IMG/VR virus record: IMGVR_UViG_3300026512_000002
Location: 1-64,000 of that record
DNA length: 64,000 nt
Reading direction: 5' to 3' (one strand)
Shown: one piece after another, positions 1 to 64,000 of the stretch
Position numbering within the stretch: position 1 is the first letter of the stretch
Layout of the letters: each line of letters starts with the position of its first letter
Notes under the pieces: generated by a model
What the model was told of the DNA's origin: nothing
Seen by the model: the letters and a program-made list of their open reading frames with translations, nothing else
Databases searched by the model: none
Program-made: the position numbers and the translations under genes

Positions 1-862
1 ATTAAGTATACAATATAAAAAACCTGATGATTATTGGAAAAGGATAAAATACGATAATGGATTAAAGACATATTTTGAAAGCTCTAAGAAGTATTGGAAG
101 AAGTGGGAGTATGATGAAAATGGGTTAGAAACTTATTATGAAGACTCTAATGGTTATTGGGAAAGGATAAAATATGATGAAAATGGACTGGAAACATATC
201 ATGAAGACTCTAATGGTTATTGGGAAAAGACGGAGTATGAAAATGGGTTGAAAACATATTTTGAAAAATCTAATGGTTTTTGGGAAAAGTGGGAGTATGA
301 AAATGGGTTAGAAACTTATTATGAAGATTCTAATGGTTATTGGGAAAAGTGGGAGTATGAAAATGGGTTAGAAACATATTTTGAAGACTCTACTGGTTAT
401 TGGAAGAAGTTGAGGTATGATGAAAATGGATTGGAAACTTATTTTGAGGACTCTACTGGTTATTGGAAGAAGTGGGAGTATGAAAATGGGTTGAAAACAT
501 ATTTTGAAAAATCTAATGGTTTTTGGGAAAAGTGGGAGTATGAAAATGGGTTGAAAACATATTTTGAAAACTCTAATGGTTTTTGGAAGAAGTGGGAGTA
601 TGAAAATGGGTTAGAAACTTATTATGAAAGCTCTAATGGTTTTTGGAAGAAGTGGAGGTATAATGAGAATGGATTGAAAACTTATCACGAAGACTCTGAT
701 GGTTATTGGAAGAAGTGGAGGTATAATGAGAACGGGTTAATGACATATTATGAAAATTCTGATAATGAAAAAAGAAAGTGGGAGTATGATGAAAATGGTG
801 AATTGATATATTTTACCAATTTCACTAAAAGAGATATTAATATAGATATAGAGTACAAATAA
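1..862 (+). CDS. Trp/Tyr/Glu-rich 20-21-aa tandem-repeat protein (5'-truncated by window edge)
   Basis: Frame 2 is open from base 2 (LSIQYKKPDDYWKRIKYDNG...) into ORF 248..862. Repeats of the form YENGLxTYxExSxGxWxKWE. LSIQY and the C-terminal YFTNFxKRDIxIxIxYK match the downstream paralogue. Confidence 0.85.
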   Translation, partial: LSIQYKKPDDYWKRIKYDNGLKTYFESSKKYWKKWEYDENGLETYYEDSNGYWERIKYDENGLETYHEDSNGYWEKTEYENGLKTYFEKSNGFWEKWEYENGLETYYEDSNGYWEKWEYENGLETYFEDSTGYWKKLRYDENGLETYFEDSTGYWKKWEYENGLKTYFEKSNGFWEKWEYENGLKTYFENSNGFWKKWEYENGLETYYESSNGFWKKWRYNENGLKTYHEDSDGYWKKWRYNENGLMTYYENSDNEKRKWEYDENGELIYFTNFTKRDINIDIEYK

Positions 863-875
863 TAAAGGAGAAATT

Positions 876-1946
876 ATGAATAAAACAGAGATATTAGTAA
901 ATGCATGTAGAAGTGGTTTAAACGACTATTTTCAAAGTGGATTAGATAAAGTAGATCTAGAAAAAGTGAAAAAAATAACAGTGTATGATAGCAATGATTT
1001 TAGTAATCTAAAATGGTTAGTTGAAAAAATGAAACTGACATTAAGCATACAATATGAAGACTTTAATGGTTCTTGGGAACTGTTGGAATATGAAAATGGG
1101 TTGAAAACTTATTATGGTAAATCTGATGGTTCTTGGGAACTGTTGGAATATGAAAATGGGTTGAAAACTTATTATGGTAAATCTGACGGATATTGGGAAA
1201 AGTGGGGATATGAAAATGGGGTGGAAACTTATTATGAAAACTCTGATGGGTTTTGGAAGAAGATAGCATATGAAAATGGGTTGAAAACCCATCATGAGAA
1301 ATCCAATGGTTCTTGGCAAAAGTGGGGATATGAAAATGGGTTGAAAACTTATTATGAAAATTCTAATGGTTATTGGGAAAAGTGGGGATATGAAAATGGG
1401 TTGAAAACTTATTATGAAAATTCTAATGGTTATTGGGAAAAGTGGGGATATGAAAATGGGTTGAAAACTTATTATGAAAGCTCTAATGGTCATTGGCAAA
1501 AGTGGGGATATGAAAATGGGTTGAAAACTTATTATAAAAATTCTGATGGATATTGGGAAAAGTGGGGATATGAAAATGGGTTGAAAACTTATTATGAAAG
1601 CTCTGATGGTCATTGGGAAAAGTGGGGATATGAAAATGGGTTGAAAACTTATTATGGTAAATCTGACGGATATTGGGAAAAGTGGGGATATGAAAATGGG
1701 TTGAAAACTTATTATGAAAGCTCTGATGGATATTGGAAGAAGTGGGGATATGAAAATGGGTTGAAAACTCACCATGAGAAGTCCAATGGTTCTTGGCAAA
1801 AGTGGGGATATGAAAATGGGTTGAAAACTTATTACGAAGATTCTGATAATGAAAAAGGGAAGTGGGAATATGATAAAAAAGGCAACTTTATATATTTCAC
1901 CAATTTCATTAAAAGAGATATTGCGATAAATATAAAATATAAATAA
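876..1946 (+). CDS. Trp/Tyr-rich 20-aa tandem-repeat protein (paralogue of upstream gene)
   Basis: SD AAGGAG before ATG; about 13-14 in-frame 60-bp units encoding YENGLKTYYE(N/S)S(D/N)GYWEKWG. Confidence 0.9.
   Translation: MNKTEILVNACRSGLNDYFQSGLDKVDLEKVKKITVYDSNDFSNLKWLVEKMKLTLSIQYEDFNGSWELLEYENGLKTYYGKSDGSWELLEYENGLKTYYGKSDGYWEKWGYENGVETYYENSDGFWKKIAYENGLKTHHEKSNGSWQKWGYENGLKTYYENSNGYWEKWGYENGLKTYYENSNGYWEKWGYENGLKTYYESSNGHWQKWGYENGLKTYYKNSDGYWEKWGYENGLKTYYESSDGHWEKWGYENGLKTYYGKSDGYWEKWGYENGLKTYYESSDGYWKKWGYENGLKTHHEKSNGSWQKWGYENGLKTYYEDSDNEKGKWEYDKKGNFIYFTNFIKRDIAINIKYK
1050..1870 (+). repeat. Coding 60-bp tandem repeat array
   Basis: Successive 60-nt lines 1081-1860 are nearly identical (agtggggatatgaaaatgggttgaaaacttattat...). 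Confidence 0.95.
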
Positions 1947-1956
1947 TATTTATATT

Positions 1957-2000
1957 AAAATAACACATATTTATTAATAAATATGTGTTATTTTTTTTTT
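1957..2000. terminator. Bidirectional intrinsic terminator
   Basis: Perfect inverted repeat AAAATAACACATATTTATT/AATAAATATGTGTTATTTT plus T-tract, between convergent genes. Confidence 0.75.
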
Positions 2001-2009
2001 AATTTATTA

Positions 2010-3227
2010 CTATAATAATAACATGTTATTATATATTTTTTTTATAATATATATAATTATCATAATATTATACAATCCTTTATAATCATCATCAAATTCT
2101 AACATTTCTAATTCATCAATTATGTTGTTTTTATCAATATTATTATTTATATATTTAATAATAAAATCTTCAAACATATGTATATTATCAGCATATAATA
2201 TATTATTCTGAATATTATTTATTAAAGCACTGTCATATAAGACATATGGATTACTGCCTAGGTTACCATAATATGATGTAATCATATTATCTTCATGATC
2301 CCAATTTAATCTATTTTTTTTAGTATTAAATAAACTCATAAAGTTAACATATTGTATATTAGAACCATTTTTATTTTCTATTGCCCAATATAGTGTTTTA
2401 TCATATAGTTTGGTATAAAATAATCTATGATCCTCTTTACCGATATCTATTCTATCTAAGTAAATAGCATTATAAATATCTTTTATTTTTAATGGAATTA
2501 AAATGTTATTATTATTGGTAAATATGTTTAACATTGGGTCATATATCTTACGATTACTACTATCTGTAAAGTATATATAATTTAAGTCTTTATGATATAA
2601 GTAATCTGTTACAAATAGTAATAAATCCATATGAGTATTTACTAAACTATCTATTAAAATCCTATCATTCTCAGCAATAACTGGATTGTGTCCTGTGCCT
2701 ATATTATCATAATCTACTGTAAATTCTTTAGTAGATTTTCTATCTAATAATTCTTCAACTGTTCTATGATCTAATATAAAGCTTATACTGTAAAATTTAG
2801 CACCAGTTATTTTATCTGATTTAACATCAGTGACTTGGAATAAATGATGTTCATTATCATAATTTATTGTAAAAAAATCTTCTGGATAAGGATCTATTAA
2901 ATGTGGTATTATTATACCATTACCTTCTACAGAAGTGTCAGATCCAAAATCAGTATCTTCAACATTGACACTATCAATACCTTGAAATTGATATATTGGT
3001 AAATCATTAATTATATCAAATCTAATAGATGAATCTTTACCTAATAAACCAATTGTAGAATCTAATGAGCTTTCTATTGTCGATTGTTTAAAATTTTGAT
3101 GATAATATGTAACAAATGTTGGTTTATCTGTAAAATATATGGAATAATCCATAGTTGCCATATGTTGTCTTTTATTAATATTATCATTGAATATGGTCTG
3201 TTCTTTTTTAAGTGATATCTTAGCCAT
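2010..3227 (-). CDS. Jumbo-phage virion structural protein (AR9/phiKZ-like family)
   Basis: 405-aa ORF; pattern G-x-IIP..I.PYPEDFF.I....LFQVT is recalled from AR9-like virion proteins; late promoter motif upstream. Confidence 0.55.
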   Translation of the reverse strand: MAKISLKKEQTIFNDNINKRQHMATMDYSIYFTDKPTFVTYYHQNFKQSTIESSLDSTIGLLGKDSSIRFDIINDLPIYQFQGIDSVNVEDTDFGSDTSVEGNGIIIPHLIDPYPEDFFTINYDNEHHLFQVTDVKSDKITGAKFYSISFILDHRTVEELLDRKSTKEFTVDYDNIGTGHNPVIAENDRILIDSLVNTHMDLLLFVTDYLYHKDLNYIYFTDSSNRKIYDPMLNIFTNNNNILIPLKIKDIYNAIYLDRIDIGKEDHRLFYTKLYDKTLYWAIENKNGSNIQYVNFMSLFNTKKNRLNWDHEDNMITSYYGNLGSNPYVLYDSALINNIQNNILYADNIHMFEDFIIKYINNNIDKNNIIDELEMLEFDDDYKGLYNIMIIIYIIKKIYNNMLLL

Positions 3228-3247
3228 TATTATATCCTAATTAAGTT

Positions 3248-3259
3248 TATATAATTGTT
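3248..3259 (-). promoter_or_regulatory. Late (nvRNAP-type) promoter motif AACA-N6-TA
   Basis: AACA-ATTATA-TA 20 nt upstream of the start. The same motif occurs at 10693-10704(-), 11899-11910, 20245-20256, 22440-22451, 25585-25596, 36473-36484(-), 40584-40595(-), 40640-40651, 48691-48702(-), 48721-48732 and 55409-55420(-). Confidence 0.7.
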
Positions 3260-3534
3260 AAAAAGGAAATTTAATATACGTTTCAAATAGCTTTTAATTA
3301 TATAAAATATATATCTAGTACCGTTTAACGATTCGTTTCGGACTATCACGCCATTTTATGATGGCTAATAGCCTACACTACTCTTATAAACTAGATCAAA
3401 CTCATTGTAAATCATATGTAAATTGTTAACTGTCGTTAACTTCTTACATATAATTTATACATATTGCTAGTTTAAAAGTTTTTTTGTGATTATGGAATGT
3501 AGACGTAACAATATCCCCCTATTCACAATTTTTA

Positions 3535-3867
3535 ATAAAAAAAAAGTAAATAAGGAGATATGAGAAATACCAATTAAGAGTACCACAGGTTCTGCCTTGG
3601 AGTACCGGATAGTTTATGATCGTCAACTAACACATATTCAACATATCCTTCTATTATATAGAACAGGACGGGTATACACCAATTCAATTATTTTAAAAGA
3701 TAATCATCATGGTTCTGTTACTCAACTATATATGAACAGTTAACCTAGTAAAACTGTTTATTATCATATACCATGTCTTTTATGGTGAAGACATGTTAAT
3801 TAAAAACCTTTCCAAAGAAACTAGGTTCAAATTATTATCCAATATAAAAATATGGATAATGATCATT
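3535..3867 (-). ncRNA. Putative structured non-coding RNA (~330 nt)
   Basis: No ORF. Sigma70-like TTGACA(3903-3898)-18-TATGTT with TG extension fires into it; several hairpins; ends at a minus-strand U-tract. Strand is not certain. Confidence 0.4.
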
Positions 3868-3971
3868 ACTATAAACATATCATATGTTTAAAATATGTGT
3901 CAAGTTTTTTTTTATAATTCAAGATAATTAATATTTACATATTAATATTATAGCTATTAATATGTTTTTAC

Positions 3972-4000
3972 TTGACATAATATTTATACTAATATAGTAT
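3972..4000 (+). promoter_or_regulatory. Sigma70-like promoter for nrdJ
   Basis: TTGACA-17 nt-TAGTAT upstream of SD AGGAG and ATG 4035. Confidence 0.55.
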
Positions 4001-4034
4001 AAATATTGTTTTTATATGAATATAGGAGTTAATT

Positions 4035-7000
4035 ATGGTAAGAGAAAAAGTTCGTGGATTAAAAAGGCGTGAAATTCGAGATATTAAACTTTATATTTTA
4101 GCTAAAAAGATTAGTATTGATAAATTATCAAAACTGGTTAATATAAGCAAATATAGATTATCCAAATGTCTTAAATATGGAAACAACAAATTTACAATGT
4201 ATGAAATTTCCAATATTAAAAAAATTATTAATGATAATAACAATGAACAAATGAAAAGTGTGGAATTAAATAATAGTGATTTTTTTAAACAAAATATATC
4301 TGAAGAAATATGGAGAAGTAAATATAAAGCGGTTAAAGATAAAACAGTATTTGATACATTTGATAGGATTATCGGAACATTGTTTGACAATACTGATGAG
4401 TTTGATATAGTTATCGCATCAAAATTACGCAATATGATGCATGAGAACAGATTTTTACCTGCTGGCAGAATATTATCCAATACTGGTGATGACACTAAAC
4501 CTATTGCTAGTTTAATAAATTGTCTTGTTATGGAACAAATACCTGATTCTATGAATGGTATAATGAGTATTGCTAGAGAAGCTGCTTTAAGTCTTCAAAG
4601 AGGAAATGGTGTCGGTTATGACTTTTCATCGATAAGGCCTAAAGGTGCTTATGTAGCTGGTGTTGGTGCGGATACTAGTGGACCATTACCATTTATGGAA
4701 ATATTTAACACTATGGCTAAAACTATAATGTCTGCTGGTGGCAGAAGATCTGCTCAGATGGGAGTTATGGATATACATCATCCCGATATTGTAGATTTTA
4801 TTACATCTAAACAAAAAGAGGGTGTTCTGAAACAATTCAATTTATCTGTCAATATAACTAATGATTTTATGAACCAATTAAAATTATTCCAAAAAACTGG
4901 TGATAAAAAATATGAGTTATGGGAATTGTGGTTTTGGGTTAAATTATCACCAACAGATACTGTTCATAGAAGTAGAGTTAGTGTTATTAATAAAGGTGAA
5001 TTACCATATGATCTTAAACATAGAGATAATAATTATTTTGTATTTGATAAAACTCATATCGAAGTAAAATATGGTAATTGTTCTCATAATACTATTTATG
5101 AGAAAAAAGTTTTTAATATTATTAGAATTACAGAATTATGGGATATTATAATGCGTTCTACTTATGATTATGCTGAGCCTGGAGTATTGTTTTTAGATAG
5201 AGCAAATGAATATAATCTGCTAAAGAATTATGAAAATATTAGAGCTACAAATCCATGTGTTGTTGGGGATACGAAAGTTGCTGTTGTCAATAGAGGGGCT
5301 GTTACTATAAAAGAGCTTGCTGATAAAGGTGAGGATGTTATGGTATATGCATATGATAATGATCTTAACAGAAGAGTTGTTAAAAGAATGAGAAGGCCTA
5401 GATTAACTGGTGAAAATATTGGCGTGTATAAAATATTATTTAATTCTGGAGATAGTATAATAGTTACAGGTAATCATGAAATTTTAATGAGTAATGGTGG
5501 TTATGTTGAAGCTAAAGATTTAGAACGTGGTAGTAGCGTCCATGTGTCACAGATTAATTTTGATAAAACGTCTCATATCGAGTTTAATCCCAATGATTAT
5601 GATATTAAAGTCACTAGAGTTGATGATGAGGATGTTTCGTTTATAGAACGTACTTGTGAGCATTGTGGTAAAAGTTTCTGGGTGAGATATGACGAAAGAG
5701 AAAAAGCATTCTGTTCTGGTAAATGTTCCGATAGTTATACTGAAATTAAAAATGGTTGGAGGAACAATGTTAAATCTAGAGTAGATTATCAAAACATGGG
5801 TACCATGTTCGAATATTTGGTTGTTGATATAGAGTATGTTGGTACTAGAAATGTGTATAATGGTACTGTTGATGATGTTCATAATTTTTATGTTGTATTA
5901 GATGATAGTGATCCTAATAATGTTACTATGCTGAATAATATGCAGTGTGGTGAGCAAATATTACCATTTAATGGTGCTTGTTTATTGGGATCCATGAACC
6001 TTGTTAAGTATATTGATGGTGATAGTTTTAATTTTGCTAATTTTTATAATGATACTATTTTTGCTAATATTTTATTAGATAGGGTGGTTGAACGACATGG
6101 GTTAGCATTAACAGGACAAATTGCTGAAATAACTAGTAAACGAAGGCATGGTTTAGGTTTTACTGGATTAGGATCTATGTTCCATATACTAGGTATTGAT
6201 TATGGCAGTATTGAATCAATAGAAATGACTAGAAATATAAGTATGATTTTAGCATATGGTAGTTTAGTTGCTAATGCTAAGTTATCCAAGATTTCAGGAT
6301 CTTTTAAAATTGATAATATGAATAATTTTATTGAAGAATTTAATAATAGTAAATATTATACTCATCTTATAGATAATATTAAGAGTAGTGGGTTTGGTGA
6401 TCATATTATGAATGTTGATACGTTATTAAATATGGTCAATACATATGGTTTGAGATATTCACATGCTACATCAATAGCGCCTACTGGGACTATAAGTTTG
6501 GTTAGTAATAATGTTTCTAATGGTATAGAACCACCGTTTGCATCAGCATATAGTAGAAATGTTGTTGACGCAAACGATACTAGTATAAGTAAAACTGAAC
6601 GAATTATGGATTATGCATTTATGATGGCTTGGGAAAAATCCAACATGGATTATGATGAATTTCTTAAAGAATATAATATGAGTCATAAATTTGCTCAAGA
6701 TATATCACCTAGTGATCATATTGCTATTCAGGCTGCTGCTCAAGAATTTATTGATTCAAGTATTAGTAAGACTATAAACTGTCCCACTAATATGAAATTT
6801 GAGGATTTTAAAAATATATATTTGGAAGCATATGATAATAATTTGAAAGGTCTGACAACATTTAGGTTTAATCCTGAAGTTAGATCTGCTGTATTAATAA
6901 CAGATGACGATATGATGAATATGAATATAAAGATTATGTTTAAAGATGGTTCTAGTAAAATATATAAAGCTAGTGATCAAGTGGAATATAAAGGAAGAGT

Positions 7001-7037
7001 TGTGACAGCATATAATTTATACGATATGTATAAATAA
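4035..7037 (+). CDS. nrdJ: Adenosylcobalamin-dependent (class II) ribonucleotide reductase, intein-containing, with N-terminal HTH-like extension
   Basis: Motifs FLPAGRIL, SLINC, GxGVGYDFS, RRSAQM, FNLSV, AEPGVLF, ATNP[intein]CGEQ, ACLLGS, SIAPTGTISL, ISKTIN; followed by an NrdJb-type gene. Confidence 0.93.
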   Translation: MVREKVRGLKRREIRDIKLYILAKKISIDKLSKLVNISKYRLSKCLKYGNNKFTMYEISNIKKIINDNNNEQMKSVELNNSDFFKQNISEEIWRSKYKAVKDKTVFDTFDRIIGTLFDNTDEFDIVIASKLRNMMHENRFLPAGRILSNTGDDTKPIASLINCLVMEQIPDSMNGIMSIAREAALSLQRGNGVGYDFSSIRPKGAYVAGVGADTSGPLPFMEIFNTMAKTIMSAGGRRSAQMGVMDIHHPDIVDFITSKQKEGVLKQFNLSVNITNDFMNQLKLFQKTGDKKYELWELWFWVKLSPTDTVHRSRVSVINKGELPYDLKHRDNNYFVFDKTHIEVKYGNCSHNTIYEKKVFNIIRITELWDIIMRSTYDYAEPGVLFLDRANEYNLLKNYENIRATNPCVVGDTKVAVVNRGAVTIKELADKGEDVMVYAYDNDLNRRVVKRMRRPRLTGENIGVYKILFNSGDSIIVTGNHEILMSNGGYVEAKDLERGSSVHVSQINFDKTSHIEFNPNDYDIKVTRVDDEDVSFIERTCEHCGKSFWVRYDEREKAFCSGKCSDSYTEIKNGWRNNVKSRVDYQNMGTMFEYLVVDIEYVGTRNVYNGTVDDVHNFYVVLDDSDPNNVTMLNNMQCGEQILPFNGACLLGSMNLVKYIDGDSFNFANFYNDTIFANILLDRVVERHGLALTGQIAEITSKRRHGLGFTGLGSMFHILGIDYGSIESIEMTRNISMILAYGSLVANAKLSKISGSFKIDNMNNFIEEFNNSKYYTHLIDNIKSSGFGDHIMNVDTLLNMVNTYGLRYSHATSIAPTGTISLVSNNVSNGIEPPFASAYSRNVVDANDTSISKTERIMDYAFMMAWEKSNMDYDEFLKEYNMSHKFAQDISPSDHIAIQAAAQEFIDSSISKTINCPTNMKFEDFKNIYLEAYDNNLKGLTTFRFNPEVRSAVLITDDDMMNMNIKIMFKDGSSKIYKASDQVEYKGRVVTAYNLYDMYK
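5256..5945 (+). mobile_element. Mini-intein (230 aa) at the NP|CGE catalytic site of NrdJ
   Basis: Starts CVVGDT (block A), has VTGNH (block B) and VYNGTVDDVHNF (block F), ends ...NNMQ before Cys+1. No LAGLIDADG/HNH domain visible. Confidence 0.9.
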
Positions 7038-7139
7038 TGAAATTGATGATCCAATCATAGTGTATTAACATACGTTATGGTTGGATTACTTATAATGTTT
7101 AATATGGGGCAATATGTTTCATTTATTTATAGGAGACTT

Positions 7140-7784
7140 ATGGATAAGATAGAAAAAAGCATTGAAAGAGCTATTATGATTAAAACAACGGATGATGTTA
7201 TTAAAAATGTTGATAATGTAGCTAAGAAAAGACCTAGAGAATTGAATGGTATAACATATGCTGTTAAAACTAGGTTATTGAAACATACTTTATATGTAAC
7301 AATAAATAGTATTAGTGAAAATGGTATAACTAGACCATTTGAAATATTTATGAATAGTAAAGATAGTAGAAAGCATATTGATTTAACAATATTGTCTAAA
7401 TTATTATCATCATCTTTTAGACGTGAATTAAATATATGCTATTTAATAGACGATCTAATGTCTACCAATTCTAATAATCCTGATTCAGGATATTTTAGAC
7501 CGCCTAGAACTGAACTGGGTGAAACTAAAGGTATGCATGTTCCATCAATATATTATGAAATTGGTGAAATACTTAAAGAATTTTTAGATAAACATATTGG
7601 TGTTAAGTGTGATGGTAAGCGTATTGATAATACTATTATCATGCCTACTGAAACGGTTAATATTAAAATGAATGGTGATGACATTGTTAATAAATTTGAA
7701 TGTCCAGAATGTTTTTCTAAAAATATTTCTATGACAGGTGGTTGTAAAACATGTCTAGATTGTGGATGGAGTGCTTGTAGTTAA
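7140..7784 (+). CDS. NrdJb / TSCPD-domain RNR partner with C-terminal Zn ribbon
   Basis: KRPRELNGITY, LYVTIN, RPFEIFMNSK and terminal CPEC..GGCKTCLDCGWSAC; SD AGGAG before ATG 7140. Confidence 0.85.
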   Translation: MDKIEKSIERAIMIKTTDDVIKNVDNVAKKRPRELNGITYAVKTRLLKHTLYVTINSISENGITRPFEIFMNSKDSRKHIDLTILSKLLSSSFRRELNICYLIDDLMSTNSNNPDSGYFRPPRTELGETKGMHVPSIYYEIGEILKEFLDKHIGVKCDGKRIDNTIIMPTETVNIKMNGDDIVNKFECPECFSKNISMTGGCKTCLDCGWSACS

Positions 7785-7901
7785 ATATATCTAGTAATAA
7801 GGTTATTAAACATATTTTAATAACCTTATTTTAAAGATAGTTGTTGTATGATAAAAAAAATTGTGGTTAAATTGGAATATTGAATAATATTGGGAGTTTT
7901 T

Positions 7902-8528
7902 ATGAAAATAGATGAATTAACTTTTATTACAGAATTTACAAAATATGTTACTATTAATCATCCTACTATAAGTTTGGATGTTGGTGATTTAGAAAATTAT
8001 AGCGATGATCTTATATTAACGTGTAGTGATATAATAGATTATTTTTATGGTAAACATGATCGTATACTTAGAGAATGGTGTGGGTCGAAACATGTTGGTG
8101 TGGTGGAGATTGTTAAAGATAATCCTAATGTTAAAACACCTGTTATGGGTGCTGTTGGTTCTGCTGGTTATGACATATATGCTACAGACGACACATATAT
8201 ACCACCATTTGAAAGAGTGCTTCTTGATACTGGTATCAAGCTGTCTATACCAAAAGGTTTTGAAATACAAGTTAGGCCTAGAAGTGGTTTAGCTTATAAA
8301 AAAGGGATCACTGTTTTAAATACACCTGGTACTATAGATGCCTATTATAAAGATAATGTTAAAATATTGTTAATGAACACTACATCTGAGCCAGTTTCTA
8401 TAAGTGAAAATGAACGTATAGCACAACTTGTATTAAAACCAGTTTATGAAATATATTTTAAAACAGTTACATCGTTTACAGATAAGACAGATAGAGGTGG
8501 TGGTTTTGGTTCTACAGGTGCCATATAG
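7902..8528 (+). CDS. dut: Trimeric dUTPase with ~65-aa N-terminal extension
   Basis: Motifs AGYDI, RPRSGL, GTIDAYY, ERIAQL, RGGGFGSTG. Confidence 0.95.
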   Translation: MKIDELTFITEFTKYVTINHPTISLDVGDLENYSDDLILTCSDIIDYFYGKHDRILREWCGSKHVGVVEIVKDNPNVKTPVMGAVGSAGYDIYATDDTYIPPFERVLLDTGIKLSIPKGFEIQVRPRSGLAYKKGITVLNTPGTIDAYYKDNVKILLMNTTSEPVSISENERIAQLVLKPVYEIYFKTVTSFTDKTDRGGGFGSTGAI

Positions 8529-8538
8529 GTAATAATTT

Positions 8539-8562
8539 GGGCTCGAAAGAGCCCTTTATTTT
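8539..8562 (+). terminator. Intrinsic terminator
   Basis: GGGCTC-GAAA-GAGCCC followed by TTTATTTT. Confidence 0.8.
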
Positions 8563-8602
8563 AAAAACAACTATGATGTTATAATATGCTTTTAAAAAAA
8601 AC

Positions 8603-8631
8603 TTGACAAATACATTACAATGTCATATATT
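8603..8631 (+). promoter_or_regulatory. Sigma70-like promoter for HU gene
   Basis: TTGACA-17 nt-TATATT. Confidence 0.6.
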
Positions 8632-8678
8632 CATTATAGTTATTTATAAAATAACGTATTTTTTTATTAGGAGGAGAT

Positions 8679-8948
8679 ATGACAATTAAAGAAATTATTA
8701 AAGCAGTAGAAGAAAAAACAGAATTAACTGGAAATGAAGTGAGGCGTGTATTAGATGCATATCATGATGTTATTGTAGATACTGTTGTTTCTGAAGGAAA
8801 GTTAACGTTTCCTAAATTTGGAACATTCAAAATGACAACTAGATCAGCACGTGAGGGTATTAATCCTAGAACAAGGGAAATGATTCAAATTAAAGAATCT
8901 AAATCGATATCATTCAAACCATCTAGCGTTGTAAAAGATAGGTTGTAA
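8679..8948 (+). CDS. hup: HU/IHF-family DNA-binding protein
   Basis: FGTF...RSAREGINPRTRE.IQI...SFKPS signature; strong SD AGGAGG. Confidence 0.95.
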   Translation: MTIKEIIKAVEEKTELTGNEVRRVLDAYHDVIVDTVVSEGKLTFPKFGTFKMTTRSAREGINPRTREMIQIKESKSISFKPSSVVKDRL

Positions 8949-8959
8949 AAGGAGTTTAT

Positions 8960-9460
8960 ATGTCAAAAAATATTGATGATAATTTTGATACCAGAATTGA
9001 TGATAATACTAGTACCGAAATTAATGATGTTGTTGTAAAATCATTTGTTTTTACAGTTTCTAATGATATGTTAATAACATTGACAGATAGTGAATTATAC
9101 GCTATTAAAAACAATGTTAATAATTTTCTATTATTTTTAAATAGCATGTTTTTACCTTTATTTTATCAAGATAACAATGGATTTGTTTTTTATTTTGATG
9201 ATAATAATGGTGCTAAGTATAATGATAGAATTACTAATGGTGTTTTAGATACAGTGTTAGAAGGTGATTATGTGTCTTTTATAATAGATAATGTTAAAAA
9301 AACTGTGACTGTGAAAGGATTGATTGTTGATAGAAATTGTGTGTTAAATAATAATGTAACACAATATATCGATACATATATATCTAATATAGATGTTATT
9401 TTAGCAAGGAGAAAAACTTCAGCTGATATGAGTGAGTTTTTTCAAAATAATTTTAGTTAA
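8960..9460 (+). CDS. Hypothetical protein
   Basis: 166-aa ORF with SD AAGGAG, cotranscribed with hup. Confidence 0.75.
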   Translation: MSKNIDDNFDTRIDDNTSTEINDVVVKSFVFTVSNDMLITLTDSELYAIKNNVNNFLLFLNSMFLPLFYQDNNGFVFYFDDNNGAKYNDRITNGVLDTVLEGDYVSFIIDNVKKTVTVKGLIVDRNCVLNNNVTQYIDTYISNIDVILARRKTSADMSEFFQNNFS

Positions 9461-10125
9461 TTATTTTTTTTATTATAATCATTCATTGCTAATATAAAAT
9501 CGTCTACAGTTTTTTTCATCAAGTTTATTAAAGATTCATATAACACCTCTCTGCGTTTCCATGTAATTTTATCATTTCTTATAGATTCAATAATCGCATT
9601 CATAAAATCTTTTGTATTATTATCATGTACTTTATTGAAAATGTTTATAAAATCTTCAGACAAACCTGCATTTTTCATATCATTAACATATAACTCCACA
9701 GTTTGTATTGCTATGGTTTTAAGAGTAGCTACTTCAATTTCTTTATCATATTTACTGGTTCGTAAAAATTGCATACTTAATAAACTTTTTATAAAATACT
9801 GTTTAACTCGTATAAATTTAAATTTAAGAATTTCTTTTTTAGCTTCATCCATATCATAGTTGCTAAGATAACCTATTTCTATTTCGTATAAACCACCTAT
9901 TATTTTATCATAAAATGATGTAACGCTAGCACTAAATATATTTAGTACTGCATCCACTGATATATAATTCAGTATTGTGAAAAAAATAAATAATGTTAAT
10001 TTATCATTGGTTAATTCAAATATTGATAAAAATAACATTATTGTTGATATAAACATGGAAAATATTAATTTCATGAACATCATTTTAAAATCTAGTTTTA
10101 TTATAAAACTATGTAGTTTATTCAT
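9457..10125 (-). CDS. Membrane protein (two N-terminal TM segments)
   Basis: Hydrophobic N-terminal helices; SD AGGAG; in a late-promoter unit. Confidence 0.65.
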   Translation of the reverse strand: MNKLHSFIIKLDFKMMFMKLIFSMFISTIMLFLSIFELTNDKLTLFIFFTILNYISVDAVLNIFSASVTSFYDKIIGGLYEIEIGYLSNYDMDEAKKEILKFKFIRVKQYFIKSLLSMQFLRTSKYDKEIEVATLKTIAIQTVELYVNDMKNAGLSEDFINIFNKVHDNNTKDFMNAIIESIRNDKITWKRREVLYESLINLMKKTVDDFILAMNDYNKKNN

Positions 10126-10143
10126 TGGATACTCCTATTTATT

Positions 10144-10656
10144 TTAGATATCATCATATGGTTTAGTTATTATTTTTTTCTTATCGGTCTTATCATTATC
10201 ACATGTATCGTTTATTTCTATTTTAGTTTCTTTATTGAATAAACCTTTAGCATATAAGCCTATTTTTAATAATTTTCCGATACATATAAATATTTTATTG
10301 AATTTGACACGTGTTGTAGCTGATAGTGCTAGATCGCCTAATATTGGTAATATACTATAAAGAAACATTTCTATAAATACAGGACTATAAAATATAATAG
10401 TATTGTTTTTTTTAATTGTTTTCAAATTATATATGTTTAAGAATCCTGCAACATGGATAATTCCAACTAATAATATATTTAAAAATAATAGTCTTAACAT
10501 ATCGTGAAACGAATGTTTTATTTGCATTTTCATATCACCTGTAAAACGACTTTTATTGGTAACTATGTAATAAACTGTCTTGTAGATAAAAATAACTACA
10601 GGTAAAGAAATCATTATTAAACCATGTAAAAGTCTAGTAGACAAAATATACCTCAC
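10144..10656 (-). CDS. Multi-TM membrane protein (holin-like candidate)
   Basis: Three hydrophobic segments and a charged C-terminus; late promoter motif at 10693-10704. Confidence 0.5.
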   Translation of the reverse strand: MRYILSTRLLHGLIMISLPVVIFIYKTVYYIVTNKSRFTGDMKMQIKHSFHDMLRLLFLNILLVGIIHVAGFLNIYNLKTIKKNNTIIFYSPVFIEMFLYSILPILGDLALSATTRVKFNKIFICIGKLLKIGLYAKGLFNKETKIEINDTCDNDKTDKKKIITKPYDDI

Positions 10657-10763
10657 AATTGCTTATATTCTTGTTATATGTAAAACATAATATATTGCGT
10701 TGTTTGGTTAGTAGTAGTGGTGTTTATAGAAATGATAATTAAAAAAATAGGTTAAAAATGAGA

Positions 10764-11042
10764 TTATTCAAAATCGGTAACAATGCTTGTAACTGCTGCT
10801 AATTTAATAATAGCATCACCGATATTTCTATCTACTTCTGATGATCCTAACATTAATACTGTAAAATGCTTTTTCGTAGCGATGTTCGTAATATTAAGTC
10901 GACTCATTTTATTTGTGATGATATAGTCTAGAGTGTAAGTGTCACTTTTTAACGATATCGCATCCGTGTTGATGTCTGATATTATAAAGTGATCATTTTC
11001 TAACATTTCGAGTGTTTTGTCTTTTAGTTCAGAAATAGTCAT
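10764..11042 (-). CDS. Hypothetical protein
   Basis: 92-aa ORF with SD AAGGAG, downstream of tdk. Confidence 0.7.
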   Translation of the reverse strand: MTISELKDKTLEMLENDHFIISDINTDAISLKSDTYTLDYIITNKMSRLNITNIATKKHFTVLMLGSSEVDRNIGDAIIKLAAVTSIVTDFE

Positions 11043-11068
11043 ATGACTCCTTAAAAGTTATAGGTTAA

Positions 11069-11659
11069 TTAGTTAGTGGTTTTACCACTATTTTTTAAAT
11101 AAAAATGTTTATTGCATAATGGTATGTAGTTATAACCTATGGATATAATATCACCATCAGTTATAATATTACCATCAATATCTATTCTAGCATTTTGTTT
11201 AGCATTAACACCGCACCAACATTTAACAGGACCGATTTCAGATATTTCATCAGCTATTTCAAATATACGTTTAGTTCCTGAAAATAATTGTCCTTTAAAA
11301 TCTGTTTTTAGACCATATAGTAAAAATGTTATACTATCTACATTTGAGCTTATTTCATATATTTGATTAAGTTGATCGTTTGTTAAAAACTGTGCTTCAT
11401 CTATTATGACTAAATCATATTGTCTAGCTGGTATACCATCATCGATACTTTGTAATATGTTATAAATACCATCATTTTCGTTAATCATGTTACATTCAAC
11501 TTTCTGATCGCCAAATCTAGTATAAATATATTTACCATTTCTAGAATCTATAGATGGTTTTAATAAACATACTTTTAAAAAATCTTTATTTTTCCACCAT
11601 TTTAATAATACTTCTGCAGATTTTCCACTATTCGTAGTACCGTATTTAAATTTTATCAC
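11069..11659 (-). CDS. tdk: Thymidine kinase (type II)
   Basis: GTTNSGKS P-loop, KPSIDSR, IIDEAQF, YGLKTDF, Zn-lasso CWCG...YIPLCNKH; GTG start after GGAGG. Confidence 0.93.
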   Translation of the reverse strand: MIKFKYGTTNSGKSAEVLLKWWKNKDFLKVCLLKPSIDSRNGKYIYTRFGDQKVECNMINENDGIYNILQSIDDGIPARQYDLVIIDEAQFLTNDQLNQIYEISSNVDSITFLLYGLKTDFKGQLFSGTKRIFEIADEISEIGPVKCWCGVNAKQNARIDIDGNIITDGDIISIGYNYIPLCNKHFYLKNSGKTTN

Positions 11660-11930
11660 TTTAACCTCCACTATAAAGAAAATCAAATATATGTTTAATT
11701 AGAACATATATCTTAAAAATGTTATAAATATTTTTATCATAATATATAAGATGTGTCAAGTTTAATATATATGTATATGTGATAATAGTTTAGTATTATA
11801 GTATTTATATATATTATATGTATATATTACATAAATGTAATAGGTGTTCCGGAAATAGTATGGGTTTTATTTTTTTTTGAAAAAAAGGTGGAAATCACAA
11901 CATAGTATTAAATATGTTAGTGGGAATATT

Positions 11931-12692
11931 ATGAAAAATGGTGTAAAAGGTTTTAAAAGCAAATATACTGCTGAAGAAGTAGAGGCTATTTTAGATGGTG
12001 CTAGTGGTGGTTCATGTACACAACCATGGGACCCTAGTAAAGCTGGCGGTTATGCTGATCCGTGTTTAGCAATATATTCGCTATTTTATGTTGCTCCAAT
12101 AGTGTCGGTTAGTAACAATGTTAATGTTGTAGAAATTGGCTCTACCGTTAATAATGTAACTGTTAATTGGTCTATAAGTGGGTCCGGTGTTGTGATGTCA
12201 CAATCATTAACAGATGTTGGTTCTGTAGCTGTAGGCACATTATCACATGATTTCACAGGATTAGGTTTAACCAATAATAAAACATGGTCAGTTTCTATTA
12301 CTGACGATCACCCAACTTCTGCTAATGGATCAACTACAATTTATTTTAGACACATGCGTCATTGGGGTACAGATTCCAACGATTCAGCAACAGTAAATAC
12401 CATGACAGATGCACAAGCTACTACATTGGTGTTAGGTTTAGCTAATGAAGAGTTTGCTACTAGTAGGGGAAAAAATTGGACACAAAACGGTAATGGTGAA
12501 TATATAATATATTCATATCCAGTCAGTTGGGGTGAAAGTGATCCACCATCAAATGTAAATGGTTTACCAAATACTGCATGGACTAAAATTGTTAAAAATA
12601 TAACTAACTCTTCTGGACATATCGAACCGTATAATATTTGGATCAGTAACACTGTTCAAAATGGTACCGGCATAAATATCATATGGTTATAA
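11931..12692 (+). CDS. Virion-associated beta-rich (Ig-like) protein
   Basis: Late promoter motif at 11899; Thr/Ser/Asn-rich beta pattern (VEIGSTV..V.WS). Confidence 0.6.
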   Translation: MKNGVKGFKSKYTAEEVEAILDGASGGSCTQPWDPSKAGGYADPCLAIYSLFYVAPIVSVSNNVNVVEIGSTVNNVTVNWSISGSGVVMSQSLTDVGSVAVGTLSHDFTGLGLTNNKTWSVSITDDHPTSANGSTTIYFRHMRHWGTDSNDSATVNTMTDAQATTLVLGLANEEFATSRGKNWTQNGNGEYIIYSYPVSWGESDPPSNVNGLPNTAWTKIVKNITNSSGHIEPYNIWISNTVQNGTGINIIWL

Positions 12693-12822
12693 ATTAAAAA
12701 AAAAGAAAATAAAATATATTTTATTAAGGATTATTTAATAGTTAACTTATATTATGTGTACATATTATCATGTTGTATAATATGTACACATTTTATTAAA
12801 TAGAAATATTTGGAGGTTAATT

Positions 12823-13725
12823 ATGACTAATTTAAATCAAAACACATATTCTCGTAAATTAGATCTGTTAAGTATTTTCAACATATGGTACACCCATATA
12901 TTGAAAAACGAAGATGATGTTGATCGTAATTATAGCGTTGATACTTACTGGTCCGATGATTCGGAAGATCTGTTATATAATAAATATAAACATAATATGG
13001 TGTTTTTTATGGAAAGGATGTTAACTGATATTGATTTTGTTGAGATTATTGTTAATGTTTTTAAATTATATGATATAACGTTAAATAATGTAACATTCTA
13101 TTCACCTAATGAGTATAATTATAAAACAGATACTATTATAGTGTCTGTTGAAATGGAAAAAGATATTTATAATAAACCACTTGTGCTTAATGGCGATATG
13201 CGTGAATATGTGCAATATTATATTGATAATATACGTGTAGGTTCTAGGGATGGATATATATCAGTAGAACCATCTGTTGTATCGGATGTTGTTAGAGATG
13301 ATTATGTATATATGTATGCTATTGGTAAAGTTATTTATAACACTTATGGTGATAGGTTTAGAGCTTTAATGGATACTATATATGAACATATGTTATATAT
13401 TAGATCAATTTGCATGTGTTATTGTGAAGATGCGAAAACCGATATATTGTTATCTAATGACGAGTTATTAAGTTCTGATTATGATAAGGAGTATGTTGTT
13501 AGTATATTAAAAGATTGTTCTACTATCAACGACTTTAATGAAGATGGTGACATTATTACATACATAGATATATTTGATGTGAAAACCATGTCTGATGGTA
13601 TATTAGTAGAAGTAGAAGTACATGGTCATAGGATAGATGATGATTATATAACAATGCTTATAATGTCTAGCTTATCAACATTTTGTAAGACTGTTAACCT
13701 ACCTAGTAATCTATCAATAAGGTAA
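12823..13725 (+). CDS. Hypothetical phage protein (SPxEYNYxTD / SRDG motifs)
   Basis: SD GGAGG; early-type motif CATATTAT-N6-G upstream. Confidence 0.75.
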   Translation: MTNLNQNTYSRKLDLLSIFNIWYTHILKNEDDVDRNYSVDTYWSDDSEDLLYNKYKHNMVFFMERMLTDIDFVEIIVNVFKLYDITLNNVTFYSPNEYNYKTDTIIVSVEMEKDIYNKPLVLNGDMREYVQYYIDNIRVGSRDGYISVEPSVVSDVVRDDYVYMYAIGKVIYNTYGDRFRALMDTIYEHMLYIRSICMCYCEDAKTDILLSNDELLSSDYDKEYVVSILKDCSTINDFNEDGDIITYIDIFDVKTMSDGILVEVEVHGHRIDDDYITMLIMSSLSTFCKTVNLPSNLSIR

Positions 13726-13765
13726 AATCGTAATATTGATGATCATAAATATATATTATAATAAT

Positions 13766-14112
13766 AAGTTATTTAATAATGAATCGTGCATTGGCAAGTG
13801 TTTCCGGCGGTTCATAGCATAGAATGCTACTTATAGGAAACAACACACATTTGTGTGTTCCATTGTAAAGTTGTAGCTCTGGTAGGAAGGAGCAGTGAGC
13901 GGACATTGTGTGTCGAAACATGTCGCGGCTCTTGGTAGAAATACCAGCGGTAATCAATCCGTCAGAACACGTAAACATGGCTGACTACCATGATTGCTGG
14001 AGTTGCTATCCTAAAAGCAACTCTTGAGTAAATATATACAACCCTATCTGCGTTTGCGATAGGGTTGTATATCATTAAGAAAAGAGGTTGATCCCCTCTT
14101 TTCTTTTTTTTT
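13766..14112 (+). ncRNA. Putative structured early ncRNA (~350 nt)
   Basis: TATATTAT at 13752; GC-enriched; helices include a perfect 15-bp stem 14034-14048/14058-14072; terminator AAGAAAAGAGG/CCTCTTTTCTT plus T-tract. Confidence 0.65.
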
Positions 14113-14219
14113 GATTATGGACGACATATGTTGAAATCATTTTCAATTATATATTATAGTAATAGTTAATGTGTTTATCATACAATATGGTATGATATAA
14201 TATTTATATTGGAGGAAAT

Positions 14220-14924
14220 ATGCGACAAGAAGTAGAATTAACATTAGAAGATGGTACAGTATATGGTACCTTTTCGTATGAAAAAAAATTGGACATTAGC
14301 GATGATAATATGTTCAATAATGTGAAAATTGGATCAATAACCGTATTATACGGTTATGATTTAATACCAACGAAAATACCTACATATACAATACCTATAT
14401 GTAAGGCAAACTCCAAACATTTTAATGATGAACTATTGGGGTTTAGAGAACAACTTAAGAAAAAGTTGGAAACGTGTGTCTATTATTCAGCCAAATTTGT
14501 ATTTACAACATTTGAGGATCTACAAGTTGGATATATGTGTGGAACAGCCAGTTATGATGTTGATCATGCAAATCAAGTGTTATCGTATACAGAAAATTGG
14601 ACTCATGGTGAGTTTTTAGAAAAATGCGGCGATGACAGTATACAGATGTACGCGCCAAGATCAAATTGGGGTATGGTTATACGTTATCCATCAACATCTT
14701 GTGATAAATATAGTAGTAAAAGATATGTGTTATTTGAAGCTATTGGCTTTATAACAGGTCTAGATAAGAAAGACTATGAATTAAAATGGCATATCGCAAC
14801 TAATATATTTACACTATCATCACCTACCTCTAAAAAAGGTAGGTTGATAGGAAAACGTGGAAGAACGATTATGAAAATCGAACATGTTGCTAAATATCTA
14901 AATGTTAAAATAATACTTAGATAA
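14220..14924 (+). CDS. Protein with C-terminal KH (RNA-binding) domain
   Basis: KGRLIGKRGRTIMKI GxxG-loop KH signature; SD GGAGG; TATATTAT at 14150. Confidence 0.7.
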   Translation: MRQEVELTLEDGTVYGTFSYEKKLDISDDNMFNNVKIGSITVLYGYDLIPTKIPTYTIPICKANSKHFNDELLGFREQLKKKLETCVYYSAKFVFTTFEDLQVGYMCGTASYDVDHANQVLSYTENWTHGEFLEKCGDDSIQMYAPRSNWGMVIRYPSTSCDKYSSKRYVLFEAIGFITGLDKKDYELKWHIATNIFTLSSPTSKKGRLIGKRGRTIMKIEHVAKYLNVKIILR

Positions 14925-14931
14925 TTATAAC

Positions 14932-14958
14932 TATGGGATCGAAAGATCCCATTTTTTT
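14932..14958 (+). terminator. Intrinsic terminator, copy 1 of a 27-bp direct repeat
   Basis: TATGGGATC-GAAA-GATCCCATTTTTTT, identical to 17665-17691. Confidence 0.85.
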
Positions 14959-14970
14959 TAAAGAGGACAA

Positions 14971-16476
14971 ATGAAATTATACGAAGAATTACAACGAATA
15001 GAGAATCGGGTAAATTTTACAGAACACGATATAGACCCAGTATGGGTTAATTTTATTAGGAAGTCATTTGGTGACAAATATGAAATTAAAACTGATTATA
15101 AAAGTGATGGGTTTTTATTTGATGTTGAGCGTGATATGTATATTGTTATTATGGAATTTAAACGTGATAAATTATTAGGTAAAAATAATATTGATTTAAA
15201 CGAAGTAATAGTTCAAGTTATTTATTATTTAAAGAAAGTTGAGAAGGATGGTAAAATTTTACCGAAGGTTGTTTTAATTGGAGATGTTAACGAAGTTGTT
15301 ATTTTTCCAACATATACAATCGAAAAATATTTGAGAATGGAGAATGTTGATTGGAATATCGCAGCTAGTGAAGCATATAAAAGTAATCGCGATATGTTGG
15401 ATATGTTAAAGGACGATGTACATGTTAAGTTTAAAGTTGAAAACGTGGATGTTTCTTTTAACGAGGAAAAATTCATCAATAATTTAAAAAGAATGGTTTA
15501 TGATTCGTTTTCTAAAATAAAGATTACTAAAATTAATATTGGAGAAGTATTTGTGAATCATATTAAAGGGTTGTTTGTTGACGCGAATGACTCGACTATA
15601 TTCAATTTCTTGCAGATAATGAAAGGTAATTATGCTCTTGCGATTAAGAAAAGGAATAAAAGTAAATATGTATTATATATAGAAGATGGTAATGTTGTTC
15701 AAGTGAATAGGGATAAATATGCTATATTGGAGAATACGTTTGAGCTCAATATGAGTAATCGTGAGTTTAAAGAAATGTTGCGAAATAAGGACGAGTTCGA
15801 AGATAGTGTTAAAAGAGTGAAAGAAGGGATTTTCTATACACCGTTACCGTTTGTGGATTTAGCACATCAATATATTGAAAAGGAATTTGGTAAAAATTGG
15901 AAAAGCGAATATTCTGTATATGATCCTGCGTGGGGAATGGGGAACTTAACTAGGGATTATGTATTTGATGACTTATATTGTTCAACATTGGATGGGGACG
16001 ACTTAAAATTAGCGAAGAATTTCAACAAGGGATCTAGGAAATTCCAGATGGACTTTTTGAACGATGATTTGCCAGAATTTATGGTGGAAGCTTTTAAAGA
16101 TAAAAGTAAGAAGTGGATTGTGTTTATGAATCCGCCGTATAAAAATGGTCCGTCTGGAATAAATCATAATAATGGAGTTGGATTTAATGTTAGTAAAACT
16201 AGTAATAAATTAGATATGAAAAAAGATGGAGTTAATGGTAATGACTTATATGTTCAATTTATATATAAAGCTATTAAGTTAAGATCCGAATATGGTGCAG
16301 ATCTAACCATATGCGTTTTTAGTAAAGCAACATATTTGAATGGTAAAGAAGGGAAAGGTTTAAGAAAATATTTAAGAAATAACAATGTTGAGTTTAAATG
16401 TGGATTTTTAGTAACTGGAAAGGTATTCAAGGGACTTGATGCTAAATGGCCAGTTAGTTTTACAATTTTAAAATAA
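14971..16476 (+). CDS. Type IIG-like fused PD-(D/E)xK endonuclease / N6-adenine DNA methyltransferase
   Basis: N-terminal SDG..(x12)..EFK..QVIYY; GIFYTP (motif X), YDPAWGMGNL (motif I), DFL, NPPY (motif IV), DLYVQF. Confidence 0.85.
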   Translation: MKLYEELQRIENRVNFTEHDIDPVWVNFIRKSFGDKYEIKTDYKSDGFLFDVERDMYIVIMEFKRDKLLGKNNIDLNEVIVQVIYYLKKVEKDGKILPKVVLIGDVNEVVIFPTYTIEKYLRMENVDWNIAASEAYKSNRDMLDMLKDDVHVKFKVENVDVSFNEEKFINNLKRMVYDSFSKIKITKINIGEVFVNHIKGLFVDANDSTIFNFLQIMKGNYALAIKKRNKSKYVLYIEDGNVVQVNRDKYAILENTFELNMSNREFKEMLRNKDEFEDSVKRVKEGIFYTPLPFVDLAHQYIEKEFGKNWKSEYSVYDPAWGMGNLTRDYVFDDLYCSTLDGDDLKLAKNFNKGSRKFQMDFLNDDLPEFMVEAFKDKSKKWIVFMNPPYKNGPSGINHNNGVGFNVSKTSNKLDMKKDGVNGNDLYVQFIYKAIKLRSEYGADLTICVFSKATYLNGKEGKGLRKYLRNNNVEFKCGFLVTGKVFKGLDAKWPVSFTILK

Positions 16477-16636
16477 TAGGAGTGATAAAATGAACATACT
16501 AGTTGAGTAAATTAATATATGTAGCGATGATATTAAAATGGGTATATTTGTAAATAATGATAACTATACTGAATTGTTGACTAATAAACATTGTATAAGG
16601 TTAACAATACATCAGTGGTTAGTAATAGGAGAAATA

Positions 16637-17659
16637 ATGGATAATTTTAATAACTTTAAATTTGATGTTTATGATGTAGATGCAAAATTAATTGGGGATG
16701 TTATATTGTATAATATGGATGATGAAATCTCACTAACAGATTGGTTGAAAGATGTTAGAAGTGAAAACAAAACAACTAAAGGGTTATGTGTTAAATCACC
16801 ATTGAGAACATCATATAGTGAACGAGGAACCATGGTAGATAAAGCATTAGGATATTTATTAAATGCTGGAAATAACATGGAGAAATCAGCTAGAAGTGTT
16901 GGTTTGATGAGTATAGCATTTTCCAATGCACATGGAGAATCTATTGAATCTACTAACCTTAAGCGAGCATTTTTAACTATGGCTTTCCGTAGAAGCTATG
17001 CAAAACATCAATGGTTTGAAGAGAAGAAGGAATTTATCGCACCAACTTTCAAGTCCAAACAACATCAACAACAAGTTTATACCGATGCTATCATCTTTTC
17101 CATTTTCAACAACCAAAACCAAACAGGTTCGCTCCGCGACATCAAATACGACAATAAAACCTTTCAAGTGGAAAACCACTTCTTTCCTTTTAGCAAGAAA
17201 ATAGTTCAATCTTTAATAGATTTATATATTGATGAAGATGATAGGTTTGACCTAATAGAAGAAGATATGAATCGCTATGGTCGTAAAGATAGAATCATGA
17301 ATAGAATAATCGAAAGATATTTGCGTTCCGATTCATTTAGTGAAGAAGCGTTAGATGTTTACAATAAAGCATTGTCAATGTATAAGAATGCGTTTAAGTA
17401 TTTTGTAGATGAAGAATATCAAGAAAAGGATGTGAACGGAACATTATGTACAACTTATTTAAACGAAGTATGGGACACATCATGGTATCAGATGAAGATT
17501 GTTATAGAAAACCGATTTAAAGATGATTATAAGGAGTTTAAGAATCTCTATAATAAATTAGAGAAACGAATGAGGCAACATGTTATTGATTGTGGAGTTA
17601 TAATTCCTAATGAAGGTGAAAAATATTATGATTTTGAAACCAATATGGTGATTGAGTAA
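16637..17659 (+). CDS. Probable specificity/C-terminal half of the split Type IIG-like enzyme
   Basis: SD AGGAG before ATG 16637. Sequence continues the pattern expected after WPVSFTI (FDVYD..., DWL, NHFFPF, WD..WYQ). Confidence 0.6.
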   Translation: MDNFNNFKFDVYDVDAKLIGDVILYNMDDEISLTDWLKDVRSENKTTKGLCVKSPLRTSYSERGTMVDKALGYLLNAGNNMEKSARSVGLMSIAFSNAHGESIESTNLKRAFLTMAFRRSYAKHQWFEEKKEFIAPTFKSKQHQQQVYTDAIIFSIFNNQNQTGSLRDIKYDNKTFQVENHFFPFSKKIVQSLIDLYIDEDDRFDLIEEDMNRYGRKDRIMNRIIERYLRSDSFSEEALDVYNKALSMYKNAFKYFVDEEYQEKDVNGTLCTTYLNEVWDTSWYQMKIVIENRFKDDYKEFKNLYNKLEKRMRQHVIDCGVIIPNEGEKYYDFETNMVIE

Positions 17660-17664
17660 TTGAT

Positions 17665-17691
17665 TATGGGATCGAAAGATCCCATTTTTTT
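17665..17691 (+). terminator. Intrinsic terminator, copy 2 of the 27-bp direct repeat
   Basis: Identical to 14932-14958. Confidence 0.85.
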
Positions 17692-17911
17692 AAATAAGAT
17701 ATCACGTGTTATTGAGATACGAACATGTGATAAGAGTAAACATGTTCAATAGTACTATAAAATCTGATCATGGTTACGATGAAGTATCTTTTTATTAATA
17801 ATATGACTGGAAATAGTTTGAATAAAGATAAAATTGTTGAAGTAATAAAAACAGTTTTTTATTTATAGTTGTTTATATAGTATATGTTATAATAATTGTA
17901 ATTGGAGTTAT

Positions 17912-18235
17912 ATGATTAAAGAAGTCTACAGTAATGCAATTTTCTGTTCAAATATTGAAAATTGTGAAAACAGAGAGTGTGTGTTTAGGTTTAATGGTTA
18001 TAGAAAAGAAGTAGACCAAATACATGATATTGATAACTATGTGATAAAATTAGATAATTTAAAATCTAATGATTGTGGTTTTATAATGCCAAATCTTATG
18101 TGTGATATTAACCATGATGGTTCTATAACAGTATCTGATATTGTTGGCAATATGCGAGTTGTAGAAACGTATTATGGGTATGATAAACAAGAATGTATGA
18201 TTTTGTTTAGCAGAGAGCATTGTATGGGTGAGTAG
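17912..18235 (+). CDS. Cys-rich hypothetical protein
   Basis: SD GGAG; FC-x4-C-x4-C-x-R pattern. Confidence 0.7.
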   Translation: MIKEVYSNAIFCSNIENCENRECVFRFNGYRKEVDQIHDIDNYVIKLDNLKSNDCGFIMPNLMCDINHDGSITVSDIVGNMRVVETYYGYDKQECMILFSREHCMGE

Positions 18236-18328
18236 TGATTAATATATTTAATGTGGTAAAAATGAAAATTCTTTACTAGATGTTACAAAATAGTAGTAAA
18301 ATGATTAATGAATACATATTATAGTTGT

Positions 18329-18672
18329 GTCTGTAGGTTATAATACCATAACTTATGGATAATGGAACCGTTTGCGTGTTCCTCAGCTGTCAAGCTGTCT
18401 TCAATAGGAGGAGATATGAAGAATTTATAGATTAGCGATTCCGGTGGTGAATCGTTAATAAGCTTGAGGTTTGATAATACCTCGTAAAAAAAATATCCGT
18501 ACACTAGGGTGCGGTTCCCTAGAAATTGTTGGTTAAGTGTAAGCGCATACATTTGACCACTTTTCCAATCAGCCAATAGGCATGTGTGTTCTAATATACA
18601 CAGCCTAGCATCTTGCGGTTGATTGTAGAAAAAAGAGAGGTTCTGATGCTACCGTAGTTCTCTTTTTTTTTA
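18329..18672 (+). ncRNA. Putative structured early ncRNA (~345 nt)
   Basis: CATATTAT-N6-G (18315-18329); serial hairpins with G-U pairs on the + strand (TTAGCGATTC/GAATCGTTAA; TGGTTAAGTGTA/TACATTTGACCA); T-tract end; no long ORF. Confidence 0.65.
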
Positions 18673-18936
18673 TTAAATAACTAGTTATTTGCTGCAGATA
18701 ATGCTAAAATTGATATATTGTAACATATTATGTTGAAATATTAAGAATATTGCTGACGCGATAATATGATGATAATATAGTGGATTGTAAATCTGTTAAT
18801 CGTAGATTGCTGATAGTGAAAATTGAAGTAAAAATTAAATGTATATTATGAAGGTGTAGTTGTTATATAAACAAATAATGAATATTGTATATATTACTCT
18901 CTCATTATTTATGTTATTTTTTTATTAGGAGGAAAT

Positions 18937-19293
18937 ATGAAAATTTTAGAACTCAAAACTTTAGATACAGCAACAACACAAGATTTTGATAAAGTGAAAA
19001 ATAACTTATATCAGAGATATATGGTTATTGATTCAAAGTTAAATAGAATTTTAGATATTTATATTGGTTATCGAGGTAGTTATACAATGGTTGTTTTGCA
19101 AGGATCAACTTCAACAGAGTCATTTTCAGGAGTATCAGTTAGTAGGAATGGTTATTTATCATATTGTTTACTAAGTGCCTTTAAAAAGGCTGGTTTTAAA
19201 TTCGATAACTATGATTATGGGGAAGAAACGCGTAGTATTATAGAACTTGTAGCCAAAAAAATAACTAGAAAAAAATTCAAAATATTTTGTTAA
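18937..19293 (+). CDS. Hypothetical early protein
   Basis: SD AGGAGG; TATATTAT-N6-G at 18842. Confidence 0.75.
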   Translation: MKILELKTLDTATTQDFDKVKNNLYQRYMVIDSKLNRILDIYIGYRGSYTMVVLQGSTSTESFSGVSVSRNGYLSYCLLSAFKKAGFKFDNYDYGEETRSIIELVAKKITRKKFKIFC

Positions 19294-19342
19294 GGAGCTA
19301 ATAGTCAGGTTCCTATAATCGTATATATATGTATTACATATA

Positions 19343-19357
19343 TATATTATACTATTG
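19343..19357 (+). promoter_or_regulatory. Early (virion-RNAP-type) promoter YATATTAN-N6-G
   Basis: TATATTAT-actatt-G. The same motif with G at +7 occurs at 18315, 18842, 22395(-), 28699, 29516, ~43317, 51179 and ~62530. Confidence 0.65.
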
Positions 19358-20237
19358 TATGGCGGAAATATTTTACGAAACGTCAATACTATGGGAAAGC
19401 GTATCCCTAAAAAAAACAGGCCGCACTGGCGTACCAGGAACACCAAGTAGAGATCTTGGTCAACAAAAAAATCCGTTTGGCCAACGAAAATGATCCATGT
19501 TGTCTGGGAGTATTAGTATGCTCCATTGAAGGACAGTCTCTGGTGATAATGGCAAAAGGTCGAAAGGCCTGGAAAGAAGACGAAATTCGTAACAATGTCT
19601 AAGATAATGGCATTGGGGTATAAAGGGCGGTGGCCTGGAAGTCCTACGATATAAGTCTTTTTTACATAGGTGTATCTTTGATATATTTATGTAACGCTTT
19701 TTCCGTTCAAATGATGAGAAAAGCTATGCTTAATGGCGAAAGCCAAAAAGTAAGCTTTAAGATCATCAATATTGATCGGGTGAAGCAACTCCTACATAAT
19801 AATGATTGGACAAGTGCCATTGGGCACGAAGATGTCGCAATCATTGTTTCTAAAGAATTGGGAATGGAGGTTAAACATAACCGAATTTCCCATTCTTTAG
19901 AAAAGGAGGATGTCTTGATTTTAAGGCAGTATTTCGGAGGGCGTTTGCCCGAAGGAACTACTACCTTAAATGAAGATCAGCTCAAGTTATTGAGCTGGGT
20001 AGAAATTACTCTTAGCAAGTAATTTCTATTTATCCTTCTAAGCTAACAGTTTAATTCGGTTTGACTAACCGAAGTATATTGTTAGTAGGAGTGGAAACAA
20101 AAAAACCTAATAGGTCGGCCAGGTAGGAATGGCCGTTGACTAGACATAGTCTTAAAGAGAGTTAGTCACTCTCAATATTCCGATCCATCAAAAAAAAACA
20201 CCACCCGTTCTGGGTGGTGTTACTAATCCTTTTTTTT
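19357..20237 (+). other. Highly structured early transcript enclosing acrIII-1 (~320-nt 5' and ~200-nt 3' folded regions)
   Basis: Early promoter, continuous helices, 5'/3' end pairing (19359-19372 with 20174-20188), terminator AACACCACCC/GGGTGGTGTT. Confidence 0.7.
19678..20022 (+). CDS. acrIII-1: AcrIII-1 viral ring nuclease (DUF1874; degrades cA4, anti-type III CRISPR)
   Basis: MIYLCNAFSVQM, SAIGH (catalytic His), NRI, LEKED and GGRLPEG match the SIRV1 gp29/STIV B116 family; TTG start after AGGTG. Confidence 0.9.
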   Translation: MIYLCNAFSVQMMRKAMLNGESQKVSFKIINIDRVKQLLHNNDWTSAIGHEDVAIIVSKELGMEVKHNRISHSLEKEDVLILRQYFGGRLPEGTTTLNEDQLKLLSWVEITLSK

Positions 20238-20276
20238 ATCATTAAACAATCTATTAATACATTATATAGGATTAAT

Positions 20277-21398
20277 ATGGAATTTGTAAAAGGCAATATA
20301 GAAATAAGTGATTTACCTACAGGTTTATCAGATGAGATATTGAGTAAAATAGATACTATTATTAAAATAAATGATAGTATTAAAGGTTTTATATGCTCCA
20401 CTGAACCAATACCTATCTTTGTGGGGTATAAGAATTTTGGTTTACCATCAGGTTGTTTTGAAGAATATTGTAAAAAACTTAATTTAAAAACAATGGTTAT
20501 TGAGTATAATGGTGAGCGTATATTTATAGATATTAGATCAAAATTATTTGTAGATACAGTAAATGGTGATTCTATACAACCATATGTTGATTATGATCTA
20601 AATCCTGATATAATAAATATATCTACAAATACTGTTGGTAACATCACCATTTATGGTGAATGTTTTGATAGTAATATGGGTGTTATTATTGATGATGTGT
20701 TAGATGTGGTTAATATAGTATGTGATAAACCAAATGAAATAATATTGACATATAATACATATGACGATGTTGGTGAAACGGTGATAGAACTTGTACGGGG
20801 AAGTACTAGATCTTTTGGTAAAAAAATAAAAGTAAAAATATCGGATATTGTCAAAGGTAGTGGCCAACCTGGTGTTTTTTTAACAAATTTTGAAAATTGT
20901 AAAAATGGTGAGAATTTATGGGGTGTTGAATGGGATACAAAAGTATTTGGTAAAATATCTTCAGTTGAATCATTTTTTAAATCATCAAAAGCTGGTACGC
21001 CTAGTGTTGGTACAGGTCCTAATGATGTAAATGTTTTTACTAACAGTAAATGTTATATGTACACTGAGCGTAGTGGTGAAAATTATAATAGTGGTCAATA
21101 TGCTACTGTTACTACTAATAATTTTGCTATATTAGATGAGGTAACCTTTGAATACCATCTAGCTACTAATAATACCAATGTTGAAGTGTTTTTAAGAGCA
21201 TATAATGTCAAAACCATGAATTGGGACATTTTATGGTCACATTCTGGACCTGGTGTTCATAAACAAAATGATAAAGCAAGTTTGATAGAAATAAAAAATA
21301 TAAATAATAATTATAATATGCTTCAATTTTATTTTGGAGAGACTAATAATTGGGGTGGTGATCTAGCATTAAGTAATATTAAAATAGTGTCTAAATAA
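20277..21398 (+). CDS. Virion protein with IPT-like and C-terminal MAM-like domain
   Basis: TPSVGTGP...YMYTERS and GDLALSNI MAM-like motifs; late promoter at 20245; paralogue of 24397..25527. Confidence 0.65.
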   Translation: MEFVKGNIEISDLPTGLSDEILSKIDTIIKINDSIKGFICSTEPIPIFVGYKNFGLPSGCFEEYCKKLNLKTMVIEYNGERIFIDIRSKLFVDTVNGDSIQPYVDYDLNPDIINISTNTVGNITIYGECFDSNMGVIIDDVLDVVNIVCDKPNEIILTYNTYDDVGETVIELVRGSTRSFGKKIKVKISDIVKGSGQPGVFLTNFENCKNGENLWGVEWDTKVFGKISSVESFFKSSKAGTPSVGTGPNDVNVFTNSKCYMYTERSGENYNSGQYATVTTNNFAILDEVTFEYHLATNNTNVEVFLRAYNVKTMNWDILWSHSGPGVHKQNDKASLIEIKNINNNYNMLQFYFGETNNWGGDLALSNIKIVSK

Positions 21399-21525
21399 GA
21401 GATTTTTTTGTAATAGTTTTGGTTAAACATATTGATGATAAATATGTTGTTTGGATAGATGAGAACGTATAATCTTTAATCGTTCCAATATCTGATTTAG
21501 ATGTGTTAGTAAAAGAAGAAATGTT

Positions 21526-21800
21526 GTAAATATACAAAATAAAGAGGGTAAAATTCCTTTACATACAGTTATTCAAGATAGTCGATCTGAAATGGTAAAA
21601 CTGCTTATTAGAAATGGAGTAGACTTAAATACTCAAGATAATGAAGGTAAAATTCTTTTATATTTAGTTATAAAGGAAAGATAGTTTGAAGTAGTTAAAG
21701 TGCTTATTAAAAATGGTGTAGATATAGTTATACAAGATGATGAAGACAAAACCTTTTTGCATATGGATATAAGAGAAATGTAATTCAAAATGGTAATTTT
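21526..21800 (+). pseudogene. Ankyrin-repeat gene remnant
   Basis: VNIQNKEGKIPLHTVI...MVKLLIRNGVDLNTQDNEGKILLY...R*FEVVKVLIKNGVDIVIQDDEDKTFLH...* ; in-frame TAG and TAA, no start codon. Confidence 0.85.
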
Positions 21801-22071
21801 TTTTTAATCAAAAAGGTGTAATCATAAAGAAAAGAAATAAAAAGAAAATATTTTTTAAGAGCGTCTTCGATTAATAAATATCACACATATTATAAAGAAA
21901 CATACATTATTAAAATAATTATACTTTTACTGGTAAATCTTTATAAGAGTTTGAATATTCTTTAGAATCTTTGCTTTTTTTATTAATAAATCTATTTTAT
22001 TATGATTTAAACAATTTCTATTTTTAGTAAATTCTTGTCTGATAATATACTTATTAATTAACTATGATCCT

Positions 22072-22381
22072 AAAAAAAACATCTTACCATATCACATTAT
22101 GTCTAGGTGACATAACATGACTTAGGTTTTTTAGAATAAGAGATTGCTCTCTCGCGGATGATCGATGTTTAGCATCCGTCATGGTTCCTACACCATATTC
22201 TTACATGTTCGACAATTTAAAGGATCATTATGTCAGATGATCCTACCTTTATTGGTTTGCCTTAAGTTGGTTAGACTCAACGTGACTCTAGCTACAATGC
22301 TTATTTCACCCTTTCGGGTAGATATCACGATTAACCCATTACCAATGGGTTTATATTATAGGATAAATAATATACCCTATC
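22072..22381 (-). ncRNA. Putative structured early ncRNA (~310 nt)
   Basis: Minus-strand TATATTAT-N6-G (G at 22381); hairpins ACCCATT/AATGGGT, ACCC-GAAA-GGGT, GGATCAT/ATGATCC, GAGA-GCAA-TCTC; U-tract end. Confidence 0.7.
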
Positions 22382-22473
22382 AATGATATAATATATGTTT
22401 GAATGTATTATATATACGATTTTTTTATTTACTATATTAAACAATTTATTAATGAAACTATGAGGTGTATGAA

Positions 22474-23454
22474 ATGGAAAAGTATAAAGGTTTGGTAATA
22501 GAAGGCGGTGGTGCCAGAGGTATTGTTTATGGTGGAGCATTACAGGCTATGGGAAAAAAAGGTGTATTGGGAAATATAATACATTATATGGGGACATCTG
22601 TAGGATCGATAACCGCATTGATGTTGGTATTGGGATATACTCCTCAAGAAATTGTTATTAAAACGGTTAATTTGCGAAGTGATGATATATTGAAAAAAGA
22701 TTTTTTTTTCTATATAAACGATGCTAAGAACTCGGAAAATGTTTTTAGTATTGCTAAATATATCATGTTAGGGTTAACCATAGGTTTATTTAGGGTTCCT
22801 GTGAATTTAATACATTTATTTTTTTTTGAAAATGGTTATTATGATAATGCTCCGTTGCGAAAATGGATTGAGAAATTGTTAGTCGATAAAGGTTTCGATA
22901 AAGATACTTCATTTAAAACAATATGGGAAAAAACTGGAAAAAAATTATATATTACAACAACTAATTGGGACCGAGAATATGTTAGAGTTTTTAGTGTTGA
23001 TGATGACAATGTCTCTGTATTAGATGCTGTTATGATCAGTGTATCTATACCCTATTTTTTTAGATCTGTAAATATAGGCGGTGAAAGATATGTTGACGGT
23101 GGTTTAGTGGCTAATTATAATATAGATTATTTATCTGATAATAATATTATAAATGCTAAGGATATAATAGGTTTACGTGTTGATGATAAATCTGAAATAG
23201 CTGGATTCAATGAAGGAAAATTATTTAAAGTTAAAAAGAAAAAAAAGAATTTTTTACAAAGTTTAATTAATACTATAGATATCATGTATGCTGGTGCCAA
23301 TACTCCTACATTGAGAGGAAAACATGAGCAAACAACAATACGATTATCTGATCACGGTATAGGGGTTGTTGATTTTTCAATGAATAAAGAAAAAAAACTA
23401 TATTATAGTGATTTGGGATATATTGATTTTTCAAACAAATATAAACATCAATAA
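22474..23454 (+). CDS. Patatin-like phospholipase
   Basis: GGGARG oxyanion loop, GTSVG nucleophile elbow, SVSIP, DGG catalytic Asp. Confidence 0.92.
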   Translation: MEKYKGLVIEGGGARGIVYGGALQAMGKKGVLGNIIHYMGTSVGSITALMLVLGYTPQEIVIKTVNLRSDDILKKDFFFYINDAKNSENVFSIAKYIMLGLTIGLFRVPVNLIHLFFFENGYYDNAPLRKWIEKLLVDKGFDKDTSFKTIWEKTGKKLYITTTNWDREYVRVFSVDDDNVSVLDAVMISVSIPYFFRSVNIGGERYVDGGLVANYNIDYLSDNNIINAKDIIGLRVDDKSEIAGFNEGKLFKVKKKKKNFLQSLINTIDIMYAGANTPTLRGKHEQTTIRLSDHGIGVVDFSMNKEKKLYYSDLGYIDFSNKYKHQ

Positions 23455-23467
23455 ATAGAGGACAAAT

Positions 23468-24388
23468 ATGAATGAATTACAGAAAGATGAGCTTAAAGTA
23501 TTGGAAACTAGTTTTAGAGAATTAAAAGAGTCCGTATTGGACAATATAAACCCAACATTACTATCTCGTGAATTAGGTTTTATGAATCCAATTGCAATAA
23601 ATATAAAACAGTGGTCTATGGATCTATATCTATATTATATTAATAAGAAAAAAGATATTTTAGATAATCCTGATAGTGAAATAGATATAAATTTTGATGA
23701 AGTTGGGATGTTGCAATATGATAATGATGATTTAGTTAAAAGTATAAGTTCGGTATCTATGTATAAAATTGCTAATTATATTGATAAACCTTTTACTGAT
23801 ATTAAAATAAATCAAGTTGATTTTAAAAGAGATTTGAAAGCTGATATTGTTTTAAACAAAAAAGTGACAAGGAGTGCTAATGGTAGACCTATTAAATCAG
23901 AATATTTTCTTGTTGATGAATTAATGGCAGTAATATACTTTGATTTTAAAACAGATTCGTCTAATCTAATAGTTGAGAGAACAGAAACATTATATTATAT
24001 TAAAAAGGATAATACTAAAGGAACTCCTATCATAATTAAACAAAAAAAATATGATCTAACCAATCCGACTGATGCAGCATTAGCTATTAAGGAACGTGTT
24101 AATAGTAGAAAATTTATTACAGAAGCTATAATGGTTTTTATAAATGGGGTACTACAGCAATATCATCCTGACAAAACACAGTACCAAATAATTTTAATGA
24201 CGCTATCATATTGGAATTATTCTGAAAAAACTAGATTAGATTTTATAAATTTAGGATTAGAATATTGGGAAGATGATTTGAGAAATATGGTGTCGCCAGC
24301 ACCAGATGACTATGCATGGTTAGATTATACTATAGATGATAACGGTACTAGTGTTAAAGATTATATGATAGCAATGTTGTCATATTAA
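23468..24388 (+). CDS. Hypothetical late (probably tail-associated) protein
   Basis: 306-aa ORF with SD GAGG in the late operon. Confidence 0.7.
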   Translation: MNELQKDELKVLETSFRELKESVLDNINPTLLSRELGFMNPIAINIKQWSMDLYLYYINKKKDILDNPDSEIDINFDEVGMLQYDNDDLVKSISSVSMYKIANYIDKPFTDIKINQVDFKRDLKADIVLNKKVTRSANGRPIKSEYFLVDELMAVIYFDFKTDSSNLIVERTETLYYIKKDNTKGTPIIIKQKKYDLTNPTDAALAIKERVNSRKFITEAIMVFINGVLQQYHPDKTQYQIILMTLSYWNYSEKTRLDFINLGLEYWEDDLRNMVSPAPDDYAWLDYTIDDNGTSVKDYMIAMLSY

Positions 24389-24396
24389 GGGGGTTT

Positions 24397-25527
24397 ATGA
24401 AATTTATTGATTTTACATTAAATGATGATAGTTTATTAGAAATAAATGATAAGCACTATTATGCTGATGTTAATGTTAAGGTGACTGATGATTTTGATAA
24501 TACATTATGCTATATAATTGTCAATACTATACCTATTGTATTAAATGATATTAATGTTGGTGATGTAAACGTTTACAATATTATAAATGAATATTTATAC
24601 GCTTATAATATTAACGTTGTCGGTATATATATTGTATACAAAGATGTTAGTAAATATGTGTTGAATAATAATATGATAAATGTTAATGGTGCTGATAAAT
24701 ATCGTTTACAATATATTAAACCATTCATATATAATGATACTAATATTAAATTACCAAAAAAAACAACTGCTGATATAACTATAACTGGTGGTAATTTTGA
24801 TGATAGTATGATTTTTAAAATAGATGATGTTATTATTAATAGTTTTAATATAATATCAGATTCAACCATTATTATAAATGTAACAACTCCAGATACTGCA
24901 ATTGGTGTTAGAGAGCTTACTATAAGTAGAGCTGGTATGGTAGCTTTTGGCGGATCTATTAATTTGGAAATAATTGATAATGTTATTGGTGATGGTCCTA
25001 GTGGTGAGTTTTTAACTGATTTTAATATGAATACAAGTGGTGGTGATCTATGGGGAAGTTCTTGGGTGTTGGAGACTTTTGGAGGTGCTAGTAATATCGA
25101 TGGGTTTTTTAAATCATCTAATGTTGGAACACCATCTGGTAAGACTGGTCCTAATAGTAAAAATGTATTCAGTTATTATAATGATAGATATATGTTTACT
25201 GAACGTTCGTCTGAAAATTTTGGAACTGGTAAATATGCTATCGCAACTACTAATTACTTTAGTGACTTAACTAAAATTGAATTAGAGTATCATCGGTATG
25301 GTAGTAGTATGGCTGATTTTATTATAGAGTGTCGCGATAGTTTTGGATCCTGGATTGAGAAATATAGATTATCTGGACAACAACAGAGTAAAAATAATGA
25401 TGTTGGAACATATGTGTCTATCGATACTACATTATGGGATTGTGATATGGTTAGATTTGTTTTCGGTGAAGCTAGTAATTATGATTCGGATATGGCTATT
25501 AGTTTTATTAAATTAACATCCGTCTAA
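24397..25527 (+). CDS. Virion protein with IPT/TIG and MAM-like domains
   Basis: ITITGGNF IPT pattern; TPSGKTGP...YMFTERS; FEYHRYG-like LEYHRYG; SDMAISFI. Confidence 0.65.
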   Translation: MKFIDFTLNDDSLLEINDKHYYADVNVKVTDDFDNTLCYIIVNTIPIVLNDINVGDVNVYNIINEYLYAYNINVVGIYIVYKDVSKYVLNNNMINVNGADKYRLQYIKPFIYNDTNIKLPKKTTADITITGGNFDDSMIFKIDDVIINSFNIISDSTIIINVTTPDTAIGVRELTISRAGMVAFGGSINLEIIDNVIGDGPSGEFLTDFNMNTSGGDLWGSSWVLETFGGASNIDGFFKSSNVGTPSGKTGPNSKNVFSYYNDRYMFTERSSENFGTGKYAIATTNYFSDLTKIELEYHRYGSSMADFIIECRDSFGSWIEKYRLSGQQQSKNNDVGTYVSIDTTLWDCDMVRFVFGEASNYDSDMAISFIKLTSV

Positions 25528-25617
25528 ATAATTTATAACTAATATTGTTTGAATATTAAATTAATAATGACCCATTATTTTAGCAACAACTAAATAAGCA
25601 ATATAGTAGAGTGAGAT

Positions 25618-25824
25618 ATGAATGAAGTTGAGATAAAAAGTTTAAGTTTAGCAGCATACATTATGACTAGTGGAGTCAAACTTATTAAGATTAATGATAA
25701 TAGAACATATATTCTTAATACAGACAGAAGTGAAGATGAGTGGATGTTGGAATATGTTTCTTCTAAATGTAGTGAATTTGATAGAAACATTATGAATCTA
25801 AAATGGTTCATGAAAAAAAAATAA
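25618..25824 (+). CDS. Small DUF5659-like protein
   Basis: SLSLAAYIMTSGVKL pattern; late promoter at 25585. Confidence 0.55.
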   Translation: MNEVEIKSLSLAAYIMTSGVKLIKINDNRTYILNTDRSEDEWMLEYVSSKCSEFDRNIMNLKWFMKKK

Positions 25825-25846
25825 TATTAATTTTTAGAGGTAAATT

Positions 25847-27625
25847 ATGGCAATTACACAATTAAGAGGAAATACCCAAATAATGGACAATACGATTATA
25901 TTGGGGAAAATGCAATCAGATTTTTTATCTGGGCAAACATGGAATTTATCATCTGCTAACGATGCTGTTTTAACAGGATTGGGATCACCTACTTCAAACA
26001 ACGATGCTGCTAATAAAGCATATGTTGATGGTTTAGTTGATACTAGTATGAAAGCACCTGATGGATATAGTACTAATGCTGCAGGAGATTACCCAACAGA
26101 TTATAAGGGTACAGGTTTAGTTTCTGAAGGCGACACTTTTTACATTACAAATGTATCTAATGGTACAACTGTTGGTGCAAAAACTGTTAATGTTGGCGAT
26201 TTATTAGTAGCATTAGTTGATACACCGGGCAATACTGATAATAATTGGGTTATCATGGAAACCAATAGAGATCAGGCTACTGAAACAATTAAAGGTGTTG
26301 CTGAAATAGCAACACAAACTGAAGCAGATACTGGTACAAATGATACTAATATAATAACACCTTTGAAATTAGCAACATATTTATCAAATGCTAATATAAG
26401 TTCTATTACAGCATCCAATGGTTTAACTAAAACTGGTAATGATATACAATTAGGTGGTACATTAACTGGTAATGTTAGTGTAGACACACAAGATCATGAT
26501 ATAACTATTGCTAATACGGTTACTGATAATACCGGTACAATAACTTTAGGCGATGATGCTAAAACCAATACTACTGTTATTGATGCTAATACGGCTATAA
26601 ATATAGGTATTGGAACAAGTAGTGGTAATATTTCATTAGCAACTGGTATGAGTGGTAATAATGTTACTATAGGCTCTGCTAGTTCAAGTGGTACTCTTAG
26701 TGTTGAGATGGGTGTTGTGAATGTAGCATCTAGTAACAATTTAGTGCTTAATTCACTTAGTGGGCAAGTTGTACTAGGTAGTGGTAGTAGTACTGCTGTT
26801 ACATTCAACGATAGTGAGGTTGGTGCTGCTGCAACAACTACAGCTATACCTTTTGCAATTACAGATAGTGCTAGTGGGACAGCTGGGAAAATTATAGATG
26901 ATTTTAGAGCAGCATTTACAGATGAAGGTGTTGTAAATGCAATTGTTGCTAACTACAATGCAATTGCATCAAGTTCTACTACAGCATCCAATGGTTTAAC
27001 TAAAACTGGTAATGATATACAATTAGGTGGTACGTTAACTGGCGACACTACAATTGATGTTGTTGGTAACGCTTTTACTATTAATGATGGTTATGGTTTA
27101 GGAACATTTAATGTTGGTGATAACACCAATCCTATGAGATCTACTTTTATAGGTCAATTTAGAGTTCTTAATGATGGTGATAATATTATCTTAAAATCTG
27201 GTGATACTGGTGGTTTAAATAGTGCTGGTGATATCACTTTAAGTGCTATAGGTGCATCAGGTGGTGATGGTAATGTTTTACTAGAAACAGGTGGTGGTAA
27301 TACTATTAAGTTTACAGCTAATTCAAACGATGTTGTATTAGACGCACAACCAGATGGTACTGTTGCATTAGCAGTCGCTACAACACAATATGTTGACACA
27401 GCTGTAGGTGGAACTAAAGTTTTTAATGAGTTACCTACTGTTACAAATGCTTCTACTGATGTAACACTAGCTAATGCTCCAGCAACTAACACACAAGTAG
27501 TATATCTTAATGGTATTGTACAAGCACCTGGTGCTAGTAACGATTATACTGTTTCTGGTACAACTATTACATTTAGTTCAGCTCTTCAAACTGGTGATGT
27601 TGTATTAGTTAATTATTTATATTAA
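25847..27625 (+). CDS. Tail fibre protein
   Basis: DAANKAYVD and ATETIKGVAEIATQTEAD...ITPLKL fibre repeats; duplicated TASNGLTKTGNDIQLGGTLTG; C-terminal VYLNG...DYTVSG domain. Confidence 0.8.
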   Translation: MAITQLRGNTQIMDNTIILGKMQSDFLSGQTWNLSSANDAVLTGLGSPTSNNDAANKAYVDGLVDTSMKAPDGYSTNAAGDYPTDYKGTGLVSEGDTFYITNVSNGTTVGAKTVNVGDLLVALVDTPGNTDNNWVIMETNRDQATETIKGVAEIATQTEADTGTNDTNIITPLKLATYLSNANISSITASNGLTKTGNDIQLGGTLTGNVSVDTQDHDITIANTVTDNTGTITLGDDAKTNTTVIDANTAINIGIGTSSGNISLATGMSGNNVTIGSASSSGTLSVEMGVVNVASSNNLVLNSLSGQVVLGSGSSTAVTFNDSEVGAAATTTAIPFAITDSASGTAGKIIDDFRAAFTDEGVVNAIVANYNAIASSSTTASNGLTKTGNDIQLGGTLTGDTTIDVVGNAFTINDGYGLGTFNVGDNTNPMRSTFIGQFRVLNDGDNIILKSGDTGGLNSAGDITLSAIGASGGDGNVLLETGGGNTIKFTANSNDVVLDAQPDGTVALAVATTQYVDTAVGGTKVFNELPTVTNASTDVTLANAPATNTQVVYLNGIVQAPGASNDYTVSGTTITFSSALQTGDVVLVNYLY

Positions 27626-27657
27626 TAAACAGTCTAAAGTAATACATATATAGAATT

Positions 27658-27687
27658 AAGGGTGGTGTTATATCACCCTTTTTTTTA
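27658..27687 (+). terminator. Intrinsic terminator
   Basis: AAGGGTGGT/ATCACCCTT plus T-tract. Confidence 0.75.
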
Positions 27688-27858
27688 CAACTCCTTATAA
27701 TGATTGATTATAGTTCACTAATCATATTTATTATTAATATTATTTAAATTAATATAACTCATCTTCATATTATATATAATATGTTGTAAAAAAAAGGAAT
27801 TTAAATATGTTAAATTCCTTTAATGTGCAACATATATCACATCCTATCATTTTATAAA

Positions 27859-28131
27859 TTAACCATAATAAATAGTTTCAATATTATAGCTAATGCATGG
27901 CACATCAATCACCATGTTAATCCAATTATTTTTTAGTATGTTATTATATTTAAAATATATAAAATTAAGATGTTTTTCTGTTTTAAAAATAATATTGTCG
28001 TATCGATCCAATATTGTATATTGGGATATTTCATCTAGTATTGTTGTTTTACGGCTTGGTACTTTGACCAATTTTAAGAACTCTGTTTTTTTAATAATGT
28101 ACATAGATTTCCTATTTCTGATTTGGAACAT
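27859..28131 (-). CDS. Hypothetical protein
   Basis: 90-aa ORF overlapping the end of the upstream gene. Confidence 0.5.
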   Translation of the reverse strand: MFQIRNRKSMYIIKKTEFLKLVKVPSRKTTILDEISQYTILDRYDNIIFKTEKHLNFIYFKYNNILKNNWINMVIDVPCISYNIETIYYG

Positions 28132-28441
28132 AGTATTCTATGTAATCGGCACCATCTGTGATAGCAGTGTTTGCAATATCTAATATGGTAGATATATCGT
28201 CATCATTATCATAAACCTTAAACAGCGTAGATTCATGTGATAATAATCTGAATATACCGATTTGGTATCCAGTGTCTCCATATATTGAAACTCTAACTAA
28301 TTCGCCATCTTTATCACTATATCTAAATTCTAATATATTTGAATATTCGAGTGTGAATTTATCAAATAACATTGCTAATTCTTCATCGTTTATATATGCG
28401 ATAGACATCATTTCCATTGTATTGATTATTTCATTTCTCAT
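28112..28441 (-). CDS. Hypothetical acidic protein
   Basis: SD GGAGG; 109 aa. Confidence 0.75.
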   Translation of the reverse strand: MRNEIINTMEMMSIAYINDEELAMLFDKFTLEYSNILEFRYSDKDGELVRVSIYGDTGYQIGIFRLLSHESTLFKVYDNDDDISTILDIANTAITDGADYIEYYVPNQK

Positions 28442-28706
28442 TTTCCCTCCGTTAAAAAAGATTTATTTGTAACTATATGTTATCAATCATATTAATTAGT
28501 CACATATATGTAACTTGGCAAGTTTACATTGTCATACTAAATGTCTCCCACAATATATGTAGAGGTTATCAGTTTGTAAAAATTTATTATAGTTTGTTAA
28601 TGAATATGATACATGATTATAGAAATAATATGTAATTAATTAATATATAAAATTATACTATCATTAGTCTATAATAGCATAATAGCTATATTTAAACATA
28701 TATTAA

Positions 28707-29373
28707 GGTGTTGTAGTAGGACATATATACGAGGTGATCGTTTTATATGATCCGTAAATGTTTGAGCATGATAGTCAACGATCATGTTAATTTACAACTA
28801 CAAACATCTATCTAAAGCCAGCATAGATGTAAAACTTAATGCTGGGTAGACGTAATAGTTCCATTGGGGAGTGATTTACGCTAAGTTCGGATAGAAGGTT
28901 GGATTATGAGTTGTGTGTTACGCAATGAATATGAAAACTAGGAATATGAACTTAAGGCACCTCATGAGTATAACTTCTCATAATTGGTGTTTGAATATAC
29001 TGGATACTAGAGAAAAGTGTCCAGTATGTGGTGAAACCACCACTTGTTTAGCCGTAATGGTTACTCAAGAAGGTGGTCTAACCACTTCACTTAAAGAGGA
29101 GTGCCCTAGTTGTTTTAAAAAAAGAACTGGGTCTTCTTTAAGCGAAGTTATAACACTAGACTATTGGGATATAGTCTAGTATCACCAATATGACCAACAG
29201 TCTATAATGGTCATAGAACGCTTAATTCCGGCAACTAATAGGGATTCGCAGTAATAGGCGTTAGTGGTAACACCACAAAGGAGCTATAAGAAATAGCTGA
29301 TGATGAGTCTACTTGTCTGTAGTGGATAATTCAAAGGGAAGCAGTTGATCAACTATTCCCATTTCTTTTTTTT
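28707..29373 (+). ncRNA. Large structured early RNA (~660 nt), possibly carrying a Zn-ribbon ORF
   Basis: TATATTAA-N6-G (28699-28713); many helices (28997-29008/29016-29027; ACTAGACTAT/ATAGTCTAGT; CTTAAAGAGGA/TCTTCTTTAAG); terminator GGGAA..TTCCC plus T-tract. Confidence 0.7.
28946..29179 (+). CDS. Possible small Zn-ribbon protein embedded in structured RNA
   Basis: KCPVCGE...ECPSCFKK paired CxxC motifs; start codon uncertain. Confidence 0.45.
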   Translation: MNLRHLMSITSHNWCLNILDTREKCPVCGETTTCLAVMVTQEGGLTTSLKEECPSCFKKRTGSSLSEVITLDYWDIV

Positions 29374-29591
29374 TATTATATATAATAAAAATTGTATGGT
29401 AAAATATTTTATAATAGCATGGAATTAGATAAAAAACATACAAATCTCTAAAGTACAAATATTAGGATTGTGTAAAGAATATTGTTGAAAATCGTAATAG
29501 TTTAATGTTCGATTACATATTAGTTATATGATTGTAATTGTGCAATCAACGTGCGAGCGTTACTCGTTGAATTTTTTTTAAAGGAGGAATT

Positions 29592-29714
29592 ATGAAATAT
29601 TCTGATTTTAAAAAAAGACTGGCAGAAATGTCAGCCTTAGAGAAATCCATTTACTTAACTGCGTCACTGCAGTCAAGTAAATGGATTTCTATTCATCTAA
29701 AATATTTTAGATGA
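29592..29714 (+). CDS. 40-aa small protein (MKYSDFKKRLAEMSALEKSIYLTASLQSSKWISIHLKYFR), absent from the ORF track
   Basis: Strong SD AAGGAGG; own early motif (29516) and terminator (29720-29744). Confidence 0.6.
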   Translation: MKYSDFKKRLAEMSALEKSIYLTASLQSSKWISIHLKYFR

Positions 29715-29814
29715 ATAGAGGGGGGTAACCCCCATTTTTTTTTTCGCATTCACTATATAATAATTGTGTTTTCATAGAAAGTTATTAACCAATTAATTAA
29801 AAAAAAATCTTTTA

Positions 29815-31290
29815 CTATAATGCTTCTTTTATAGTTATCCATGTCTTACTATTACCAATAACCGGTGATTGTATATCATCATCTTTAATAACAAATAGCT
29901 CTATATAGTCTCCACTAGATAAGTTAACATATATTCCAGATGCATTAGCAACACCTTCTTTGTCATAGTTATATCCTCTAGTATAAGTTGCACCATTTGA
30001 ATAATCCAAAACAACCCCATTTTTTTTTATGTATGTAACTATTGTATTTCTAGCATTATCACCAGAATCCAATAACATATGTACACTATAATCGATCCAT
30101 ACATTCATATTCCTATTAGCAGTTATTCTACCAGCACCACTTCTAGTGAAATCGGCATGTGATTTTATATCAGTATTGAATACAACAACGGCTTCTGTTC
30201 CAGATGGTGTTTGAGTATTGTTTTTACCATAACTAACGGATATTGGTTTAGTAGGTATAATTACACTTATATCAACCACACCGCTGCCCGCATCTGTAAC
30301 TATTATATCATTTACAAAATTCAATGTTCCGTGTGGTGTGTTTGGTATATTAGAACCTTCTTGTTGAACAGTTATCGTTGCTCCAGCACCATCCGAACCT
30401 TTCTTAGACATCAAGTTCCAACCTGTACCAGGACTTGATGGTGATCCAGGATTATTAGTATTATTGTTTATGATTGAAACAAATGATGAACCTTGATATT
30501 CTACAGCCATATTTTCATCATAACCGTTTCCCGAATTAAAATTGGAGTCCCATGTACCTTCCCATGTCACATCGCCATCAGCACCAGTATCTCCTTTAGG
30601 TCCTTGTGGCCCAATATCACCTTTACTACCCTTACCACCTACATTGATTACAATTAAATTATATGTGTCGGTTTCAAGTGTTGCGCTGCCAATATATCGG
30701 ATTGTTTGTATTTTTAATTTATACCCTATATTCAAACTTAATATTGCAAAATTGGAACCAGTGTTCTCGTCACTATTGTCCTGTCGATGGTATAAACCTA
30801 TTTTGAAATTATCGACATCAACATAACCACTACCATCATCTATTTGTAAGTATACTTCTGAACCACTTCTAGATGTTGATGATCCATTTATCTGATTAGA
30901 TGCTGAAAGCATAACAACATAGTTACCGTTTTCATTACATGTTACTTCGCCAGTACTGGTGTTTAGTGTAAATTTATCACTTGTTGTACGTTCAGTATCT
31001 AATAAAATATCGATTCTGGTGTTTGTGAATGTTTGTATCGTGGATGGATATACATTATACATGACAAATGATTCGGATTTCCAATTAGCCGATAAATGTG
31101 GAGCATTAGATAGATCACCTTCAACTCCACCACTTATATTAGCTTGAGCTATAAATATTTTATTTTGCCAAGCAACTTTATCACCTGTATTATAATTAAC
31201 AGTTTCATCATAAAATCCAAGATCTTGAACAAAAGACGCTCCTGTTAAATTACCGTTTAATAATTGCTCTTTTCTTATTTGCATAACCAT
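29815..31290 (-). CDS. Fibre protein with CBM-like, collagen-like and C1q/TNF-like domains
   Basis: YDETVNYNTGDKVAW; GxKGD/GPQGPKGD collagen triplets; two C1q-like beta domains (LSSGDYIELF). Confidence 0.75.
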   Translation of the reverse strand: MVMQIRKEQLLNGNLTGASFVQDLGFYDETVNYNTGDKVAWQNKIFIAQANISGGVEGDLSNAPHLSANWKSESFVMYNVYPSTIQTFTNTRIDILLDTERTTSDKFTLNTSTGEVTCNENGNYVVMLSASNQINGSSTSRSGSEVYLQIDDGSGYVDVDNFKIGLYHRQDNSDENTGSNFAILSLNIGYKLKIQTIRYIGSATLETDTYNLIVINVGGKGSKGDIGPQGPKGDTGADGDVTWEGTWDSNFNSGNGYDENMAVEYQGSSFVSIINNNTNNPGSPSSPGTGWNLMSKKGSDGAGATITVQQEGSNIPNTPHGTLNFVNDIIVTDAGSGVVDISVIIPTKPISVSYGKNNTQTPSGTEAVVVFNTDIKSHADFTRSGAGRITANRNMNVWIDYSVHMLLDSGDNARNTIVTYIKKNGVVLDYSNGATYTRGYNYDKEGVANASGIYVNLSSGDYIELFVIKDDDIQSPVIGNSKTWITIKEAL

Positions 31291-31365
31291 ATTACAATCC
31301 TTATAGTAATCATAAAAAAAATCAATGTATGATACACATACATATTAATATGTAGACTTATTAGT

Positions 31366-32148
31366 CTAGTTTAAACTAGTACCGTTTAACATTTTAGAAT
31401 TCAATATGTTTAATTGTACTGGAACGGCAGGTGCTAAACCAGTGTCTTCGACACAAGTTATAAAGATAGCCCAAGTACCACTTATTGGAGTAATAGATCC
31501 TAAGTCTAATTCAATCATATTGGTATTAATGTCTTTTACATTATCTATACCAATATGGTTACCAGCATTATCTCTGATAGAAACGCTTGTGATATTATTA
31601 AGAGCTTTAAGATTGTGTTGTATTGTTAATTTACCACTATTTAAATCAGTATTGCTAAATGTTGTCGTATAACTAACACTACCAGCCCCTGAACCATAGC
31701 CTTTTTTACCAATATATTTGTAAAAAGTTATCTTAGGTGGCATGTTACCTGGATTGCCTGAATAAAAATATAATAACCCAGTAGCGTTGTCGACAACCCA
31801 ATCGCCTTGACCAAAAAAAATCTGATTATTAGAATTATCTCTTAACGTATAATTATATGATCCATCACCAAAATTGAAAGGTATTGAGTCTACTAAATCA
31901 GCTAGGTAAAATGCATCAGTTGTACCTGGTACAGATATCATTGTTTTATTCTCAAAGTATTGAACAATACCTAGTGTCTCACCGTCATTCAATATGGGTG
32001 CTGTTGTAGGTATTAAATCTTTTTGAACCCATTCTAGTGGACGGTAACCATATGGTTCTTCAAAAAAAGCTCTATTTATATCTGTTTCACCAACACCCAT
32101 TAATTTTTTAAATAAATTACTAGCTCTTTGATTTGTAGTTAATGCCAT
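31366..32148 (-). CDS. Virion structural protein
   Basis: DWVVDNATGLLYF...ITFYKYIGKKG pattern; upstream of fibre gene; SD GGAG. Confidence 0.6.
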   Translation of the reverse strand: MALTTNQRASNLFKKLMGVGETDINRAFFEEPYGYRPLEWVQKDLIPTTAPILNDGETLGIVQYFENKTMISVPGTTDAFYLADLVDSIPFNFGDGSYNYTLRDNSNNQIFFGQGDWVVDNATGLLYFYSGNPGNMPPKITFYKYIGKKGYGSGAGSVSYTTTFSNTDLNSGKLTIQHNLKALNNITSVSIRDNAGNHIGIDNVKDINTNMIELDLGSITPISGTWAIFITCVEDTGLAPAVPVQLNILNSKMLNGTSLN

Positions 32149-32287
32149 TTGTAACTCCAATATTAATTATGAATTGTTTCTTTAATAAATTGTTATCGTA
32201 TAACATCAAGGAATATGTTAAACTATTAATAATGTCTGTAACAATATGTTATTGTCATTCAACCATATCGTTTTAAAGGAGTTTGTT

Positions 32288-32608
32288 ATGGAAAAAGAAA
32301 ATGTTGAAAAAAATAAAACCATTATAACTGTTTGTAAGGATACTGATACTAAAGAGTATTTAGTAAAAAATAAACATGTTAACAATATTGTAAAAACACC
32401 ATATATTGCAATAGTTGGAACACTACATCATATATGGTCACATATAGGTGGAAACACCAATCATGCTAAAACTCATATTGCTGTTAATATTTTTTCAAAA
32501 ATAGTGCTCAACTTATATAATAATACACATGTTAATATTGATATTGATGAGGCTATTAATGGTTTTAAAAAAGATATTAGAAAAATGCTAGATAACAAAT
32601 CTAAGTAG
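32288..32608 (+). CDS. Hypothetical protein
   Basis: SD AAGGAG before ATG 32288. Confidence 0.7.
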   Translation: MEKENVEKNKTIITVCKDTDTKEYLVKNKHVNNIVKTPYIAIVGTLHHIWSHIGGNTNHAKTHIAVNIFSKIVLNLYNNTHVNIDIDEAINGFKKDIRKMLDNKSK

Positions 32609-32631
32609 ATTGAAATATAAAGTGGGAATAT

Positions 32632-33090
32632 ATGAAAATATTAAAAATATTAAAAATCAGAAATATGTTACCTAGAGTTATGGATTATTATAACAATAAT
32701 AACATAGAATATGATAAAGATAGCGTTATTAACATATTTAATACGCTTAAACGTAAGAAATATAAAAACATTAATATACCAGCAACTATTGTATGTGATA
32801 ATATGATCCATTATATTGATTCGGATAAAACATCTTTATATGAGGTATCCGTTATTATGAATGATAATATTGGTGATAAATATTCAATAGTATTGATACC
32901 ATATAGTGTTTTAGTAAATCTTGACATTAAAGAAGATATCGTATATGTTGAAAATCTTGTTACTATTATAGCATCAATTATATATGAAATACTTAATTAT
33001 AATATGAGTGAAAACAAAATATTAAAATATAATATTAAGATGTATGGATTGTTTAAAACATTTAAACGATACCATGGAAATATATTATAA
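32632..33090 (+). CDS. Hypothetical protein
   Basis: 152-aa ORF in operon. Confidence 0.65.
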   Translation: MKILKILKIRNMLPRVMDYYNNNNIEYDKDSVINIFNTLKRKKYKNINIPATIVCDNMIHYIDSDKTSLYEVSVIMNDNIGDKYSIVLIPYSVLVNLDIKEDIVYVENLVTIIASIIYEILNYNMSENKILKYNIKMYGLFKTFKRYHGNIL

Positions 33091-33299
33091 CATGTTGGAT
33101 GTAATAAACTGTCCGTAGAGGATGAATATAACATGGTTATTCACGGAGATATAAGTGTTTTGTATCATAAAATATTGATCAGTGTAAGTAACAAGGCAGT
33201 ATGATAATGCGTTAAAATAAAAGAATTGATGTTGATTAAAATCAAATGTGTTTTATTAATTTGATTAACTTATATGTTGATCATTATTTAAAAGGATCT

Positions 33300-34061
33300 A
33301 TGATGAAGGATAATGGAATAGTTGCTGGAACTCAAAACCAGAAAGAAGTTGTGAAAGTATTAATGGGTGAAGAAACTAATATGTTAACATTTGACGATGT
33401 TCATAATTGTCTTGAAAATGGTACATTTAAATGGAGTACTATGAGACCGATTGAAAATAAGAGAGATAGTTTCAATACATTAGTATTATCTGAAAAAAAA
33501 TTTAATGATGAGCATATTGTGATTCCATTTACTGATATGCGATTAAAGGATGCGAAAGAATGGAAAGCGAAAAATATAGAATTGCTAAAAACTAGGAAAA
33601 ATATAAAACTATCAGATCTTGATAAATTGCAAGAAATGGTGTCTACAATATATGATAATCCGATAGTTCCTAATATGACGAAGAATCCGATTAAAATTGA
33701 AAAATTGGTAATCGGTAAAGTGGTATTTACACAACCTATGATGGTCGTTGACAATGTAATCTACATTATAGTTCCAGCATCTAAGATTACAAAAAATCAT
33801 ATTAAATATTTAATTGATAACAAGTTGATGTATCAGGCAACATACTCTCAAGTGGTACTAAATGATACTAATATTAATGAGGTTGTAGTTATATTGATAG
33901 AGGATTCTGATCCATATCAAATAGTTAACATTAAATTCAATATATCTGATAATACTGAAATGGTAAATTATTTAACCAGTTTATCAAATTCTATAGTATC
34001 CGGAAACATGAATCCATTATACCCTAATGATAAAATTATCAATTATTCAGATATTGTATAA
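33300..34061 (+). CDS. Exonuclease VIII/RecE-like (DUF3799) fold protein, apparently catalytically degenerate
   Basis: LVLSEKKF...P..DMRLKDAKEW, MYQATY and IEDSDPY match the scaffold, but the PD...DxK residues are absent. Confidence 0.5.
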   Translation: MMKDNGIVAGTQNQKEVVKVLMGEETNMLTFDDVHNCLENGTFKWSTMRPIENKRDSFNTLVLSEKKFNDEHIVIPFTDMRLKDAKEWKAKNIELLKTRKNIKLSDLDKLQEMVSTIYDNPIVPNMTKNPIKIEKLVIGKVVFTQPMMVVDNVIYIIVPASKITKNHIKYLIDNKLMYQATYSQVVLNDTNINEVVVILIEDSDPYQIVNIKFNISDNTEMVNYLTSLSNSIVSGNMNPLYPNDKIINYSDIV

Positions 34062-34185
34062 TTGATAACTATGAGTTTAATAAGAACTTAATGAATTATG
34101 AAATATCATGGGGTTAGGGTGAAAAAAAAGATGGTTTATAAAACAACCATCTTTTTTTTTATTAAAGATATATAATTGTGCAATA

Positions 34186-36450
34186 TTAGTTAACTTCCAT
34201 TGCAATTTTCTTAAGATCTTCTTCAGTAAATCCTAACTTTGCACCTAAAACCTTAGTTATATTATATAGTTGAGTTATAGATCCAAAAACTAGTGCCGAG
34301 TGTTGTTGCATGTCAACATGTCCATTATTGCTAATAATATTAAGATCTTTAACACGTTTAATATGCTTGTTAGATATTTTTTTATTTTTAAAGTTTTTAG
34401 GTGTTTGATATTTATTAGGATCTAATACTAATTTAGTTACATTGTTTTCAATATAATCTACTTCCTCACCCATCATAAATTTAGTAGCTTCTACTAATGA
34501 TAAATCGTCTTCTACATCAAGAGTTGAGACTGTAGTATACGCTGCATGGATATGACCGTCACCTGTTATATAAAATTTACTAGAACCATTGTTTCTAACT
34601 CTAAATATAACATCTGAATTACTCAAAGAACCTTTAGTATTGGAACCGTTATGTTTTGAACCATCTACAACTACAGCGGCATATTGATCACCATCAGTCC
34701 TTTCTTTAGGTATACCATGTATCATCACGCCAGGAACATTACTAGTACCATCCCCATAATCAGTTATACCAATTATATCTAAACCACCATAATCATTATT
34801 AGTTTTTTTAAAACCACCATATGTATAAGTGTCTATTGAACCTAGATTTGAACTGGATGTTAAACCGTGATCTATATCAAAACTAGAAAATAGTACAATA
34901 GGTTTATCTTCAGAACTCTGATATAGTGACAGACCACCTGGCGAAATGTTAGTTTGATTATGTACAGTCCCATTAGGAGTTGTCATAATGGAACCATTTC
35001 CTTGCAACATATATCTCACACTACCATTATTTCTAATATCTAATACAATCTTATTAACCGGAACATTACTAACACTATCATTGGAACCATCATGAATATG
35101 TGCATCCATATTTATAACACCCATTGTAGACATACCTTTGCTATAACCATTTAATCTAATAGCATGTGAAGTACCTTCATTCAAACCAACAATGTCTAGC
35201 GATCCATAATCTTCGTCAATTTTTCTAAAACCACCATATGTTGAACCATCAATATCTCCTAAACTTGATGCTGATGTTAATGGGTGAACAACATCTGAAC
35301 TTGAAAATAACATAATAGGAGTGTCGGCATCATCCTGATTCAGAGCCACACCTCCTGGTGAAATATTGGACTTATTCAAATTAGAAACTGTTAATATAGC
35401 ACCATTACCTAGCACCATTAATTTTGTATCATTCAAGTTATTGACGCTCATAAGCGTTCTGGTATCAGGGACAGTATTATTATTATAGATTGATTTTAGA
35501 CATATTATACCATCGGTAGCCAATCCAGTTCCGGTATTATTATATCCTACTAATTCCAAACCGCTAGAAAAATCTTCGCTTATACCCATGATTCTCATAC
35601 CACCAGACGATGTATCTGCCATGGATAATGTGCCATAAGTCGATGTGTCTATGGTACCAGCTAGTGTATTAGTCGTACCATGATCTACTACCGAATTCAC
35701 TAACATTGTAATTGGTTTTGTATCATCACCTTGATTCAACACTAATCCGCCTGATGATATATTAGTATCATTTACAAAAGCCCCATCGGTACTAGTTAAT
35801 ACTGATCCGTTTCCTTGTATCTTAAATCTAATACTATCATTATTCAATATACCTAGTACCGTATCATCATCTGGTAGTGATAACGTATTATCATTGGTAC
35901 CATCGTGTGCGTGAGCGTTCATATAAATATGAGAATCTCCGTTTTGACTATAACTGTCAATACTGACACCTAAGCCTAAATCAGATCGTATACCCACAAT
36001 TGATAAACCGCCATTGGCAGAGGTTTCCATTATCCCACCATATGTTATATTAGATATAGTTTTCAACACACTATTGCTTACTAAAGGATGTGTGTGTTTA
36101 GTACTAGACATCAATATTGATGGTGCATCATTTGCAGCTAAGTTTAATGTTAGTCCACCATCAGATATATTACTAGCATTAGGGAAAATACCGTTGTGTG
36201 ATACATCTAAATGCGATCCTAGAGTAATACTACTATACCAATCAGAAGATACATTAGGGGCGTTACTCATGTCACCTTTTGCTGACGGAGTAACAGCTGC
36301 TTTTGCAACATACACATCCCCATTCCATATTACTTTATCATCAATATTGTATGAGTTGGTTTCATCATATATACCAATATTATCATTAAGAGAACCACCA
36401 GTTATTGTGTCTTCCCTAATTTGATCATTACGTGTTGTAGTTGTACCCAT
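34186..36450 (-). CDS. Tail fibre/spike protein with four internal ~125-aa repeats
   Basis: N-terminal YDETNSYNIDDKVIW; repeated NISxGG.xLxx..D.P...H....TYG..GG..I.G units; late promoter at 36473. Confidence 0.75.
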   Translation of the reverse strand: MGTTTTRNDQIREDTITGGSLNDNIGIYDETNSYNIDDKVIWNGDVYVAKAAVTPSAKGDMSNAPNVSSDWYSSITLGSHLDVSHNGIFPNASNISDGGLTLNLAANDAPSILMSSTKHTHPLVSNSVLKTISNITYGGIMETSANGGLSIVGIRSDLGLGVSIDSYSQNGDSHIYMNAHAHDGTNDNTLSLPDDDTVLGILNNDSIRFKIQGNGSVLTSTDGAFVNDTNISSGGLVLNQGDDTKPITMLVNSVVDHGTTNTLAGTIDTSTYGTLSMADTSSGGMRIMGISEDFSSGLELVGYNNTGTGLATDGIICLKSIYNNNTVPDTRTLMSVNNLNDTKLMVLGNGAILTVSNLNKSNISPGGVALNQDDADTPIMLFSSSDVVHPLTSASSLGDIDGSTYGGFRKIDEDYGSLDIVGLNEGTSHAIRLNGYSKGMSTMGVINMDAHIHDGSNDSVSNVPVNKIVLDIRNNGSVRYMLQGNGSIMTTPNGTVHNQTNISPGGLSLYQSSEDKPIVLFSSFDIDHGLTSSSNLGSIDTYTYGGFKKTNNDYGGLDIIGITDYGDGTSNVPGVMIHGIPKERTDGDQYAAVVVDGSKHNGSNTKGSLSNSDVIFRVRNNGSSKFYITGDGHIHAAYTTVSTLDVEDDLSLVEATKFMMGEEVDYIENNVTKLVLDPNKYQTPKNFKNKKISNKHIKRVKDLNIISNNGHVDMQQHSALVFGSITQLYNITKVLGAKLGFTEEDLKKIAMEVN

Positions 36451-36640
36451 TATATTATCTCACTGTATTGTTTAATTTATTGTTGTAACGATAATTATGA
36501 TTGGTGGATAGTTATAATATGATAACAGATGTGATATGTGAAACAAAAGTATTTATTATCATTTAGTTTTTAATAACATATGAGCACTAATGTTGGTAGT
36601 AAAAACGTAGTTGTATGAGAATCATATTAAACATGTTATT

Positions 36641-38365
36641 TTAAACAATATTACTTATGATTATGTTTCCAAATTTTTTATCAGAATTATTGGGTAGTCC
36701 TATACGTATATATAGTTCTCCACTTCTCACAGTTGAACCAAATGTACATTTTTTAATATTTGTAGTTGATTCGGAATATACCATACCTTTATCACCATCA
36801 TTGACTGGTGACCCTACACCAGGATATGAAGAGTTGCCATTTAACCACCCTGTAACACCTTCAACTTTATAGTATATTTCAATCCCATTGGTTTCAACAC
36901 CTGACCATGTACCAATGGGATTTGGCAATGTTAATGTGAACGCACTGTTATTGTTCAATGTTACTGGTTTAAATGTAACCCATCTAGTACCACTGCCCAT
37001 ACCGGTACTATAGTCTGGTCCAGCAGTAGGGTTGTTTGTACTATAATCTCCATTAGGTGTACCGTATCTATTATCTAACATTTGTAATTCATCAACATAT
37101 GTTGATCGTAATGAAACAGTTGAATCAAATGAACCACCGTAGCCATTGGTAGGATATTGACCTGTTCCACTTATCACTCTAGGAGTTTCATCGCTAATAG
37201 TATCTATTCTAGCATTAGTATTAGTAGCTAACGGTGTTCCAAGTATAGATTTAGAATTACGACCCATTATATTTATAATTATATTTTCAACATAAATATT
37301 ATTGATAGTTGTTGTAGTAATATTATTCATAGTAACAGATGTGTAGGCTGTCGGTATAATAGATAGTGACACATCTATATTGTTTATTGCTAATGATTCG
37401 ATTCTAGACAAAGCGTTAATATAATGGCTACGAACAGCATCATCTATAGTATATGTACAATCTAATGTATCACCAACATCTAAACTAGGTACACCTGAAA
37501 CATATCTGGTGCATGATGCTGGTAAACCTATACTTGGCGAACTGATATTTGCATTGTCAGGATCATCAATATGCACATGTTTATCTGGAGTATTACCTGT
37601 AATACTATGTTTCATCACAAAAATATGTTCATCTACACTCAATGGTGTAACTGGTAAAATATATGCTTCTAGTTGAGAATATAACCCTTCACCAGCAACA
37701 CCTACATATGGATCAGTGTCAGATGTTATGAATAGATCATTATCTGAACCAACATCGTTATTGGTTGTTAACGTTATCGACCCCATATTCGTACTATCTA
37801 TTTCAGCATCTAAAACACCGTTAGCACCATCACCGAAAGCTTGAGACACATATGCTCTAGGCGTATTGTCATCAATACAATCAGCATGTGTTGTTCCTGT
37901 ACCAGATTCTAATGCTGTATAAAGATTATCTATTATCAATACTAATGTTGATAGATCTGGTGGTGGTGGTGGTGCTAATTTTTTCAACATTGTGTTTAAA
38001 TCATCTATAGCATCATCTTTTTTATAAGTGTTGTCGGCTGGCCATTGAAAAAATCCATCAGTATAGGTACCATCTGTAGGTGACCCTAATGTATCACTAC
38101 CACTACCACTAGAAAATTCAACCCACCCAGTATTATCTAATGTATTTAGCAGTTGATATGTTTTAGCTGAACCTGTACCATCATCTTCAACTGTACAAAA
38201 CATACCAATATATCTTCGTTCTGGTATTATACTGTCTCTATCAACAATATCTAGTTTATGGTGAACACCTCCCAATATTTCATTAGAATGTGCTGATGGT
38301 ATTGGATCATTGGGATCTTGAGGTCTAATAGGTGCTGTGATTAAGGTTCCGATATTATTAGGCAT
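36641..38365 (-). CDS. Virion structural protein
   Basis: DRDSIIPERRYIGMFC head motif; LGSPTDGTYTDG; beta-rich body. Confidence 0.65.
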   Translation of the reverse strand: MPNNIGTLITAPIRPQDPNDPIPSAHSNEILGGVHHKLDIVDRDSIIPERRYIGMFCTVEDDGTGSAKTYQLLNTLDNTGWVEFSSGSGSDTLGSPTDGTYTDGFFQWPADNTYKKDDAIDDLNTMLKKLAPPPPPDLSTLVLIIDNLYTALESGTGTTHADCIDDNTPRAYVSQAFGDGANGVLDAEIDSTNMGSITLTTNNDVGSDNDLFITSDTDPYVGVAGEGLYSQLEAYILPVTPLSVDEHIFVMKHSITGNTPDKHVHIDDPDNANISSPSIGLPASCTRYVSGVPSLDVGDTLDCTYTIDDAVRSHYINALSRIESLAINNIDVSLSIIPTAYTSVTMNNITTTTINNIYVENIIINIMGRNSKSILGTPLATNTNARIDTISDETPRVISGTGQYPTNGYGGSFDSTVSLRSTYVDELQMLDNRYGTPNGDYSTNNPTAGPDYSTGMGSGTRWVTFKPVTLNNNSAFTLTLPNPIGTWSGVETNGIEIYYKVEGVTGWLNGNSSYPGVGSPVNDGDKGMVYSESTTNIKKCTFGSTVRSGELYIRIGLPNNSDKKFGNIIISNIV

Positions 38366-38461
38366 ATTATCTCCTAAAAAAATAAAAAAAAAGGAGGATA
38401 GTTATTAAAACTATCCTCTTATATAATAATATTTAAATAATAAGAAGTACTAAAAAAAACT

Positions 38462-38555
38462 CATTCCATTGCTTATGGTATTTTAATCATAACACATTCC
38501 ATTGCTTATGGTATTTTAATCATAACACATTCCATTGCTTATGGTATTTTAATCA
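38462..38555. repeat. 33-bp tandem repeat x2.8
   Basis: CATTCCATTGCTTATGGTATTTTAATCATAACA repeated exactly, with no spacers. Confidence 0.95.
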
Positions 38556-38607
38556 CATTTTCAATACTTCTTATTAAAAAATTGAAAACACATTATTTAT
38601 TATATTG

Positions 38608-40161
38608 TTATATAAAACTCTTTATTGTTGAAACTCTAAACATCCTATGTCGTCTTCTTTCAGTAACTATGCCACTATAGCTTAATTCACCTACTTTACC
38701 TGTACTTTTATCACGTAATCTGAATCTTACAGTATGTGGTTTTCTTTCAGGAGACCACTTAGTTGCCATATTATCGTTACAAGTACAAAGCCATTTGTTT
38801 GAAGTTATTCTTAGCCTAGAAGTAGCTGTATCCATATCAGTATTACTATCGAAATCACTAGATGTTAATCTTTTAATATATACATAGTTTTGCATATCAC
38901 TATTACTATATACAATTTCTAAATCATATTTAGACCAATCGAATAAATTTGTTACAATTGTATCAATACCCATAGGTCTGACTACAATAGCTTTTTTTTT
39001 ATTATCAGATTCATCTTCAACACCAATTATTGCTAGAACACTAGCACCGTTATTCATGTCTTCATTTATACTTTTTCTATCATTAATCAGATCATCTAAA
39101 ACATAATATGATGATGGTGTGTTAAAAACTAGATATTGTGGTAGGGTAGATTTAATGTATCTACCAGCACCACCTCCCCAACCATCATTAGCTGAAACAT
39201 ATGCTTTATCAGTATCGTTATATGCATACCTACTGTTCCCAGTACCATATGGGAAATATATTGAATATGAGTCAAATATTTTATCAAATCCAAAATAACC
39301 ATATTTATTTTTTTTAGCATTACCAACCCAAATAGTACCAAGTAAATTTGAACCATCTGTACTTGCAACAGGTGTTGCTGGACCATGTACATTATTATAC
39401 ATGTCGGCACAAGCATCCAACATTTGATCATTAGCATGAATAGCTGAACCTGTACCAGCTACAGTGTATCTAAGTTTACCTTTGAGAGCATAGAAACTTC
39501 TGTTAAACCCATTCATTTTTGTGATATGTGGAATACTATTATCTATTTCATCATATGGTAACAAGATCATATTATGTGCAGATACTCCGCCTGGTGTATT
39601 ATCATTCAACCATGTTATAATATCGTTTAATGTTGTGAATTTTAAACCATCGTATTCGTCATCTGTGGTCGTGTTTAAAATTTTACATTTAACACTAGGT
39701 CCCCAAATAGCATCCCATTGATCTAATAATAATGGTGCAAATTTTTGATTACGGGATCTAAGTTCTGATGTTGATGTCGGATAAGCTTGTCCAGACATAG
39801 CTAAAATAACTTCATCAAGATATATTCTTTTATCAGTTTTTTTATTCAAATCAACTAATGTTGAGTTAGTTAATCTCATTTCAATGATATCTCCTATTGT
39901 TGCGGAAATAGCACTTGTACCATCAACACCTCGTTCAACAGTTAAGGTATCTCCACTCACTGCTGTTACTTTCATGATTTCAAGAACTTCTGGATATATT
40001 CCTAATGAATTTTTTTCTACAACTGTGATATAAAACCAGTCTGATGGACCTAATACTGGGAAATCTGATCCTGTACCAGTATCAACACTTATACTTGTAT
40101 CTGTTGTATTAATATCTGCTGCTAATTTAGTTCTTATGTTGTTTTTTAATAATACACTCAT
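38608..40161 (-). CDS. Tail protein
   Basis: N-terminal NN..TKLAADI...FP...EIMKVTAVSGDTLTVERG.DGT phage tail module. Confidence 0.75.
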   Translation of the reverse strand: MSVLLKNNIRTKLAADINTTDTSISVDTGTGSDFPVLGPSDWFYITVVEKNSLGIYPEVLEIMKVTAVSGDTLTVERGVDGTSAISATIGDIIEMRLTNSTLVDLNKKTDKRIYLDEVILAMSGQAYPTSTSELRSRNQKFAPLLLDQWDAIWGPSVKCKILNTTTDDEYDGLKFTTLNDIITWLNDNTPGGVSAHNMILLPYDEIDNSIPHITKMNGFNRSFYALKGKLRYTVAGTGSAIHANDQMLDACADMYNNVHGPATPVASTDGSNLLGTIWVGNAKKNKYGYFGFDKIFDSYSIYFPYGTGNSRYAYNDTDKAYVSANDGWGGGAGRYIKSTLPQYLVFNTPSSYYVLDDLINDRKSINEDMNNGASVLAIIGVEDESDNKKKAIVVRPMGIDTIVTNLFDWSKYDLEIVYSNSDMQNYVYIKRLTSSDFDSNTDMDTATSRLRITSNKWLCTCNDNMATKWSPERKPHTVRFRLRDKSTGKVGELSYSGIVTERRRHRMFRVSTIKSFI

Positions 40162-40179
40162 ATTTTTTCACCTCATTTA

Positions 40180-40554
40180 TTAGTATTTATATTTTACTAT
40201 TATTTTATCATTAATTGTTAATGTAAATGTTGCATCAAACGTGATTCTCGTCCCACTTATACTATAATCGTTTCCAGTACCATCATCTAATATTATACCG
40301 TTGTATATGACATTTAAATGTTCATTAGTTTTTGGAGTTTGTGATAAATCAATATATGTGTTAGTTATTATTGTACTGTTTACAATATATTTATCTGTTA
40401 CAACTATACCATTGGTTGATGCCGTGTTAACATATAATCCACTACTATCAGATTCGATACCACCATTTGGTTTTAGCAATAATGCTAAAACCTTTTTACT
40501 GGTTTCATTAAAATGTTGAGTATTTTTTGCAATAAATCCTGAAAAGATTTTCAT
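40180..40554 (-). CDS. Small tail-fibre-associated protein
   Basis: VIYNG...GNDYSISG domain shared with the C-terminus of 25847..27625; late promoter at 40584. Confidence 0.7.
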   Translation of the reverse strand: MKIFSGFIAKNTQHFNETSKKVLALLLKPNGGIESDSSGLYVNTASTNGIVVTDKYIVNSTIITNTYIDLSQTPKTNEHLNVIYNGIILDDGTGNDYSISGTRITFDATFTLTINDKIIVKYKY

Positions 40555-40671
40555 ATAGTCACCTGTAATGTAAGTTATATAATTAATAATTTGTTATTTA
40601 ACATATTGTTGATTCATATATGTAATGTTACAAGCAATAAACATATTATTAAATAAAGCGGGGTCGTATAT

Positions 40672-43149
40672 ATGAAAAAATACAAATGTCCTTTTGATGG
40701 TCGCAAATACGTTACTAAAGAAAGTTTATATGAACATTTGGAATATAAACATAAAAAAGAATTGAATGGTTTATATCCAGCCCAATTAATGTTTAATATT
40801 AGAAATCATAAAACTGGTGGTAAATGTATAGTATGTGGTGCTCCAACTAAATGGAATCCAGTAACAGAAAAATATAGTCGTTTGTGTGGTAAAGAATCAT
40901 GTCGTAAAGAATTAGCTAATATTGCTAAAAAAAATATGATTAAAAAATATAATAAACCTCATTTGTTAGGAGATCCTGAACAACAGAAAAAAATGCTTAA
41001 AAATCGAAAAATATCCGGAACATATCAATGGAAAAATGGGTATAAGCACGATTATGTTGGTAATTATGAAAAAGATTTTTTATTATTCACAGAATTTGTA
41101 TTGAATTGGACAAATCCTGAAGATATAGTTATGCCGGCACCAATTAGTTTCAAATATTATTTGAATGGTGAAGAACATTTTTATATACCTGATGTATACA
41201 TTACAAGTGTTGATCTATATGTTGAAATAAAAGGTTCGAATAATCATTATCAAAAACGTGATCACGAAATGGAAGTAGCTAAAGATGAGATGATGATCAA
41301 TAATAAAGATATTAATTACATTAAAATATTGGATAAATCATATGCTGGCTTTGTCGAATATTTACATAAGCGTATTAATGGTACATCAAAATATGTGTTA
41401 AAAGAAGAGTTGTATAGATATAATGTTAACTTAAGTGTTTTAAATGATAGTGAGGTACACGATATTGGCGATACTGATGATGTTGTAAATGAATGGCCAC
41501 TGTATTTTGAAGAATCAAATCACGAGTATTTTTTAGGACAGATGTTAGCATTTGGTTATACTGATAATGCCCCAACATTTGCATATAGGACTTTGTATGG
41601 AAAAAATCCAACTGAACGATTAAATGGTATGACTAATGCTCCTAAAAAAAAATGGAATAATTTAAAGGTAGATGCTTGTTTGAAAGATAAATGGTTGGAT
41701 AGAATAAATAATTTGCCAGTAGAAATACGAAGTACAGATTGTGGTAAAAGTTCCGAACGACCAGCATTCGTAATATTTAGGATGAAATCTGGTGAAGATA
41801 TATTAGCTACTAAGTTAAGTGATGAATTAAATAAATTAAAAAATATTAGTAGTTTAGCTGAAAAAGGTCGTGCTGGCAAATATAGGGTTAGTGTTGTCGG
41901 TAATACATGGGAAGGTCAATCTGATTGGAAAAAATGGTGGGATAACGTACATATAGCAATATTGAATAGTTATAATAAAGTGGTTAAACGTGAGGGGTTA
42001 TCAGAAAATCAATACGACTATTATGATAACAGTAGTGGTGAAAACATGCTTTTAACGGAAGATAAACATAATCCCTATAAGAAAAATGTTGCCAATAATA
42101 GTTTATATTACCATGCTAGTCCTTATCAAAATATAGATAAGTTAAAAATAAATAAGAGTAAGGTCAAACATACTAAAGATGGTAAACCTAAAATATATGC
42201 TAGTGATGATATGTCATATGCTGCTGGGTTTTGCTTTAAATGGGATGGCGATATTAAATATTATAGTAAAAAAAACGGAACATGGGTGTTAGAAATACCT
42301 AAATCTGCCAAGGTTACACTTAATGAGCCAGCTAGTATGTATTTAGTTGAACCTGATAGTTTTAGAAAAGCATCAACTCCAACACCTGAAGTTATATCAT
42401 TTAAAGATGTGAATATTGTTCGTGAAATAAAATTTAAAACTGCTAGAGATTGTTTGAAAAATTATGGTGTTGATGTTATCTTTGTAGATAATAAGAATGT
42501 GAAGAAGGGTAATATTGATGCGTTATTGGAGGTGTTAAAACATAATGCTAGGACCAAAGATAATGGTTTAGGTAAAATATACTTAGCAACTCATAATGAG
42601 TTTAAAATAAACGATTTTCAGAAATATAATGATGGAGCATTTTTTGTGTTAAAAGATATACCAGATATCGATGAAGTTGATTCTAAAAACGTGATCGATA
42701 TAGCTAAATATAAAGCATTGGATATGTATAAAATAGTGAAAGATCAAATACCTCCAAAAGCATCAATTGCAATTGAAGACACTTCATTAGATGTTAACGG
42801 TGAAGATGTTGGTGGTAATATTAGGTGGCTAATAAATGAGTTGGATAAATTTGTGGGTAAAAAAGCTACCGTAACTATATGTGTTGGCGTATGCGATGGT
42901 AAATATGTTAAGGTATATAAAGCTGATTTAAAAGGAAAAATGATCTCGCCAACAGTTAATGGTTATGGTTTTGACCCATATGTTGAAATAGATGGAATAC
43001 CTCTATCATATATAGCTAAAAACAAAAGATTGTCTGATAAATATTCATTGCGTAAGAGAATTGTTGCTAAAATGAAAAAAGATGATTATGTAGAAATCTT
43101 CGATGTTGACAATATTAAACCTTGGACAGGTAAATATCAACAACATTAG
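40672..43149 (+). CDS. Multidomain effector: Zn fingers + TnsA-like PD-(D/E)xK nuclease, unknown domain, ADP-ribosyltransferase-like domain, Ham1/ITPase domain
   Basis: YIPDVYI...VEIKG; YYHAS...IYAS...EVIS (H-Y-E ART pattern); IYLATHNEFK...IEDTSL...GYGFDP (Ham1). Confidence 0.8.
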   Translation: MKKYKCPFDGRKYVTKESLYEHLEYKHKKELNGLYPAQLMFNIRNHKTGGKCIVCGAPTKWNPVTEKYSRLCGKESCRKELANIAKKNMIKKYNKPHLLGDPEQQKKMLKNRKISGTYQWKNGYKHDYVGNYEKDFLLFTEFVLNWTNPEDIVMPAPISFKYYLNGEEHFYIPDVYITSVDLYVEIKGSNNHYQKRDHEMEVAKDEMMINNKDINYIKILDKSYAGFVEYLHKRINGTSKYVLKEELYRYNVNLSVLNDSEVHDIGDTDDVVNEWPLYFEESNHEYFLGQMLAFGYTDNAPTFAYRTLYGKNPTERLNGMTNAPKKKWNNLKVDACLKDKWLDRINNLPVEIRSTDCGKSSERPAFVIFRMKSGEDILATKLSDELNKLKNISSLAEKGRAGKYRVSVVGNTWEGQSDWKKWWDNVHIAILNSYNKVVKREGLSENQYDYYDNSSGENMLLTEDKHNPYKKNVANNSLYYHASPYQNIDKLKINKSKVKHTKDGKPKIYASDDMSYAAGFCFKWDGDIKYYSKKNGTWVLEIPKSAKVTLNEPASMYLVEPDSFRKASTPTPEVISFKDVNIVREIKFKTARDCLKNYGVDVIFVDNKNVKKGNIDALLEVLKHNARTKDNGLGKIYLATHNEFKINDFQKYNDGAFFVLKDIPDIDEVDSKNVIDIAKYKALDMYKIVKDQIPPKASIAIEDTSLDVNGEDVGGNIRWLINELDKFVGKKATVTICVGVCDGKYVKVYKADLKGKMISPTVNGYGFDPYVEIDGIPLSYIAKNKRLSDKYSLRKRIVAKMKKDDYVEIFDVDNIKPWTGKYQQH

Positions 43150-43360
43150 TATAATGTTAATAATAGGATATTGTGGATATGTTTGAAATAATAAATGTTA
43201 TAATAAAAAAACCTGTTTCAGGTAACACTTTGTCAGAGGCACTACAAAACGGTGTTGACAATATAAAGGAAAAGTAAATAACCTCGTTCTTCGTAATCTA
43301 AATACCATATCGAGTATATATTATATTTAGGTATGCTAGTATTATTTATAGGAGAAGAAT

Positions 43361-43981
43361 ATGGGCAAGAAAAAAAACAGTACGAAAAAAACAATTGAAG
43401 AAATTTTCGCAGAACTTAAAGAACTCAGTTTCAATGAAAAAATTAAAATAACTATTACCGAAATGGGACAAGAAAAACCTTTAAAAGAATTAATATCTTT
43501 GCTACCGAATATATTCGGTAGCAAAATAGTTAAAGGTGGTTTATTCACTATAAAAAATAGAGTGAACAAATTAAAAATAAATACATTGGTACCAATATTA
43601 AGTGAACAGTTAAATCCTGGTGGTACAATTTTTGTATATTATTTAAAATCTACAAATAAACTTATGTTATTTGCTAATGGCCTAGATGCAGAACTATCTA
43701 AAGATAATGCAATATATAAATATTATGATATTACGAGCGATTTAAATATACCCGAATATATTATATTTATGGGTTTATTCGGAGACACTTTTAATGAAAA
43801 CGAAATATTGAGTTTACAACACAAATATAGCAATTATTTAAATTTGACTAAATCAGGTAATTCTCATATGCTTAAAATGACACCAGTAAAATATAAAGAA
43901 TTTATTACCGAGTTAGGTAGAAGTTTAAGTAGTCCAAAATATATAAAAATAATAGTAAGAGAAAAGAACGCTTTTGAATAA
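43361..43981 (+). CDS. Hypothetical early protein
   Basis: SD AGGAG; TATATTAT-N6-G upstream. Confidence 0.75.
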   Translation: MGKKKNSTKKTIEEIFAELKELSFNEKIKITITEMGQEKPLKELISLLPNIFGSKIVKGGLFTIKNRVNKLKINTLVPILSEQLNPGGTIFVYYLKSTNKLMLFANGLDAELSKDNAIYKYYDITSDLNIPEYIIFMGLFGDTFNENEILSLQHKYSNYLNLTKSGNSHMLKMTPVKYKEFITELGRSLSSPKYIKIIVREKNAFE

Positions 43982-44056
43982 CAGACATGTTTTATAAATA
44001 AATAGTAGCATATGTATATGGGTATTGATAGTATGTCAATACCCATTTTTTTTTCT

Positions 44057-47000
44057 TTATACATAATATGTTATGTTCACATCAATGGTATCAAATATTT
44101 CACCATCTAAACGCAAACCATTCCATGTTACTCTAGTATTATCACCACTATCTATTTCGTAATCAACACCATTGATTTGACTAGGAGCGCCTTCCACTTC
44201 AAATGATTTTATTTTTTTAATAGGTTCTCCGACACCAATATACTTGTTAGCGATGTCTGTAGACGTTAAAGTTGTAGAGTATACTTTTTCTACAATACTA
44301 TGTAGTCGACCAGTATCAGTATCCACTATAACTTTAGCATTATTGTTTGGTAAACTATTTGTTGTTTTAAGAGCATTTATAATCATACCGTTTGTATCTA
44401 TAATAGCTTCGGTGATTATTGATCCATATGAATCACCCACAATAAAAGTTAACTGTTTAGTATTATCAACAGTACCTATTAAAATATTTTGATCGGTCAA
44501 TAATGCACCGTTTCCAGCTAATTCAGATATATAGAAATTATCACTATATATTCCAAAATATACATTGTCCTTATAAGCTATTGTTGATTTGTGTAATTCT
44601 ATAACACTGCCAGCACTATTACCAGTATTAGTATTTTGCATTGTTAACCAAGTATATCCATTATGGTTATTTATGATTTCAATACCTTCAACACTGTTAT
44701 TTATCGGAGTCAACCTATCTCCATTGGTAAACTGCCATTGGATATTAGCCATTGAATATGTTTGAACAACATTTAAATCATCTACATTGACAACATCGTT
44801 TACATTATTATTGCTAATCATCCAACTTGTATTAGTATTAGACGACCCTTCCAGTACTTCAAAAGTGACACCAGCAGATTTATAACCAACAGGCATATCA
44901 GCTGTTCTTACCCAGTTACCAGAATCGTTTACAGTGTAAAAACCATCTTCACTTGTAGTTGTTTGAGCAAAAACACCAACTCTATCTCCATCTGTAGTCG
45001 TCACACCATCTATAGTTCGATTCCCATTTAATGTAACATTATTTGTTATATCAATTAATCTGATTGGTTTTTTAGTTAATTGATTTAAATCAGAATATGC
45101 TCTTGTGATTAATTCCTTATGTGCATCACTCATAGGAGTATTTGAACTATCAATACTTTTATTATCATCATCTATTATATGGTCAATCTCTTTTATTTTA
45201 ATAATATCTTTAACAGGATATTTATTTAATTTTACAAGCTCAAACCATGGGCTGTCAGCAATAGGGAGAGTGTTACTCTGGACAAGAATACGAAAACCAG
45301 CAAATTGATATCCACGACCTTTTGGGAACAAATATCTATATAAATAACTTCCATCGGGCAACAATGTAGTTTCTTCAGGTCCCATATATGCGCCGTTATG
45401 ACCATATACACATAGACATGTTTGTGTTATACTAGGATCCATGTTTGTTATCAAGTAACCATTCCAGTTCGTAGGATTGTCATTATAATCTGTGCCACGT
45501 AAAACATCTTTGTTATATGTTTCACAGTAACCACTACCATCATCAGCAAGATTTAAAGATATACGACCATTGACAAGTGTTGCAGGCGAAGTACTTGTAT
45601 CAAATGTAAAACCAGTAGTTGCTATATCATGTTTCCATGCGTCATTGACTAATAAGTTATAATCATTTTCAGTAGATCTATAGATCATGCTATTTGAAAT
45701 GGCTTCGATTGTCACATTGTCTACATTATTTTTTGTTACATCTACATATTGTCTAGTAACGAGTTCTTTATATGATACTTCATCATTTGCATTAGTAATG
45801 AAACTATCTATACTGAATTTATCAGCACCAATGATTTTATCAATACTAACTATTGATATCTCGCTTCCAGTAGTAGGATACGCACCTTTTTTAATGAATT
45901 GTAGGAATGTTGCTTGGGGTGGAGCTGATTCAAGTCTCATATCTGCAAATCTAAAATCACCATATGTTACTGTAAATTTATGCAAATATCTACCTTTTTC
46001 TAAAACAGATGTTGCATAAATAGTTCTAGGGTTTGAATATGCTACTGATTCCATTATTTTTAAATTATATGGAACTAAATCATAATTACTATATAGGTAG
46101 TATGTTCCGTTTCCTAATATAGGGGTATTGTTATTCGTAGGAGGAGGAGAAACAGGATCAGTATGAATGGAAAAATATGTGGTTTGATTTCTAGGAGCGA
46201 ATAAAACACCATTACTTGCACTTGTTCCCGTGTTCAACCCAACATAATTGGAAAATGTTGTATCAATGTACCATGTCTCTAACAGGATGTTTTTTATATA
46301 ATCATTGGTAGACACATCTGCTTTAGCATCAACATATTCTATTGTATCATAGTCTACTTTAGTAGGATCTAATTGTACTACAGTTTCTTGAATTATAGTC
46401 CAACCACCTATATTAGAATACCTGATTCTTAATATACCGTAGTTAGTATCAATTATAGTGCTTATATCACCATTTAATGTGTTAACCACACCACTACCAG
46501 GTGAAGTAGAGACAGTAACAGTAATATTATTTATTGCAGCATTTCCTTTAATGTCTATAAATGTGTATTCTAGAGCATCATATGGTTCTGGTGGTAGTTC
46601 CAATGATATAACATTAGAAGAAGTGTCACATTCCACATTTAGGTTTAGAGGAGGTACTATAAAACCACTGTTATGACTTATTGTATTATTATTAATCACC
46701 ATTCCTGAAAAGGCATCTTCTACCATCGTACCTTTTATATCACTATTTGTCACAACAGGAAAGTATACTTCATTACCAGTACCTTGTGATCCTTCCATGT
46801 GCCCAGACCATTCCACATTCTCAATCGTTATATCTTTAAAATATACATATCTTGTCATATCACTAGATTTGGTATAAAATGATGAATTTATTATTTGAAC
46901 ATTGTCAAACATGATATCGGATACTGACCCTACACCATTCATCTTAAAGCCTTGTAACAATGAACCGTTCTGGATAATACAGTCGTTTAATTGTAAATGA

Positions 47001-48640
47001 GAACCACTAATATTAGCGTTATCGTACATTGCAAATACACTAAAATATCCATTAGTATTCGTAATACGTGTAGAATCATTCATATGAAGATGCCAAATAT
47101 TGGAAACATTGACATTGCTTAATATATTTATTAAAGATCTATCGATTCTTCCTATTTCGCATCCAGTTATACCATTTTTTTGAATAATTGATGTCATCTC
47201 CTTTATATGACTATCTACCAACTGAGAACCTGGTAAAAATATAGAACCTACAACATAATCGATTTTTGTATTTCTAGCATATGTGTTTAGGAAATACACG
47301 CCATCAGCATTATATATTTCAAAATTATTCATGTTTACATTTTCAAATATAATAAATCGACTATTTTTTATCTTTATATTTTTCAAGTCACAACTTCCAC
47401 TCAACATCGTTTTAACAATGTAGTCATTAGTTCTAACATCATGTAAAATTTCTCGATGGGGGTTGCTTGAAGGATAATCTATTCTAGGACTAGACATCGT
47501 AATGCTGTATTTAGTTGGAGAACAGTACCATAAATTATCACTATTATAAAAATCTATTCGAGCGTTATATAAACCGAAAGAATAATTTCTAAAATCAAAA
47601 TCAACATCAATATTATTTCGTAAATCATGTCTTTGTAATATACATCCTTTTCTAAACTCCGGAGAAGCAAACATACCACCTAATTGAACAAAATATCTGT
47701 CAGTGGATAATTTAAAAGTATATCCGTTTAGTAGTGTCAGTATGTTTGTTGTCTGATCCCAAGTAGCATCTACGCCTATTTGTAAATAAGCATATGAACC
47801 ATCATCTCCAACGGTTACATATTGATCGCTCTCTAAAACAGTGTCCTCTCCTAAATATAATTCAGTATCGCTAAGAAAATTTATTGTAAAGTAAGGGGTG
47901 TTGTTAAAATCCCATACATAACCATTACTGAAACCATAGTCGCTATCATATATTGAATTATCACTTCGATACACGTCAACATAGAACCAACCTTCTTTTG
48001 TCATACTTGGTGTATATATGACCAAATCATCAGGATGATCCAAATCAGTTACAGATGCTTCTAACATATTATTACTAATTGCTTGTGCTAATAAGGTGAT
48101 ATCATTAGATTGATGTGTTATACCACTATTTTTTAAAATTTCATTATTTGTTTGAATATCAGATATCTTATAAAGGTTTCCTGGTATCAATGATTGGTTT
48201 CTTATCAATAATCTTAATTCATCATATGTAACATTAATTATAGTTTGACTGGCTGTTATATTGCTCCACTGGCTACCATTGAAAGTATATATTTGGTTTT
48301 CTGCTTTAACATATACTCCCCATCCTTGTTCAGGTGTAGTGAACTCCCATACGTTATCTACTGGGTTCCATGTTCCGATCTCTTGTTCATGACCAGTCCA
48401 ACTTCCAACTGCTCCTGTTGGAATAATATACCTGCCCCAATTCACTAATGTTAGTGTGGCCGGATCTGTTGTATTAACTGTTTCAGCTGGTATTTCCCAA
48501 GTATGCGTGATAGTACGTTTTCTACCATCAGAATATATTACTTGTAAACTATTATCTAAACCTGTTTTAAGTCTTACATAATTCGATTCGGGAGATATAT
48601 TGTTTTTACTAGTTTTAATATCTATAATACTATTTTTCAT
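44057..48640 (-). CDS. Large mosaic tail fibre (DUF2793-like N-terminal module, beta-helix, fibre modules)
   Basis: RYIIPTGAVGSWTG...W.F..P..GW; TIDGVTTTDGDRV...DGFY; late promoter at 48691. Confidence 0.8.
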   Translation of the reverse strand: MKNSIIDIKTSKNNISPESNYVRLKTGLDNSLQVIYSDGRKRTITHTWEIPAETVNTTDPATLTLVNWGRYIIPTGAVGSWTGHEQEIGTWNPVDNVWEFTTPEQGWGVYVKAENQIYTFNGSQWSNITASQTIINVTYDELRLLIRNQSLIPGNLYKISDIQTNNEILKNSGITHQSNDITLLAQAISNNMLEASVTDLDHPDDLVIYTPSMTKEGWFYVDVYRSDNSIYDSDYGFSNGYVWDFNNTPYFTINFLSDTELYLGEDTVLESDQYVTVGDDGSYAYLQIGVDATWDQTTNILTLLNGYTFKLSTDRYFVQLGGMFASPEFRKGCILQRHDLRNNIDVDFDFRNYSFGLYNARIDFYNSDNLWYCSPTKYSITMSSPRIDYPSSNPHREILHDVRTNDYIVKTMLSGSCDLKNIKIKNSRFIIFENVNMNNFEIYNADGVYFLNTYARNTKIDYVVGSIFLPGSQLVDSHIKEMTSIIQKNGITGCEIGRIDRSLINILSNVNVSNIWHLHMNDSTRITNTNGYFSVFAMYDNANISGSHLQLNDCIIQNGSLLQGFKMNGVGSVSDIMFDNVQIINSSFYTKSSDMTRYVYFKDITIENVEWSGHMEGSQGTGNEVYFPVVTNSDIKGTMVEDAFSGMVINNNTISHNSGFIVPPLNLNVECDTSSNVISLELPPEPYDALEYTFIDIKGNAAINNITVTVSTSPGSGVVNTLNGDISTIIDTNYGILRIRYSNIGGWTIIQETVVQLDPTKVDYDTIEYVDAKADVSTNDYIKNILLETWYIDTTFSNYVGLNTGTSASNGVLFAPRNQTTYFSIHTDPVSPPPTNNNTPILGNGTYYLYSNYDLVPYNLKIMESVAYSNPRTIYATSVLEKGRYLHKFTVTYGDFRFADMRLESAPPQATFLQFIKKGAYPTTGSEISIVSIDKIIGADKFSIDSFITNANDEVSYKELVTRQYVDVTKNNVDNVTIEAISNSMIYRSTENDYNLLVNDAWKHDIATTGFTFDTSTSPATLVNGRISLNLADDGSGYCETYNKDVLRGTDYNDNPTNWNGYLITNMDPSITQTCLCVYGHNGAYMGPEETTLLPDGSYLYRYLFPKGRGYQFAGFRILVQSNTLPIADSPWFELVKLNKYPVKDIIKIKEIDHIIDDDNKSIDSSNTPMSDAHKELITRAYSDLNQLTKKPIRLIDITNNVTLNGNRTIDGVTTTDGDRVGVFAQTTTSEDGFYTVNDSGNWVRTADMPVGYKSAGVTFEVLEGSSNTNTSWMISNNNVNDVVNVDDLNVVQTYSMANIQWQFTNGDRLTPINNSVEGIEIINNHNGYTWLTMQNTNTGNSAGSVIELHKSTIAYKDNVYFGIYSDNFYISELAGNGALLTDQNILIGTVDNTKQLTFIVGDSYGSIITEAIIDTNGMIINALKTTNSLPNNNAKVIVDTDTGRLHSIVEKVYSTTLTSTDIANKYIGVGEPIKKIKSFEVEGAPSQINGVDYEIDSGDNTRVTWNGLRLDGEIFDTIDVNITYYV

Positions 48641-48778
48641 GGGTAGTTCCTTTAAATATGTGAAATAAAATTAATTAATGAAACATTATTTAATGTTATG
48701 TTAAATGGTTTATTTTTTTTAACACAATTTTATCAATTGACATGAGATAATGGTTGTGGTAACATTATCCATTCATTT

Positions 48779-49570
48779 ATGGGGTTTACTATGGATAACG
48801 AGATATTGCAGTTACAGAAAAATATTAATACTATAAATTTTACAACAACTTTAGTCGAAGACGGTATTGATGGGTACAATACCCAAGAAGCATTAGAAGC
48901 ATATTATACATATTTTAAAAAATTAGATATAGCTGCATTAAGTCGAGTTGTTAAAGATAATCGTAACAGAATAAAATATATAACTCAACGAGGACCATAC
49001 AAATATTCATATAGAATGTGTTCAATTGCTAGTACCTTAATGTTACTCAACTTATATTCTGATGTGGATATGAGTATACCTATATTAGATAACTTAATAG
49101 ACAATGATAATGAATTGATAAAATGGGCTGCAAAATATGGTTTAGAGCATTTTATTAAATCACATAAATTAGAACAGGTTTCAACAGTAATAGCCAAAGT
49201 GTTGACAAAATTAACTCCTAGTGAATATAGTTTCTCACTTAAATATTTATCACGTTCAGAGATTTCAAAATACTTGGAAAATGGTCACCCACTGATAACA
49301 TCTACCAGATTTCCAGGTCGTAAAACAAATAATATGAAATCAGGACACTATATTGTAATAACAGCTGAATTGTTATCTGGGGTATACACTATACAAGATC
49401 CATGGGGTATGTGGGAAAATTATTATAAACATACTGCTGATGTTAATATTAAAGGTAAAGATGTGACTATTTCTGGTGACATATTATTTGGTAAATGGGG
49501 TTCTAAAACGGAATATTCTGATAATGGTGGTTGTTTGAATAAATTTAGAACGATTGGAATTGATTTATAA
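48779..49570 (+). CDS. Peptidase C39-like (papain-fold) protein, endolysin candidate
   Basis: TQ...CSIASTLM (Cys), GHYIVI (His), IQDPWG (Asp); late promoter at 48721. Confidence 0.8.
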   Translation: MGFTMDNEILQLQKNINTINFTTTLVEDGIDGYNTQEALEAYYTYFKKLDIAALSRVVKDNRNRIKYITQRGPYKYSYRMCSIASTLMLLNLYSDVDMSIPILDNLIDNDNELIKWAAKYGLEHFIKSHKLEQVSTVIAKVLTKLTPSEYSFSLKYLSRSEISKYLENGHPLITSTRFPGRKTNNMKSGHYIVITAELLSGVYTIQDPWGMWENYYKHTADVNIKGKDVTISGDILFGKWGSKTEYSDNGGCLNKFRTIGIDL

Positions 49571-49594
49571 TGTTTATTATTTTAAGGAGTATAT

Positions 49595-50095
49595 ATGAAA
49601 GATGAAAGACGTTGTTTTACTAATAAAGAACTTGGAACCATTAAAGCTTTTATGGAAAAATATGAACTATCATGGACCAATTTTGGGGATATTTTAGGTA
49701 TATCACCACAAGTTATTAGTAGGTATGTTAAACTTAAACAACACATCCCAGCCAGTGTTGTAGAACGAATATTTAATAGTATCGAAATATACGACATAAC
49801 TATGTCATATTCTGAACAGGATAATAGTGTGGTTGCCAATAAACAAAGTTATATTATTAGTAATAATATTGCCAAGGAAATTGATGGTTATTTTAAGAAC
49901 CAACTTTATAAAAAAAAGAAAAATCCCTACCAAGATATTGATAACGATTATCCAATCAATAGTGGTTATGATGATATTGACATAATCCTTAAAGATATGT
50001 TTTGTTTAAAAAAGAAAATGTCACATATGATAAAAGAATGTGGTGATAAATATGATAAATTGATAGATTTGTATGAAGGTATATTTGAAAGTTGA
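49595..50095 (+). CDS. XRE-type HTH protein
   Basis: LSWTNFGDILGISPQVISRY...P helix-turn-helix. Confidence 0.7.
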   Translation: MKDERRCFTNKELGTIKAFMEKYELSWTNFGDILGISPQVISRYVKLKQHIPASVVERIFNSIEIYDITMSYSEQDNSVVANKQSYIISNNIAKEIDGYFKNQLYKKKKNPYQDIDNDYPINSGYDDIDIILKDMFCLKKKMSHMIKECGDKYDKLIDLYEGIFES

Positions 50096-50195
50096 TCTGA
50101 TGATTAAAATCAGTATACTTTATTATAACTATATTTATATTCTGTTTCATAAATTAAAATATAATTTAAATACATATTATGTTGGTAACAATCAT

Positions 50196-50606
50196 CTATT
50201 GCGTTTTATAATACTTGGTTGTTTTTGAATTATTACGTTCATTATAGTATTTATTGTAATTTTCAATACTTTTAGAAATAGTTTTGAATTTAGCTAGTAC
50301 ACTTATAATATCAAAACCTATATCAGTAAATCTATCATAATCACACAATATGTATATTTTTTTCAGATCATTGCATTTAACATGGTATTTTTTAGCTATA
50401 CCACATTTCATACTACCTACAATAGTTTTAGTGAGTTCTGTTATTATTTTTTTTTCATCATCAGTTAATTTGGGCAATCTAGTTAAATTAGGTATATCTT
50501 CTTTAAGATATATGTTTTTATAAACAGTTTTTTCAACAATTTTTGGTTTGCAACATGCTGAAGACATTAACAATATACCTGTAATAGTTACGAATATTTT
50601 AAACAT
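50196..50606 (-). CDS. Lipoprotein, o-spanin candidate
   Basis: MFKIFVTITGILLMSSA|C lipobox; start overlaps the stop of the upstream gene (TAATG). Confidence 0.6.
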   Translation of the reverse strand: MFKIFVTITGILLMSSACCKPKIVEKTVYKNIYLKEDIPNLTRLPKLTDDEKKIITELTKTIVGSMKCGIAKKYHVKCNDLKKIYILCDYDRFTDIGFDIISVLAKFKTISKSIENYNKYYNERNNSKTTKYYKTQ

Positions 50607-50959
50607 TAACAATCTCCTTTTTCACAATCTTCTATTCGTTTACTCATAGCTTCTGAAAAACGATATCTAGCTTCAACAACGCTATCGTCACCAGTATCAA
50701 TATTGTCAGATATTGTTCTATTCACAGCAGCAACTTTAGTGTTCTGATGTATTAGAAGTAGTGTTGTTTTAATATTTTCGTTATTAACACTCATTAAGCG
50801 TTTATTTGAATCAACTAATTGTATTATACGGTTTTCTAATTTAGCTATTTCCTTATTTTTTTTCTTATATTTTAAATATAAACGCACTAATCCTAACAGT
50901 GTTATTAATGCAACAATATATTTTCCCCAAGTGTATATTTTTCTTATCATATTAAACAT
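50606..50959 (-). CDS. i-spanin candidate
   Basis: Single N-terminal TM helix, coiled coil, C-terminal Cys; directly upstream of the lipoprotein. Confidence 0.6.
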   Translation of the reverse strand: MFNMIRKIYTWGKYIVALITLLGLVRLYLKYKKKNKEIAKLENRIIQLVDSNKRLMSVNNENIKTTLLLIHQNTKVAAVNRTISDNIDTGDDSVVEARYRFSEAMSKRIEDCEKGDC

Positions 50960-50971
50960 GTTGTCTCCTAT

Positions 50972-51109
50972 TTATCCATTTAAAATAGCTTTATCTGTTT
51001 TTTTGTTTTTCTTATCCTCTTCAGAACATTCTTTAAGATAATCTTCTAATATTAAATTGTTATCGTGTAAAACTTTAATATCTTGGTTATTCTTTTTTTG
51101 ATTACTCAT
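50972..51109 (-). CDS. 45-aa charged protein, absent from the ORF track
   Basis: SD AAGGAG; MSNQKKNNQDIKVLHDNNLILEDYLKECSEEDKKTKKTDKAILNG. Confidence 0.65.
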   Translation of the reverse strand: MSNQKKNNQDIKVLHDNNLILEDYLKECSEEDKKNKKTDKAILNG

Positions 51110-51192
51110 AATATACTCCTTTATGAAATTTATAATATTGTCATTGTTATTGTTAAGTATATAGAATTATTTTAAATATATATTAATTAAAT

Positions 51193-52259
51193 GTTGGATA
51201 TTAGTAATGTTCATAGATTTCTCTATGAAGCATTATCTAGGCGATGTATGCTGCAGAGGGTGAAACCTCTTACGCTATCAATGTCGTTGAACATGATGTG
51301 GATAAGGAATTTATCATAACACAAAGTATCTGACCGTCAAGGAAATGACGTTAACACCCGCTAGGATAGCGTAAAGCCTATGGCTGTAAACGGTAACTGC
51401 CGCAGCAAGTCAGACCTAGTTGGTTATTGGCGTAACATATTCATCGAATATATTTGAATATGTTTATAGTTAGACACACATGAAGTGTGTATTATTGATA
51501 TGAAGACATCCCCATGTTTCCACAAATGGTGAGGTGTGTATACTTGAGATAATATGTATGGAATGGAATATGTTGAGTTATGTTTTGCTTGATATGTTCA
51601 TGTGTTAAACTATGAATATGTTCGTATATAGTATGAATATTGTTATTAGAAGGACAACTATAAACCCGTTCACGGTTGTAACGTGTAATCGTTCTACTTA
51701 TGTTTTGGTAGATACGAAGGTGTGAGAAAAGTAGGATATAAACTACTTCACCAACTCCAGATAATAATGGGGGGACATGCGGTCTTAAAACGTATCGGTT
51801 ATTTCAAATAACCGGGTTGGTAACCTAAAACCTGGCTAGCCGAAGCCAATGTATAAATGAAACTATCATATATTGTGTTATGATAGTGGATTATGGTAGG
51901 ATTGGGCACCCTTGAGTATTTTCGGATACTCTTAATTGTCTATGGTCATAAAAACAGGTCGAACATGCGACATGACCATGATGCTCTAACAAAGCATCAA
52001 GGCGGTTTTCATAACGCCATGTTTTATCCTCAGAAAATCGAGGGGACGGTGGTCCTTAAACATTTGACCAAGTCATTGGTCAAAGTATAAGTGAAGTTGT
52101 TGCTGGCGAGTAATGATTGATCAAATGGCAGGATTGGACATCCTTGAGTATTTTCGGATACTCTTAATTGTCTATGGTATGGGGTGCTAGTCAGGAGTAT
52201 TTGACTAACCATGGTGTTTCGCAAAACATCAAGACAATATGTCGAGCCCCCTTTTTTTT
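51193..52259 (+). ncRNA. Very large structured early ncRNA (~1.07 kb) with a duplicated 54-nt module
   Basis: TATATTAA-N6-G (51179-51193); no convincing ORF; GAAA and UUCG hairpins; repeat 51893-51946 vs 52125-52178; GGGG..CCCC plus T-tract end. Confidence 0.75.
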
Positions 52260-52272
52260 GTATTTACTACTA

Positions 52273-53487
52273 TTAATCTACAAAATCATTAATATTGACA
52301 TCAGTAACATTAACACTTAAATCATGAAAAGACTTCATCGATTTCAACATAATAACATTAGCTGGTTTAACAAAAATTAACCCAATATTCACAATACCTA
52401 ATTTATAATAAAGGTCGCCGGAACATACGTTACAATAACTCTCATTTCTACAATATAATGGTGATCGCATTTTTACAGTCTTATTTAAATATTTGTGTAT
52501 AATATCAGGGTCTAATCTAACTAATTTATTATTCTCCATAATATATCTGTATGTGTATTTATTTTGTTTTATATCAATTTCTGATATCATAACATCCATA
52601 TATGCTTTACTACCACAATCACTTTTTTTTTCACCTAAAACAGTTGATTGAAACGCTCCAGCATATAATTTTGCTAAATAACCACCAATAGCTGTATCCT
52701 TAGCTCTACCAAAACTACCAGCAACCATTAGATTAGCATGCTCGTGTATTTCATCTTTAGGTATCCCTTGTGATAAACTTTTCTTAGATATGAAAAATTT
52801 ATTTTTATCTTCTGGATCTATTATAATACCTCTCATTATATTAGTTACTTTATAATTGTTTTTAAAACTACCTCTGGCTCCTGATTCATAAATATCCATT
52901 GTCGGATTATCTTTAAATTTTTTTTTAGCCATATTTATTAGTTCTGTTTCAATCATATCGACTGTTTCGACAGGTCTGGTTTTTATCTCCTCAGAATATT
53001 TATCAAACAATTCTTTTTTTCTTTTTTCTATTTCTGGGTCATTTTTAGTCATATCGCTGGTCATTGGTGACGCTAATAAAATTACAATATTATAAGCTAA
53101 CCAATCTCTAGCATTGATATATTTCATATTGTCATCAAAACTTATTACATCATTAAGAAATGCTGTTGCCATATTATTATCAATTTTATATATAGCATCT
53201 TCATCAAGTATATTGTTAACATATCCATTAACTTTATAAAAACCTATGTCTCCAAATACCTCACTTATAAACATATTATATATGTACGAACCAACTGTAG
53301 TGGTTACTACACCCTTATCATTCTTATCAAACCTACTAAGTGGTATTGTCATCACTTGATCGGTATCAAATTTAGGAGGAACACCGTCTACTTCATTGAA
53401 CAAACTACTTAAAATTTCAAGCGTTATATCACTACCTTTTAAATTTAATAAATAATCAATACCCTCTTTATCAACTGTTTTATACAT
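52273..53487 (-). CDS. rpoC: Phage multisubunit RNA polymerase beta'-like subunit (C-terminal part), probably virion RNAP
   Basis: ESGARGS, bridge helix DTAIGGYL, DCG, RSPLYC...CNVC Zn site, trigger-loop SMKSFH; located in a late structural operon. Confidence 0.9.
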   Translation of the reverse strand: MYKTVDKEGIDYLLNLKGSDITLEILSSLFNEVDGVPPKFDTDQVMTIPLSRFDKNDKGVVTTTVGSYIYNMFISEVFGDIGFYKVNGYVNNILDEDAIYKIDNNMATAFLNDVISFDDNMKYINARDWLAYNIVILLASPMTSDMTKNDPEIEKRKKELFDKYSEEIKTRPVETVDMIETELINMAKKKFKDNPTMDIYESGARGSFKNNYKVTNIMRGIIIDPEDKNKFFISKKSLSQGIPKDEIHEHANLMVAGSFGRAKDTAIGGYLAKLYAGAFQSTVLGEKKSDCGSKAYMDVMISEIDIKQNKYTYRYIMENNKLVRLDPDIIHKYLNKTVKMRSPLYCRNESYCNVCSGDLYYKLGIVNIGLIFVKPANVIMLKSMKSFHDLSVNVTDVNINDFVD

Positions 53488-53731
53488 GAAGTACCTCAAG
53501 ATTGTTGTTGATAGATATTACACTATTTGATATATCATTATTTTTAGCAATATCGCTAAAAAATTTGTTAATCATATCTTTATCAAACACTTTATTTTTA
53601 AGAGTTTTTATTACAAACTCTTCTTTATCTATTAACGTATAAATATATGTGTTTACACCATCACATGTTACATTAATATAAGACAATTTATTTTGATTGA
53701 TTAAATAATTATTAGAACGGATCCATGCCAT
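53480..53731 (-). CDS. Hypothetical protein
   Basis: SD GAGG before MAWIRS; coupled to the RNAP gene. Confidence 0.65.
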   Translation of the reverse strand: MAWIRSNNYLINQNKLSYINVTCDGVNTYIYTLIDKEEFVIKTLKNKVFDKDMINKFFSDIAKNNDISNSVISINNNLEVLHV

Positions 53732-53741
53732 AATGTACCTC

Positions 53742-55382
53742 TTATGCAAAAATGTAATATTCAAACTTAACTGCTTCAGTATCTTCTAAATTTTTGGAAC
53801 TAAAGGTAATTTTGCTAAAAACCTCATCAGTGCCTAAAACAGTATGATTATTATTGTCCAATTCTGCAAAACATAATGCTAATTCACTAAAAGTAGCAGC
53901 ATACTGATAAAATAAATTCATATTAGCTGAACCTATAAATGATCCAGTAGTGTTATTATAGAATCTTAACAAGTTACCATTACTAACATCCTTCAAAGAT
54001 GTTGTATTTGATTTAACTTCAAAACCATTTTCTGTTATAGTTGTAGATGATATTTCGAAAATGTTATCCACGCCCATAACATCCTTATAGTAAACTGTGC
54101 TACCTGTAGTTAATCCAATGACATCGAGATTACGGACAACATTCACTGTTGCATTAGCACCAGTATTATCTAATACAGTATTATAGGTATTACCATTATC
54201 ATTAGAATGTTCTATTGTAACAGCCGATGTATAATCTGTAAAAGTAAAATCAGTAACATTTTTTTCAATTATGATAAAATCTGCTGGTGAAGGTATTGTA
54301 TTAGGATAATCATTAGTTGATATTTTATATACTTCAGCAATACCTGTTGTAGGATTAGTAAATCTAATTAAATCACCAGAGGACATGATAGATGTTACTA
54401 TATGGTTAACATTATTAATTTTTAATATCGCTTTTACACCATCTGGTGTAATCTGTCCTCTACGTTCAACATTATTTCTATGTGTAACAGTTGTTCCAGA
54501 TATAACATCTCGCAAATCTTCAACACCTACGGTAAATTCTAATTTCTTAGCAATTTTATTTCGTACAGTATCAACAACCCATATAGGATCTTTCACATCA
54601 AAATATTTCCCAAAATAACTATCTATGTTACCATTGGTTTGTTTTAAACAATATGTGTCACTATAATCACTATTATCTACTGTGGTGTCTATATTTCTAA
54701 AAGCAATTTGTTGATTTAAATCAACTTCTGTTGGACTCACAACTAACGGTTCCAGTGGGTTACCTGTTGTGCCTCCAGTACCTACTTTAAAAAAAGCTAT
54801 TTCATAGTTACCAAAATTATTATTTGTAATAAATGTATATATATCATGTTGCTCTGGAGATGTTTCATTTAAAACATCGGTACGCAATGGATCTTTAGTA
54901 TATACAGTATATACAAATGTCCCATCTGGATTCACAGATGTTAAACCATCGTGTCTTGTAGGAGTTGTTGTATTATCCAATAAATCATAGGTAGACATAC
55001 CACTATTATATATATAGATATCAGTTGTATCACCATCATATCCAACTCTATCACCATCCATTACATATGAATAAGTATCATTATCTGTGAGTAAATGATA
55101 ACCACCATTAATTATAATATAAACATCTCCTACTATGGTAGATCTGTCACCAGTGTTATCATCAAATAACCTGTAATATTTAACATTAAATTTTGATATA
55201 GCCTCATCACCAGCATTATAAAAATCGTTAAATATCTTTTCTAGTGTAAATAAACGACCTCTATGTAAAACCATATTTTCTCTTTCAAACAAAACCTTAC
55301 CAGTTTTAGGATTAATGGCTCTTATAAAATTTTTATAACTATCTTGTAATGAGATTTGTTCATATATTTTTTTTTTTTTCAT
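53742..55382 (-). CDS. Baseplate/structural protein
   Basis: ENMVLHRGR.FTLEKIF, FKVGTGG, FSELALC...FSKITF, terminal FEYYIFA; late promoter at 55409. Confidence 0.65.
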   Translation of the reverse strand: MKKKKIYEQISLQDSYKNFIRAINPKTGKVLFERENMVLHRGRLFTLEKIFNDFYNAGDEAISKFNVKYYRLFDDNTGDRSTIVGDVYIIINGGYHLLTDNDTYSYVMDGDRVGYDGDTTDIYIYNSGMSTYDLLDNTTTPTRHDGLTSVNPDGTFVYTVYTKDPLRTDVLNETSPEQHDIYTFITNNNFGNYEIAFFKVGTGGTTGNPLEPLVVSPTEVDLNQQIAFRNIDTTVDNSDYSDTYCLKQTNGNIDSYFGKYFDVKDPIWVVDTVRNKIAKKLEFTVGVEDLRDVISGTTVTHRNNVERRGQITPDGVKAILKINNVNHIVTSIMSSGDLIRFTNPTTGIAEVYKISTNDYPNTIPSPADFIIIEKNVTDFTFTDYTSAVTIEHSNDNGNTYNTVLDNTGANATVNVVRNLDVIGLTTGSTVYYKDVMGVDNIFEISSTTITENGFEVKSNTTSLKDVSNGNLLRFYNNTTGSFIGSANMNLFYQYAATFSELALCFAELDNNNHTVLGTDEVFSKITFSSKNLEDTEAVKFEYYIFA

Positions 55383-55439
55383 ATACTGTACTCCATCATA
55401 TTTTTAATTATAGTATTGTTAAAATCTCTAATTTATGGT

Positions 55440-58400
55440 TTATGGTGCTGTGAGCGTTGTTGATGATAATGCAACTTCTCTGTTCACAACACTTTGAAGT
55501 TTGGTATCAAATTCAGGTGTTCTTAATATAGATGATATCATTTCGCTCATATTAGATTTGCTAACAAAATTATCATTCATAGTATTTATAGCATCTGTTG
55601 TCGAATCTATTTGATTCTGTAAACCACTCACACTTGTCGCTACAGTACTTATACTATCTGTTAAATTTTGTTGATCTAATGATAATTGTCCTTGTATTGA
55701 TAATAGACTTAAATTAACTTTATCCTCAATTAATGAGTTTATGGAGTTGTTGCTAGTTCCGTCATGAGTGTATTTAAAACTAACAGTTTCGCTCCAATTA
55801 GATTGTAACATGTTTTCAGATATAGCTGCCACTGCTATACGATAATTAACATTAGCAACAATCGGTATTTCAATCTTATTAATTTGAAAATCCATGTCAT
55901 AACCAATTTGTCTTGTTTTAGGGTTGAATATTTTAACCGGTCGTTTAGGACCATATATGATTTTTTTACTAATATTTGGATTAATGTTATTACTATTAAC
56001 AATCTCATACATCACCATATATTGAACAATCATATTGTTACTGTTAACATTTGATTCATCAAATTCTATGATTGCATTATACTGGGCATCTGTACCAGAT
56101 GTATTACTAGTCATACTTTCTCTAAGATTAACATTATCCATAAGTAGTCGTGTTAGCGATTTTTTAGTAATACCGTTCTCTATAAAAGTACCATCATCAT
56201 TGTTTCCAATCCTATACATTGTTATTAGTCTAGTTATTCTGTTTTTTTCAACAATACATGTGTTATTACAATTATCTGTTGATAAGCTACTTAATTCTTC
56301 TTGAAGAGAACTTATTTTACTATTCAACGCATCTATCTTAAGCATATTGCTTTCTATCATAGCAATTGTTGCATTTAAATCTATGTTTGAATTTATACCA
56401 ACTTCATTAACATTGTATACGAAAATATTAGAAGCGTCCAATGTTGGTGGATTAGGTTCCATTTCGTCCAATAACGTGTAATCGGTGGATATGTCTAGCA
56501 CCTCATTTAAATATGCTAAAAATAATCTATTAGAATCCTTATACTTAATATTAACTGGACTTATTTTAACAAACTTAGACCAATCGCCATACACACCTAG
56601 TTCTGTCAACGGTCTAATACTAATTAACAAATGTTCATCTAGATCAACATTATTTAATGTCAACATAGTTGGATATGTCGCATCTTCAGAATATTTGGCA
56701 GATCTGTCCCTAATAAACATAGGTATGCTCGTGTCGCTACCACCAACATATGGTTTATCTAATACAACCATATTAGAACCAATCCATTCTTTAACATAAA
56801 ATCTGTCGTTATGATTATTATTTATTACAATATATCTTCGATAGTATACGTCATTACTATTGAATATTGCTCTATCAACAGTTATGGTTGTTCTATTATT
56901 AGTTAATGATATTATGTTAGCTGTTACTTTTCTTATATTTTTCTCTCTAACCACAACATCATAATTTTCATCATATGATACTAGTCCAGCATGATTATCG
57001 TTTATGTATTGTATTAAACCACCTGATAAATTATCATAGTTAGCAGGTTGTATGTTTTTGACAATCGATGTTAGGGTGCCAACATTACTACTAGTTGTAT
57101 GTTTAACATTAACCTGATATCCAACTATTTTCTCATTTTCAATAAATGCTGGTTCATTCCAAACTAATTCCATTTTCGTAACATTGCGTAATTCGTCTAA
57201 AGTCATATAGTTTTTATTATCATATTTTCGATATGACGAAATATCGTTATTAACATTATTTAATTCCATGTTAACACCATTTGTTATATCTTCACAAGCG
57301 TTGTAAGTTTTTTGTGGTGTTAATTGTAATATTGCTTCCTTATTAGAGATAATACCATCGTCAACAAGTGTTGTAACACTATAGTATATGTCTGAAATAA
57401 CTGATGGGGCTTTAAATACATTAGGTTGACCAACATCACTGCTATTATAACCAACAGGTATATTGGTTAATAATGAATCTAATTTTAACTCATCAATGCC
57501 TGTGCTAATCACTATCTTACCATAATATCTGGAATCACCATTTATGGCTTTAATTAAAATATTATCACGTTCACTATTTAAAATTGGTTTGAGAGTAATA
57601 TATGTATATGTGGTTGGGTCATAATACTCATCAATATACAACGTAATAGATTCGTTCACATTACCTATTTTATATGAATAATATTCGTTGGTTGGTACGG
57701 TAACAGTATTATTATTTGATTTAACTTTATAGAATTTATTATTAAGATATACAATATTTGTAACTATCCCACCTGAGATATAATCTCCAACACCAGTATG
57801 TGCTTTCAAGATGTCAGTATTAGGTTCACCTGTGAACACTATAGGTGTAGTGTTATCGGATTTGTAATATATTTCAGTATCATCTGACCACTCGGTGTTA
57901 TTTAACATATATGTCTGTATTTTTTGCTGAATATCTTTTACTGCTTTTTTAGCATTTATGAGTTTATTTTTTCGCATCATTAAAGCTGCTTTATTATCAA
58001 ACTCCTTATTTTCTGGTATATTAGCTGTAGGTATATATGCTGTAGCTTTTAAAGTTTCGCTAACAACAGTGTTAGGTATGTTTGGTACTTTATCTATTTT
58101 TATTTCAAAATCACCTTCACCATCATCAAAATTGAAAAAGAGTTTGTGATTAGCAACATCCATTTTAATACCTTTATTAATTTGATACATATAATCTAAC
58201 TCATCATAATCTATTAACACAACATTCTGAAAATTAGATCTCTCATATACATCTACAACCGTTCCACTAATATCTGTTTGACCCATAAAGAGTCTAACTA
58301 GTTTAGCTGGTCCACCAGTAAAATTATATCTTAATTTATACACCCCTTGTCCAATTTCTTCAGGATTATCACCAGTTATAAGATTTAATTTATATAATTC

Positions 58401-58676
58401 AGGATACTTGTATCCTATAGCTGGTGCTACGTTCATTAGTGTAAGTGCGTCTGAACGTGTTGGTATTGTAGATTTATTAAGATGTATATATTCACCATCT
58501 TTTATAATAAACACTGGTTGATATAACGTGTTTAACATATTCCTTTCACTATCAACAATCTTAATGTAATCAGCATCGACTAAGAACATTTCTTTAATAC
58601 CCGTTACAGGTTCTCCATTATAGTTGATAATCTTAACTATTTTAGTATTCATTGTATCTTTTTTGGATATACTCAT
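55440..58676 (-). CDS. Large structural protein with FN3-like modules and coiled coils
   Basis: LVWNEP...GYQV, IRPLTELGVYGDWS, YRIAVAAIS...SNWS. Confidence 0.65.
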   Translation of the reverse strand: MSISKKDTMNTKIVKIINYNGEPVTGIKEMFLVDADYIKIVDSERNMLNTLYQPVFIIKDGEYIHLNKSTIPTRSDALTLMNVAPAIGYKYPELYKLNLITGDNPEEIGQGVYKLRYNFTGGPAKLVRLFMGQTDISGTVVDVYERSNFQNVVLIDYDELDYMYQINKGIKMDVANHKLFFNFDDGEGDFEIKIDKVPNIPNTVVSETLKATAYIPTANIPENKEFDNKAALMMRKNKLINAKKAVKDIQQKIQTYMLNNTEWSDDTEIYYKSDNTTPIVFTGEPNTDILKAHTGVGDYISGGIVTNIVYLNNKFYKVKSNNNTVTVPTNEYYSYKIGNVNESITLYIDEYYDPTTYTYITLKPILNSERDNILIKAINGDSRYYGKIVISTGIDELKLDSLLTNIPVGYNSSDVGQPNVFKAPSVISDIYYSVTTLVDDGIISNKEAILQLTPQKTYNACEDITNGVNMELNNVNNDISSYRKYDNKNYMTLDELRNVTKMELVWNEPAFIENEKIVGYQVNVKHTTSSNVGTLTSIVKNIQPANYDNLSGGLIQYINDNHAGLVSYDENYDVVVREKNIRKVTANIISLTNNRTTITVDRAIFNSNDVYYRRYIVINNNHNDRFYVKEWIGSNMVVLDKPYVGGSDTSIPMFIRDRSAKYSEDATYPTMLTLNNVDLDEHLLISIRPLTELGVYGDWSKFVKISPVNIKYKDSNRLFLAYLNEVLDISTDYTLLDEMEPNPPTLDASNIFVYNVNEVGINSNIDLNATIAMIESNMLKIDALNSKISSLQEELSSLSTDNCNNTCIVEKNRITRLITMYRIGNNDDGTFIENGITKKSLTRLLMDNVNLRESMTSNTSGTDAQYNAIIEFDESNVNSNNMIVQYMVMYEIVNSNNINPNISKKIIYGPKRPVKIFNPKTRQIGYDMDFQINKIEIPIVANVNYRIAVAAISENMLQSNWSETVSFKYTHDGTSNNSINSLIEDKVNLSLLSIQGQLSLDQQNLTDSISTVATSVSGLQNQIDSTTDAINTMNDNFVSKSNMSEMISSILRTPEFDTKLQSVVNREVALSSTTLTAP

Positions 58677-58679
58677 ATT

Positions 58680-61600
58680 TTAAGCTCCTAAATTATAGAA
58701 ATTAGATAATGTTAGTTTTTCACTCATATTAACATCATCTAGCACATCAACATTACGTGTAATTATATGGTCATCGTAAACCTTTATATTATTGTCGGAA
58801 AACTCATTAAGCTTAAATATAGATCTATTTAACATTATATCTATGGTATATGATTTAAAGAATAATAACACTGTTCTTATATGTTCCTTCATATAGTGTG
58901 AATAATTACTATTATTTAAAAATGTCTTAACTTCTGTATTATCTATAAAACTTATCATACTTTCTATAAGTTCAATCAATCTATTTTTATATTCAGTATT
59001 TCGTTCTTTAAAAGAAGCATTGTCAAAATCATCAACATCGACACAATTAATCCAATCAACAAATGTTGATAATCCTTTATCTAATAAATATTCTGAATAT
59101 GTTTCATAAAATATTCCTGGTTGACCCGGTTTTTCAAAAAACATTCTACTATATTTAATTTTATATTGCATATCCATAAAGCTTCTAACCTTGTTGTATT
59201 CTTCAATATCAGATACATTAGACATTATATCATCATGTGAGCGTTTAGCGTGTAGCAGTGATGTTAGGTTATCAAAAACGTAATTCTGTGTCAATGCGTA
59301 ATCACCATATAGTGTGTTATAATTATCTATAATATATTTCACAGTATCCAACCTATCTATATGGTTAACATATTGCATGATGTTATTATTATTATTATTA
59401 TTAATAATGACATCTAATCCTAGTAGTTGCATGTGAACATAGGTATTAGCAGCATCATATGTAAAAACATGTCTATCACCAGATAATGATTCAACTTTTA
59501 CAATACTATTAGAAATATTTTCATGATCTATTATTAAATCATAAACAGCTACTTCAGAATATGAGCCTACGGTACCCAATAAATAATCTATTTTTAAATG
59601 CTGTCCAACATATATATTTGTACAATCACCCCTCAATGTATCAGACATATCACCACTAGGTGTCACCAATTTAGTAAAAGATGCAACATTTCCATTATGT
59701 GCTTTAATATCATATACATTATCATATGTATTGTTAAAACCATATATGTATTTTATATCAGAGTCGTCCATAATAGTTACATCTTGTACACCCATAGTCT
59801 TATTAACTAAAATTGCCATACCGATTAAACCATCCATTATGGATATAGGAATATTCGATATATCTATATTGGTGAATTTTATTTTATCATCTATTAACGG
59901 ATTTATATTCATATAGAGCGATTTTAGGTAACTAAACATATATACTAGTTGGTTTATAGTAATGCTATTACCCACCACATTTTCAACAGAATAATATTTA
60001 GTATTTATAAAATTGAATTCTTTTTCTTTAATTTCGGTCTCACTAGCTTTCCAACTACTATCAGCATCTACTATTTCATGATAATCATAAATGTTATCAG
60101 CATCAGCTGTTATTGCTGCTGCTTGTATGTCATATTCATCATATGGTATTCTTATAAATTTTAAATCAGTCATTGTCTCCATACTTGGATTTGTCTCAAC
60201 AATTCTTTTCTTTAGAAGACCCAACCATTCAACATCACTATACCAAATATTTAACACTTGAGATAGTTTAACAGTTTTGGTATATTCTGTACCGTTTATC
60301 GAGTTGGTACCACAATTATTGATCATTATATAATTAGATAGGGTATTGATATGTATGTCTATATTGTTCAATGCTATTAATTTCAAACTATCGTATATGT
60401 TTTCACATATCATAATAGTTTCATCAATACCAATCATGTCACCATCAACGTTTTCTATTTCACGTATAAAACTATTTATAAGTTCATTTATATAATCATA
60501 GTTGCAACTTACATCACCATTAGTATCTATAGATATATAGTCATCAGATATAATATGGTCACGCAAGATATCTTTGAAAGTTTGTTTAAGAAGACTATCG
60601 ATACGGGATTTATAACTTATATTAGACATATCTAATAATTTTTTAATGGAACTAGTATTTAATTTCAACACATTTGGTCTTATTATATCTTTGAGAATAT
60701 TTTTATTAAACTCAACATATTTAGAGTTCCATGAATCAATGTTTAACATATTGTCGTTTATATAAGACATCATATTACTAATACTGTCATCTTTTAACGA
60801 ATTTATATCTACAATAGGTTCGCTTGTAGTGGTTAATTCATATGCTGGGTTATAGTATAAAACTAATGTGTTTTCTGTCGATATCATAACATCTTCATAT
60901 TCATCATACGTTCCCATTTTTATAACATTTACAACTTCACCATTTTTCTCAATAGCCTCTTTTCTACTTAAGATAGGCGTATTATATAGTTTAAAATATT
61001 CAACATATTCATTATTATCACCATATTCAACTTTCATATATAATTCTTTTTCTATCACATATGGTGAACCATCCAATTCATATGGTCTACTGGTTTGATT
61101 TTTTATATCTTCTAATAGTCTTGTTGGTAACTCAATTTTATTTTCATCAACAATCGTCATATTGTGATCGCTTAAATTGAATTTAGTATACGGTATCGAT
61201 TTAAATATAGTAACACCATTTAAAACATCATATTTAGATGGTAAACTATATGTAACTCTATTCCTGTCCAATAATTCGATAAAATTATGTTCGATATTAT
61301 CATATATGAATAATTTATTATATTTATCTAATGTTGTTTTATCAACACCACCATCCAGTTGTAAAAATCCGGATGTTTTAATTTTTTTTTCATTATAAAA
61401 TTCAAAATTGATTTTTTTTTTAGTCTGAATTAGATTGTTTAATCTATATTCTAAACGTTTTTGTTTCTTTTCAATTTTCTTAATAAAAGAAAAGAAATAT
61501 TTAGTAGACTTTTCCAATCTTTTAATTTTATCAAACATTACACCATCTTCGGTTTCACCATTTGAATTGGTAGTTGCACGTTGTCTACTCAATTCTGATA

Positions 61601-62459
61601 ATTTAGCATTAAGTTTATCAAATATACTTATACCATCACCATCACTACCGAAAGATAGTGATAGATACTTCCATGACTCTGCTAAACCATAAATGTATTC
61701 AGTGTTACCTGAAAAATCAATATTGGCCATACTTGTTGATCCATATGCGTTACTATAATTATTAATAGTTTCTTCGTCTACATTAAAAATTTTTGATATT
61801 TCCAACAACACATCATCCCAATTATTATTATTTTTATTATATTCTAATACAACTTTAATTCTATCAGTATTATTAGCATCATCCATTCTATCTTTCCACA
61901 TTTGGATTTGTGGAGAATATGCTGCTAGTTTTAAAAAACTAGTATTGCCATCATTTTGTAAACCTGATATATAATCAGTAACATTGTTTAAATGTTTTTT
62001 CAATTCATCTGTTTCATTAAAAAAGGTATCATCGTAAACTAATTTCTTGATTTCTAATAGATAAGTATTTATCATACTCAATAATCCATATATATCCTGT
62101 TGTGTTGAACGCATGTTTTGGTCATCAATATCAACCCAGTAGTCAACCAAACTAGTATTAGGTATTGGATCACCGTTTTCATCAACCCAACCAACACTAC
62201 TGGCTTCATCAGGATCCATATCAACAGGATCAACACATGTTTTATTATCATCAGTATTAGTGTTATCATTGTCAGCGTTTTTAGTAATATCTGGTAAATT
62301 AATAATGCTAGTAGCACCATTTGAATTATTATGAGATATTTCTTCAATAATTCTCATTCTTTCAATAGTTGTTAGATTGGCTTTATCAAATTGTTCTGAT
62401 AGTCTACTATCATCAATAATACCGTTTATCGTAAACATATCTTCATATATGTTGCTCAT
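58680..62459 (-). CDS. Baseplate wedge-like protein
   Basis: 1259 aa; C-terminal FNFINTKY and VLLFFKSYT patterns recalled from AR9-like baseplate proteins. Confidence 0.55.
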   Translation of the reverse strand: MSNIYEDMFTINGIIDDSRLSEQFDKANLTTIERMRIIEEISHNNSNGATSIINLPDITKNADNDNTNTDDNKTCVDPVDMDPDEASSVGWVDENGDPIPNTSLVDYWVDIDDQNMRSTQQDIYGLLSMINTYLLEIKKLVYDDTFFNETDELKKHLNNVTDYISGLQNDGNTSFLKLAAYSPQIQMWKDRMDDANNTDRIKVVLEYNKNNNNWDDVLLEISKIFNVDEETINNYSNAYGSTSMANIDFSGNTEYIYGLAESWKYLSLSFGSDGDGISIFDKLNAKLSELSRQRATTNSNGETEDGVMFDKIKRLEKSTKYFFSFIKKIEKKQKRLEYRLNNLIQTKKKINFEFYNEKKIKTSGFLQLDGGVDKTTLDKYNKLFIYDNIEHNFIELLDRNRVTYSLPSKYDVLNGVTIFKSIPYTKFNLSDHNMTIVDENKIELPTRLLEDIKNQTSRPYELDGSPYVIEKELYMKVEYGDNNEYVEYFKLYNTPILSRKEAIEKNGEVVNVIKMGTYDEYEDVMISTENTLVLYYNPAYELTTTSEPIVDINSLKDDSISNMMSYINDNMLNIDSWNSKYVEFNKNILKDIIRPNVLKLNTSSIKKLLDMSNISYKSRIDSLLKQTFKDILRDHIISDDYISIDTNGDVSCNYDYINELINSFIREIENVDGDMIGIDETIMICENIYDSLKLIALNNIDIHINTLSNYIMINNCGTNSINGTEYTKTVKLSQVLNIWYSDVEWLGLLKKRIVETNPSMETMTDLKFIRIPYDEYDIQAAAITADADNIYDYHEIVDADSSWKASETEIKEKEFNFINTKYYSVENVVGNSITINQLVYMFSYLKSLYMNINPLIDDKIKFTNIDISNIPISIMDGLIGMAILVNKTMGVQDVTIMDDSDIKYIYGFNNTYDNVYDIKAHNGNVASFTKLVTPSGDMSDTLRGDCTNIYVGQHLKIDYLLGTVGSYSEVAVYDLIIDHENISNSIVKVESLSGDRHVFTYDAANTYVHMQLLGLDVIINNNNNNNIMQYVNHIDRLDTVKYIIDNYNTLYGDYALTQNYVFDNLTSLLHAKRSHDDIMSNVSDIEEYNKVRSFMDMQYKIKYSRMFFEKPGQPGIFYETYSEYLLDKGLSTFVDWINCVDVDDFDNASFKERNTEYKNRLIELIESMISFIDNTEVKTFLNNSNYSHYMKEHIRTVLLFFKSYTIDIMLNRSIFKLNEFSDNNIKVYDDHIITRNVDVLDDVNMSEKLTLSNFYNLGA

Positions 62460-62625
62460 ATTATGACTCCACTTGTACTGAAATTAATGTTGGTTAAAAA
62501 AATATGTAAACTGAAATATCTTTTAGTAACATATTAATGTAGTGTTTATGGCTACTTGTTAATTTAATCTAAGAGGATTGAATAAGTAGGTGAAAGTAAT
62601 GGTTAGTAAATTTGAGACATGTATT

Positions 62626-62652
62626 AATATATATATATATATATATATATAT
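62626..62652. repeat. (AT)n microsatellite
   Basis: About 13 AT units within a palindromic context upstream of 62683. Confidence 0.85.
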
Positions 62653-62682
62653 TAATACACTTATTCAGTTAAAGGAGTTAAA

Positions 62683-63078
62683 ATGAAGAAAAGTGAAACA
62701 GTAAAAACAAGTGTAGATGATCTACGTTTTATCAGATTAAACCTCAGTATTGATATTTTAGATAAAGATATTGATAGAGTTAATCTTGAAGTTGTATCAA
62801 AAACTATTAACGATTTAAAAAGTTTTATTAATAAATATGACAATATTGTAACGTTTAGTAAAAGAAATAGTTATAATATCAAGGTAAATGATCCATATAT
62901 TACGGATGCTATTGATGTAAAGATATATCATACACTTAAATTGCTTGAGATAAATACATCTGAAAAAGATATATCTAAAGCTGTTAAGTTATTAATTGCT
63001 AAATATGTTAAACGTATGAAATTTTTGCAAAAAGATGTGGGAATAACTACAGATGAGTATGAGATATTAGGTAGATAA
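62683..63078 (+). CDS. Hypothetical early protein
   Basis: SD AAGGAG; CATATTAA-N6-G at ~62530. Confidence 0.75.
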   Translation: MKKSETVKTSVDDLRFIRLNLSIDILDKDIDRVNLEVVSKTINDLKSFINKYDNIVTFSKRNSYNIKVNDPYITDAIDVKIYHTLKLLEINTSEKDISKAVKLLIAKYVKRMKFLQKDVGITTDEYEILGR

Positions 63079-63316
63079 ACGTTGATTATGTGTGGGGATT
63101 ATATGTTTCCACACATAATCACATTGATTAATTATAATAGTTAAAAGAACTTTAGAATAGAAAGATTATCGAGAAATTAGCCCACCAATTAGAAATACAA
63201 TATAATAAAGGCAAATATTCATATTGTAATAATACTGATAATAGTGATGTTGAATTAGTTGTCATATCATCTGAGTGGAGCGGTTATGTGTATATGATCG
63301 ATAATATAAAATTAGT

Positions 63317-63538
63317 ATGGGAGATAGTATGAATAAAATTGATTTTAGAAAAAAATCACAATATATTGGTAATATGTATATATGGATAGGTAAACATCTT
63401 GTCCGATATGGTGTAAATGGAACATCTTTTCACGATTCTATATCTAGAGATGAGTTTTCAAATGAAGACATTATGTATATGATTTATAAAAAAATTAATA
63501 ATGATCATAAGACAATTGTTTTTGAAAATAAATTTTAA
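63317..63538 (+). CDS. Hypothetical protein
   Basis: 73-aa ORF; start may be at 63329. Confidence 0.55.
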   Translation: MGDSMNKIDFRKKSQYIGNMYIWIGKHLVRYGVNGTSFHDSISRDEFSNEDIMYMIYKKINNDHKTIVFENKF

Positions 63539-63555
63539 TTTAACGGAGAAATAAA

Positions 63556-63981
63556 ATGAGCAGATATTATAACGGAGATATAAGTGGTAAGTTTATGTTT
63601 GGAATTCAAGATTCTGATGCCGCAGATCAATTTGGAGTAGAAGGTGTGAGACCAAATATATTAGAATATTATTACGATATTGATGATTTACCAAAAGTAG
63701 AAAAAAGATTAGATGAGCTTAATAATATATTAAAAGGTGATGGTAATAAAGTTGAAGATTATATAAATAAAAAAAGAGTAAATGAGCTTAATGATATATT
63801 AAAAGGTGGTGATAATAGAATAAATAATTCATATACCACTACTGATATAGCATCTGCTCTTAATATGAGCGAGAAACATGTTAATGAGCTTTTGTTATAT
63901 ATTGCTGATAAAAGATTGGGAAAAGAAATATATGATGCTCTTATTGAGCTTAAACAATGTTATTTTGAAGCGGAATTATAA
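63556..63981 (+). CDS. Conserved-type phage hypothetical protein with internal 21-aa duplication
   Basis: MSRYYNGDISGKFMFGIQDS...CYFEAEL; KKRxxELNxILKG occurs twice. Confidence 0.75.
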   Translation: MSRYYNGDISGKFMFGIQDSDAADQFGVEGVRPNILEYYYDIDDLPKVEKRLDELNNILKGDGNKVEDYINKKRVNELNDILKGGDNRINNSYTTTDIASALNMSEKHVNELLLYIADKRLGKEIYDALIELKQCYFEAEL

Positions 63982-64000
63982 TTAAGTAGAAGTGTGGTTA

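Follow-up and report, generated by a model that had tools for sequence, protein, structure and literature searches.

The genome of an uncultured AR9-like jumbo phage contains at least eight small stand-alone transcription units, positioned behind early-type promoters, whose RNAs are predicted to be far more tightly folded than the rest of the genome. Half of the units encode small proteins, including a homologue of an anti-CRISPR ring nuclease, and half encode nothing; what the folding is for has not been shown. The analysed window comprises the first 64 kb (positions 1 to 64,000) of the 227.7-kb contig of an orphan AR9/PBS1-like phage, IMG/VR record IMGVR_UViG_3300026512_000002. Seven of the units, named u1 to u7, are located in the window, and an eighth, L019, is located elsewhere in the same genome.

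All seven units match the experimentally defined early promoter consensus of phage AR9, AAATATATATTAT-6N-G(+1) (PMC5312081), which is recognized by the virion RNA polymerase, with 10-13 of 13 positions identical. The predicted transcription start six nucleotides downstream of the motif is G in six of the seven units and A in u1; the start sites were not mapped. The shorter motif YATATTAN, which the earlier note gave for the units, is not specific, since it occurs 185 times in the window. Six of the units in the window, as well as L019, share an upstream box, AWAATMGYA, positioned exactly 19 nt before the core promoter. The combination of box and core occurs six times in the 64 kb, only at units, and L019 was identified as an independent hit of this pattern outside the window. 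The phage encodes a multisubunit RNA polymerase beta' homologue (52273-53499, minus strand), which matches phrog_2962 and PF05000 and is 35% identical to the beta' of AR9.

Positions of the hyper-folded units of the phage and of their parts within the 64-kb window.
Feature	Position	Strand	Description
u1 promoter	13724-13759	+	upstream box AAAATCGTA (13724-13732), 19 nt, core TATATTAT (13752-13759); predicted +1 at 13766 (A)
u1	13766-14112	+	347-nt non-coding folded RNA; about 10 hairpins inside a closing helix; canonical terminator (14077-14112); GGUAGGAA loop at 13881-13888
u2 promoter	18287-18322	+	box AAAATAGTA, 19 nt, CATATTAT; +1 G at 18329
u2	18329-18672	+	344-nt non-coding RNA; 13-bp hairpin starting at +1; AGGAGG RBS followed by only a 4-codon mini-ORF
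u3 promoter	19315-19350	+	box ATAATCGTA, 19 nt, TATATTAT; +1 G at 19357
u3	19357-20237	+	881-nt transcript of 5'UTR (z -2.0), AcrIII-1 ORF (z -10.9) and 3'UTR (z -5.7; GGUAGGAA loop at 20122-20129); terminator hairpin 20197-20221, 8 nt before U8
u3 ORF	19678-20022	+	AcrIII-1/DUF1874 ring-nuclease homologue, 114 aa, probable TTG start; SD AGGUG and start codon in a 15-bp hairpin
u4 promoter	22388-22423	-	box AAAATCGTA (22423-22415), 19 nt, TATATTAT; +1 G at 22381
u4	22072-22381	-	310-nt non-coding RNA; hairpin from +2; UGUAGGAA loop at 22192-22185
u5 promoter	28671-28706	+	box ATAATAGCA, 19 nt, TATATTAA; +1 G at 28713
u5	28713-29373	+	661-nt folded transcript (z -8.3 to -8.6)
u5 ORF	28964-29179	+	71-aa CxxC...CxxC zinc-ribbon-like orphan protein; same start called independently in the protein library
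u6 promoter	29488-29523	+	box AAAATCGTA, 19 nt, CATATTAG; +1 G at 29530
u6	29530-29744	+	215-nt transcript (z -10.3); two 5' hairpins; strong RBS; 40-aa ORF (29592-29714) running through two near-perfect 13-14-bp hairpins; canonical terminator (29720-29744)
u7 promoter	51174-51186	+	AAATATATATTAA, 12 of 13 matches to the AR9 early consensus; no upstream box; +1 G at 51193
u7	51193-52259	+	1067-nt non-coding RNA; no ORF over 65 aa in any frame; 3' half with two diverged ~230-nt repeats
u7 module, copy A	51893-51946	+	conserved 54-nt module; UUCG-capped 7-bp hairpin inside a symmetric internal loop
u7 module, copy B	52125-52178	+	conserved 54-nt module; 94% identical to copy A, flanks diverged

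The units are enriched in GC (33-40%, compared to 29.1% for the window). Comparison with dinucleotide-shuffled controls, which the earlier note had put forward as a test that could overturn its observation, showed that the units fold far better than the controls, with z-scores of -7.4 for u1, -5.95 for u2, -13.3 for u3, -4.4 for u4, -8.3 for u5, and -10.3 for u6, and of -4.9 and -5.5 for the two halves of u7. In a 120-nt scan of the whole window, the units hold 5% of the windows, but 18 of the 19 with a minimum free energy (MFE) of -35 kcal/mol or lower, and 10 of the 10 with -40 kcal/mol or lower. The median probability that a 16-mer is unpaired is about 20-fold lower in the units than in neighbouring genes. 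Helices of the units contain 91 internal G·U compared to 4 A·C pairs on the promoter-defined sense strand, and 32 compared to 23 on the antisense strand, which indicates that selection acts on the RNA. However, the G·U excess could be inflated by the G>C skew of the coding strand and by the energy model, and the z-scores are nearly as negative for the antisense strand of u1, the u3 ORF, u5, and u6. Most other early-type genes of the same phage are not folded, so folding is not a general requirement of early transcripts.

The transcripts usually begin with a hairpin at +1 to +4, and each of the seven units in the window ends in a run of 8-10 U. A canonical hairpin followed by a U-run is called only for u1 and u6. 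In u3, u4, and u7 the last hairpin is located 8-15 nt from the U-run, so that read-through is possible, for example from u3 into 20277-21398, and in u2 and u5 the stem is weak; these 3' ends do not settle whether every unit has an intrinsic terminator. GNRA loops occur in u1, u3, u4, and u6, and a UUCG loop in u7, together accounting for 8 of 31 tetraloops, whereas none is present in the MFE folds of u2 or u5. Three units (u1, u3, and u4) share an NGUAGGAA hairpin loop, which sits on three different stems. There is no sequence similarity among the units.

A search of the window with Rfam covariance models, another of the checks named in advance, returned no family at gathering score, and only chance-level hits were obtained at E <= 1 (13000-30500) and at E <= 10 (50900-52400). 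The families considered were tRNA, tmRNA, RNase P, SRP, 6S, riboswitches, group I and II introns, GOLLD, ROOL, OLE, and raiA; ARAGORN detected no tRNA or tmRNA. No tandem repeats next to a toxin gene, as in ToxI-like type III toxin-antitoxin RNAs, are formed by the units, since none of them contains tandem repeats. The peptides encoded by u5, u6, and L019 are polar or charged, without a hydrophobic helix on inspection, and no antisense promoter was found, which does not fit type I toxin mRNAs.

Units u1, u2, u4, and u7 are non-coding in every frame, and pieces of the units match no protein family. The protein encoded by u3 is a true AcrIII-1 by sequence: it matches PF08960 with an E-value of 1.2e-12 and a score of 48.2 bits against a cut-off of 26, and hits the structures 2j6b, 2x4i, 6scf, and 2j85. 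It aligns over nearly its full length with SIRV1 gp29, AFV3-109, and the THSA-485A DUF1874 protein, has the same length of 114 aa, and retains the NAFS, IGH (conserved histidine), and RLPEG motifs. Cleavage of cyclic tetra-adenylate and inhibition of type III CRISPR were not assayed. The identity to the homologues compared from cultured viruses is only 31-38%. The codons of the u3, u5, and u6 ORFs lie inside helices, and synonymous-codon shuffles gave z-scores of -5.6 to -8.6 for these ORFs, compared to +1.2 to -2.8 for 11 control genes. The value of -8.6 belongs to the AcrIII-1 ORF, whereas the corresponding gene of SIRV1 is not folded (z +0.3) and that of THSA-485A only a little (z -2.6). 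The extreme folding of u3 is in the ORF and 3'UTR, not in the 5'UTR.

Similar hyper-folded cassettes occur in a few related uncultured phages. L019, the eighth unit of the phage itself, has a z-score of -15 and encodes a 73-aa orphan protein. In another AR9-like contig (locus L080), the same promoter type drives a second AcrIII-1 homologue, whose unit is also hyper-folded (unit z -7.7, ORF synonymous z -4.3). Further hyper-folded small-ORF cassettes of related phages are L054 (z -13.2), L025 (z -10.3), and L082 (z -6.9). However, no homologues of the unit RNAs exist in IMG/VR, JGI metagenomes, GTDB genomes, or the 150 loci that were retrieved, and covariation, which had been listed beforehand as a criterion, could therefore not be evaluated. 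The only evidence of this kind is at the level of paralogues: a G·U to A-U change between the two u7 modules, and one compensatory pair between the leaders of u6 and L019.

The observation of the earlier note, seven stand-alone units with an early-type promoter, a GC-enriched hairpin-rich body, a terminator, and no resemblance to known RNAs, three of them with ORFs inside helices, is confirmed, except that a canonical terminator is called only for u1 and u6, and with corrections to the promoter and loops described above and to the start of u5, which had been placed at 28707. Its interpretation, that the units are immediate-early RNAs acting as nuclease-proof mRNA scaffolds, decoys for defence RNases or Cas proteins, or ligand sponges, is supported only in part. 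The panel of folded units, the promoter type, the AcrIII-1 identity, and the absence of known RNA families are supported. In contrast, "immediate-early" rests on promoter similarity only, as the phage is uncultured and no RNA data are available on early, protein synthesis-independent transcription. The units are not one class of RNA, because four of the eight are mRNAs of small proteins. Nothing that was tested shows a decoy, sponge, or any other RNA-level counter-defence activity, and the only link to defence is a protein, AcrIII-1.

The explanation that we favour, tentatively and at slightly less than even likelihood, is that the units are autonomous early expression cassettes, in which the RNA itself, and not only any protein it encodes, has been selected for very dense secondary structure on the transcribed strand. 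Four cassettes are mRNAs for small accessory proteins (an AcrIII-1 cA4 ring nuclease, a zinc-ribbon protein, and the 40-aa and 73-aa orphans), and four are non-coding RNAs of 0.3-1.07 kb. In this working model, the folding makes the earliest accessory transcripts long-lived and poorly accessible. The 5' hairpin and 3' terminator would block exonucleases, whereas near-complete pairing would hide the body from single-strand-specific endoribonucleases, either host RNases or cOA-activated Csm6/Csx1-type collateral RNases, and from RNA-guided recognition by type III or type VI CRISPR. The non-coding members would be stable structured RNAs that probably bind a common partner through the shared NGUAGGAA loops. 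The architecture, the excess of structure, the strand-specific RNA-level signature, the coding status of each unit, and the AcrIII-1 identity were demonstrated by the analysis, whereas early timing, stability, evasion of nucleases or guides, and any binding partner are deduced; no transcript, half-life, or defence phenotype has been measured, and neither the host nor its possession of type III CRISPR is known. The burial of the SD and TTG start of u3 in a hairpin fits throttled or regulated translation better than fast production of the Acr.

An unlikely but more far-reaching possibility is that a lineage of AR9-like jumbo phages uses RNA hyper-folding itself as a layer of immune evasion. A dedicated promoter subclass, formed by the upstream box and early core, would launch at the moment of injection a regulon of nuclease-proof and guide-inaccessible transcripts, some of which would deliver anti-defence proteins such as AcrIII-1 even while collateral RNases are active. 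Others (u1, u2, u4, and the 1-kb u7) would be stand-alone structured RNAs titrating a common host or defence factor through shared loops such as NGUAGGAA.

It is also possible, although unlikely, that the non-coding units are dedicated RNA effectors, as proposed by the earlier note in its strong form, acting as decoys for defence RNases or Cas proteins, mimics of guide or target RNAs, or aptamer-like sponges for signalling nucleotides, with the folding as functional architecture rather than armour. The four units keep strong structure without coding in any frame, the NGUAGGAA loops are shared, u7 contains a module preserved in two otherwise diverged repeats, and the units are co-regulated with an AcrIII-1 gene under the same promoter subclass. 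However, they are not similar to any riboswitch, aptamer, or known RNA family, homologues and covariation are lacking, and the structures are mostly strings of long, near-perfect hairpins rather than ornate junction-rich folds. The same hyper-folding affects true protein-coding sequence, so structure alone does not imply an RNA effector.

Two further explanations are less likely still, both to a similar degree. The structure may be mainly a translational or timing device, in which helices sequester ribosome-binding sites and slow ribosomes, so that potent small proteins are made in small amounts or only after a trigger such as processing, temperature, or a helicase, and the non-coding units are regulatory leaders or processed by-products. 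The buried start of u3, the position of the u6 RBS in an A/U helix, the mini-ORF of u2, and a conserved leader hairpin directly upstream of the RBS in related phages, with covarying stems and a conserved GUCCA loop, are in agreement with this. However, it explains neither units of 0.3-1.07 kb with no ORF at all nor folding spread along whole ORFs and 3'UTRs, and several cassettes (u6, L019) have exposed strong RBSs. Alternatively, the non-coding units may be degenerate members of a family of mobile early-gene cassettes that have lost their ORFs, in which the promoter, 5' hairpin, internal hairpins, and terminator persist as a chassis and the panel reflects cassette turnover, not a function of the RNAs. 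Unit u2 keeps a perfect RBS and ATG followed by a stop after 4 codons, phages of sample 3300035505 have cassettes with shared leader and terminator modules around unrelated ORFs, as expected for modular exchange, and u6 and L019 share a leader design. Nevertheless, the structure of u1, u2, u4, and u7 is intact (z -4.9 to -7.4), with 50 G·U compared to 0 A·C inside helices, which argues for ongoing selection, and a clearly decayed gene in the same region, the ankyrin fragments at 21430-22070, is AT-rich and unfolded. A DNA-level signal, in which inverted repeats serve as protein-binding sites, replication or recombination elements, or cruciforms and the RNA folding is incidental, is very unlikely, because although many stems are perfect Watson-Crick palindromes and antisense z-scores are similarly negative, also for the 3' half of u7, the G·U to A·C asymmetry is strand-specific, the sense MFE is always lower, each unit is framed by a promoter and U-run in the matching orientation, including u4 on the opposite strand, and no repeated DNA motif is shared by the stems.

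Phage non-coding RNAs, stabilizing hairpins, and AcrIII-1 are each known, but we know of no description of a co-regulated set of early cassettes in which whole transcripts are selected for extreme structure, including the synonymous sites of a true anti-CRISPR gene. If the folding protects transcripts from RNases or RNA-guided immunity, it would be a new, sequence-independent layer of counter-defence, and would help to explain how phages exposed to RNA-targeting CRISPR can still express their first genes. The units also provide four orphan structured RNAs, one of 1 kb, and a conserved bipartite early promoter for a wide clade of uncultured AR9-like phages.

Unit u7 resembles GOLLD and ROOL, large structured phage or prophage RNAs of unknown function, in being phage-borne, roughly 1 kb long, non-coding, and highly structured with internal repeated modules. 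However, it does not match their Rfam models even at E <= 10, and its predicted fold is dominated by long simple hairpins. RNA-based anti-CRISPRs (Racrs) are small phage RNAs that mimic CRISPR repeats. The units are likewise phage-encoded RNAs, in part non-coding, proposed to act against CRISPR next to an Acr gene; they are 0.3-1 kb long, not solitary repeat-like hairpins, and repeat mimicry was not examined because the repeats of the host are not known. Stabilizing hairpins are found in phage early mRNAs and as 5' stabilizers of Firmicute mRNAs (T7 RNase III sites, SP82 early RNA, and ermC, aprE, and cryIIIA STAB-SD); the relation of the units to these was not tested. The units share with these a hairpin at the very 5' end, a 3' terminal hairpin, and SD-like purine tracts in untranslated RNA (AGGAGG of u2 and the GGUAGGAA loops), but their structure covers whole transcripts, including coding sequence, and whole units have no ORF.

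AcrIII-1 belongs to the DUF1874/STIV B116-like viral ring nucleases (SIRV1 gp29, PDB 6SCF and 2X4I), and is here carried by a jumbo phage under an AR9-type early promoter. Like Bacillus phages AR9 and PBS1, the phage has monocistronic small early genes in addition to multisubunit RNA polymerase subunits and the shared promoter consensus. However, the early leaders of AR9 are short and unstructured, and its small early genes fold no better than shuffled sequences (z +1.0 and +0.4). The first 50 kb of AR9 contain no hyper-folded cassette and no 120-nt window of -40 kcal/mol or lower. Two AR9 early promoters, those of g047 and g048, even have an AAACGTAT-like element at a distance similar to that of the upstream box.

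The sequence analysed covers bases 4-64003 of IMGVR_UViG_3300026512_000002 (Ga0256842_1000004), a contig of 227,696 bp. The window encodes a fragment of a split multisubunit RNA polymerase (RNAP) beta' subunit that matches phrog_2962 and PF05000 and is 35-37% identical to those of AR9, PBS1, and the staphylococcal jumbo phages. The window also carries large virion proteins, a ribonucleotide reductase whose large subunit is interrupted by an intein, a dUTPase, and a thymidine kinase. It is therefore an AR9-like jumbo phage. The presence of the dUTPase and thymidine kinase suggests thymine-containing DNA, unlike the uracil DNA of AR9 and PBS1. The GC content of the window is 29.1%. The phage belongs to an orphan lineage. 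The closest beta' among 5.8 billion proteins is 44% identical, and several of its proteins have no homologue at all.

The seven folded transcription units, u1-u7, are positioned where the earlier note had placed them, and the observation that it made is real and strong. The octamer YATATTAN, which the note had put forward as the shared promoter motif, is not informative on its own, since it occurs 185 times in the window. However, every unit matches, at 10-13 of 13 positions, the longer early-promoter consensus mapped by dRNA-seq in AR9, AAATATATATTAT-(6N)-G+1 (PMC5312081), and G is located at the predicted start in six of the seven. The bodies of the units have a GC content of 33-40%. Each unit ends in U8-U10; the terminator is canonical in u1 and u6 and looser in the others. 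The units share no alignable sequence: blastn and nhmmer comparisons of the units with each other and with about 150 fetched loci found nothing.

Folding no better than that of shuffled sequences had been named in advance as grounds for dismissing the units, but they fold far better than dinucleotide-preserving shuffles. The z-scores are -7.4, -5.95, -13.3, -4.4, -8.3, and -10.3 for u1 to u6, respectively, and -4.9 and -5.5 for the two halves of u7. In a scan of both strands in 120-nt windows, the units occupy 58 of 1066 windows, but contain 18 of the 19 windows with a minimum free energy (MFE) <= -35 kcal/mol and all 10 with MFE <= -40. In contrast, the first 50 kb of AR9 contains one and none, respectively, and hyper-folding as a general trait of AR9 is rejected for that region. 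Thermophily was considered as the cause of the GC-rich structured islands and rejected, because the IVYWREL fraction of the proteome is 0.372, lower than that of mesophilic AR9. The comparison with known RNA families, likewise proposed beforehand, returned no tRNA, tmRNA, or Rfam match, even at permissive E-values.

Features of the window and of related loci. Positions are those of the window unless a locus is named.
Position	Strand	Feature
1-2000		Stretch with extreme GC skew (+0.5 to +0.7)
876-1946	+	Protein made of about 13 MORN-like repeats (YENG..G.W motif), within the skewed stretch
1021-1200	+	Strongly folding spot
4035-7037	+	Ribonucleotide reductase large subunit interrupted by an intein
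7890-8528 and 11069-11686	+ and -	dUTPase and thymidine kinase
13881-13888		Hairpin loop NGUAGGAA in u1
14220-14924	+	Orphan 234-aa protein just downstream of u1
14933-14952 and 17666-17685		Identical GAAA-capped terminator hairpins after two different early genes
19678-20022		u3 ORF, probable TTG start, AcrIII-1/DUF1874, 114 aa
20122-20129		Hairpin loop NGUAGGAA in u3
20214-21398		Protein without homologues
21430-22070	+	Decayed ankyrin-repeat gene
22185-22192	-	Hairpin loop NGUAGGAA in u4
22465-23454	+	Patatin-like phospholipase (PF01734, E 6e-37), divergent from u4 in the early region
28964-29179		u5 ORF, CxxC...CxxC protein, 71 aa
38458-38555		Perfect 33-nt tandem repeat, three copies, between two minus-strand structural genes
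52273-53499	-	Split multisubunit RNAP beta' fragment
L019:764-1226		Eighth cassette, on the same contig but outside the window
L019:868-1089		Cys-rich orphan ORF of the eighth cassette, 73 aa
L156:301-633		Hydrogenobaculum phage 1 gp18, AcrIII-1 homologue

The strand on which structure is selected was examined first by comparing z-scores. However, z-scores are often as negative on the antisense strand, as expected for Watson-Crick hairpins, and their strand asymmetry was not decisive as proof of RNA-level selection. The imperfections of the helices were counted instead. Inside the predicted helices of the eight units, the promoter-defined strand has 91 internal G·U pairs against 4 A·C mismatches, whereas the antisense folds have 32 against 23. 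G·U is tolerated only in RNA and only on one strand. The coding strand is G-rich and the energy model favours G·U, but neither plausibly gives a ratio of 23:1. The counts are therefore strong evidence for selection on the transcripts in the orientation predicted by the promoters, including that of the minus-strand unit u4.

Units u1, u2, u4, and u7 have TAA, TAG, and TGA stop codons scattered through all three frames, which argues against an alternative genetic code. No ORF in them has a usable ribosome-binding site (RBS) beyond a 4-codon mini-ORF in u2, and neither their ORF pieces nor their antisense ORFs match any Pfam or PHROG family. The possibility that the loci are decayed protein genes had been identified from the outset as one that would undermine the RNA interpretation. 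A truly decayed gene nearby, an ankyrin-repeat gene with a 99-nt period repeated 2.2 times that survives only as ORF fragments of 27-30 aa, is AT-rich and unfolded. The units are therefore not simply decaying genes.

The remaining three units of the window carry ORFs. The ORF of u3 encodes a clear AcrIII-1/DUF1874 protein, which matches PF08960 at E 1e-12 and aligns with SIRV1 gp29 (2X4I, 6SCF), AFV3-109, and the THSA-485A protein, with the NAFS, IGH, and RLPEG motifs kept. The ORF of u5 was called independently in the protein library, and u6 encodes a 40-aa ORF behind AAAGGAGG-N6-ATG. Shuffling synonymous codons among identical amino acids destroys much of the structure, with z-scores of -8.6, -6.9, and -5.6 for the ORFs of u3, u5, and u6, and -7.5 for the eighth unit. 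Comparison with ordinary phage genes, another control envisaged at the start, gave +1.2 to -2.8 for eleven genes of the window. In u3 the extreme folding is located in the ORF (z -10.9) and the 3'UTR (z -5.7), whereas the 5'UTR is ordinary (z -2.0). The Shine-Dalgarno sequence and start codon of u3 are positioned in a 15-bp hairpin.

Six of the seven units carry an upstream box AWAATMGYA exactly 19 nt before the core promoter, and the combined pattern occurs six times in the window and nowhere else. Since the box was derived from these units, the real test is an independent one. A scan of IMG/VR with the strict pattern returned a fourth site on this contig, outside the window (locus L019), which is an eighth cassette with the box promoter, a hairpin at +1, a strong RBS, the orphan ORF, a terminator, and a z-score of -15. 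The rest of the 227-kb genome was not surveyed beyond such pattern hits. The same bipartite promoter is present in dozens of other AT-rich viral contigs, several of which encode AR9-like beta' or DUF7487 homologues, and it is therefore a clade-wide early promoter.

In the other contigs the promoter mostly drives ordinary genes, with z-scores near 0 to -3, and the use of the upstream box as a marker of folded units in all phages is rejected. A minority of its units are hyper-folded small-ORF cassettes: the IMG/VR loci L054 (-13.2), L025 (-10.3), L093 (-8.0), L080 (-7.7), L124 (-7.4), and L082 (-6.9). The L080 ORF, in a related AR9-like phage, is again an AcrIII-1 homologue, 38% identical and above the PF08960 threshold. 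Loci L025, L054, L082, and L110, from related AR9-like phages of IMG/VR sample 3300035505, share a 5' leader and a terminator module around unrelated small ORFs. Their leader hairpin has covarying stems and a conserved GUCCA loop just upstream of the RBS.

Three units, u1, u3, and u4, present the same 8-nt loop, NGUAGGAA, on different, unrelated stems. GGTAGGAA occurs only twice in the 128 kb of both strands of the window. The unit u7 contains two diverged repeats of ~230 nt, each of which keeps a 54-nt module at 94% identity, with a UUCG-capped hairpin. Every unit pairs from +1 to +4, and the predicted accessibility of 16-mers is about 20-fold lower than in neighbouring genes.

A search for close relatives, in which covariation of the helices was to be examined as the note had suggested, found none. 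A megablast search against phages gave no match, and scans of IMG/VR, JGI metagenomes, and GTDB with the u7 module found only the source contig. The protein at 20214-21398, the L019 ORF, and the u5 ORF have no homologues. The contigs that carry the nearest beta' have no unit at the syntenic position. Covariance-model searches with single-sequence models were not attempted, given the lack of homologues.

The note had proposed that the phage deploys folded RNAs at the start of infection as an RNA-level counter-defence, and this interpretation is partly supported. The analysis demonstrates a co-marked set of autonomous cassettes whose RNAs, coding or not, are under strand-specific selection for dense structure. 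The weakness of the finding is the complete lack of homologues and of expression data. That the cassettes are transcribed first, by the injected RNAP, is inferred from promoter homology alone. It is also an inference that the structure serves persistence and inaccessibility. In this view, the 5' and 3' hairpins would act against exonucleases, and the paired body would act against single-strand endoribonucleases and against base-pairing by guide RNAs. The recurrence of AcrIII-1 in such cassettes in two phages points to type III CRISPR, with its cOA-activated collateral RNases, as one relevant pressure. This model is favoured only tentatively. A small control set of AcrIII-1 genes is mixed: that of Hydrogenobaculum phage 1, a phage with a cultured host, also shows strong synonymous-site structure (z -6.2), although no control genes were run for that phage, whereas that of THSA-485A is only mildly folded (z -2.6) and SIRV1 gp29 is not folded (z +0.3). 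The Hydrogenobaculum phage result hints that folded acrIII-1 mRNAs may be more widespread.

Four other explanations remain. The non-coding units could be dedicated RNA decoys or sponges, the structure could serve translational throttling, or the non-coding units could be degenerate mobile cassettes. DNA-level palindromes are the least likely explanation, given the G·U and A·C counts.

The promoter and the AcrIII-1 protein are members of known families, whereas the RNAs are not members of any. AR9 itself lacks such units in the 50 kb examined. The nearest analogies are the stabilising hairpins of phage early mRNAs, Firmicute 5' stabilisers, large orphan phage RNAs such as GOLLD and ROOL, and RNA anti-CRISPRs, and none of these covers whole-transcript hyper-folding of a promoter-defined gene set. 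The orphan protein encoded just downstream of u1 has sub-threshold KH-domain (RNA-binding) hits at its C-terminus (E about 0.002).

What the first reader, a model, noticed from the sequence alone, without database searches (positions are those of the whole stretch)
13766..14112. ~350-nt early structured RNA directly upstream of a KH-domain gene
Seen: own promoter and terminator; stems AACACA/TGTGTT, CCAGCGGT..ATCA/TGATTGCTGG, GAGTTGCT/AGCAACTC and a 15-bp perfect stem; 5' TAATGA can pair with 3' TCATTA. The next gene (14220-14924) ends in a KH GxxG motif. Inference: a possible RNA-protein pair.
Basis: partly seen in the sequence, partly recalled or inferred. Interest (0 to 1): 0.6.

Follow-up and report, generated by a model that had tools for sequence, protein, structure and literature searches.

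The report
Orphan early structured RNA in jumbo phage
A giant phage from a hydrothermal vent appears to carry a separate ~350-base gene for a folded, non-coding RNA with its own early promoter and terminator, but nothing like it or its neighbouring genes exists in any database, so the proposed partnership with the next-door RNA-binding-like protein stays an untested guess.

Summary
Window 13766-14112 is a 43-47% GC island in a 28% GC genome. It has no credible ORF. It folds far better than shuffles: z -7.4 for the whole stretch and -3.0 for the 262-nt core. It ends in a 15-bp hairpin followed by a strong intrinsic terminator.

The genome is a 228-kb vent-metagenome phage distantly related to Bacillus phage AR9/PBS1, and it encodes its own multisubunit RNA polymerases. 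The experimentally defined AR9 early (virion-polymerase) promoter motif sits exactly at 13747-13759. I therefore read the stretch as an independently transcribed early non-coding RNA.

It matches no Rfam family. It has no paralogue and no homologue in 11 related phage records or in the pattern scans.

The neighbouring 234-aa protein has a KH-like GxxG core only at sub-threshold scores. That protein and the upstream ORF are singletons among billions of proteins. Co-occurrence of RNA and protein therefore cannot be tested, and the pairing rests on adjacency and a similar promoter motif alone.

In passing: a second, ~1-kb GC-rich non-coding stretch (about 51193-52262) has the same promoter type and two duplicated modules.

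The parts
13747..13759 (+). Early-promoter motif, an exact copy of the AR9 virion-RNAP early consensus 13-mer. The predicted +1 lies 6 nt downstream at A13766.
   Evidence: The consensus AAATATATATTAT-(6N)-G+1 comes from PMC5312081. There are 8 exact copies in the genome against 0.8-1.5 expected, and all 8 have a purine at +1. In the window, copies with up to 1 mismatch number 13 against 5.8 +/- 2.1 expected.
13766..14112 (+). Predicted primary transcript, about 347 nt, non-coding and GC-rich.
   Evidence: GC island. MFE -119.1 kcal/mol, z -7.4. The + strand folds 10 kcal/mol better than the - strand. The ORFs inside have GC3 of 0.40-0.50 against 0.196 +/- 0.063 for genes. Those ORFs have no Pfam hit.
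13769..14031 (+). Folded core: a closing helix 13769-13776/14024-14031 around eight hairpins. They span 13779-13815, 13816-13828, 13829-13871, 13876-13893, 13897-13931, 13932-13947 (GAAA tetraloop), 13948-13999 and 14000-14023.
   Evidence: Helix list with pair probabilities, mostly 0.83-1.0; the 13829-13871 arm is weak. The core alone gives z -3.0. This is a prediction from one sequence with no covariation.
14034..14072 (+). Perfect 15-bp (plus 2) hairpin with no T tail. I read it as a 3' protective or processing hairpin.
   Evidence: It is one of 33 perfect hairpins of 12 bp or more in the genome, mostly intergenic. It may therefore be a generic punctuation element rather than something specific to this RNA.
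14077..14112 (+). Intrinsic terminator: an 11-bp stem, a 7-nt loop and a T run.
14145..14157 (+). Early-promoter-like motif with one mismatch (AATTATATATTAT) before the KH-like gene. The predicted +1 is A14164.
   Evidence: Caveat: in AR9, a change at this same third position left a predicted promoter silent.
14220..14924 (+). 234-aa orphan protein with a GGAGG ribosome-binding site and a C-terminal KH-like core. The core spans aa 194-225 (nt 14799-14894), and the GxxG motif is G211-G214 (nt 14850-14861).
   Evidence: Sub-threshold KH hits in Pfam, KH-only hits against PDB sequences and KH/Era leads from the Atlas structure search at low TM. There is no relative in 5.8 bn or 1.84 bn proteins. 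The AF2 model is unusable, pLDDT 30.
14933..14952 (+). Terminator after the KH-like gene.
12823..13725 (+). Upstream 300-aa orphan ORF. No terminator lies between its stop codon and the RNA.

Best explanation
This is a stand-alone gene for a stable, structured, non-coding RNA of a distant AR9/PBS1-type jumbo phage.

Shown by sequence:
- An exact AR9-type early promoter lies at 13747-13759.
- The predicted +1 at 13766 lies 3 nt before the first base of the closing helix.
- A GC-rich multi-hairpin core of about 260 nt follows.
- Two tandem 3' hairpins come next, and the second is an intrinsic terminator.

Inferred:
- The RNA is made in the first minutes of infection by the injected virion RNA polymerase.
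- It ends at the terminator.
- It is shielded from 3' exonucleases by the two hairpins.
- It acts through its fold, displaying purine-rich loops and a GNRA tetraloop as a platform or decoy for a protein, rather than by antisense pairing.

The cheapest candidate partner is the neighbouring KH-like protein, which has a similar promoter motif. I put that specific pairing at only about 0.15. The stated confidence is for 'a real, separately transcribed early non-coding RNA', not for the partner or the function.
For: - Structure and composition: GC island. Fold z -7.4 for the whole stretch and -3.0 for the core. The + strand is favoured by 10 kcal/mol and by the polarity of the T run.
- No coding signal: the largest ORF is 69 aa, GC3 is more than 3 sd above that of genes, and there are no Pfam hits.
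- Kinship with AR9/PBS1: a structural protein is 31% identical to the AR9/PBS1 virion protein. RNAP beta-like and two beta'-like genes are present.
- Promoter: the exact AR9 early motif is enriched 5- to 10-fold in the genome, with a purine at +1 in all exact copies.
- Terminator: a strong intrinsic terminator.
- Independence of the next gene: it has its own promoter-like motif, a ribosome-binding site and an in-frame stop 25 nt upstream of its ATG.
- Same design elsewhere: another GC-rich non-coding stretch in the same genome, starting at 51193, has the same promoter type.
- Precedent: the relative phiR1-37 has an RNA-seq-detected intergenic sRNA of 297 nt (PMC4848604).
Against: - There is only one sequence, so there is no covariation and no evidence of conservation.
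- There are no expression data. No RNA run holds the phage.
- The core z-score is moderate. GC-regressed MFE does not single out the core window.
- GC-rich, strongly folding stretches in this genome can be coding, for example at 108.9 kb.
- No terminator separates the upstream ORF from the RNA, so it could also be read as that gene's 3' UTR.
- The +1 base is A, not the G of AR9.
Confidence: 0.55

Rival explanations
1. Structured 3' UTR or punctuation region of the upstream 300-aa gene. The hairpins stabilise or terminate that mRNA and the stretch has no separate function.
For: There is no terminator between the stop at 13725 and 14077. Long perfect hairpins are a general intergenic feature of this genome, with 33 of them. 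A similar 15-bp hairpin lies upstream of ORF300 at 12754-12791.
Against: An exact early-promoter motif sits between the stop codon and the structure. A 260-nt GC-rich multi-hairpin core is far more than other gene ends in this genome carry.
Confidence: 0.15
2. GC-rich remnant of foreign or decayed DNA (a pseudogene or fragment of a mobile element) that folds well only because of its composition. No functional RNA.
For: It is a singleton with no homologue anywhere. The core z-score is only -3.
Against: There is no residual protein similarity in any frame. The promoter, the closing helix and the terminator are precisely juxtaposed. G-U pairs favour one strand.
Confidence: 0.1
3. Cis-acting leader (riboswitch or attenuator) that controls read-through of the terminator into the KH-like gene.
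For: The order is structure, then terminator, then gene, on one strand. AGGAAGGAG (13886-13894) could pair with the 3' arm of the terminator; this is my inspection, not a scored result.
Against: There is no riboswitch or T-box hit at E up to 10. A 15-bp perfect hairpin is interposed between the core and the terminator. 115 nt containing a promoter-like motif separate the terminator from the start codon.
Confidence: 0.07
4. An intron or intron remnant, as in AR9, where most GC-rich non-coding gaps are group I introns.
For: AR9 has 10 RF00028 matches in such gaps. Two annotated AR9 introns escape Rfam even at E up to 1, so the lack of a hit here is weak evidence.
Against: The upstream ORF ends in a stop at 13723-13725. 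The downstream frame has a stop at 14193-14195, and that gene has its own GGAGG and ATG. An internal promoter, an intrinsic terminator and about 100 nt of AT-rich tail do not fit an intron 3' end. No RF00028 or RF00029 signal appears at E up to 10.
Confidence: 0.05
5. It encodes a small protein.
For: There are ORFs of 69 aa (-), 39 aa (+) and 37 aa (-). An AAGGAG motif lies at 13887-13892.
Against: GC3 is 0.40-0.50 against 0.20 in genes. No family hits. AAGGAG lies only 2 nt from the nearest start codon. The longest ORF is on the strand without a promoter or terminator.
Confidence: 0.03

Closest known systems
Early transcription units of Bacillus phage AR9 (virion-RNAP promoters; PMC5312081)
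   Same: The identical 13-nt promoter element and a start 6 nt downstream. The phage is AT-rich (28% GC) and encodes its own multisubunit RNAPs.
   Different: AR9 early units drive protein genes, whereas this one drives an ORF-less GC-rich fold. The +1 base is A here and G in AR9. The phages share only about 31% identity in a virion protein.
phiR1-37 intergenic sRNA misc_4 (297 nt, seen by RNA-seq; PMC4848604)
   Same: An ORF-less transcript of about 300 nt between genes of a related jumbo phage. It is strongly folded, z -7.8.
   Different: misc_4 is AT-rich and built of a few long hairpins. It shows no sequence or model similarity. Its function is also unknown.
raiA motif RNA with KhpA/KhpB (PMC12968392)
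   Same: A structured RNA of about 200 nt that is bound by KH-domain proteins through an exposed single-stranded stretch. This is the nearest precedent for the proposed pairing.
   Different: raiA is a bacterial family and matches nothing here. KhpA/KhpB are general RNA binders and are not encoded next to raiA as a dedicated pair. The KH assignment here is sub-threshold.
GOLLD and ROOL large ornate RNAs, often phage-borne (PMC12286853)
   Same: Phage-associated, elaborately folded RNAs of unknown function with their own transcription signals.
   Different: They are 2-3 times longer, form conserved families and are often found beside tRNAs (from my knowledge). There is no Rfam match here, and this phage has no tRNA at all.

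Membership tests
Any Rfam 15 family (including RNase P, tmRNA, SRP, 6S, Y RNA, raiA, GOLLD/ROOL, riboswitches, T-box) | A covariance-model score at or above the family's gathering threshold. | tested here: not met
   No hits at gathering threshold in the whole window. At E up to 10 in 13600-14300, only hairpin or terminator noise appears at less than half of the gathering scores. ARAGORN finds no tRNA or tmRNA.
AR9-type early (virion RNAP) transcription unit | The consensus AAATATATATTAT followed by 6 nt and a purine start. | tested here: met
   An exact 13-mer at 13747-13759 with A at +1 (13766); AR9 has G.
AR9-type early (virion RNAP) transcription unit | The phage encodes phiKZ/AR9-type multisubunit RNA polymerases. 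| tested here: met
   A PF00562 match at 117930-119381 and PF00623 matches at 97692-98105 and 154140-154277. A virion protein is related to that of AR9/PBS1.
AR9-type early (virion RNAP) transcription unit | The transcript appears early and independently of protein synthesis. | not testable with these tools
   No RNA run holds this phage.
Group I intron | The catalytic core is recognised by RF00028. | tested here: inconclusive
   No hit at E up to 10. However, two annotated AR9 introns are also missed at E up to 1.
Group I intron | It interrupts a gene whose exons join in frame. | tested here: not met
   Stops lie at 13723-13725 and 14193-14195. The downstream gene has its own ribosome-binding site and ATG.
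KH domain (neighbouring protein) | A GxxG loop between two helices after a beta strand. | tested here: met
   G211-K-R-G214. The alignments to IMP1-3, FBP and KhpB KH domains cover beta1-alpha1-GxxG-alpha2.
KH domain (neighbouring protein) | A Pfam score above the gathering threshold. | tested here: not met
   KH_1 scores 18.5 against 21.5, KH_KhpA-B 18.5 against 32.1, and KH_2 16.7 against 22.
KH domain (neighbouring protein) | The KH fold. | tested here: inconclusive
   The AF2 single-sequence model has pLDDT 30. The Atlas structure neighbours are all KH or Era proteins, but at TM about 0.34 and from a model with pLDDT 0.45.
Dedicated RNA-protein pair (such as Rsr-Y RNA or IscB-omega RNA) | Co-occurrence of the RNA and the protein gene across genomes. 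| not testable with these tools
   The protein and the RNA are both singletons.

The most novel reading that the evidence does not exclude
The RNA and the adjacent KH-like protein form a dedicated phage-encoded ribonucleoprotein. It would be made from early promoters within minutes of infection and would act on a host machine or defence. It would be the first phage-borne structured RNA with its own KH partner. A second early RNA of about 1 kb in the same genome would suggest an RNA-based early programme in this vent branch of AR9-like phages.
Probability: 0.12. Interest if true: 0.7.

Novelty: new variant of a known kind. Interest (0 to 1): 0.42.

Why it matters
Jumbo phages that bring their own RNA polymerase are known to make a few unexplained non-coding transcripts, but none has an assigned fold or partner. 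This locus has a sharply defined unit: an experimentally anchored promoter type, a predicted 5' end that meets the fold, and a clean terminator. The RNA can therefore be synthesised and probed without culturing the phage. If the KH-like neighbour binds it, that would be a new kind of phage RNP. If not, it is still a defined candidate for a new structured RNA family. The practical limit is that the phage is uncultured and has no sequenced close relatives.

Tried and rejected
Searches for relatives of the neighbouring proteins, all blank:
- IMG/VR peptide scans with the KH protein, ORF300, a 1077-aa protein and the RNAP beta-like protein.
- tblastn of the KH protein and the 1077-aa protein against 50,697 phage records.
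- PHROGs, NCBIfam and PADLOC.
- Word search of 5.8 bn proteins for the KH protein and ORF300, which returned only the query itself.
- Full HMMER search of 1.84 bn representatives for the KH protein. It returned the query itself plus one 1675-aa protein matched in 14 stretches (best stretch query aa 49-88), which I did not examine and take for a repetitive or low-complexity match.

The methylase search gave about 2,300 hits, but the best 120 listed are only about 29-37% identical, too distant for synteny.

Searches for the RNA itself:
- blastn against phage records found nothing.
- Exact-pattern scans of IMG/VR found nothing.
- The first exact-pattern scan of genome contigs found nothing. The second went to a peptide scan with the RNR protein to find host-like genomes, also blank.
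- The JGI/ENA metagenome scan returned the source contig plus one 21-nt match inside a ParB-methylase ORF. I showed this to be chance: only 7 aa are shared.
- blastn and a single-sequence covariance model over 5 AR9-like phage records and 6 IMG/VR relatives found nothing, and the model finds only itself in its own genome. A one-sequence model is weak, so this blank says little.

Reads. One other vent metagenome (X2) holds fragments of a relative. One is an identical 216-nt piece over the 5' end of the KH gene (14200-14415). Two diverged pieces lie in the methylase gene (15753-15960 and 16090-16488). No listed piece covers the RNA.

Other tests:
- Pseudogene reading: no support.
- Antisense or target search against the 5' regions of all phage genes: nothing stands out, and the KH gene is average.
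- GC-regressed genome-wide MFE: uninformative, because few windows share this GC content.
- Single-sequence AF2 model of the KH protein: unusable.

Complex prediction was not used, because it does not take RNA.

Full report
**What the window is.** The window is the first 64 kb of a 227,696-bp IMG/VR virus record. The record's only full holder among public runs is a hydrothermal-vent metagenome. The genome has 27.9% GC and no tRNA or tmRNA gene. Its proteins are mostly orphans, but a virion structural protein (2010-3227, minus strand) is 31% identical over 80% of its length to the AR9/PBS1 virion protein. That protein also has weaker matches in phiR1-37, Listeria LPJP1 and the Staphylococcus MarsHill group. 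The genome encodes one RNAP beta-like and two beta'-like genes. It is therefore a distant member of the phiKZ/AR9-type jumbo phages that bring their own multisubunit RNA polymerases.

**The observation.**
- The stretch 13776-14100 is one of seven 200-nt islands above 42% GC in the genome.
- The 347-nt stretch folds at -119.1 kcal/mol against -83.4 +/- 4.8 for dinucleotide shuffles, z -7.4.
- Without the two 3' hairpins the 262-nt core still beats all 200 shuffles, z -3.0.
- The plus strand folds 10 kcal/mol better than the minus strand and uses about eleven G-U pairs.
- The T run lies on the plus strand.
- The ORFs inside the stretch are at most 69 aa. They have GC3 of 0.40-0.50 against 0.196 +/- 0.063 for genes and no family hit.

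**The promoter.** The AR9 transcriptome paper defines the early, virion-polymerase promoter as AAATATATATTAT-(6N)-G+1 (PMC5312081). That 13-mer occurs exactly at 13747-13759. The genome holds 8 exact copies against 0.8-1.5 expected under Markov orders 0-3. All eight have A or G at +1. In the window, copies with up to one mismatch number 13 against 5.8 +/- 2.1 in shuffles. One-mismatch copies precede the KH-like gene (14145), a second GC-rich non-coding stretch (51174) and a GC island at 19.4 kb (19338). This supports the word 'early', by analogy and not by measurement.

**The 3' end.** A perfect 15-bp hairpin (14034-14072) is followed by an 11-bp, T-tailed terminator (14077-14112). The genome has 33 perfect hairpins of 12 bp or more, mostly between genes. 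The first hairpin may therefore be a generic element of this phage.

**What it is not.**
- It matches no Rfam family at gathering threshold in the window or at E up to 10 locally.
- It has no paralogue.
- The intron reading needed care. In AR9, most GC-rich non-coding gaps are group I introns, with ten RF00028 hits. Two annotated AR9 introns are nevertheless invisible to Rfam.
- I reject an intron here on layout. The upstream ORF stops at 13723-13725. The downstream frame has a stop at 14193-14195. The downstream gene has GGAGG plus ATG and its own promoter-like motif.

**The neighbouring protein.** Its last 40 residues carry a beta1-alpha1-GKRG-alpha2-beta2 pattern. This pattern hits three KH Pfam families at E 0.002-0.007, all below their cut-offs. 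Among solved structures it hits only KH domains. Because the protein ends right after beta2, a type II KH topology is the only one that fits; this is inference. The fold could not be checked. The first 190 residues match nothing.

**The pairing.** The protein and the upstream ORF are unique among 5.8 billion clustered proteins. The KH protein is also unique among 1.84 billion representatives. No RNA homologue turned up in any search. The RNA shows no special complementarity to the KH gene's 5' region. What is left is adjacency and a shared promoter type. In AR9, a change at the same third position of the motif silenced a predicted promoter, so even co-expression is uncertain. The nearest precedent is raiA RNA bound by KhpA/KhpB (PMC12968392). 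The nearest relative with a comparable transcript is phiR1-37, whose 297-nt intergenic sRNA was seen by RNA-seq but is unlike this one.

**Verdict.** This is a well-delimited candidate gene for an early, structured, non-coding RNA and a new family of one member. My probabilities are:

| Reading | Probability |
|---|---|
| Real, separately transcribed non-coding RNA | about 0.55 |
| Partner is the KH-like protein | about 0.12-0.15 |
| Structured 3' UTR of the upstream gene | 0.15 |
| Compositional remnant | 0.10 |
| Cis-acting leader | 0.07 |
| Intron | 0.05 |
| Small protein | 0.03 |

Noticed in passing
window 51174-52262 (+): A second, larger candidate RNA. A one-mismatch early-promoter motif lies at 51174-51186 (+1 about G51193). 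About 1,050 nt of 35-43% GC sequence without a long ORF follows, lying between minus-strand genes and ending in a G/C run plus T8 at about 52245-52260. It holds two tandem modules that share a near-identical 48-nt block (51891-51940 and 52131-52180). In the alignment of the two modules, by my reading, a hairpin at matching positions has different but complementary arms (UGGCU/AGCCA against UGACCA/UGGUCA). Fold z is -5.0 for 51741-52262. There is no Rfam hit at E up to 1.
   Followed up: partly
window 19338-19650 (+): A GC island (43%) behind another one-mismatch early motif (19338, +1 G19357). The fold z is only -2.45. By my reading, a short ORF of about 45 aa could start 2 nt after the predicted +1, so it may be a leaderless small gene rather than an RNA.
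   Followed up: partly
window 14971-16476 and 16538-17659 (+): The 501-aa NPPY (Eco57I-type) methylase and the following 373-aa ORF together match the length of single-chain homologues of 807-815 aa. This looks like a split gene, or a gene that is fused elsewhere.
   Followed up: no
window 4035-7037 (+): A ribonucleotide reductase of 1,000 aa with an intein splicing domain inserted at residues 422-619.
   Followed up: no
whole genome G000: There is no tRNA or tmRNA gene in 228 kb, which is unusual for a jumbo phage; AR9 has one. There are no RF00028 group I introns in the first 64 kb, whereas AR9 has at least ten.
   Followed up: partly
G000 68253 and 69075 (+), outside the window: Two exact early motifs sit in identical 48-nt contexts about 820 nt apart, inside a cluster of very strongly folding windows at 69.8-73.3 kb. 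This looks like a repeated early unit.
   Followed up: no
L036:410-969 (AR9 NC_031039.1 207909-208468): An unannotated 560-nt gap between gp241 and gp242 of AR9 contains a GC island (record 208001-208200). The stretch L036:440-900 folds with z -4.3. There is no Rfam hit, and a tRNA gene lies 440 nt downstream. It is a possible unrecognised RNA in the reference phage.
   Followed up: partly
L034, L035 (AR9 63.7-64.3 kb and 35.5-36.3 kb): The annotated introns of the AR9 virion-RNAP subunit gene and topoisomerase gene are not detected by any Rfam intron model, even at E up to 1.
   Followed up: partly
window 15753-16488: A second vent metagenome from another study holds diverged contig pieces (about 85% and 92% identical) in the methylase gene, and an identical 216-nt piece at 14200-14415. 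A related strain therefore exists in nature, but in low-depth pieces only.
   Followed up: partly

What the first reader, a model, noticed from the sequence alone, without database searches (positions are those of the whole stretch)
14932..17691. Split Type IIG-like R-M cassette bracketed by an exact 27-bp terminator duplication
Seen: identical terminators flank the two genes. The first gene's SD begins immediately after the upstream terminator, with no room for a promoter, so expression would depend on read-through. The enzyme appears broken between WPVSFTILK and MDNFNNFKFDVYD by ~160 bp containing a dead in-frame start (ATG 16490, TAA 16508) and a new RBS. Inference: a cassette gained or lost by recombination at terminator hairpins, with attenuated expression of a nuclease-MTase used for self-protection or competitor exclusion.
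Basis: partly seen in the sequence, partly recalled or inferred. Interest (0 to 1): 0.6.

Follow-up and report, generated by a model that had tools for sequence, protein, structure and literature searches.

The report
Phage restriction-modification cassette between twin terminators
A 228-kb hydrothermal-vent phage carries a two-gene restriction-modification enzyme of a large, mostly unannotated phage family, sitting between two identical copies of a transcription terminator; related phages show the same kind of cassette being gained or lost at a terminator.

Summary
An exact 27-bp terminator (8-bp stem, GAAA loop, T-run) lies at 14932-14958 and 17665-17691. These are its only two copies in the 227,696-bp phage genome.

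The two genes are the halves of a Type IIG/IIL-like enzyme. ORF1 is a PD-(D/E)xK nuclease plus a gamma-class N6-adenine methyltransferase. ORF2 is a probable target-recognition domain (weak fold evidence).

The family is large (over 2,281 hits), sits mainly on large phage contigs, and is barely covered by Pfam, PHROGs, NCBIfam or PADLOC. About 84% of members are fused (about 810 aa) and 16% are split at the same boundary. The split is therefore an alternative architecture, not a fresh break.

Only 149 bp of the 160-bp spacer are lineage-specific. A roughly 92%-identical relative from another vent sample lacks them.

No empty-site relative of this phage exists in the collections, because the flanking genes are orphans. 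In a distantly related lineage of the family (proteins about 31-35% identical), however, the cassette sits between nrdA and a gp25-like gene, bracketed by exact 31-33-bp terminator duplicates. A 90%-identical relative there has the empty site with one terminator.

[quoted passage not shown] It is a new member of a known kind. Read-through expression remains inference.

The parts
14220..14924 (+). Upstream gene A (234 aa), an orphan with a weak KH-like C-terminus. Its transcript would end at the left terminator.
   Evidence: ORF list. Pfam KH hits are below cut-off. No relatives in viral contigs, metagenome contigs or the 5.8-billion protein set. A promoter-like site at 14131-14160 and a terminator at 14077-14105 lie upstream.
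14932..14958 (+). Left terminator copy T1 (stem-loop 14933-14952, then the T-run).
14971..16476 (+). ORF1, 501 aa: RM subunit. N-terminal PD-(D/E)xK nuclease (E18, D46, E62, K64, Q82, Y86), a middle helical region, and a gamma-class N6-adenine methyltransferase from about residue 271 (FYTP 288-291, DPAWGMG 318-324, NPPY 387-390). SD at 14961-14966.
   Evidence: Invariant columns in a 51-sequence alignment. AF2 model with pLDDT 84.9. Foldseek hits to DrdV 1.5e-9, BpuSI, HsdM, BsaXI and MmeI. VIA gives DrdV Z 16.3 over residues 1-501 and M.TaqI Z 15.5. No direct Pfam, PHROG, NCBIfam or PADLOC hit. 10 of 51 relatives hit Pfam Eco57I PF07669.
16477..16636 (+). 160-nt spacer between the two genes, with stops in all frames. 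It holds the mini-ORF 16490-16510 (MNILVE*) with its own AGGAG, and the SD of ORF2 (AGGAG 16625-16629).
   Evidence: No Rfam match. Fold z-score -0.49. Unique in the genome.
16485..16633 (+). 149-bp lineage-specific indel, bounded by an imperfect direct repeat of the stop+SD junction (TAATAGGAG..ATAA at 16474-16488 and 16622-16636, 13 of 15 identical).
   Evidence: A 492-nt contig of an independent vent run (X2, about 92% identical) joins 16484 to 16634, skipping 149 bp (table 5 and record 9).
16637..17659 (+). ORF2, 340 aa: separately encoded C-terminal part of the enzyme, a probable target-recognition domain plus helical bundle. It has a 17-aa tail that relatives lack.
   Evidence: Aligns to residues 501-806 of fused P0001 and to the second genes of split relatives. 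AF2 model with pLDDT 86, pTM 0.86. No Foldseek PDB hit. The best VIA-wide hits are all TRDs of gamma-MTase enzymes (DrdV 634-1029 and M.BseCI at Z 5.1, then PglX, CamA, HsdS, LlaBIII, MmeI), but they are weak.
17665..17691 (+). Right terminator copy T2.
   Evidence: In the 98.6%-identical relative L008 only the 3' arm and the T-run survive, and a different gene follows.
17692..17911 (+). 220-nt intergenic region with promoter-like sites and an imperfect palindrome, before the next gene (17912-18235). It marks a real transcription-unit boundary.

Best explanation
The two genes form a promoterless restriction-modification cassette in a jumbo phage.

ORF1 supplies a PD-(D/E)xK nuclease and a gamma-class N6-adenine methyltransferase. 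ORF2 supplies the DNA-recognition part. Together they would rebuild a Type IIG/IIL-like enzyme (the MmeI/DrdV/BpuSI architecture) that methylates its site on the phage's own DNA and cuts unmethylated DNA of the host or of co-infecting phages. This functional role is inferred.

The two-gene form is an old, recurrent variant of a family that is mostly fused. The extra 149 bp in the junction is a recent indel with no detectable function, and it leaves ORF2 with its own ribosome-binding site.

The cassette most likely entered, and can leave, the intergenic site behind gene A by recombination that duplicates the resident terminator. [quoted passage not shown] No promoter fits between T1 and the SD, so transcription would come from upstream by read-through of T1 and stop at T2 (inferred).
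For: Enzyme class. The invariant residues are D46, E62, K64, Q82 and Y86, the FxTP motif, motif I, and NPPY. The fold matches DrdV, BpuSI, MmeI, HsdM and M.TaqI. The top-ranked, though weak, ORF2 fold matches are TRDs. A fused homologue covers both ORFs without loss. Pfam Eco57I hits 10 of 51 relatives.

Split as a natural form. About 490-aa relatives end at the same W-x-[LVI]-[ST]-F-[ST]-[IVM] boundary (window: W-P-V-S-F-T-I). Their partner genes follow after 3-34 nt or overlap. 24 of 147 loci are split, some of them near-duplicate contigs. The tree needs at least 6 changes of the split state. Substitutions against relatives are biased to third codon positions in ORF1.

Spacer. A relative lacks the 149 bp.

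Cassette. The terminator pair is unique in the genome. Synteny with L008 breaks right after the T-run of T2. In L082 and L101 the same family's unit sits between nrdA and a gp25-like gene, bracketed by exact 33- and 31-bp terminator duplicates. L163, about 90% identical, has the empty site with one copy of the L101 terminator, and over 50 more relatives have nrdA, one terminator and gp25. RM units are bracketed by exact direct repeats of 20 bp or more in 5 of 104 loci, against 6 of 785 neighbouring genes (Fisher p 0.005).

Precedent. [quoted passage not shown] PeSL-mediated shuffling and mini-circles in T4-type phages are described in PMC2839356 and PMC4122927.
Against: No empty-site or alternative-context relative was found for this phage's left junction. 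No deletion or circle junction appears in the source run, which is held only as contigs.

The distantly related lineage's RM proteins are only about 31-35% identical to the window's, so the support is by analogy. The repeat is 27 bp exact (30 with one mismatch), just under the 30-bp criterion of PMC2853133. Composition of the cassette does not differ from its surroundings.

No activity, specificity or expression data exist. The window proteins hit no curated family directly. The TRD assignment rests on Z of about 5. Binding of ORF1 to ORF2 could not be tested.
Confidence: 0.6

Rival explanations
1. The cassette is old and resident. The identity of the two terminators comes from gene conversion, or from copying one terminator onto the other, and has nothing to do with gain or loss of the genes.
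For: In L082 and L101 the hairpins differ between the two phages but are identical within each genome. This shows homogenisation or repeated re-creation of the pair. In L008 the right-hand terminator is present but decayed, so a terminator at ORF2's end predates the split of those lineages. The cassette shows no compositional anomaly.
Against: The empty site with a single terminator in L163, and in over 50 relatives, shows real presence/absence polymorphism at such sites. Repeat bracketing is enriched at RM units. 27 bp is short for conversion unless recombination between the copies is frequent, and frequent recombination would itself delete the cassette.
Confidence: 0.2
2. The pair is a decaying, non-functional remnant of a fused enzyme: a gene broken by an insertion, as the reader first read it.
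For: Most of the family is fused. The 160-nt spacer is far longer than in other split members. The spacer contains a dead mini-ORF. ORF2 substitutions against relatives are not strongly third-position biased, and ORF2 has an odd 17-aa tail.
Against: Both ORFs are intact and full length. All invariant catalytic residues are kept. ORF2 starts where the second genes of other split members start and has a good SD. A relative without the 149 bp is already split, with stop, SD and ATG within 11 nt. Both models are confident.
Confidence: 0.12
3. The proteins act only as a DNA methyltransferase that shields the phage genome from host restriction. The nuclease-like domain is inactive or used for something else.
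For: Phages often carry solitary methyltransferases. The strongest fold matches are to the methyltransferase core. No cleavage data exist.
Against: The nuclease triad, the helix-1 Glu and the QxxxY motif are invariant across 51 diverse members. This argues for a selected catalytic site. The whole-length match to DrdV includes the N-terminal domain.
Confidence: 0.2

Closest known systems
Type IIG/IIL single-chain R-M enzymes (MmeI, DrdV, BpuSI, Eco57I)
   Same: The domain order is the same: PD-(D/E)xK nuclease, helical connector, gamma-class N6A methyltransferase (motifs X, I, IV), then a C-terminal recognition part. The best structural matches are DrdV (Foldseek 1.5e-9; VIA Z 16.3 over residues 1-501), BpuSI and MmeI. 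Some relatives hit Pfam Eco57I.
   Different: Sequence similarity to solved members is marginal (E about 0.01-0.02, methyltransferase core only). The window proteins hit no curated model. The recognition part is a separate gene here. The TRD fold match is weak (Z 5.1). The family lives mainly on large phage contigs.
Type IIB enzymes with a separate specificity subunit (BcgI, CspCI, BsaXI), against single-chain AloI/PpiI/CjeI (PMC4081073)
   Same: An RM subunit (nuclease plus methyltransferase) works with a separately encoded recognition subunit. Fused and split versions of one architecture coexist.
   Different: Type IIB S subunits carry two recognition domains for bipartite sites. ORF2 has the size and model of a single recognition domain plus a helical bundle.
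[quoted passage not shown]
   Same: The RM genes have no transposase or integrase. They are flanked by a direct repeat that is unique in the genome and lies at the 3' end of the upstream gene. In the L101/L163 pair the repeat aligns with a single copy in the genome that lacks the insert.
   Different: That work described bacterial chromosomes and required repeats over 30 bp. Here the setting is phage genomes, the repeat is 27-33 bp, and it coincides with an intrinsic terminator.
PeSL regulatory cassettes of T4-type phages (PMC2839356, PMC4122927)
   Same: Stem-loop terminators act as points of exchange that gain, lose or swap accessory genes between closely related large phages. That system also showed excision as mini-circles.
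   Different: PeSLs are composite promoter-plus-terminator units present in many copies per genome. Here there is a terminator only, with no promoter, and exactly two copies.

Membership tests
Type IIG/IIL R-M enzyme | N-terminal PD-(D/E)xK nuclease domain with catalytic D...ExK | tested here: met
   D46, E62 and K64 are invariant in 51 sequences, together with E18 and Q82/Y86. The predicted alpha-beta-beta-beta-alpha-beta core places them correctly. The DrdV alignment spans residues 1-501.
Type IIG/IIL R-M enzyme | Gamma-class N6-adenine methyltransferase (motif order X, I, IV with NPPY) | tested here: met
   FYTP 288-291, DPAWGMG 318-324 and NPPY 387-390 are conserved. VIA Z is 15-16 to M.TaqI, LlaGI, DrdV and MmeI.
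Type IIG/IIL R-M enzyme | Nuclease, methyltransferase and recognition domain in one polypeptide | tested here: not met
   In the window the recognition part is a separate gene, 160 nt downstream in another frame. It is met in 123 of 147 related loci.
Type IIG/IIL R-M enzyme | C-terminal target-recognition domain of the MmeI/HsdS type | tested here: inconclusive
   Foldseek finds nothing. The VIA-wide top ranks are TRDs of DrdV, M.BseCI, PglX, CamA, HsdS and MmeI, but Z is 5.1 or less, below the tool's noise guidance.
Type IIG/IIL R-M enzyme | Match to the curated family model (Pfam Eco57I PF07669) | tested here: not met
   The window ORF1 has no hit at E 0.1. 10 of 51 relatives pass at E 0.001.
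Type IIG/IIL R-M enzyme | SAM-dependent site-specific methylation and cleavage at a fixed distance | not testable with these tools
   This needs expression, a methylome and cleavage assays.
Type IIB (BcgI-like RM + S) | Separate S subunit with two recognition domains | tested here: not met
   A separate subunit is present, but ORF2 (340 aa) models as one beta-rich domain plus a helical bundle. It aligns to the single C-terminal part of the fused relatives.
[quoted passage not shown] | RM genes flanked by a direct repeat that is otherwise unique in the genome, with no mobility gene inside | tested here: met
   There are two copies only. The insert holds only ORF1, the spacer and ORF2.
[quoted passage not shown] | Repeat longer than 30 bp | tested here: inconclusive
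   The window repeat is 27 bp exact, or 30 bp with one mismatch. It is 33 and 31 bp in L082 and L101.
[quoted passage not shown] | A related genome without the insert carries one copy of the repeat | tested here: inconclusive
   This is not testable for the window phage, because the flank genes are orphans. It is met in the distantly related lineage: L163 has a single terminator identical to both copies in L101.
PeSL cassette | Composite strong promoter plus stem-loop | tested here: not met
   The SD and ATG follow T1 within 12 nt, and no promoter-like site lies between them.
PeSL cassette | Many similar copies spread over variable regions of the genome | tested here: not met
   Only two copies exist with up to 3 mismatches. 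Some related phages (L021, L023, L079, L096) do have multi-copy intergenic repeats.
PeSL cassette | Excised mini-circles | not testable with these tools
   The runs are held only as contigs, and no joint was seen.

The most novel reading that the evidence does not exclude
Intrinsic terminators may serve as portable recombination sites for a promoterless RM cassette that circulates among large phages, somewhat as attC hairpins do for integron cassettes but without a dedicated integrase. The identity of the two flanking copies would then be actively maintained. L082 and L101 hint at this: their hairpins differ between the phages, with compensatory stem changes, yet are identical within each genome, and at least three divergent RM alleles occupy the same nrdA|gp25 site.
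Probability: 0.15. Interest if true: 0.7.

Novelty: new member of a known kind. Interest (0 to 1): 0.45.

Why it matters
It puts a name and an architecture on a large protein family. The family has over 2,000 detected members, and many sit on contigs of 100-670 kb. Pfam, PHROGs, NCBIfam and PADLOC barely recognise it, so restriction-modification carried by large phages is probably under-counted.

It also extends two known ideas. One is RM genes as self-inserting units with long target duplications. The other is terminator-mediated module shuffling in T4-type phages. Here both apply to jumbo phages from a hydrothermal vent and from gut or rumen samples, with a clean occupied-versus-empty site pair that can be tested at the bench.

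The coexisting fused and split forms offer a natural series for asking how a specificity domain becomes a separate subunit.

Tried and rejected
Empty-site search for this phage.
- The terminator pattern in viral contigs gave nothing.
- Gene A searched in viral contigs, metagenome contigs and the 5.8-billion protein set found only itself.
- The genes at 12823 and 17912 also had no relatives.
- Laying three runs on 13800-18800 gave no contig across either terminator other than the source, and no T1xT2 joint. These runs are contigs, so rare variants cannot show.

Complex and structure libraries.
There is no verdict on binding.
- The ESM Atlas feature search for ORF2 gave no usable hit.
- The atlas fold library was not installed.

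The spacer.
- No Rfam family matched, there is no excess structure, and there is no other copy in the genome.
- I dropped a Bacteroidetes-type TAnnTTTG promoter reading. The motif is not enriched in intergenic DNA of this genome, and over half of the crudely called ORFs (109 of 199) have an SD-like motif.
- The 17-nt match to L098 upstream DNA is too weak to build on.

Extent of the repeat. A test for repeat extension beyond 27-30 bp found none.

Tandem duplication. I considered that L082's upstream 806-aa gene was a tandem paralogue that would explain the duplicated terminator. It is nrdA.

First enrichment control. The control windows at a fixed offset were too weak, so I replaced them with a gene-anchored control.

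Full report
**Setting.** The window is the first 64 kb of a 227,696-bp IMG/VR virus record (linear, CheckV 89% complete, 27.9% G+C). The window holds a ribonucleotide reductase gene, tail-fibre genes and virion genes. The only run that holds the stretch in full is a hydrothermal-vent metagenome, probably the source. Two other runs from other studies hold parts of it; one is also labelled a vent metagenome, the other has no organism label.

**1. The observation.** The 27-bp sequence TATGGGATCGAAAGATCCCATTTTTTT is present exactly at 14932-14958 and 17665-17691.
- With up to three mismatches there is no third copy in the window or in the whole genome, and shuffles give none.
- Extended, the repeat is 30 bp with one mismatch. 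Sequence 80 nt to either side shows no similarity above shuffles.
- Each copy folds into an 8-bp stem with a GAAA loop (-12.4 kcal/mol, z -3.6 to -4.0) followed by 7-8 U.
- My scan gave 167 terminator-like calls genome-wide, with nested versions of one hairpin counted separately. This is the only identical pair.
- Other long exact repeats in the genome are coding tandem repeats or a tandemly duplicated whole gene unit near 68-70 kb.
- The SD and ATG of ORF1 follow the T-run within 12 nt. ORF1 ends at ...WPVSFTILK. After 160 nt with stops in every frame, including the mini-ORF 16490-16510, ORF2 starts at 16637 behind an AGGAG.

**2. What the genes are.** Neither protein hits Pfam, PHROGs, NCBIfam or PADLOC, nor any solved structure by sequence. 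The word search with ORF1 nevertheless found over 2,281 relatives at 30-37% identity. Most are 800-820 aa and a minority about 490 aa.

A fused relative (P0001, 807 aa) aligns to ORF1 over its residues 16-499 and to ORF2 over 501-806. The two window genes are therefore the two parts of one enzyme, with nothing missing at the junction.

In a 51-sequence alignment the following are invariant:
- E18, D46, E62, K64, Q82 and Y86, which form a PD-(D/E)xK site with a QxxxY helix;
- the FxTP motif, motif I (D318, G322), and NPPY 387-390.

The AF2 model of ORF1 (pLDDT 84.9) matches DrdV best (Foldseek 1.5e-9; VIA Z 16.3 across residues 1-501). Next come BpuSI, a Type I HsdM, BsaXI and MmeI. The methyltransferase core gives Z 15-16 against M.TaqI and LlaGI. 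Ten of 51 relatives pass Pfam Eco57I. A family profile reaches HsdM and DrdV only at E 0.01-0.02.

ORF2 models confidently (pLDDT 86, pTM 0.86) but has no Foldseek match in the PDB. In the search that does not depend on Foldseek, the top ranks are almost all recognition domains of gamma-methyltransferase enzymes:
- DrdV 634-1029 and M.BseCI at Z 5.1;
- then PglX, CamA, HsdS, LlaBIII and MmeI.

These scores are below the tool's own noise guidance. I take ORF2 to be a recognition subunit, with that caveat.

The family is found on at least 98 IMG/VR contigs, many of them 100-673 kb. It also occurs in 69 GTDB genomes, among them Clostridium and Salinicoccus isolates and many rumen MAGs. The sampled neighbourhoods look phage-like.

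**3. The split.**
- Of 147 fetched loci with both halves, 123 are fused and 24 split; some of the split ones are near-duplicates.
- The short relatives end at the same W-x-[LVI]-[ST]-F-[ST]-[IVM] boundary as ORF1 (window: W-P-V-S-F-T-I).
- Their second genes are homologous to ORF2 and start at the equivalent residue.
- Their junctions overlap or are at most 34 nt long.
- A FastTree of the N-terminal parts needs at least six changes of the split state. It shows one clade of 14 split members. The window protein sits on a long branch, so its placement is unsure.

The split is thus a recurrent, inherited two-subunit form. This parallels the known coexistence of RM+S (BcgI, BsaXI) and single-chain RMS (AloI, CjeI) enzymes (PMC4081073).

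What is peculiar to the window is the length of the junction. A 492-nt contig from an independent vent run (about 92% identical) joins 16484 directly to 16634. That relative therefore has TAA, the same AGGAG and the ATG of ORF2 within 11 nt. The 149 bp are bounded by a 13-of-15 direct repeat of the stop+SD junction, so I cannot tell insertion from deletion between the repeats. Short junctions elsewhere favour insertion.

The insert has no copy elsewhere in the genome, no Rfam match and no excess structure. In one relative (L114) the same junction holds a GIY-YIG homing-endonuclease gene on the opposite strand. The junction therefore tolerates mobile inserts. Whether the 149 bp is a remnant of one is unknown.

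**4. The terminator pair as a cassette boundary.**

*For this phage.* Gene A and the neighbouring genes have no relatives in any collection, so an empty site cannot be looked for. Two pieces of evidence bear on the right boundary. Contig L008 is 98.6% identical to 16907-17605. Relative to the window it lacks 28 nt of the ORF2 tail and the 13-nt 5' arm of T2. It keeps the 3' arm and T-run with two changes, no longer folds, and continues into a gene that the window genome does not have. Homology therefore ends right after the T-run.

*For the family.* I compared 300 nt upstream of each RM start with 300 nt downstream of its stop.
- Six of 126 loci have exact direct repeats of 23-43 bp.
- With near-duplicates removed, 5 of 104 RM units are bracketed by a 20-mer or longer, against 6 of 785 other genes in the same loci (odds ratio 6.6, Fisher p 0.005).
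- A sliding control at the same spacing gave 1 of 4,073.

Some of these phages have multi-copy intergenic repeats, so bracketing is not exclusive to RM genes.

*The clearest case* is L082 and L101, two phages about 90% identical to each other.
- In both, a split RM unit sits between nrdA and a gp25-like baseplate gene.
- In each, the unit is bracketed by an exact terminator duplicate of 33 bp (L082) or 31 bp (L101). The RM start follows within about 25 nt, with no room for a promoter.
- L163 is about 90-91% identical in both flanks and has no RM gene. It has a single terminator identical to both copies in L101, followed by the same downstream sequence.
- More than 50 further relatives (nrdA 77-82% identical) have nrdA, one terminator and gp25 within 78-103 nt.

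It is passed in a distantly related lineage of the same enzyme family.

Two details remain unexplained. First, the hairpins of L082 and L101 differ at seven or more positions yet are identical within each genome. Second, L159 shares L082's gp25 (100%) and terminator but has an RM allele only 67-71% identical. Either insertion recurs and duplicates whatever terminator is resident, or the copies are homogenised.

**5. How it most likely works.**
- *Shown:* the domain content, the conserved catalytic residues, the unique terminator pair, the lack of space for a promoter, and the presence/absence polymorphism at terminators in relatives.
- *Inferred:* that ORF1 and ORF2 assemble; that the enzyme methylates phage DNA and cuts unmodified host or competitor DNA; that transcription enters by read-through of T1 from the gene A promoter region (a candidate lies at 14131-14160) and ends at T2; and that the cassette entered by recombination that duplicated the terminator.

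**6. Comparison with what is known.**
- Architecture: Type IIG/IIL enzymes, with the subunit split known from Type IIB.
[quoted passage not shown] That work reported flanking repeats at significantly higher frequency for RM genes than for average genes, and 46-bp unique repeats overlapping the 3' end of the upstream gene (PMC2853133).
- Phage context: PeSL-mediated shuffling and mini-circles in T4-type phages (PMC2839356, PMC4122927). Here, however, there is no promoter part and there are only two copies.

**7. Verdict.** 'Broken' should read 'split form with a recent 149-bp indel'. The cassette idea is plausible, and well supported by analogy. The locus is a new member of known kinds, of moderate interest. 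The most useful by-products are the recognition of a large unannotated phage RM family and a clean occupied/empty pair (L101/L163) for experiments.

Noticed in passing
window 876-1946 (repeats 1066-1800); genome 68.2-69.8 kb: ORF 876-1946 holds 60-nt tandem repeats encoding WEKWGYENGLKTYYE-like units. Paralogous sequence lies at about 68 kb, where a whole gene with its promoter-like and terminator sequences is tandemly duplicated (96-bp and 60-bp exact repeats about 800-820 bp apart).
   Followed up: no
L114 2252-3301 (-): A GIY-YIG homing-endonuclease gene (Pfam PF01541, 30.6 bits) sits exactly between the two halves of a split RM gene pair in a related viral contig.
   Followed up: partly
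L082 3913/6396; L101 561/3044: The flanking terminators differ between two phages that are 90% identical to each other, yet are identical within each genome. This suggests concerted evolution or repeated insertion.
   Followed up: partly
L163 1549-4865: The nrdA gene of the empty-site phage is in two ORFs (534 + 565 aa, against 806 aa in L082), with two extra segments of about 460 nt. There is no Rfam intron match. It could be an intein or an inserted endonuclease domain.
   Followed up: partly
window 17696-17727: An imperfect palindrome (ATCACGTGTT ... AACATGTGAT) lies in the 220-nt intergenic region after the right terminator. It may be an operator for the next transcription unit.
   Followed up: no
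window 20191-20266 (-): A sub-threshold Rfam Phe_leader match (34 bits against a gathering score of 55) overlaps a strong terminator at 20197-20221. It is probably spurious.
   Followed up: no
L008 757-1125: In the 98.6%-identical relative, the gene after ORF2 encodes a protein with a CCxxHD motif. It has no Pfam hit and no homologue anywhere in the window's genome.
   Followed up: partly
split-junction spacers of L003, L079, L088, L089, L095, L128: Several 16-34-nt junctions between the split RM genes share a TAnnTTTG-type motif (mostly TATATTTG, often followed by TAAATAA). It may be an internal promoter for the second gene in those phages.
   Followed up: no

What the first reader, a model, noticed from the sequence alone, without database searches (positions are those of the whole stretch)
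19357..20237. AcrIII-1 ring nuclease encoded inside an almost fully base-paired ~880-nt transcript
Seen: the RBS and TTG start sit in a 15-bp hairpin (19662-19676/19680-19694, three G-U pairs). The CDS contains a 12-bp perfect stem (19847-19858/19892-19903), an 8-bp stem (19978-19985/19990-19997) and an 11-bp stem across the stop codon (20000-20010/20018-20028). Long-range pairs tie the CDS to the 3' UTR (ACTCCTAC 19788/GTAGGAGT 20085; AGGAGGAT 19904/ATCCTTCT 20032), and the 5' and 3' ends pair (19359-19372/20174-20188). Known: AcrIII-1 destroys cA4, which activates single-strand RNases such as Csx1, and type III complexes need accessible ssRNA targets. Inference: the anti-CRISPR mRNA is armoured against the system it inhibits. 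The occluded RBS may also be a switch opened by a ligand, by cleavage or by upstream translation.
Basis: partly seen in the sequence, partly recalled or inferred. Interest (0 to 1): 0.9.

Follow-up and report, generated by a model that had tools for sequence, protein, structure and literature searches.

The report
Hairpin-packed AcrIII-1 anti-CRISPR gene
A giant phage carries a gene for a known anti-CRISPR enzyme (AcrIII-1, which destroys the cA4 alarm signal) whose codons fold the message into a near-continuous chain of hairpins; relatives in many other phages show the same thing, which suggests the message itself was shaped by selection, possibly to survive RNA-directed defence.

Summary
The ORF TTG 19678-20022 is a real AcrIII-1/DUF1874 ring nuclease. 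It scores above the Pfam cut-off, the catalytic His and the cA4-contact residues are conserved, and the AlphaFold model matches PDB 6SCF. The coding sequence folds about 50 kcal/mol better than synonymous-codon shuffles (z -10 to -12). It is the most structured segment of the 64-kb window. The Shine-Dalgarno sequence is locked in a 15-bp hairpin. "Almost fully base-paired 880 nt" overstates it: 66% of bases pair, and the 305-nt leader is barely above chance (z -1.95). The excess lies in the CDS and the 3' UTR. The new result is that this is a family trait. In 52 DUF1874 genes from other phage and MAG contigs, the CDS is more structured than neighbouring ORFs (mean z -2.95 vs -1.15, p 1e-7; 22 of 27 clusters). 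The structured zone coincides with the gene, GC3 is raised in AT-rich genomes, and the hairpins differ between lineages. Selection for RNA structure as such is well supported. The "armour against cA4-activated RNases" reading is plausible but untested. No ligand switch or known RNA family was found.

The parts
19322..19346 (.). Perfect 12-bp-arm AT palindrome (TATATATATGTA-T-TACATATATATA) overlapping the promoter-like motif. It could be an operator or merely AT-rich low complexity.
   Evidence: I7
19341..19351 (+). TATATATTATA motif, a probable phage promoter element. A transcription start near 19355-19362 is inferred from it.
   Evidence: six exact copies in the window. The five on the plus strand (11808, 13750, 14148, 19341, 43315) lie between ORFs, and three of them sit 45-75 nt upstream of a start codon. 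Matches with up to 1 mismatch exceed every one of 100 shuffles (57 vs 40.7).
19357..19661 (+). 5' leader of 305 nt, GC about 0.40. No convincing ORF and no known RNA family. Only marginally more structured than chance. It contains A-rich single-stranded runs.
19662..19694 (+). 15-bp hairpin (3 G-U pairs, dG -13.4 kcal/mol) that sequesters the SD AGGTG (19668-19672). The TTG start (19678-19680) lies at the 3-nt loop.
19678..20022 (+). AcrIII-1 / DUF1874 ring-nuclease CDS (114 codons plus TAA). It folds into six consecutive local hairpins: 19696-19786, 19799-19847, 19847-19903, 19912-19977, 19978-19997 and 19998-20030. There is no unpaired run of 8 nt or more inside the CDS.
19788..19795 (+). 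5' arm of a long-range helix (ACTCCTAC) that pairs with 20085-20092 (GTAGGAGT) in the 3' UTR.
   Evidence: mean pair probability 0.85
19904..19911 (+). 5' arm of a long-range helix (AGGAGGAT) that pairs with 20032-20039 (ATCCTTCT) in the 3' UTR.
   Evidence: mean pair probability 0.97
20023..20196 (+). Structured 3' UTR with hairpins 20044-20084, 20116-20135, 20138-20151 and 20157-20173. Bases 20174-20188 pair with the 5' end (19359-19372).
   Evidence: (z -5.2)
20197..20237 (.). GC-rich 10-bp hairpin (20197-20221). An A9 run abuts it upstream, and a T8 run (20230-20237) lies 8 nt downstream. It is a canonical intrinsic terminator on the minus strand and only a non-canonical one on the plus strand, so the 3' end of the acr transcript is uncertain.

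Best explanation
This is a functional-looking AcrIII-1 (DUF1874) cA4 ring-nuclease gene. It sits in a self-contained, GC-enriched unit (about 19341-20237) of an AT-rich 228-kb phage contig. Its coding sequence and 3' UTR have been shaped by selection, mostly at synonymous sites, to fold into a dense chain of local RNA hairpins, and translation initiation is gated by an SD-sequestering hairpin. The most likely pay-off is a message that offers almost no single-stranded RNA. That would make it long-lived and hard to attack for ssRNA-specific nucleases, including the cA4-activated Csx1/Csm6-type RNases that its product switches off. It would also make it a poor hybridisation target for RNA-guided effectors. 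The phage could then keep making ring nuclease while the collateral RNases are active. Shown here: the protein's identity, the excess structure, its confinement to the gene, and its recurrence across the family with lineage-specific hairpins. Inferred: that the structure acts at the RNA level in this particular gene, that it confers nuclease resistance, and that type III defence is the selective agent.
For: Protein identity. Pfam PF08960 scores 48.2 bits against a cut-off of 26. Sequence matches to the PDB include 2J6B, 2X4I and 6SCF, with H50 aligned to the catalytic H47 of SIRV1 gp29 and R89 to R85 (residue roles from 10.1101/778746). N6, S9, H50, R69, R89 and E92 are invariant in 33 homologues. 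The AF2 model has pLDDT 92.9 and a TM-score of 0.78 to 6SCF. Structure of this gene. CDS z is -9.9 to -11.8 against synonymous shuffles. It ranks first of 55 ORFs and first of 400 bins in the window. P(unpaired) is 0.26 and there is no single-stranded run of 8 nt or more in the CDS. Family-wide pattern. 52 DUF1874 CDSs have mean z -2.95 against -1.15 for 257 neighbouring ORFs, p 1.1e-7. Matched for GC the values are -3.09 against -0.80, p 1.6e-7. The result replicated in two independent collections and holds in 22 of 27 clusters at 60% identity, p 1.9e-4. In ten loci the structured zone maps onto the acr gene and its immediate flanks. RNA level and selection. Across 17 structured homologues the excess is larger on the sense strand than the antisense strand (-28.2 vs -22.6 kcal/mol, p 0.003). 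In L030/L061/L051 the hairpins are kept through a G-C to G-U change, or rebuilt from different sequence and even different amino acids. Hairpin positions are only loosely shared across the family. GC3 is raised by 12 points in AT-rich loci, and Acr GC exceeds locus GC in 33 of 35 such loci. Among control ORFs, z is independent of GC. Biochemical premise. Csx1 cleaves ssRNA but not dsRNA (PMC4712672). Target RNA structure lowers type III Cmr activation by up to 100-fold at 37 C (PMC8682760).
Against: There are no expression, RNA-probing or nuclease data, and every fold is a thermodynamic prediction of a naked, untranslated RNA. For the window CDS itself the sense and antisense excesses are equal (-50.1 vs -54.7 kcal/mol) and G-U pairs are few (8 of 119), so a DNA-level palindrome effect is not excluded for this gene. 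Experimentally validated or archaeal AcrIII-1 genes show little or no excess (SIRV1 gp29 z 0.0, AFV8 -1.3, THSA-485A -2.9). About 40% of the homologues have z above -2. This phage has a second hyper-structured small-gene island of unknown function (28690-29372), so the trait may not be specific to anti-CRISPR genes. Dense structure, an occluded SD and a TTG start should also depress translation, which sits awkwardly with a need for rapid Acr synthesis. Shielding one mRNA does not stop type III activation by other phage transcripts. The host and its CRISPR content are unknown.
Confidence: 0.4

Rival explanations
1. Expression control and ordinary mRNA stabilisation. The SD hairpin and TTG start keep translation low, because excess Acr is costly. 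The CDS and 3' UTR hairpins simply stabilise a short, monocistronic, poorly translated message against housekeeping RNases and Rho-dependent termination. There is no specific link to type III defence.
For: The SD has P(unpaired) 0.003. Structure is stronger in stand-alone acr genes than in tightly packed operons: upstream gap vs z gives rho -0.39, p 0.006, and mean z is -4.42 vs -2.48. Acr genes are known to be held in check, and Aca proteins bind RNA motifs in acr 5' UTRs (PMC13551039). A second small stand-alone gene in this phage, of unknown function, is also hyper-structured.
Against: SD occlusion is not shared by the homologues. Short neighbouring ORFs in the same loci do not show the excess (short controls mean z -1.20). 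DUF1874 genes inside tight operons are still more structured than controls (mean -2.48). No Aca-like HTH gene lies next to the window gene.
Confidence: 0.25
2. Hiding from RNA-guided recognition. DUF1874 is a conserved gene shared among many phages and therefore an attractive spacer target. A folded transcript is a poor hybridisation partner for type III or Cas13 crRNAs.
For: Target RNA structure lowers Cmr activation by up to two orders of magnitude at 37 C (PMC8682760). There is no single-stranded run of 8 nt or more in the CDS. Several lineages place a hairpin over the most conserved motif, SA[IV]GH.
Against: Any other phage transcript can still trigger type III immunity, so shielding one gene gains little. 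Synonymous drift already diversifies the nucleotide sequence. No spacer data were available.
Confidence: 0.12
3. DNA-level palindromes. The inverted repeats act in DNA, as cruciforms or single-strand hairpins affecting recombination, mobility or replication of a mobile gene cassette, and the RNA folding is a by-product.
For: In the window CDS the stems are almost all Watson-Crick (8 G-U of 119 pairs) and the antisense strand shows the same excess. The unit is compositionally foreign.
Against: Across 17 homologues the sense strand carries the larger excess and more G-U pairs (p 0.003). A conserved hairpin tolerates a G-C to G-U change, which would be an A-C mismatch on the other strand. Over the whole 881 nt, sense is -316.5 and antisense -273.4 kcal/mol. 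No flanking direct repeats or element ends were found. The structured zone follows the gene borders.
Confidence: 0.08
4. Compositional or horizontal-transfer artefact. The gene was recently acquired from a GC-richer donor and the apparent structure only reflects its composition.
For: GC is 0.37-0.40 in the island vs 0.25-0.29 in the flanks, and GC3 is 0.40 vs 0.14-0.26 in neighbouring genes.
Against: Both nulls preserve composition (dinucleotide shuffles and synonymous-codon shuffles) and still give z of -10 to -13. Control-ORF z does not depend on GC or on GC excess. The GC shift is in the same direction in 33 of 35 AT-rich loci.
Confidence: 0.03

Closest known systems
AcrIII-1 (DUF1874) viral ring nucleases: SIRV1 gp29 (PDB 6SCF, 2X4I), AFV3-109 (2J6B), STIV B116 (2J85), phage THSA-485A DUF1874
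   Same: Same Pfam family, same fold (TM 0.78 to 6SCF), and the catalytic His plus the Arg/Asn/Ser/Gln cA4 contacts are conserved. It is a small viral protein of about 110 aa.
   Different: Only 30-38% identical. It is encoded in a 228-kb AT-rich phage contig as a stand-alone unit with a 305-nt leader and a 175-nt 3' UTR. Its CDS is hyper-structured (z about -11), whereas SIRV1 gp29 (0.0), AFV8 (-1.3) and THSA-485A (-2.9) are not, or only mildly.
Crn2 domain of cellular Csx1-Crn2 fusions (PDB 8Y7F/8Y7G)
   Same: Same fold (TM 0.73-0.77).
   Different: Crn2 is the host-encoded domain version, fused to the RNase it regulates. The window protein is free-standing and phage-encoded.
Aca-controlled acr operons with regulatory RNA motifs in the 5' UTR (PMC13551039)
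   Same: An anti-CRISPR gene whose translation start is embedded in RNA structure, and an inverted repeat at the putative promoter (19322-19346).
   Different: No Aca/HTH gene was found nearby. The unusual structure is in the CDS and 3' UTR, not in a short 5' UTR motif. SD occlusion is not conserved among the homologues.
Highly structured coding RNAs: ssRNA phage genomes (MS2/Qbeta) and type I toxin mRNAs such as hok (from general knowledge, not tested here)
   Same: Coding sequence folded into consecutive hairpins, SD sequestration, long-range 5'-3' pairing, and structure linked to nuclease resistance and translational gating.
   Different: Those are RNA replicons or toxin messages. Here it is an mRNA of a dsDNA phage counter-defence gene, and the trait follows a protein family across unrelated phages.

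Membership tests
AcrIII-1 / DUF1874 (Pfam PF08960, STIV_B116-like) | Sequence match to the family HMM above the curated threshold | tested here: met
   48.2 bits vs cut-off 26, E 1.2e-12, profile positions 1-92 of 101. PHROG 5063 E 4.5e-19.
AcrIII-1 / DUF1874 (Pfam PF08960, STIV_B116-like) | The family's fold | tested here: met
   AF2 model pLDDT 92.9, pTM 0.83. The top 17 Foldseek PDB hits are all family members: 6SCF (TM 0.78, E 4e-11), 2J6B, 2X4I, 2J85 and the Csx1-Crn2 entries 8Y7F, 8Y7G and 8Y6Z.
AcrIII-1 / DUF1874 (Pfam PF08960, STIV_B116-like) | Absolutely conserved catalytic histidine (H47 of SIRV1 gp29) | tested here: met
   H50 aligns with H47. In 6SCF, the H47A variant, this position is Ala. 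H50 is invariant in 33 homologues. Its role is taken from 10.1101/778746.
AcrIII-1 / DUF1874 (Pfam PF08960, STIV_B116-like) | cA4-contacting residues (N8, S11, R66, Q81, R85 of gp29) | tested here: met
   N6, S9, R69, Q84 and R89 occupy the aligned positions.
AcrIII-1 / DUF1874 (Pfam PF08960, STIV_B116-like) | Dimeric enzyme that cleaves cA4 and blocks cA4-dependent type III immunity | not testable with these tools
   Needs a biochemical assay and a plasmid or phage challenge in a laboratory strain.
Acr-Aca operon | Adjacent aca gene (HTH or RHH regulator) | tested here: not met
   The neighbouring ORFs 18937-19293 and 20277-21398 and the leader ORFs have no HTH/RHH or any other significant Pfam/PHROG hit.
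Known structured RNA families (riboswitches, group I/II introns, ribozymes, GOLLD/ROOL-type large RNAs) | Covariance-model match | tested here: not met
   No Rfam hit at gathering thresholds in the whole window. With E up to 10 over 19100-20500, only terminator-driven, sub-threshold chance hits appear.
Translational repression by an SD-sequestering hairpin | SD and start codon inside a stable local hairpin | tested here: met
   15 bp, dG -13.4 kcal/mol, P(unpaired) of the SD 0.003. This is a prediction only; the effect on translation was not tested.
Rho-independent terminator ending the acr transcript | GC-rich stem immediately followed by a U-tract on the transcribed strand | tested here: inconclusive
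   Stem 20197-20221. On the plus strand the T8 run begins 8 nt after the stem; on the minus strand the T9 run follows directly.

The most novel reading that the evidence does not exclude
Dense whole-CDS RNA folding is an evolved counter-defence trait of phage ring-nuclease genes. The AcrIII-1 message is built to stay intact, and invisible to crRNAs, while cA4-activated single-strand RNases shred other transcripts, so that the phage can translate its way out of type III-induced dormancy. 'Armoured' mRNAs may then mark a wider class of anti-defence genes. The second hyper-structured orphan gene at 28913-29179 would be a candidate.
Probability: 0.25. Interest if true: 0.85.

Novelty: new variant of a known kind. 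Interest (0 to 1): 0.68.

Why it matters
AcrIII-1 is the best-known inhibitor of cyclic-oligoadenylate signalling, but only its protein has been studied. I found no report of unusual mRNA structure for it. A family-wide, gene-delimited excess of coding-sequence structure, rebuilt independently in different lineages, points to selection on the message itself. If that selection comes from cOA-activated RNases or from RNA-guided targeting, it adds an RNA-level layer to the phage-CRISPR arms race. It would also give a simple sequence signature (a GC3-enriched, hyper-structured small gene in an AT-rich phage) for finding new counter-defence genes. It is directly testable by comparing native with recoded genes in existing laboratory type III systems. 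If instead it reflects ordinary stabilisation of monocistronic messages, it is still a clear natural example of CDS-wide structure tuned at synonymous sites.

Tried and rejected
(1) Known RNA families. Rfam at gathering thresholds on the whole window gave nothing, and at E up to 10 on the region gave only terminator-like sub-threshold hits. Group I/II intron, riboswitch, ribozyme and large ornate RNA readings were therefore dropped. No tRNA or tmRNA was found.
(2) Leader as a coding region. The ORFs at 19329-19493, 19355-19450 and 19411-19602 have no Pfam hits and no SD.
(3) Leader as a conserved RNA. nhmmer with the leader and the 3' UTR against all 60 or so other loci found nothing. blastn against 50,697 phage records found nothing.
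(4) Close relatives for covariation. IMG/VR scans with the Acr protein and with both neighbouring proteins returned only the source contig. The 5.8-billion-protein search gave a nearest relative at 50% identity. No covariation test was therefore possible for this locus, and the L030/L061/L051 trio was used as a proxy.
(5) Mobile-element ends. No flanking direct repeats were found.
(6) Paralogy between the structured islands of the window. There is no sequence similarity.
(7) Alternative starts. GTG 19630 adds 16 non-conserved residues. ATG 19726, the database gene call P0001, removes the conserved N-terminal YLCNAFS motif. TTG 19678 reproduces the MIYLCNAFS N-terminus of P0002 and P0004.
(8) Promoter alignment with MAFFT was uninformative.
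(9) A conserved hairpin architecture across the family is only loosely supported.
(10) SD occlusion as a family trait is not supported.
(11) The first whole-window and control scans timed out and were rerun with smaller settings. Alignment A2 was too divergent for locus finding, and five GenBank-derived rows had to be dropped before structure prediction.
(12) Weak PDB sequence hits with E of 0.1 or more are chance-level and were ignored.
Full report
CONTEXT. The window is the first 64 kb of IMG/VR contig IMGVR_UViG_3300026512_000002 (227,696 bp). The contig is AT-rich (about 27% GC) and looks like a phage: it has virion and tail-fibre-like proteins and a ribonucleotide reductase carrying an intein. 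The finding lies in a GC-enriched island (0.36-0.40 GC against 0.25-0.29 in the flanks) between two plus-strand ORFs of unknown function (18937-19293 and 20277-21398).

THE PROTEIN. The ORF in frame with GTG 19630 matches Pfam PF08960 (STIV_B116-like, formerly DUF1874) from its residue 18 onward, at 48.2 bits against a cut-off of 26. Starting at TTG 19678 gives the N-terminus M-IYLCNAFS, the same as in its nearest relatives P0002 and P0004. This start is preceded by AGGTG (19668-19672) at a 5-nt spacing. The database gene call (P0001, 98 aa) starts further in and removes this conserved motif. phmmer against PDB sequences finds AFV3-109 (2J6B), SIRV1 gp29 (2X4I, 6SCF) and STIV B116 (2J85). H50 aligns with the catalytic H47, which is Ala in the H47A crystal 6SCF, and R89 aligns with R85. 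The roles of these residues are taken from 10.1101/778746. In an alignment of 33 homologues, N6, F8, S9, M12, G49, H50, R69, R89, L90, E92 and G93 are invariant. An AlphaFold2 model (pLDDT 92.9) has 6SCF as its best PDB match (TM 0.78, E 4e-11), followed only by other family members and the Crn2 domain of Csx1-Crn2. Membership of the AcrIII-1 family is therefore met on every criterion that can be tested in silico. Enzymatic activity is not testable here.

THE STRUCTURE AT THIS LOCUS. Folding 19357-20237 as RNA gives -316.5 kcal/mol against -215.9 +/- 7.5 for dinucleotide shuffles (z -13.3). The antisense strand gives -273.4 kcal/mol (z -10.9). The excess is unevenly spread. The leader 19357-19661 alone has z -1.95 (antisense +0.4), and the 3' UTR 20023-20196 has z -5.2. 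The CDS carries most of the signal. Against 100-300 shuffles that permute synonymous codons, keeping the protein, codon usage and GC, the native CDS folds at -128.9 kcal/mol against -78.5 +/- 5 (z -9.9 to -11.8). Recoding only the CDS within the full transcript costs 63 kcal/mol. The CDS is a chain of six local hairpins with mean P(unpaired) 0.26 and no single-stranded run of 8 nt or more. The SD has P(unpaired) 0.003 inside a -13.4 kcal/mol hairpin. Within the window, the bin 19841-20000 is the most structured of 400 bins (z -14.6; bin mean -0.8, sd 1.7). The gene is the most structured of 55 ORFs (z -11.1; ORF mean -1.0).

TRANSCRIPT LIMITS. The motif TATATATTATA occurs exactly six times in the window. 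The five plus-strand copies lie between ORFs, three of them 45-75 nt upstream of a start codon. One copy is at 19341-19351, which fits a start near 19357. The hairpin at 20197-20221 has its U-tract adjacent only on the minus strand, so termination of the acr transcript there is uncertain and read-through into the next gene is possible. No flanking direct repeats mark a mobile element.

WHAT IT IS NOT. There is no Rfam family, no tRNA or tmRNA, no coding potential with homologues in the leader, and no similar DNA in 50,697 phage records. The nearest homologues (50% identity or less) sit in tightly packed operons without such flanks. The leader and the 3' UTR have no counterparts in other acr loci. 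This leaves no support for a riboswitch-like ligand sensor.

THE FAMILY-WIDE PATTERN (the main new result). I applied the same synonymous-shuffle test to DUF1874 genes elsewhere. Among nine reference genes, the values ranged from 0.0 (SIRV1 gp29) and -1.3 (AFV8) to -5.0 (P0003) and -5.7 (Hydrogenobaculum phage 1). In 36 non-redundant IMG/VR loci, the acr CDS had mean z -2.61 against -1.16 for 183 neighbouring ORFs (Mann-Whitney p 6e-5; paired Wilcoxon p 7e-5). It was the most structured ORF of its locus in 14 of 36. An independent set of 16 loci from bacterial genome and MAG contigs (Clostridia, Saccharibacteria, Treponema and others) replicated this, at -3.70 against -1.14, p 2e-4. Pooled, the values are -2.95 against -1.15, p 1.1e-7. 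Matched for GC they are -3.09 against -0.80, p 1.6e-7. z is below -5 in 21% of acr genes against 2.3% of controls. Collapsed to 27 clusters at 60% identity, the acr gene is more structured than its own neighbours in 22 clusters (p 1.9e-4). Control z does not depend on GC or on GC excess. Sliding-window maps of ten loci show that the structured zone coincides with the acr gene, while the neighbours sit at z of about 0. In L047 the zone extends 400 nt upstream (z -16.6 for L047:2080-2495). The acr genes are also enriched in GC where the genome is AT-rich: 33 of 35 loci, by 9.6 points on average, and the slope of gene GC on locus GC is 0.72 against 1.01 for controls. The enrichment is mostly at third codon positions (+12 points). 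In the window, GC3 is 0.40 against 0.14-0.26 in neighbouring genes.

RNA OR DNA, CONSERVED OR REINVENTED. Across 17 structured homologues the excess is larger on the sense strand (-28.2 against -22.6 kcal/mol, p 0.003), with more G-U pairs. In the related genes L030, L061 and L051 (65% nucleotide identity between L030 and L051), the hairpin over the catalytic SCVGHADTA motif survives a G-C to G-U change. A hairpin near the N-terminus is kept although both the nucleotides and the amino acids differ. A third hairpin is replaced by a different local hairpin. Hairpin-loop positions are only loosely shared across the family. Together these results point to selection for being folded, at the RNA level, rather than for one conserved RNA motif. 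The caveat is that in the window CDS itself sense and antisense are equivalent (-50.1 against -54.7 kcal/mol; 8 G-U of 119 pairs). Strand specificity at this locus therefore comes only from the UTRs.

MECHANISM. Three things are shown: a ring-nuclease gene, excess structure that is selected, and a sequestered SD. The function of the structure is inferred. Csx1 cleaves ssRNA but not dsRNA (PMC4712672), and RNA structure can lower type III Cmr activation 100-fold at 37 C (PMC8682760). It also explains why this particular gene family would carry the trait: its product must be made while cA4-activated RNases are active. Several observations weigh against it. The archaeal-virus genes that certainly face Csx1 are unstructured, though at 75-80 C AU-rich hairpins would not hold. 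Many homologues lack the trait. Structure correlates with stand-alone position (rho -0.39), which also fits ordinary stabilisation of short monocistronic messages. This phage has a second hyper-structured small gene of unknown function. An occluded SD with a TTG start argues for restrained rather than maximal expression. I rank the explanations as follows: nuclease-resistant, poorly accessible message linked to RNA-directed defence, 0.40; generic expression control and stabilisation, 0.25; crRNA avoidance alone, 0.12; DNA-level palindromes, 0.08; compositional artefact, 0.03.

NOVELTY. The protein is a new member of a known family. The literature searches found no report of CDS-wide mRNA structure in AcrIII-1 or other acr genes. 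The known RNA-level control of acr genes concerns short 5' UTR motifs bound by Aca proteins (PMC13551039). I therefore class the finding as a new variant of a known kind. It is interesting mainly because the trait generalises across the family and can be tested directly with native and recoded genes.

LIMITS. All structures are thermodynamic predictions for isolated RNA. Control ORFs were called mechanically and may include some non-genes. Loci are not fully independent, and clustering only partly addresses this. Shuffle numbers were modest (20-40 per gene) in the large screens. No close relative of the window gene exists in the collections searched, so covariation could not be tested at this locus.

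Noticed in passing
window 28690-29372 (+): A second GC-richer, hyper-structured stand-alone unit. The 683 nt fold at -218.1 kcal/mol vs -160.0 for shuffles (z -7.7). It holds an orphan 77-88-aa Zn-ribbon-like ORF (28913/28946-29179; CPVC...CPSC) whose CDS has synonymous-shuffle z -8.05, second only to the acr gene among 55 ORFs. It has no Pfam or PHROG hit and no homologue other than itself in 5.8 billion proteins. It may be another gene of the same 'armoured message' kind.
   Followed up: partly
window 29592-29745 (+): A 40-aa ORF with a strong SD (AAAGGAGG) whose coding sequence contains a long hairpin (about 18 bp by eye) and a second palindrome, followed by a GC-rich terminator. The bin 29601-29760 has z -9.3. 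No Pfam hit.
   Followed up: partly
window 13780-14110 (+): A GC-rich (up to 0.42) non-coding island between two genes. It is preceded by the TATATATTATA promoter-like motif (13750) and ends in two terminator-like hairpins, so it is a candidate phage non-coding RNA of about 300 nt. No Rfam match.
   Followed up: partly
window 11808, 13750, 14148, 19341, 43315 (+) and 2043 (-): Exact copies of TATATATTATA. The five plus-strand copies lie in intergenic DNA, three of them 45-75 nt upstream of start codons. This is probably a promoter element of this phage.
   Followed up: partly
window 20190-20290 (-): A near-consensus sigma-70-like promoter on the minus strand (TTTACA-18-TATAAT, 20290-20261) faces the minus-strand terminator 20221-20197. 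Together they could give a roughly 60-nt RNA antisense to the acr 3' end. The only Rfam match is a sub-threshold Phe_leader-like hit (34 bits vs 55).
   Followed up: no
window 18-1950 (+): Long arrays of 60-nt (20-aa) tandem repeats spanning two adjacent ORFs (248-862 and 876-1946), with a repeated W/Y/G-rich peptide unit.
   Followed up: no
window 4035-7037 (+): A ribonucleotide reductase large subunit interrupted by an intein: the Intein_splicing domain matches residues 422-619 inside the barrel domain.
   Followed up: no
window 38451-38555 (+): Three tandem 33-nt repeats (TAATCATAACACATTCCATTGCTTATGGTATTT) in the intergenic DNA upstream of the minus-strand gene 36641-38365. They could be regulator-binding sites or iterons.
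   Followed up: no
L047:2080-2495 (IMGVR_UViG_3300031992_000156): Immediately upstream of another phage's DUF1874 gene lies a 400-nt run of seven or so near-perfect 11-15-bp hairpins with short loops (mostly 3 nt) (-193 vs -104 kcal/mol, z -16.6). It overlaps an unannotatable 92-aa ORF.
   Followed up: partly
L051 and L061 (both IMGVR_UViG_3300021440_000015): One 120-kb phage contig carries two diverged DUF1874 paralogues about 15 kb apart. Both have hyper-structured coding sequences (z -7.7 and -5.2).
   Followed up: partly
L063:2031-2101, L065/L066 near 2175-2257, L030:4907-5199: tRNA genes lie directly upstream of the DUF1874 gene in several Clostridia-derived loci. A group I intron lies 2 kb downstream of the acr gene in L030.
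   Followed up: no
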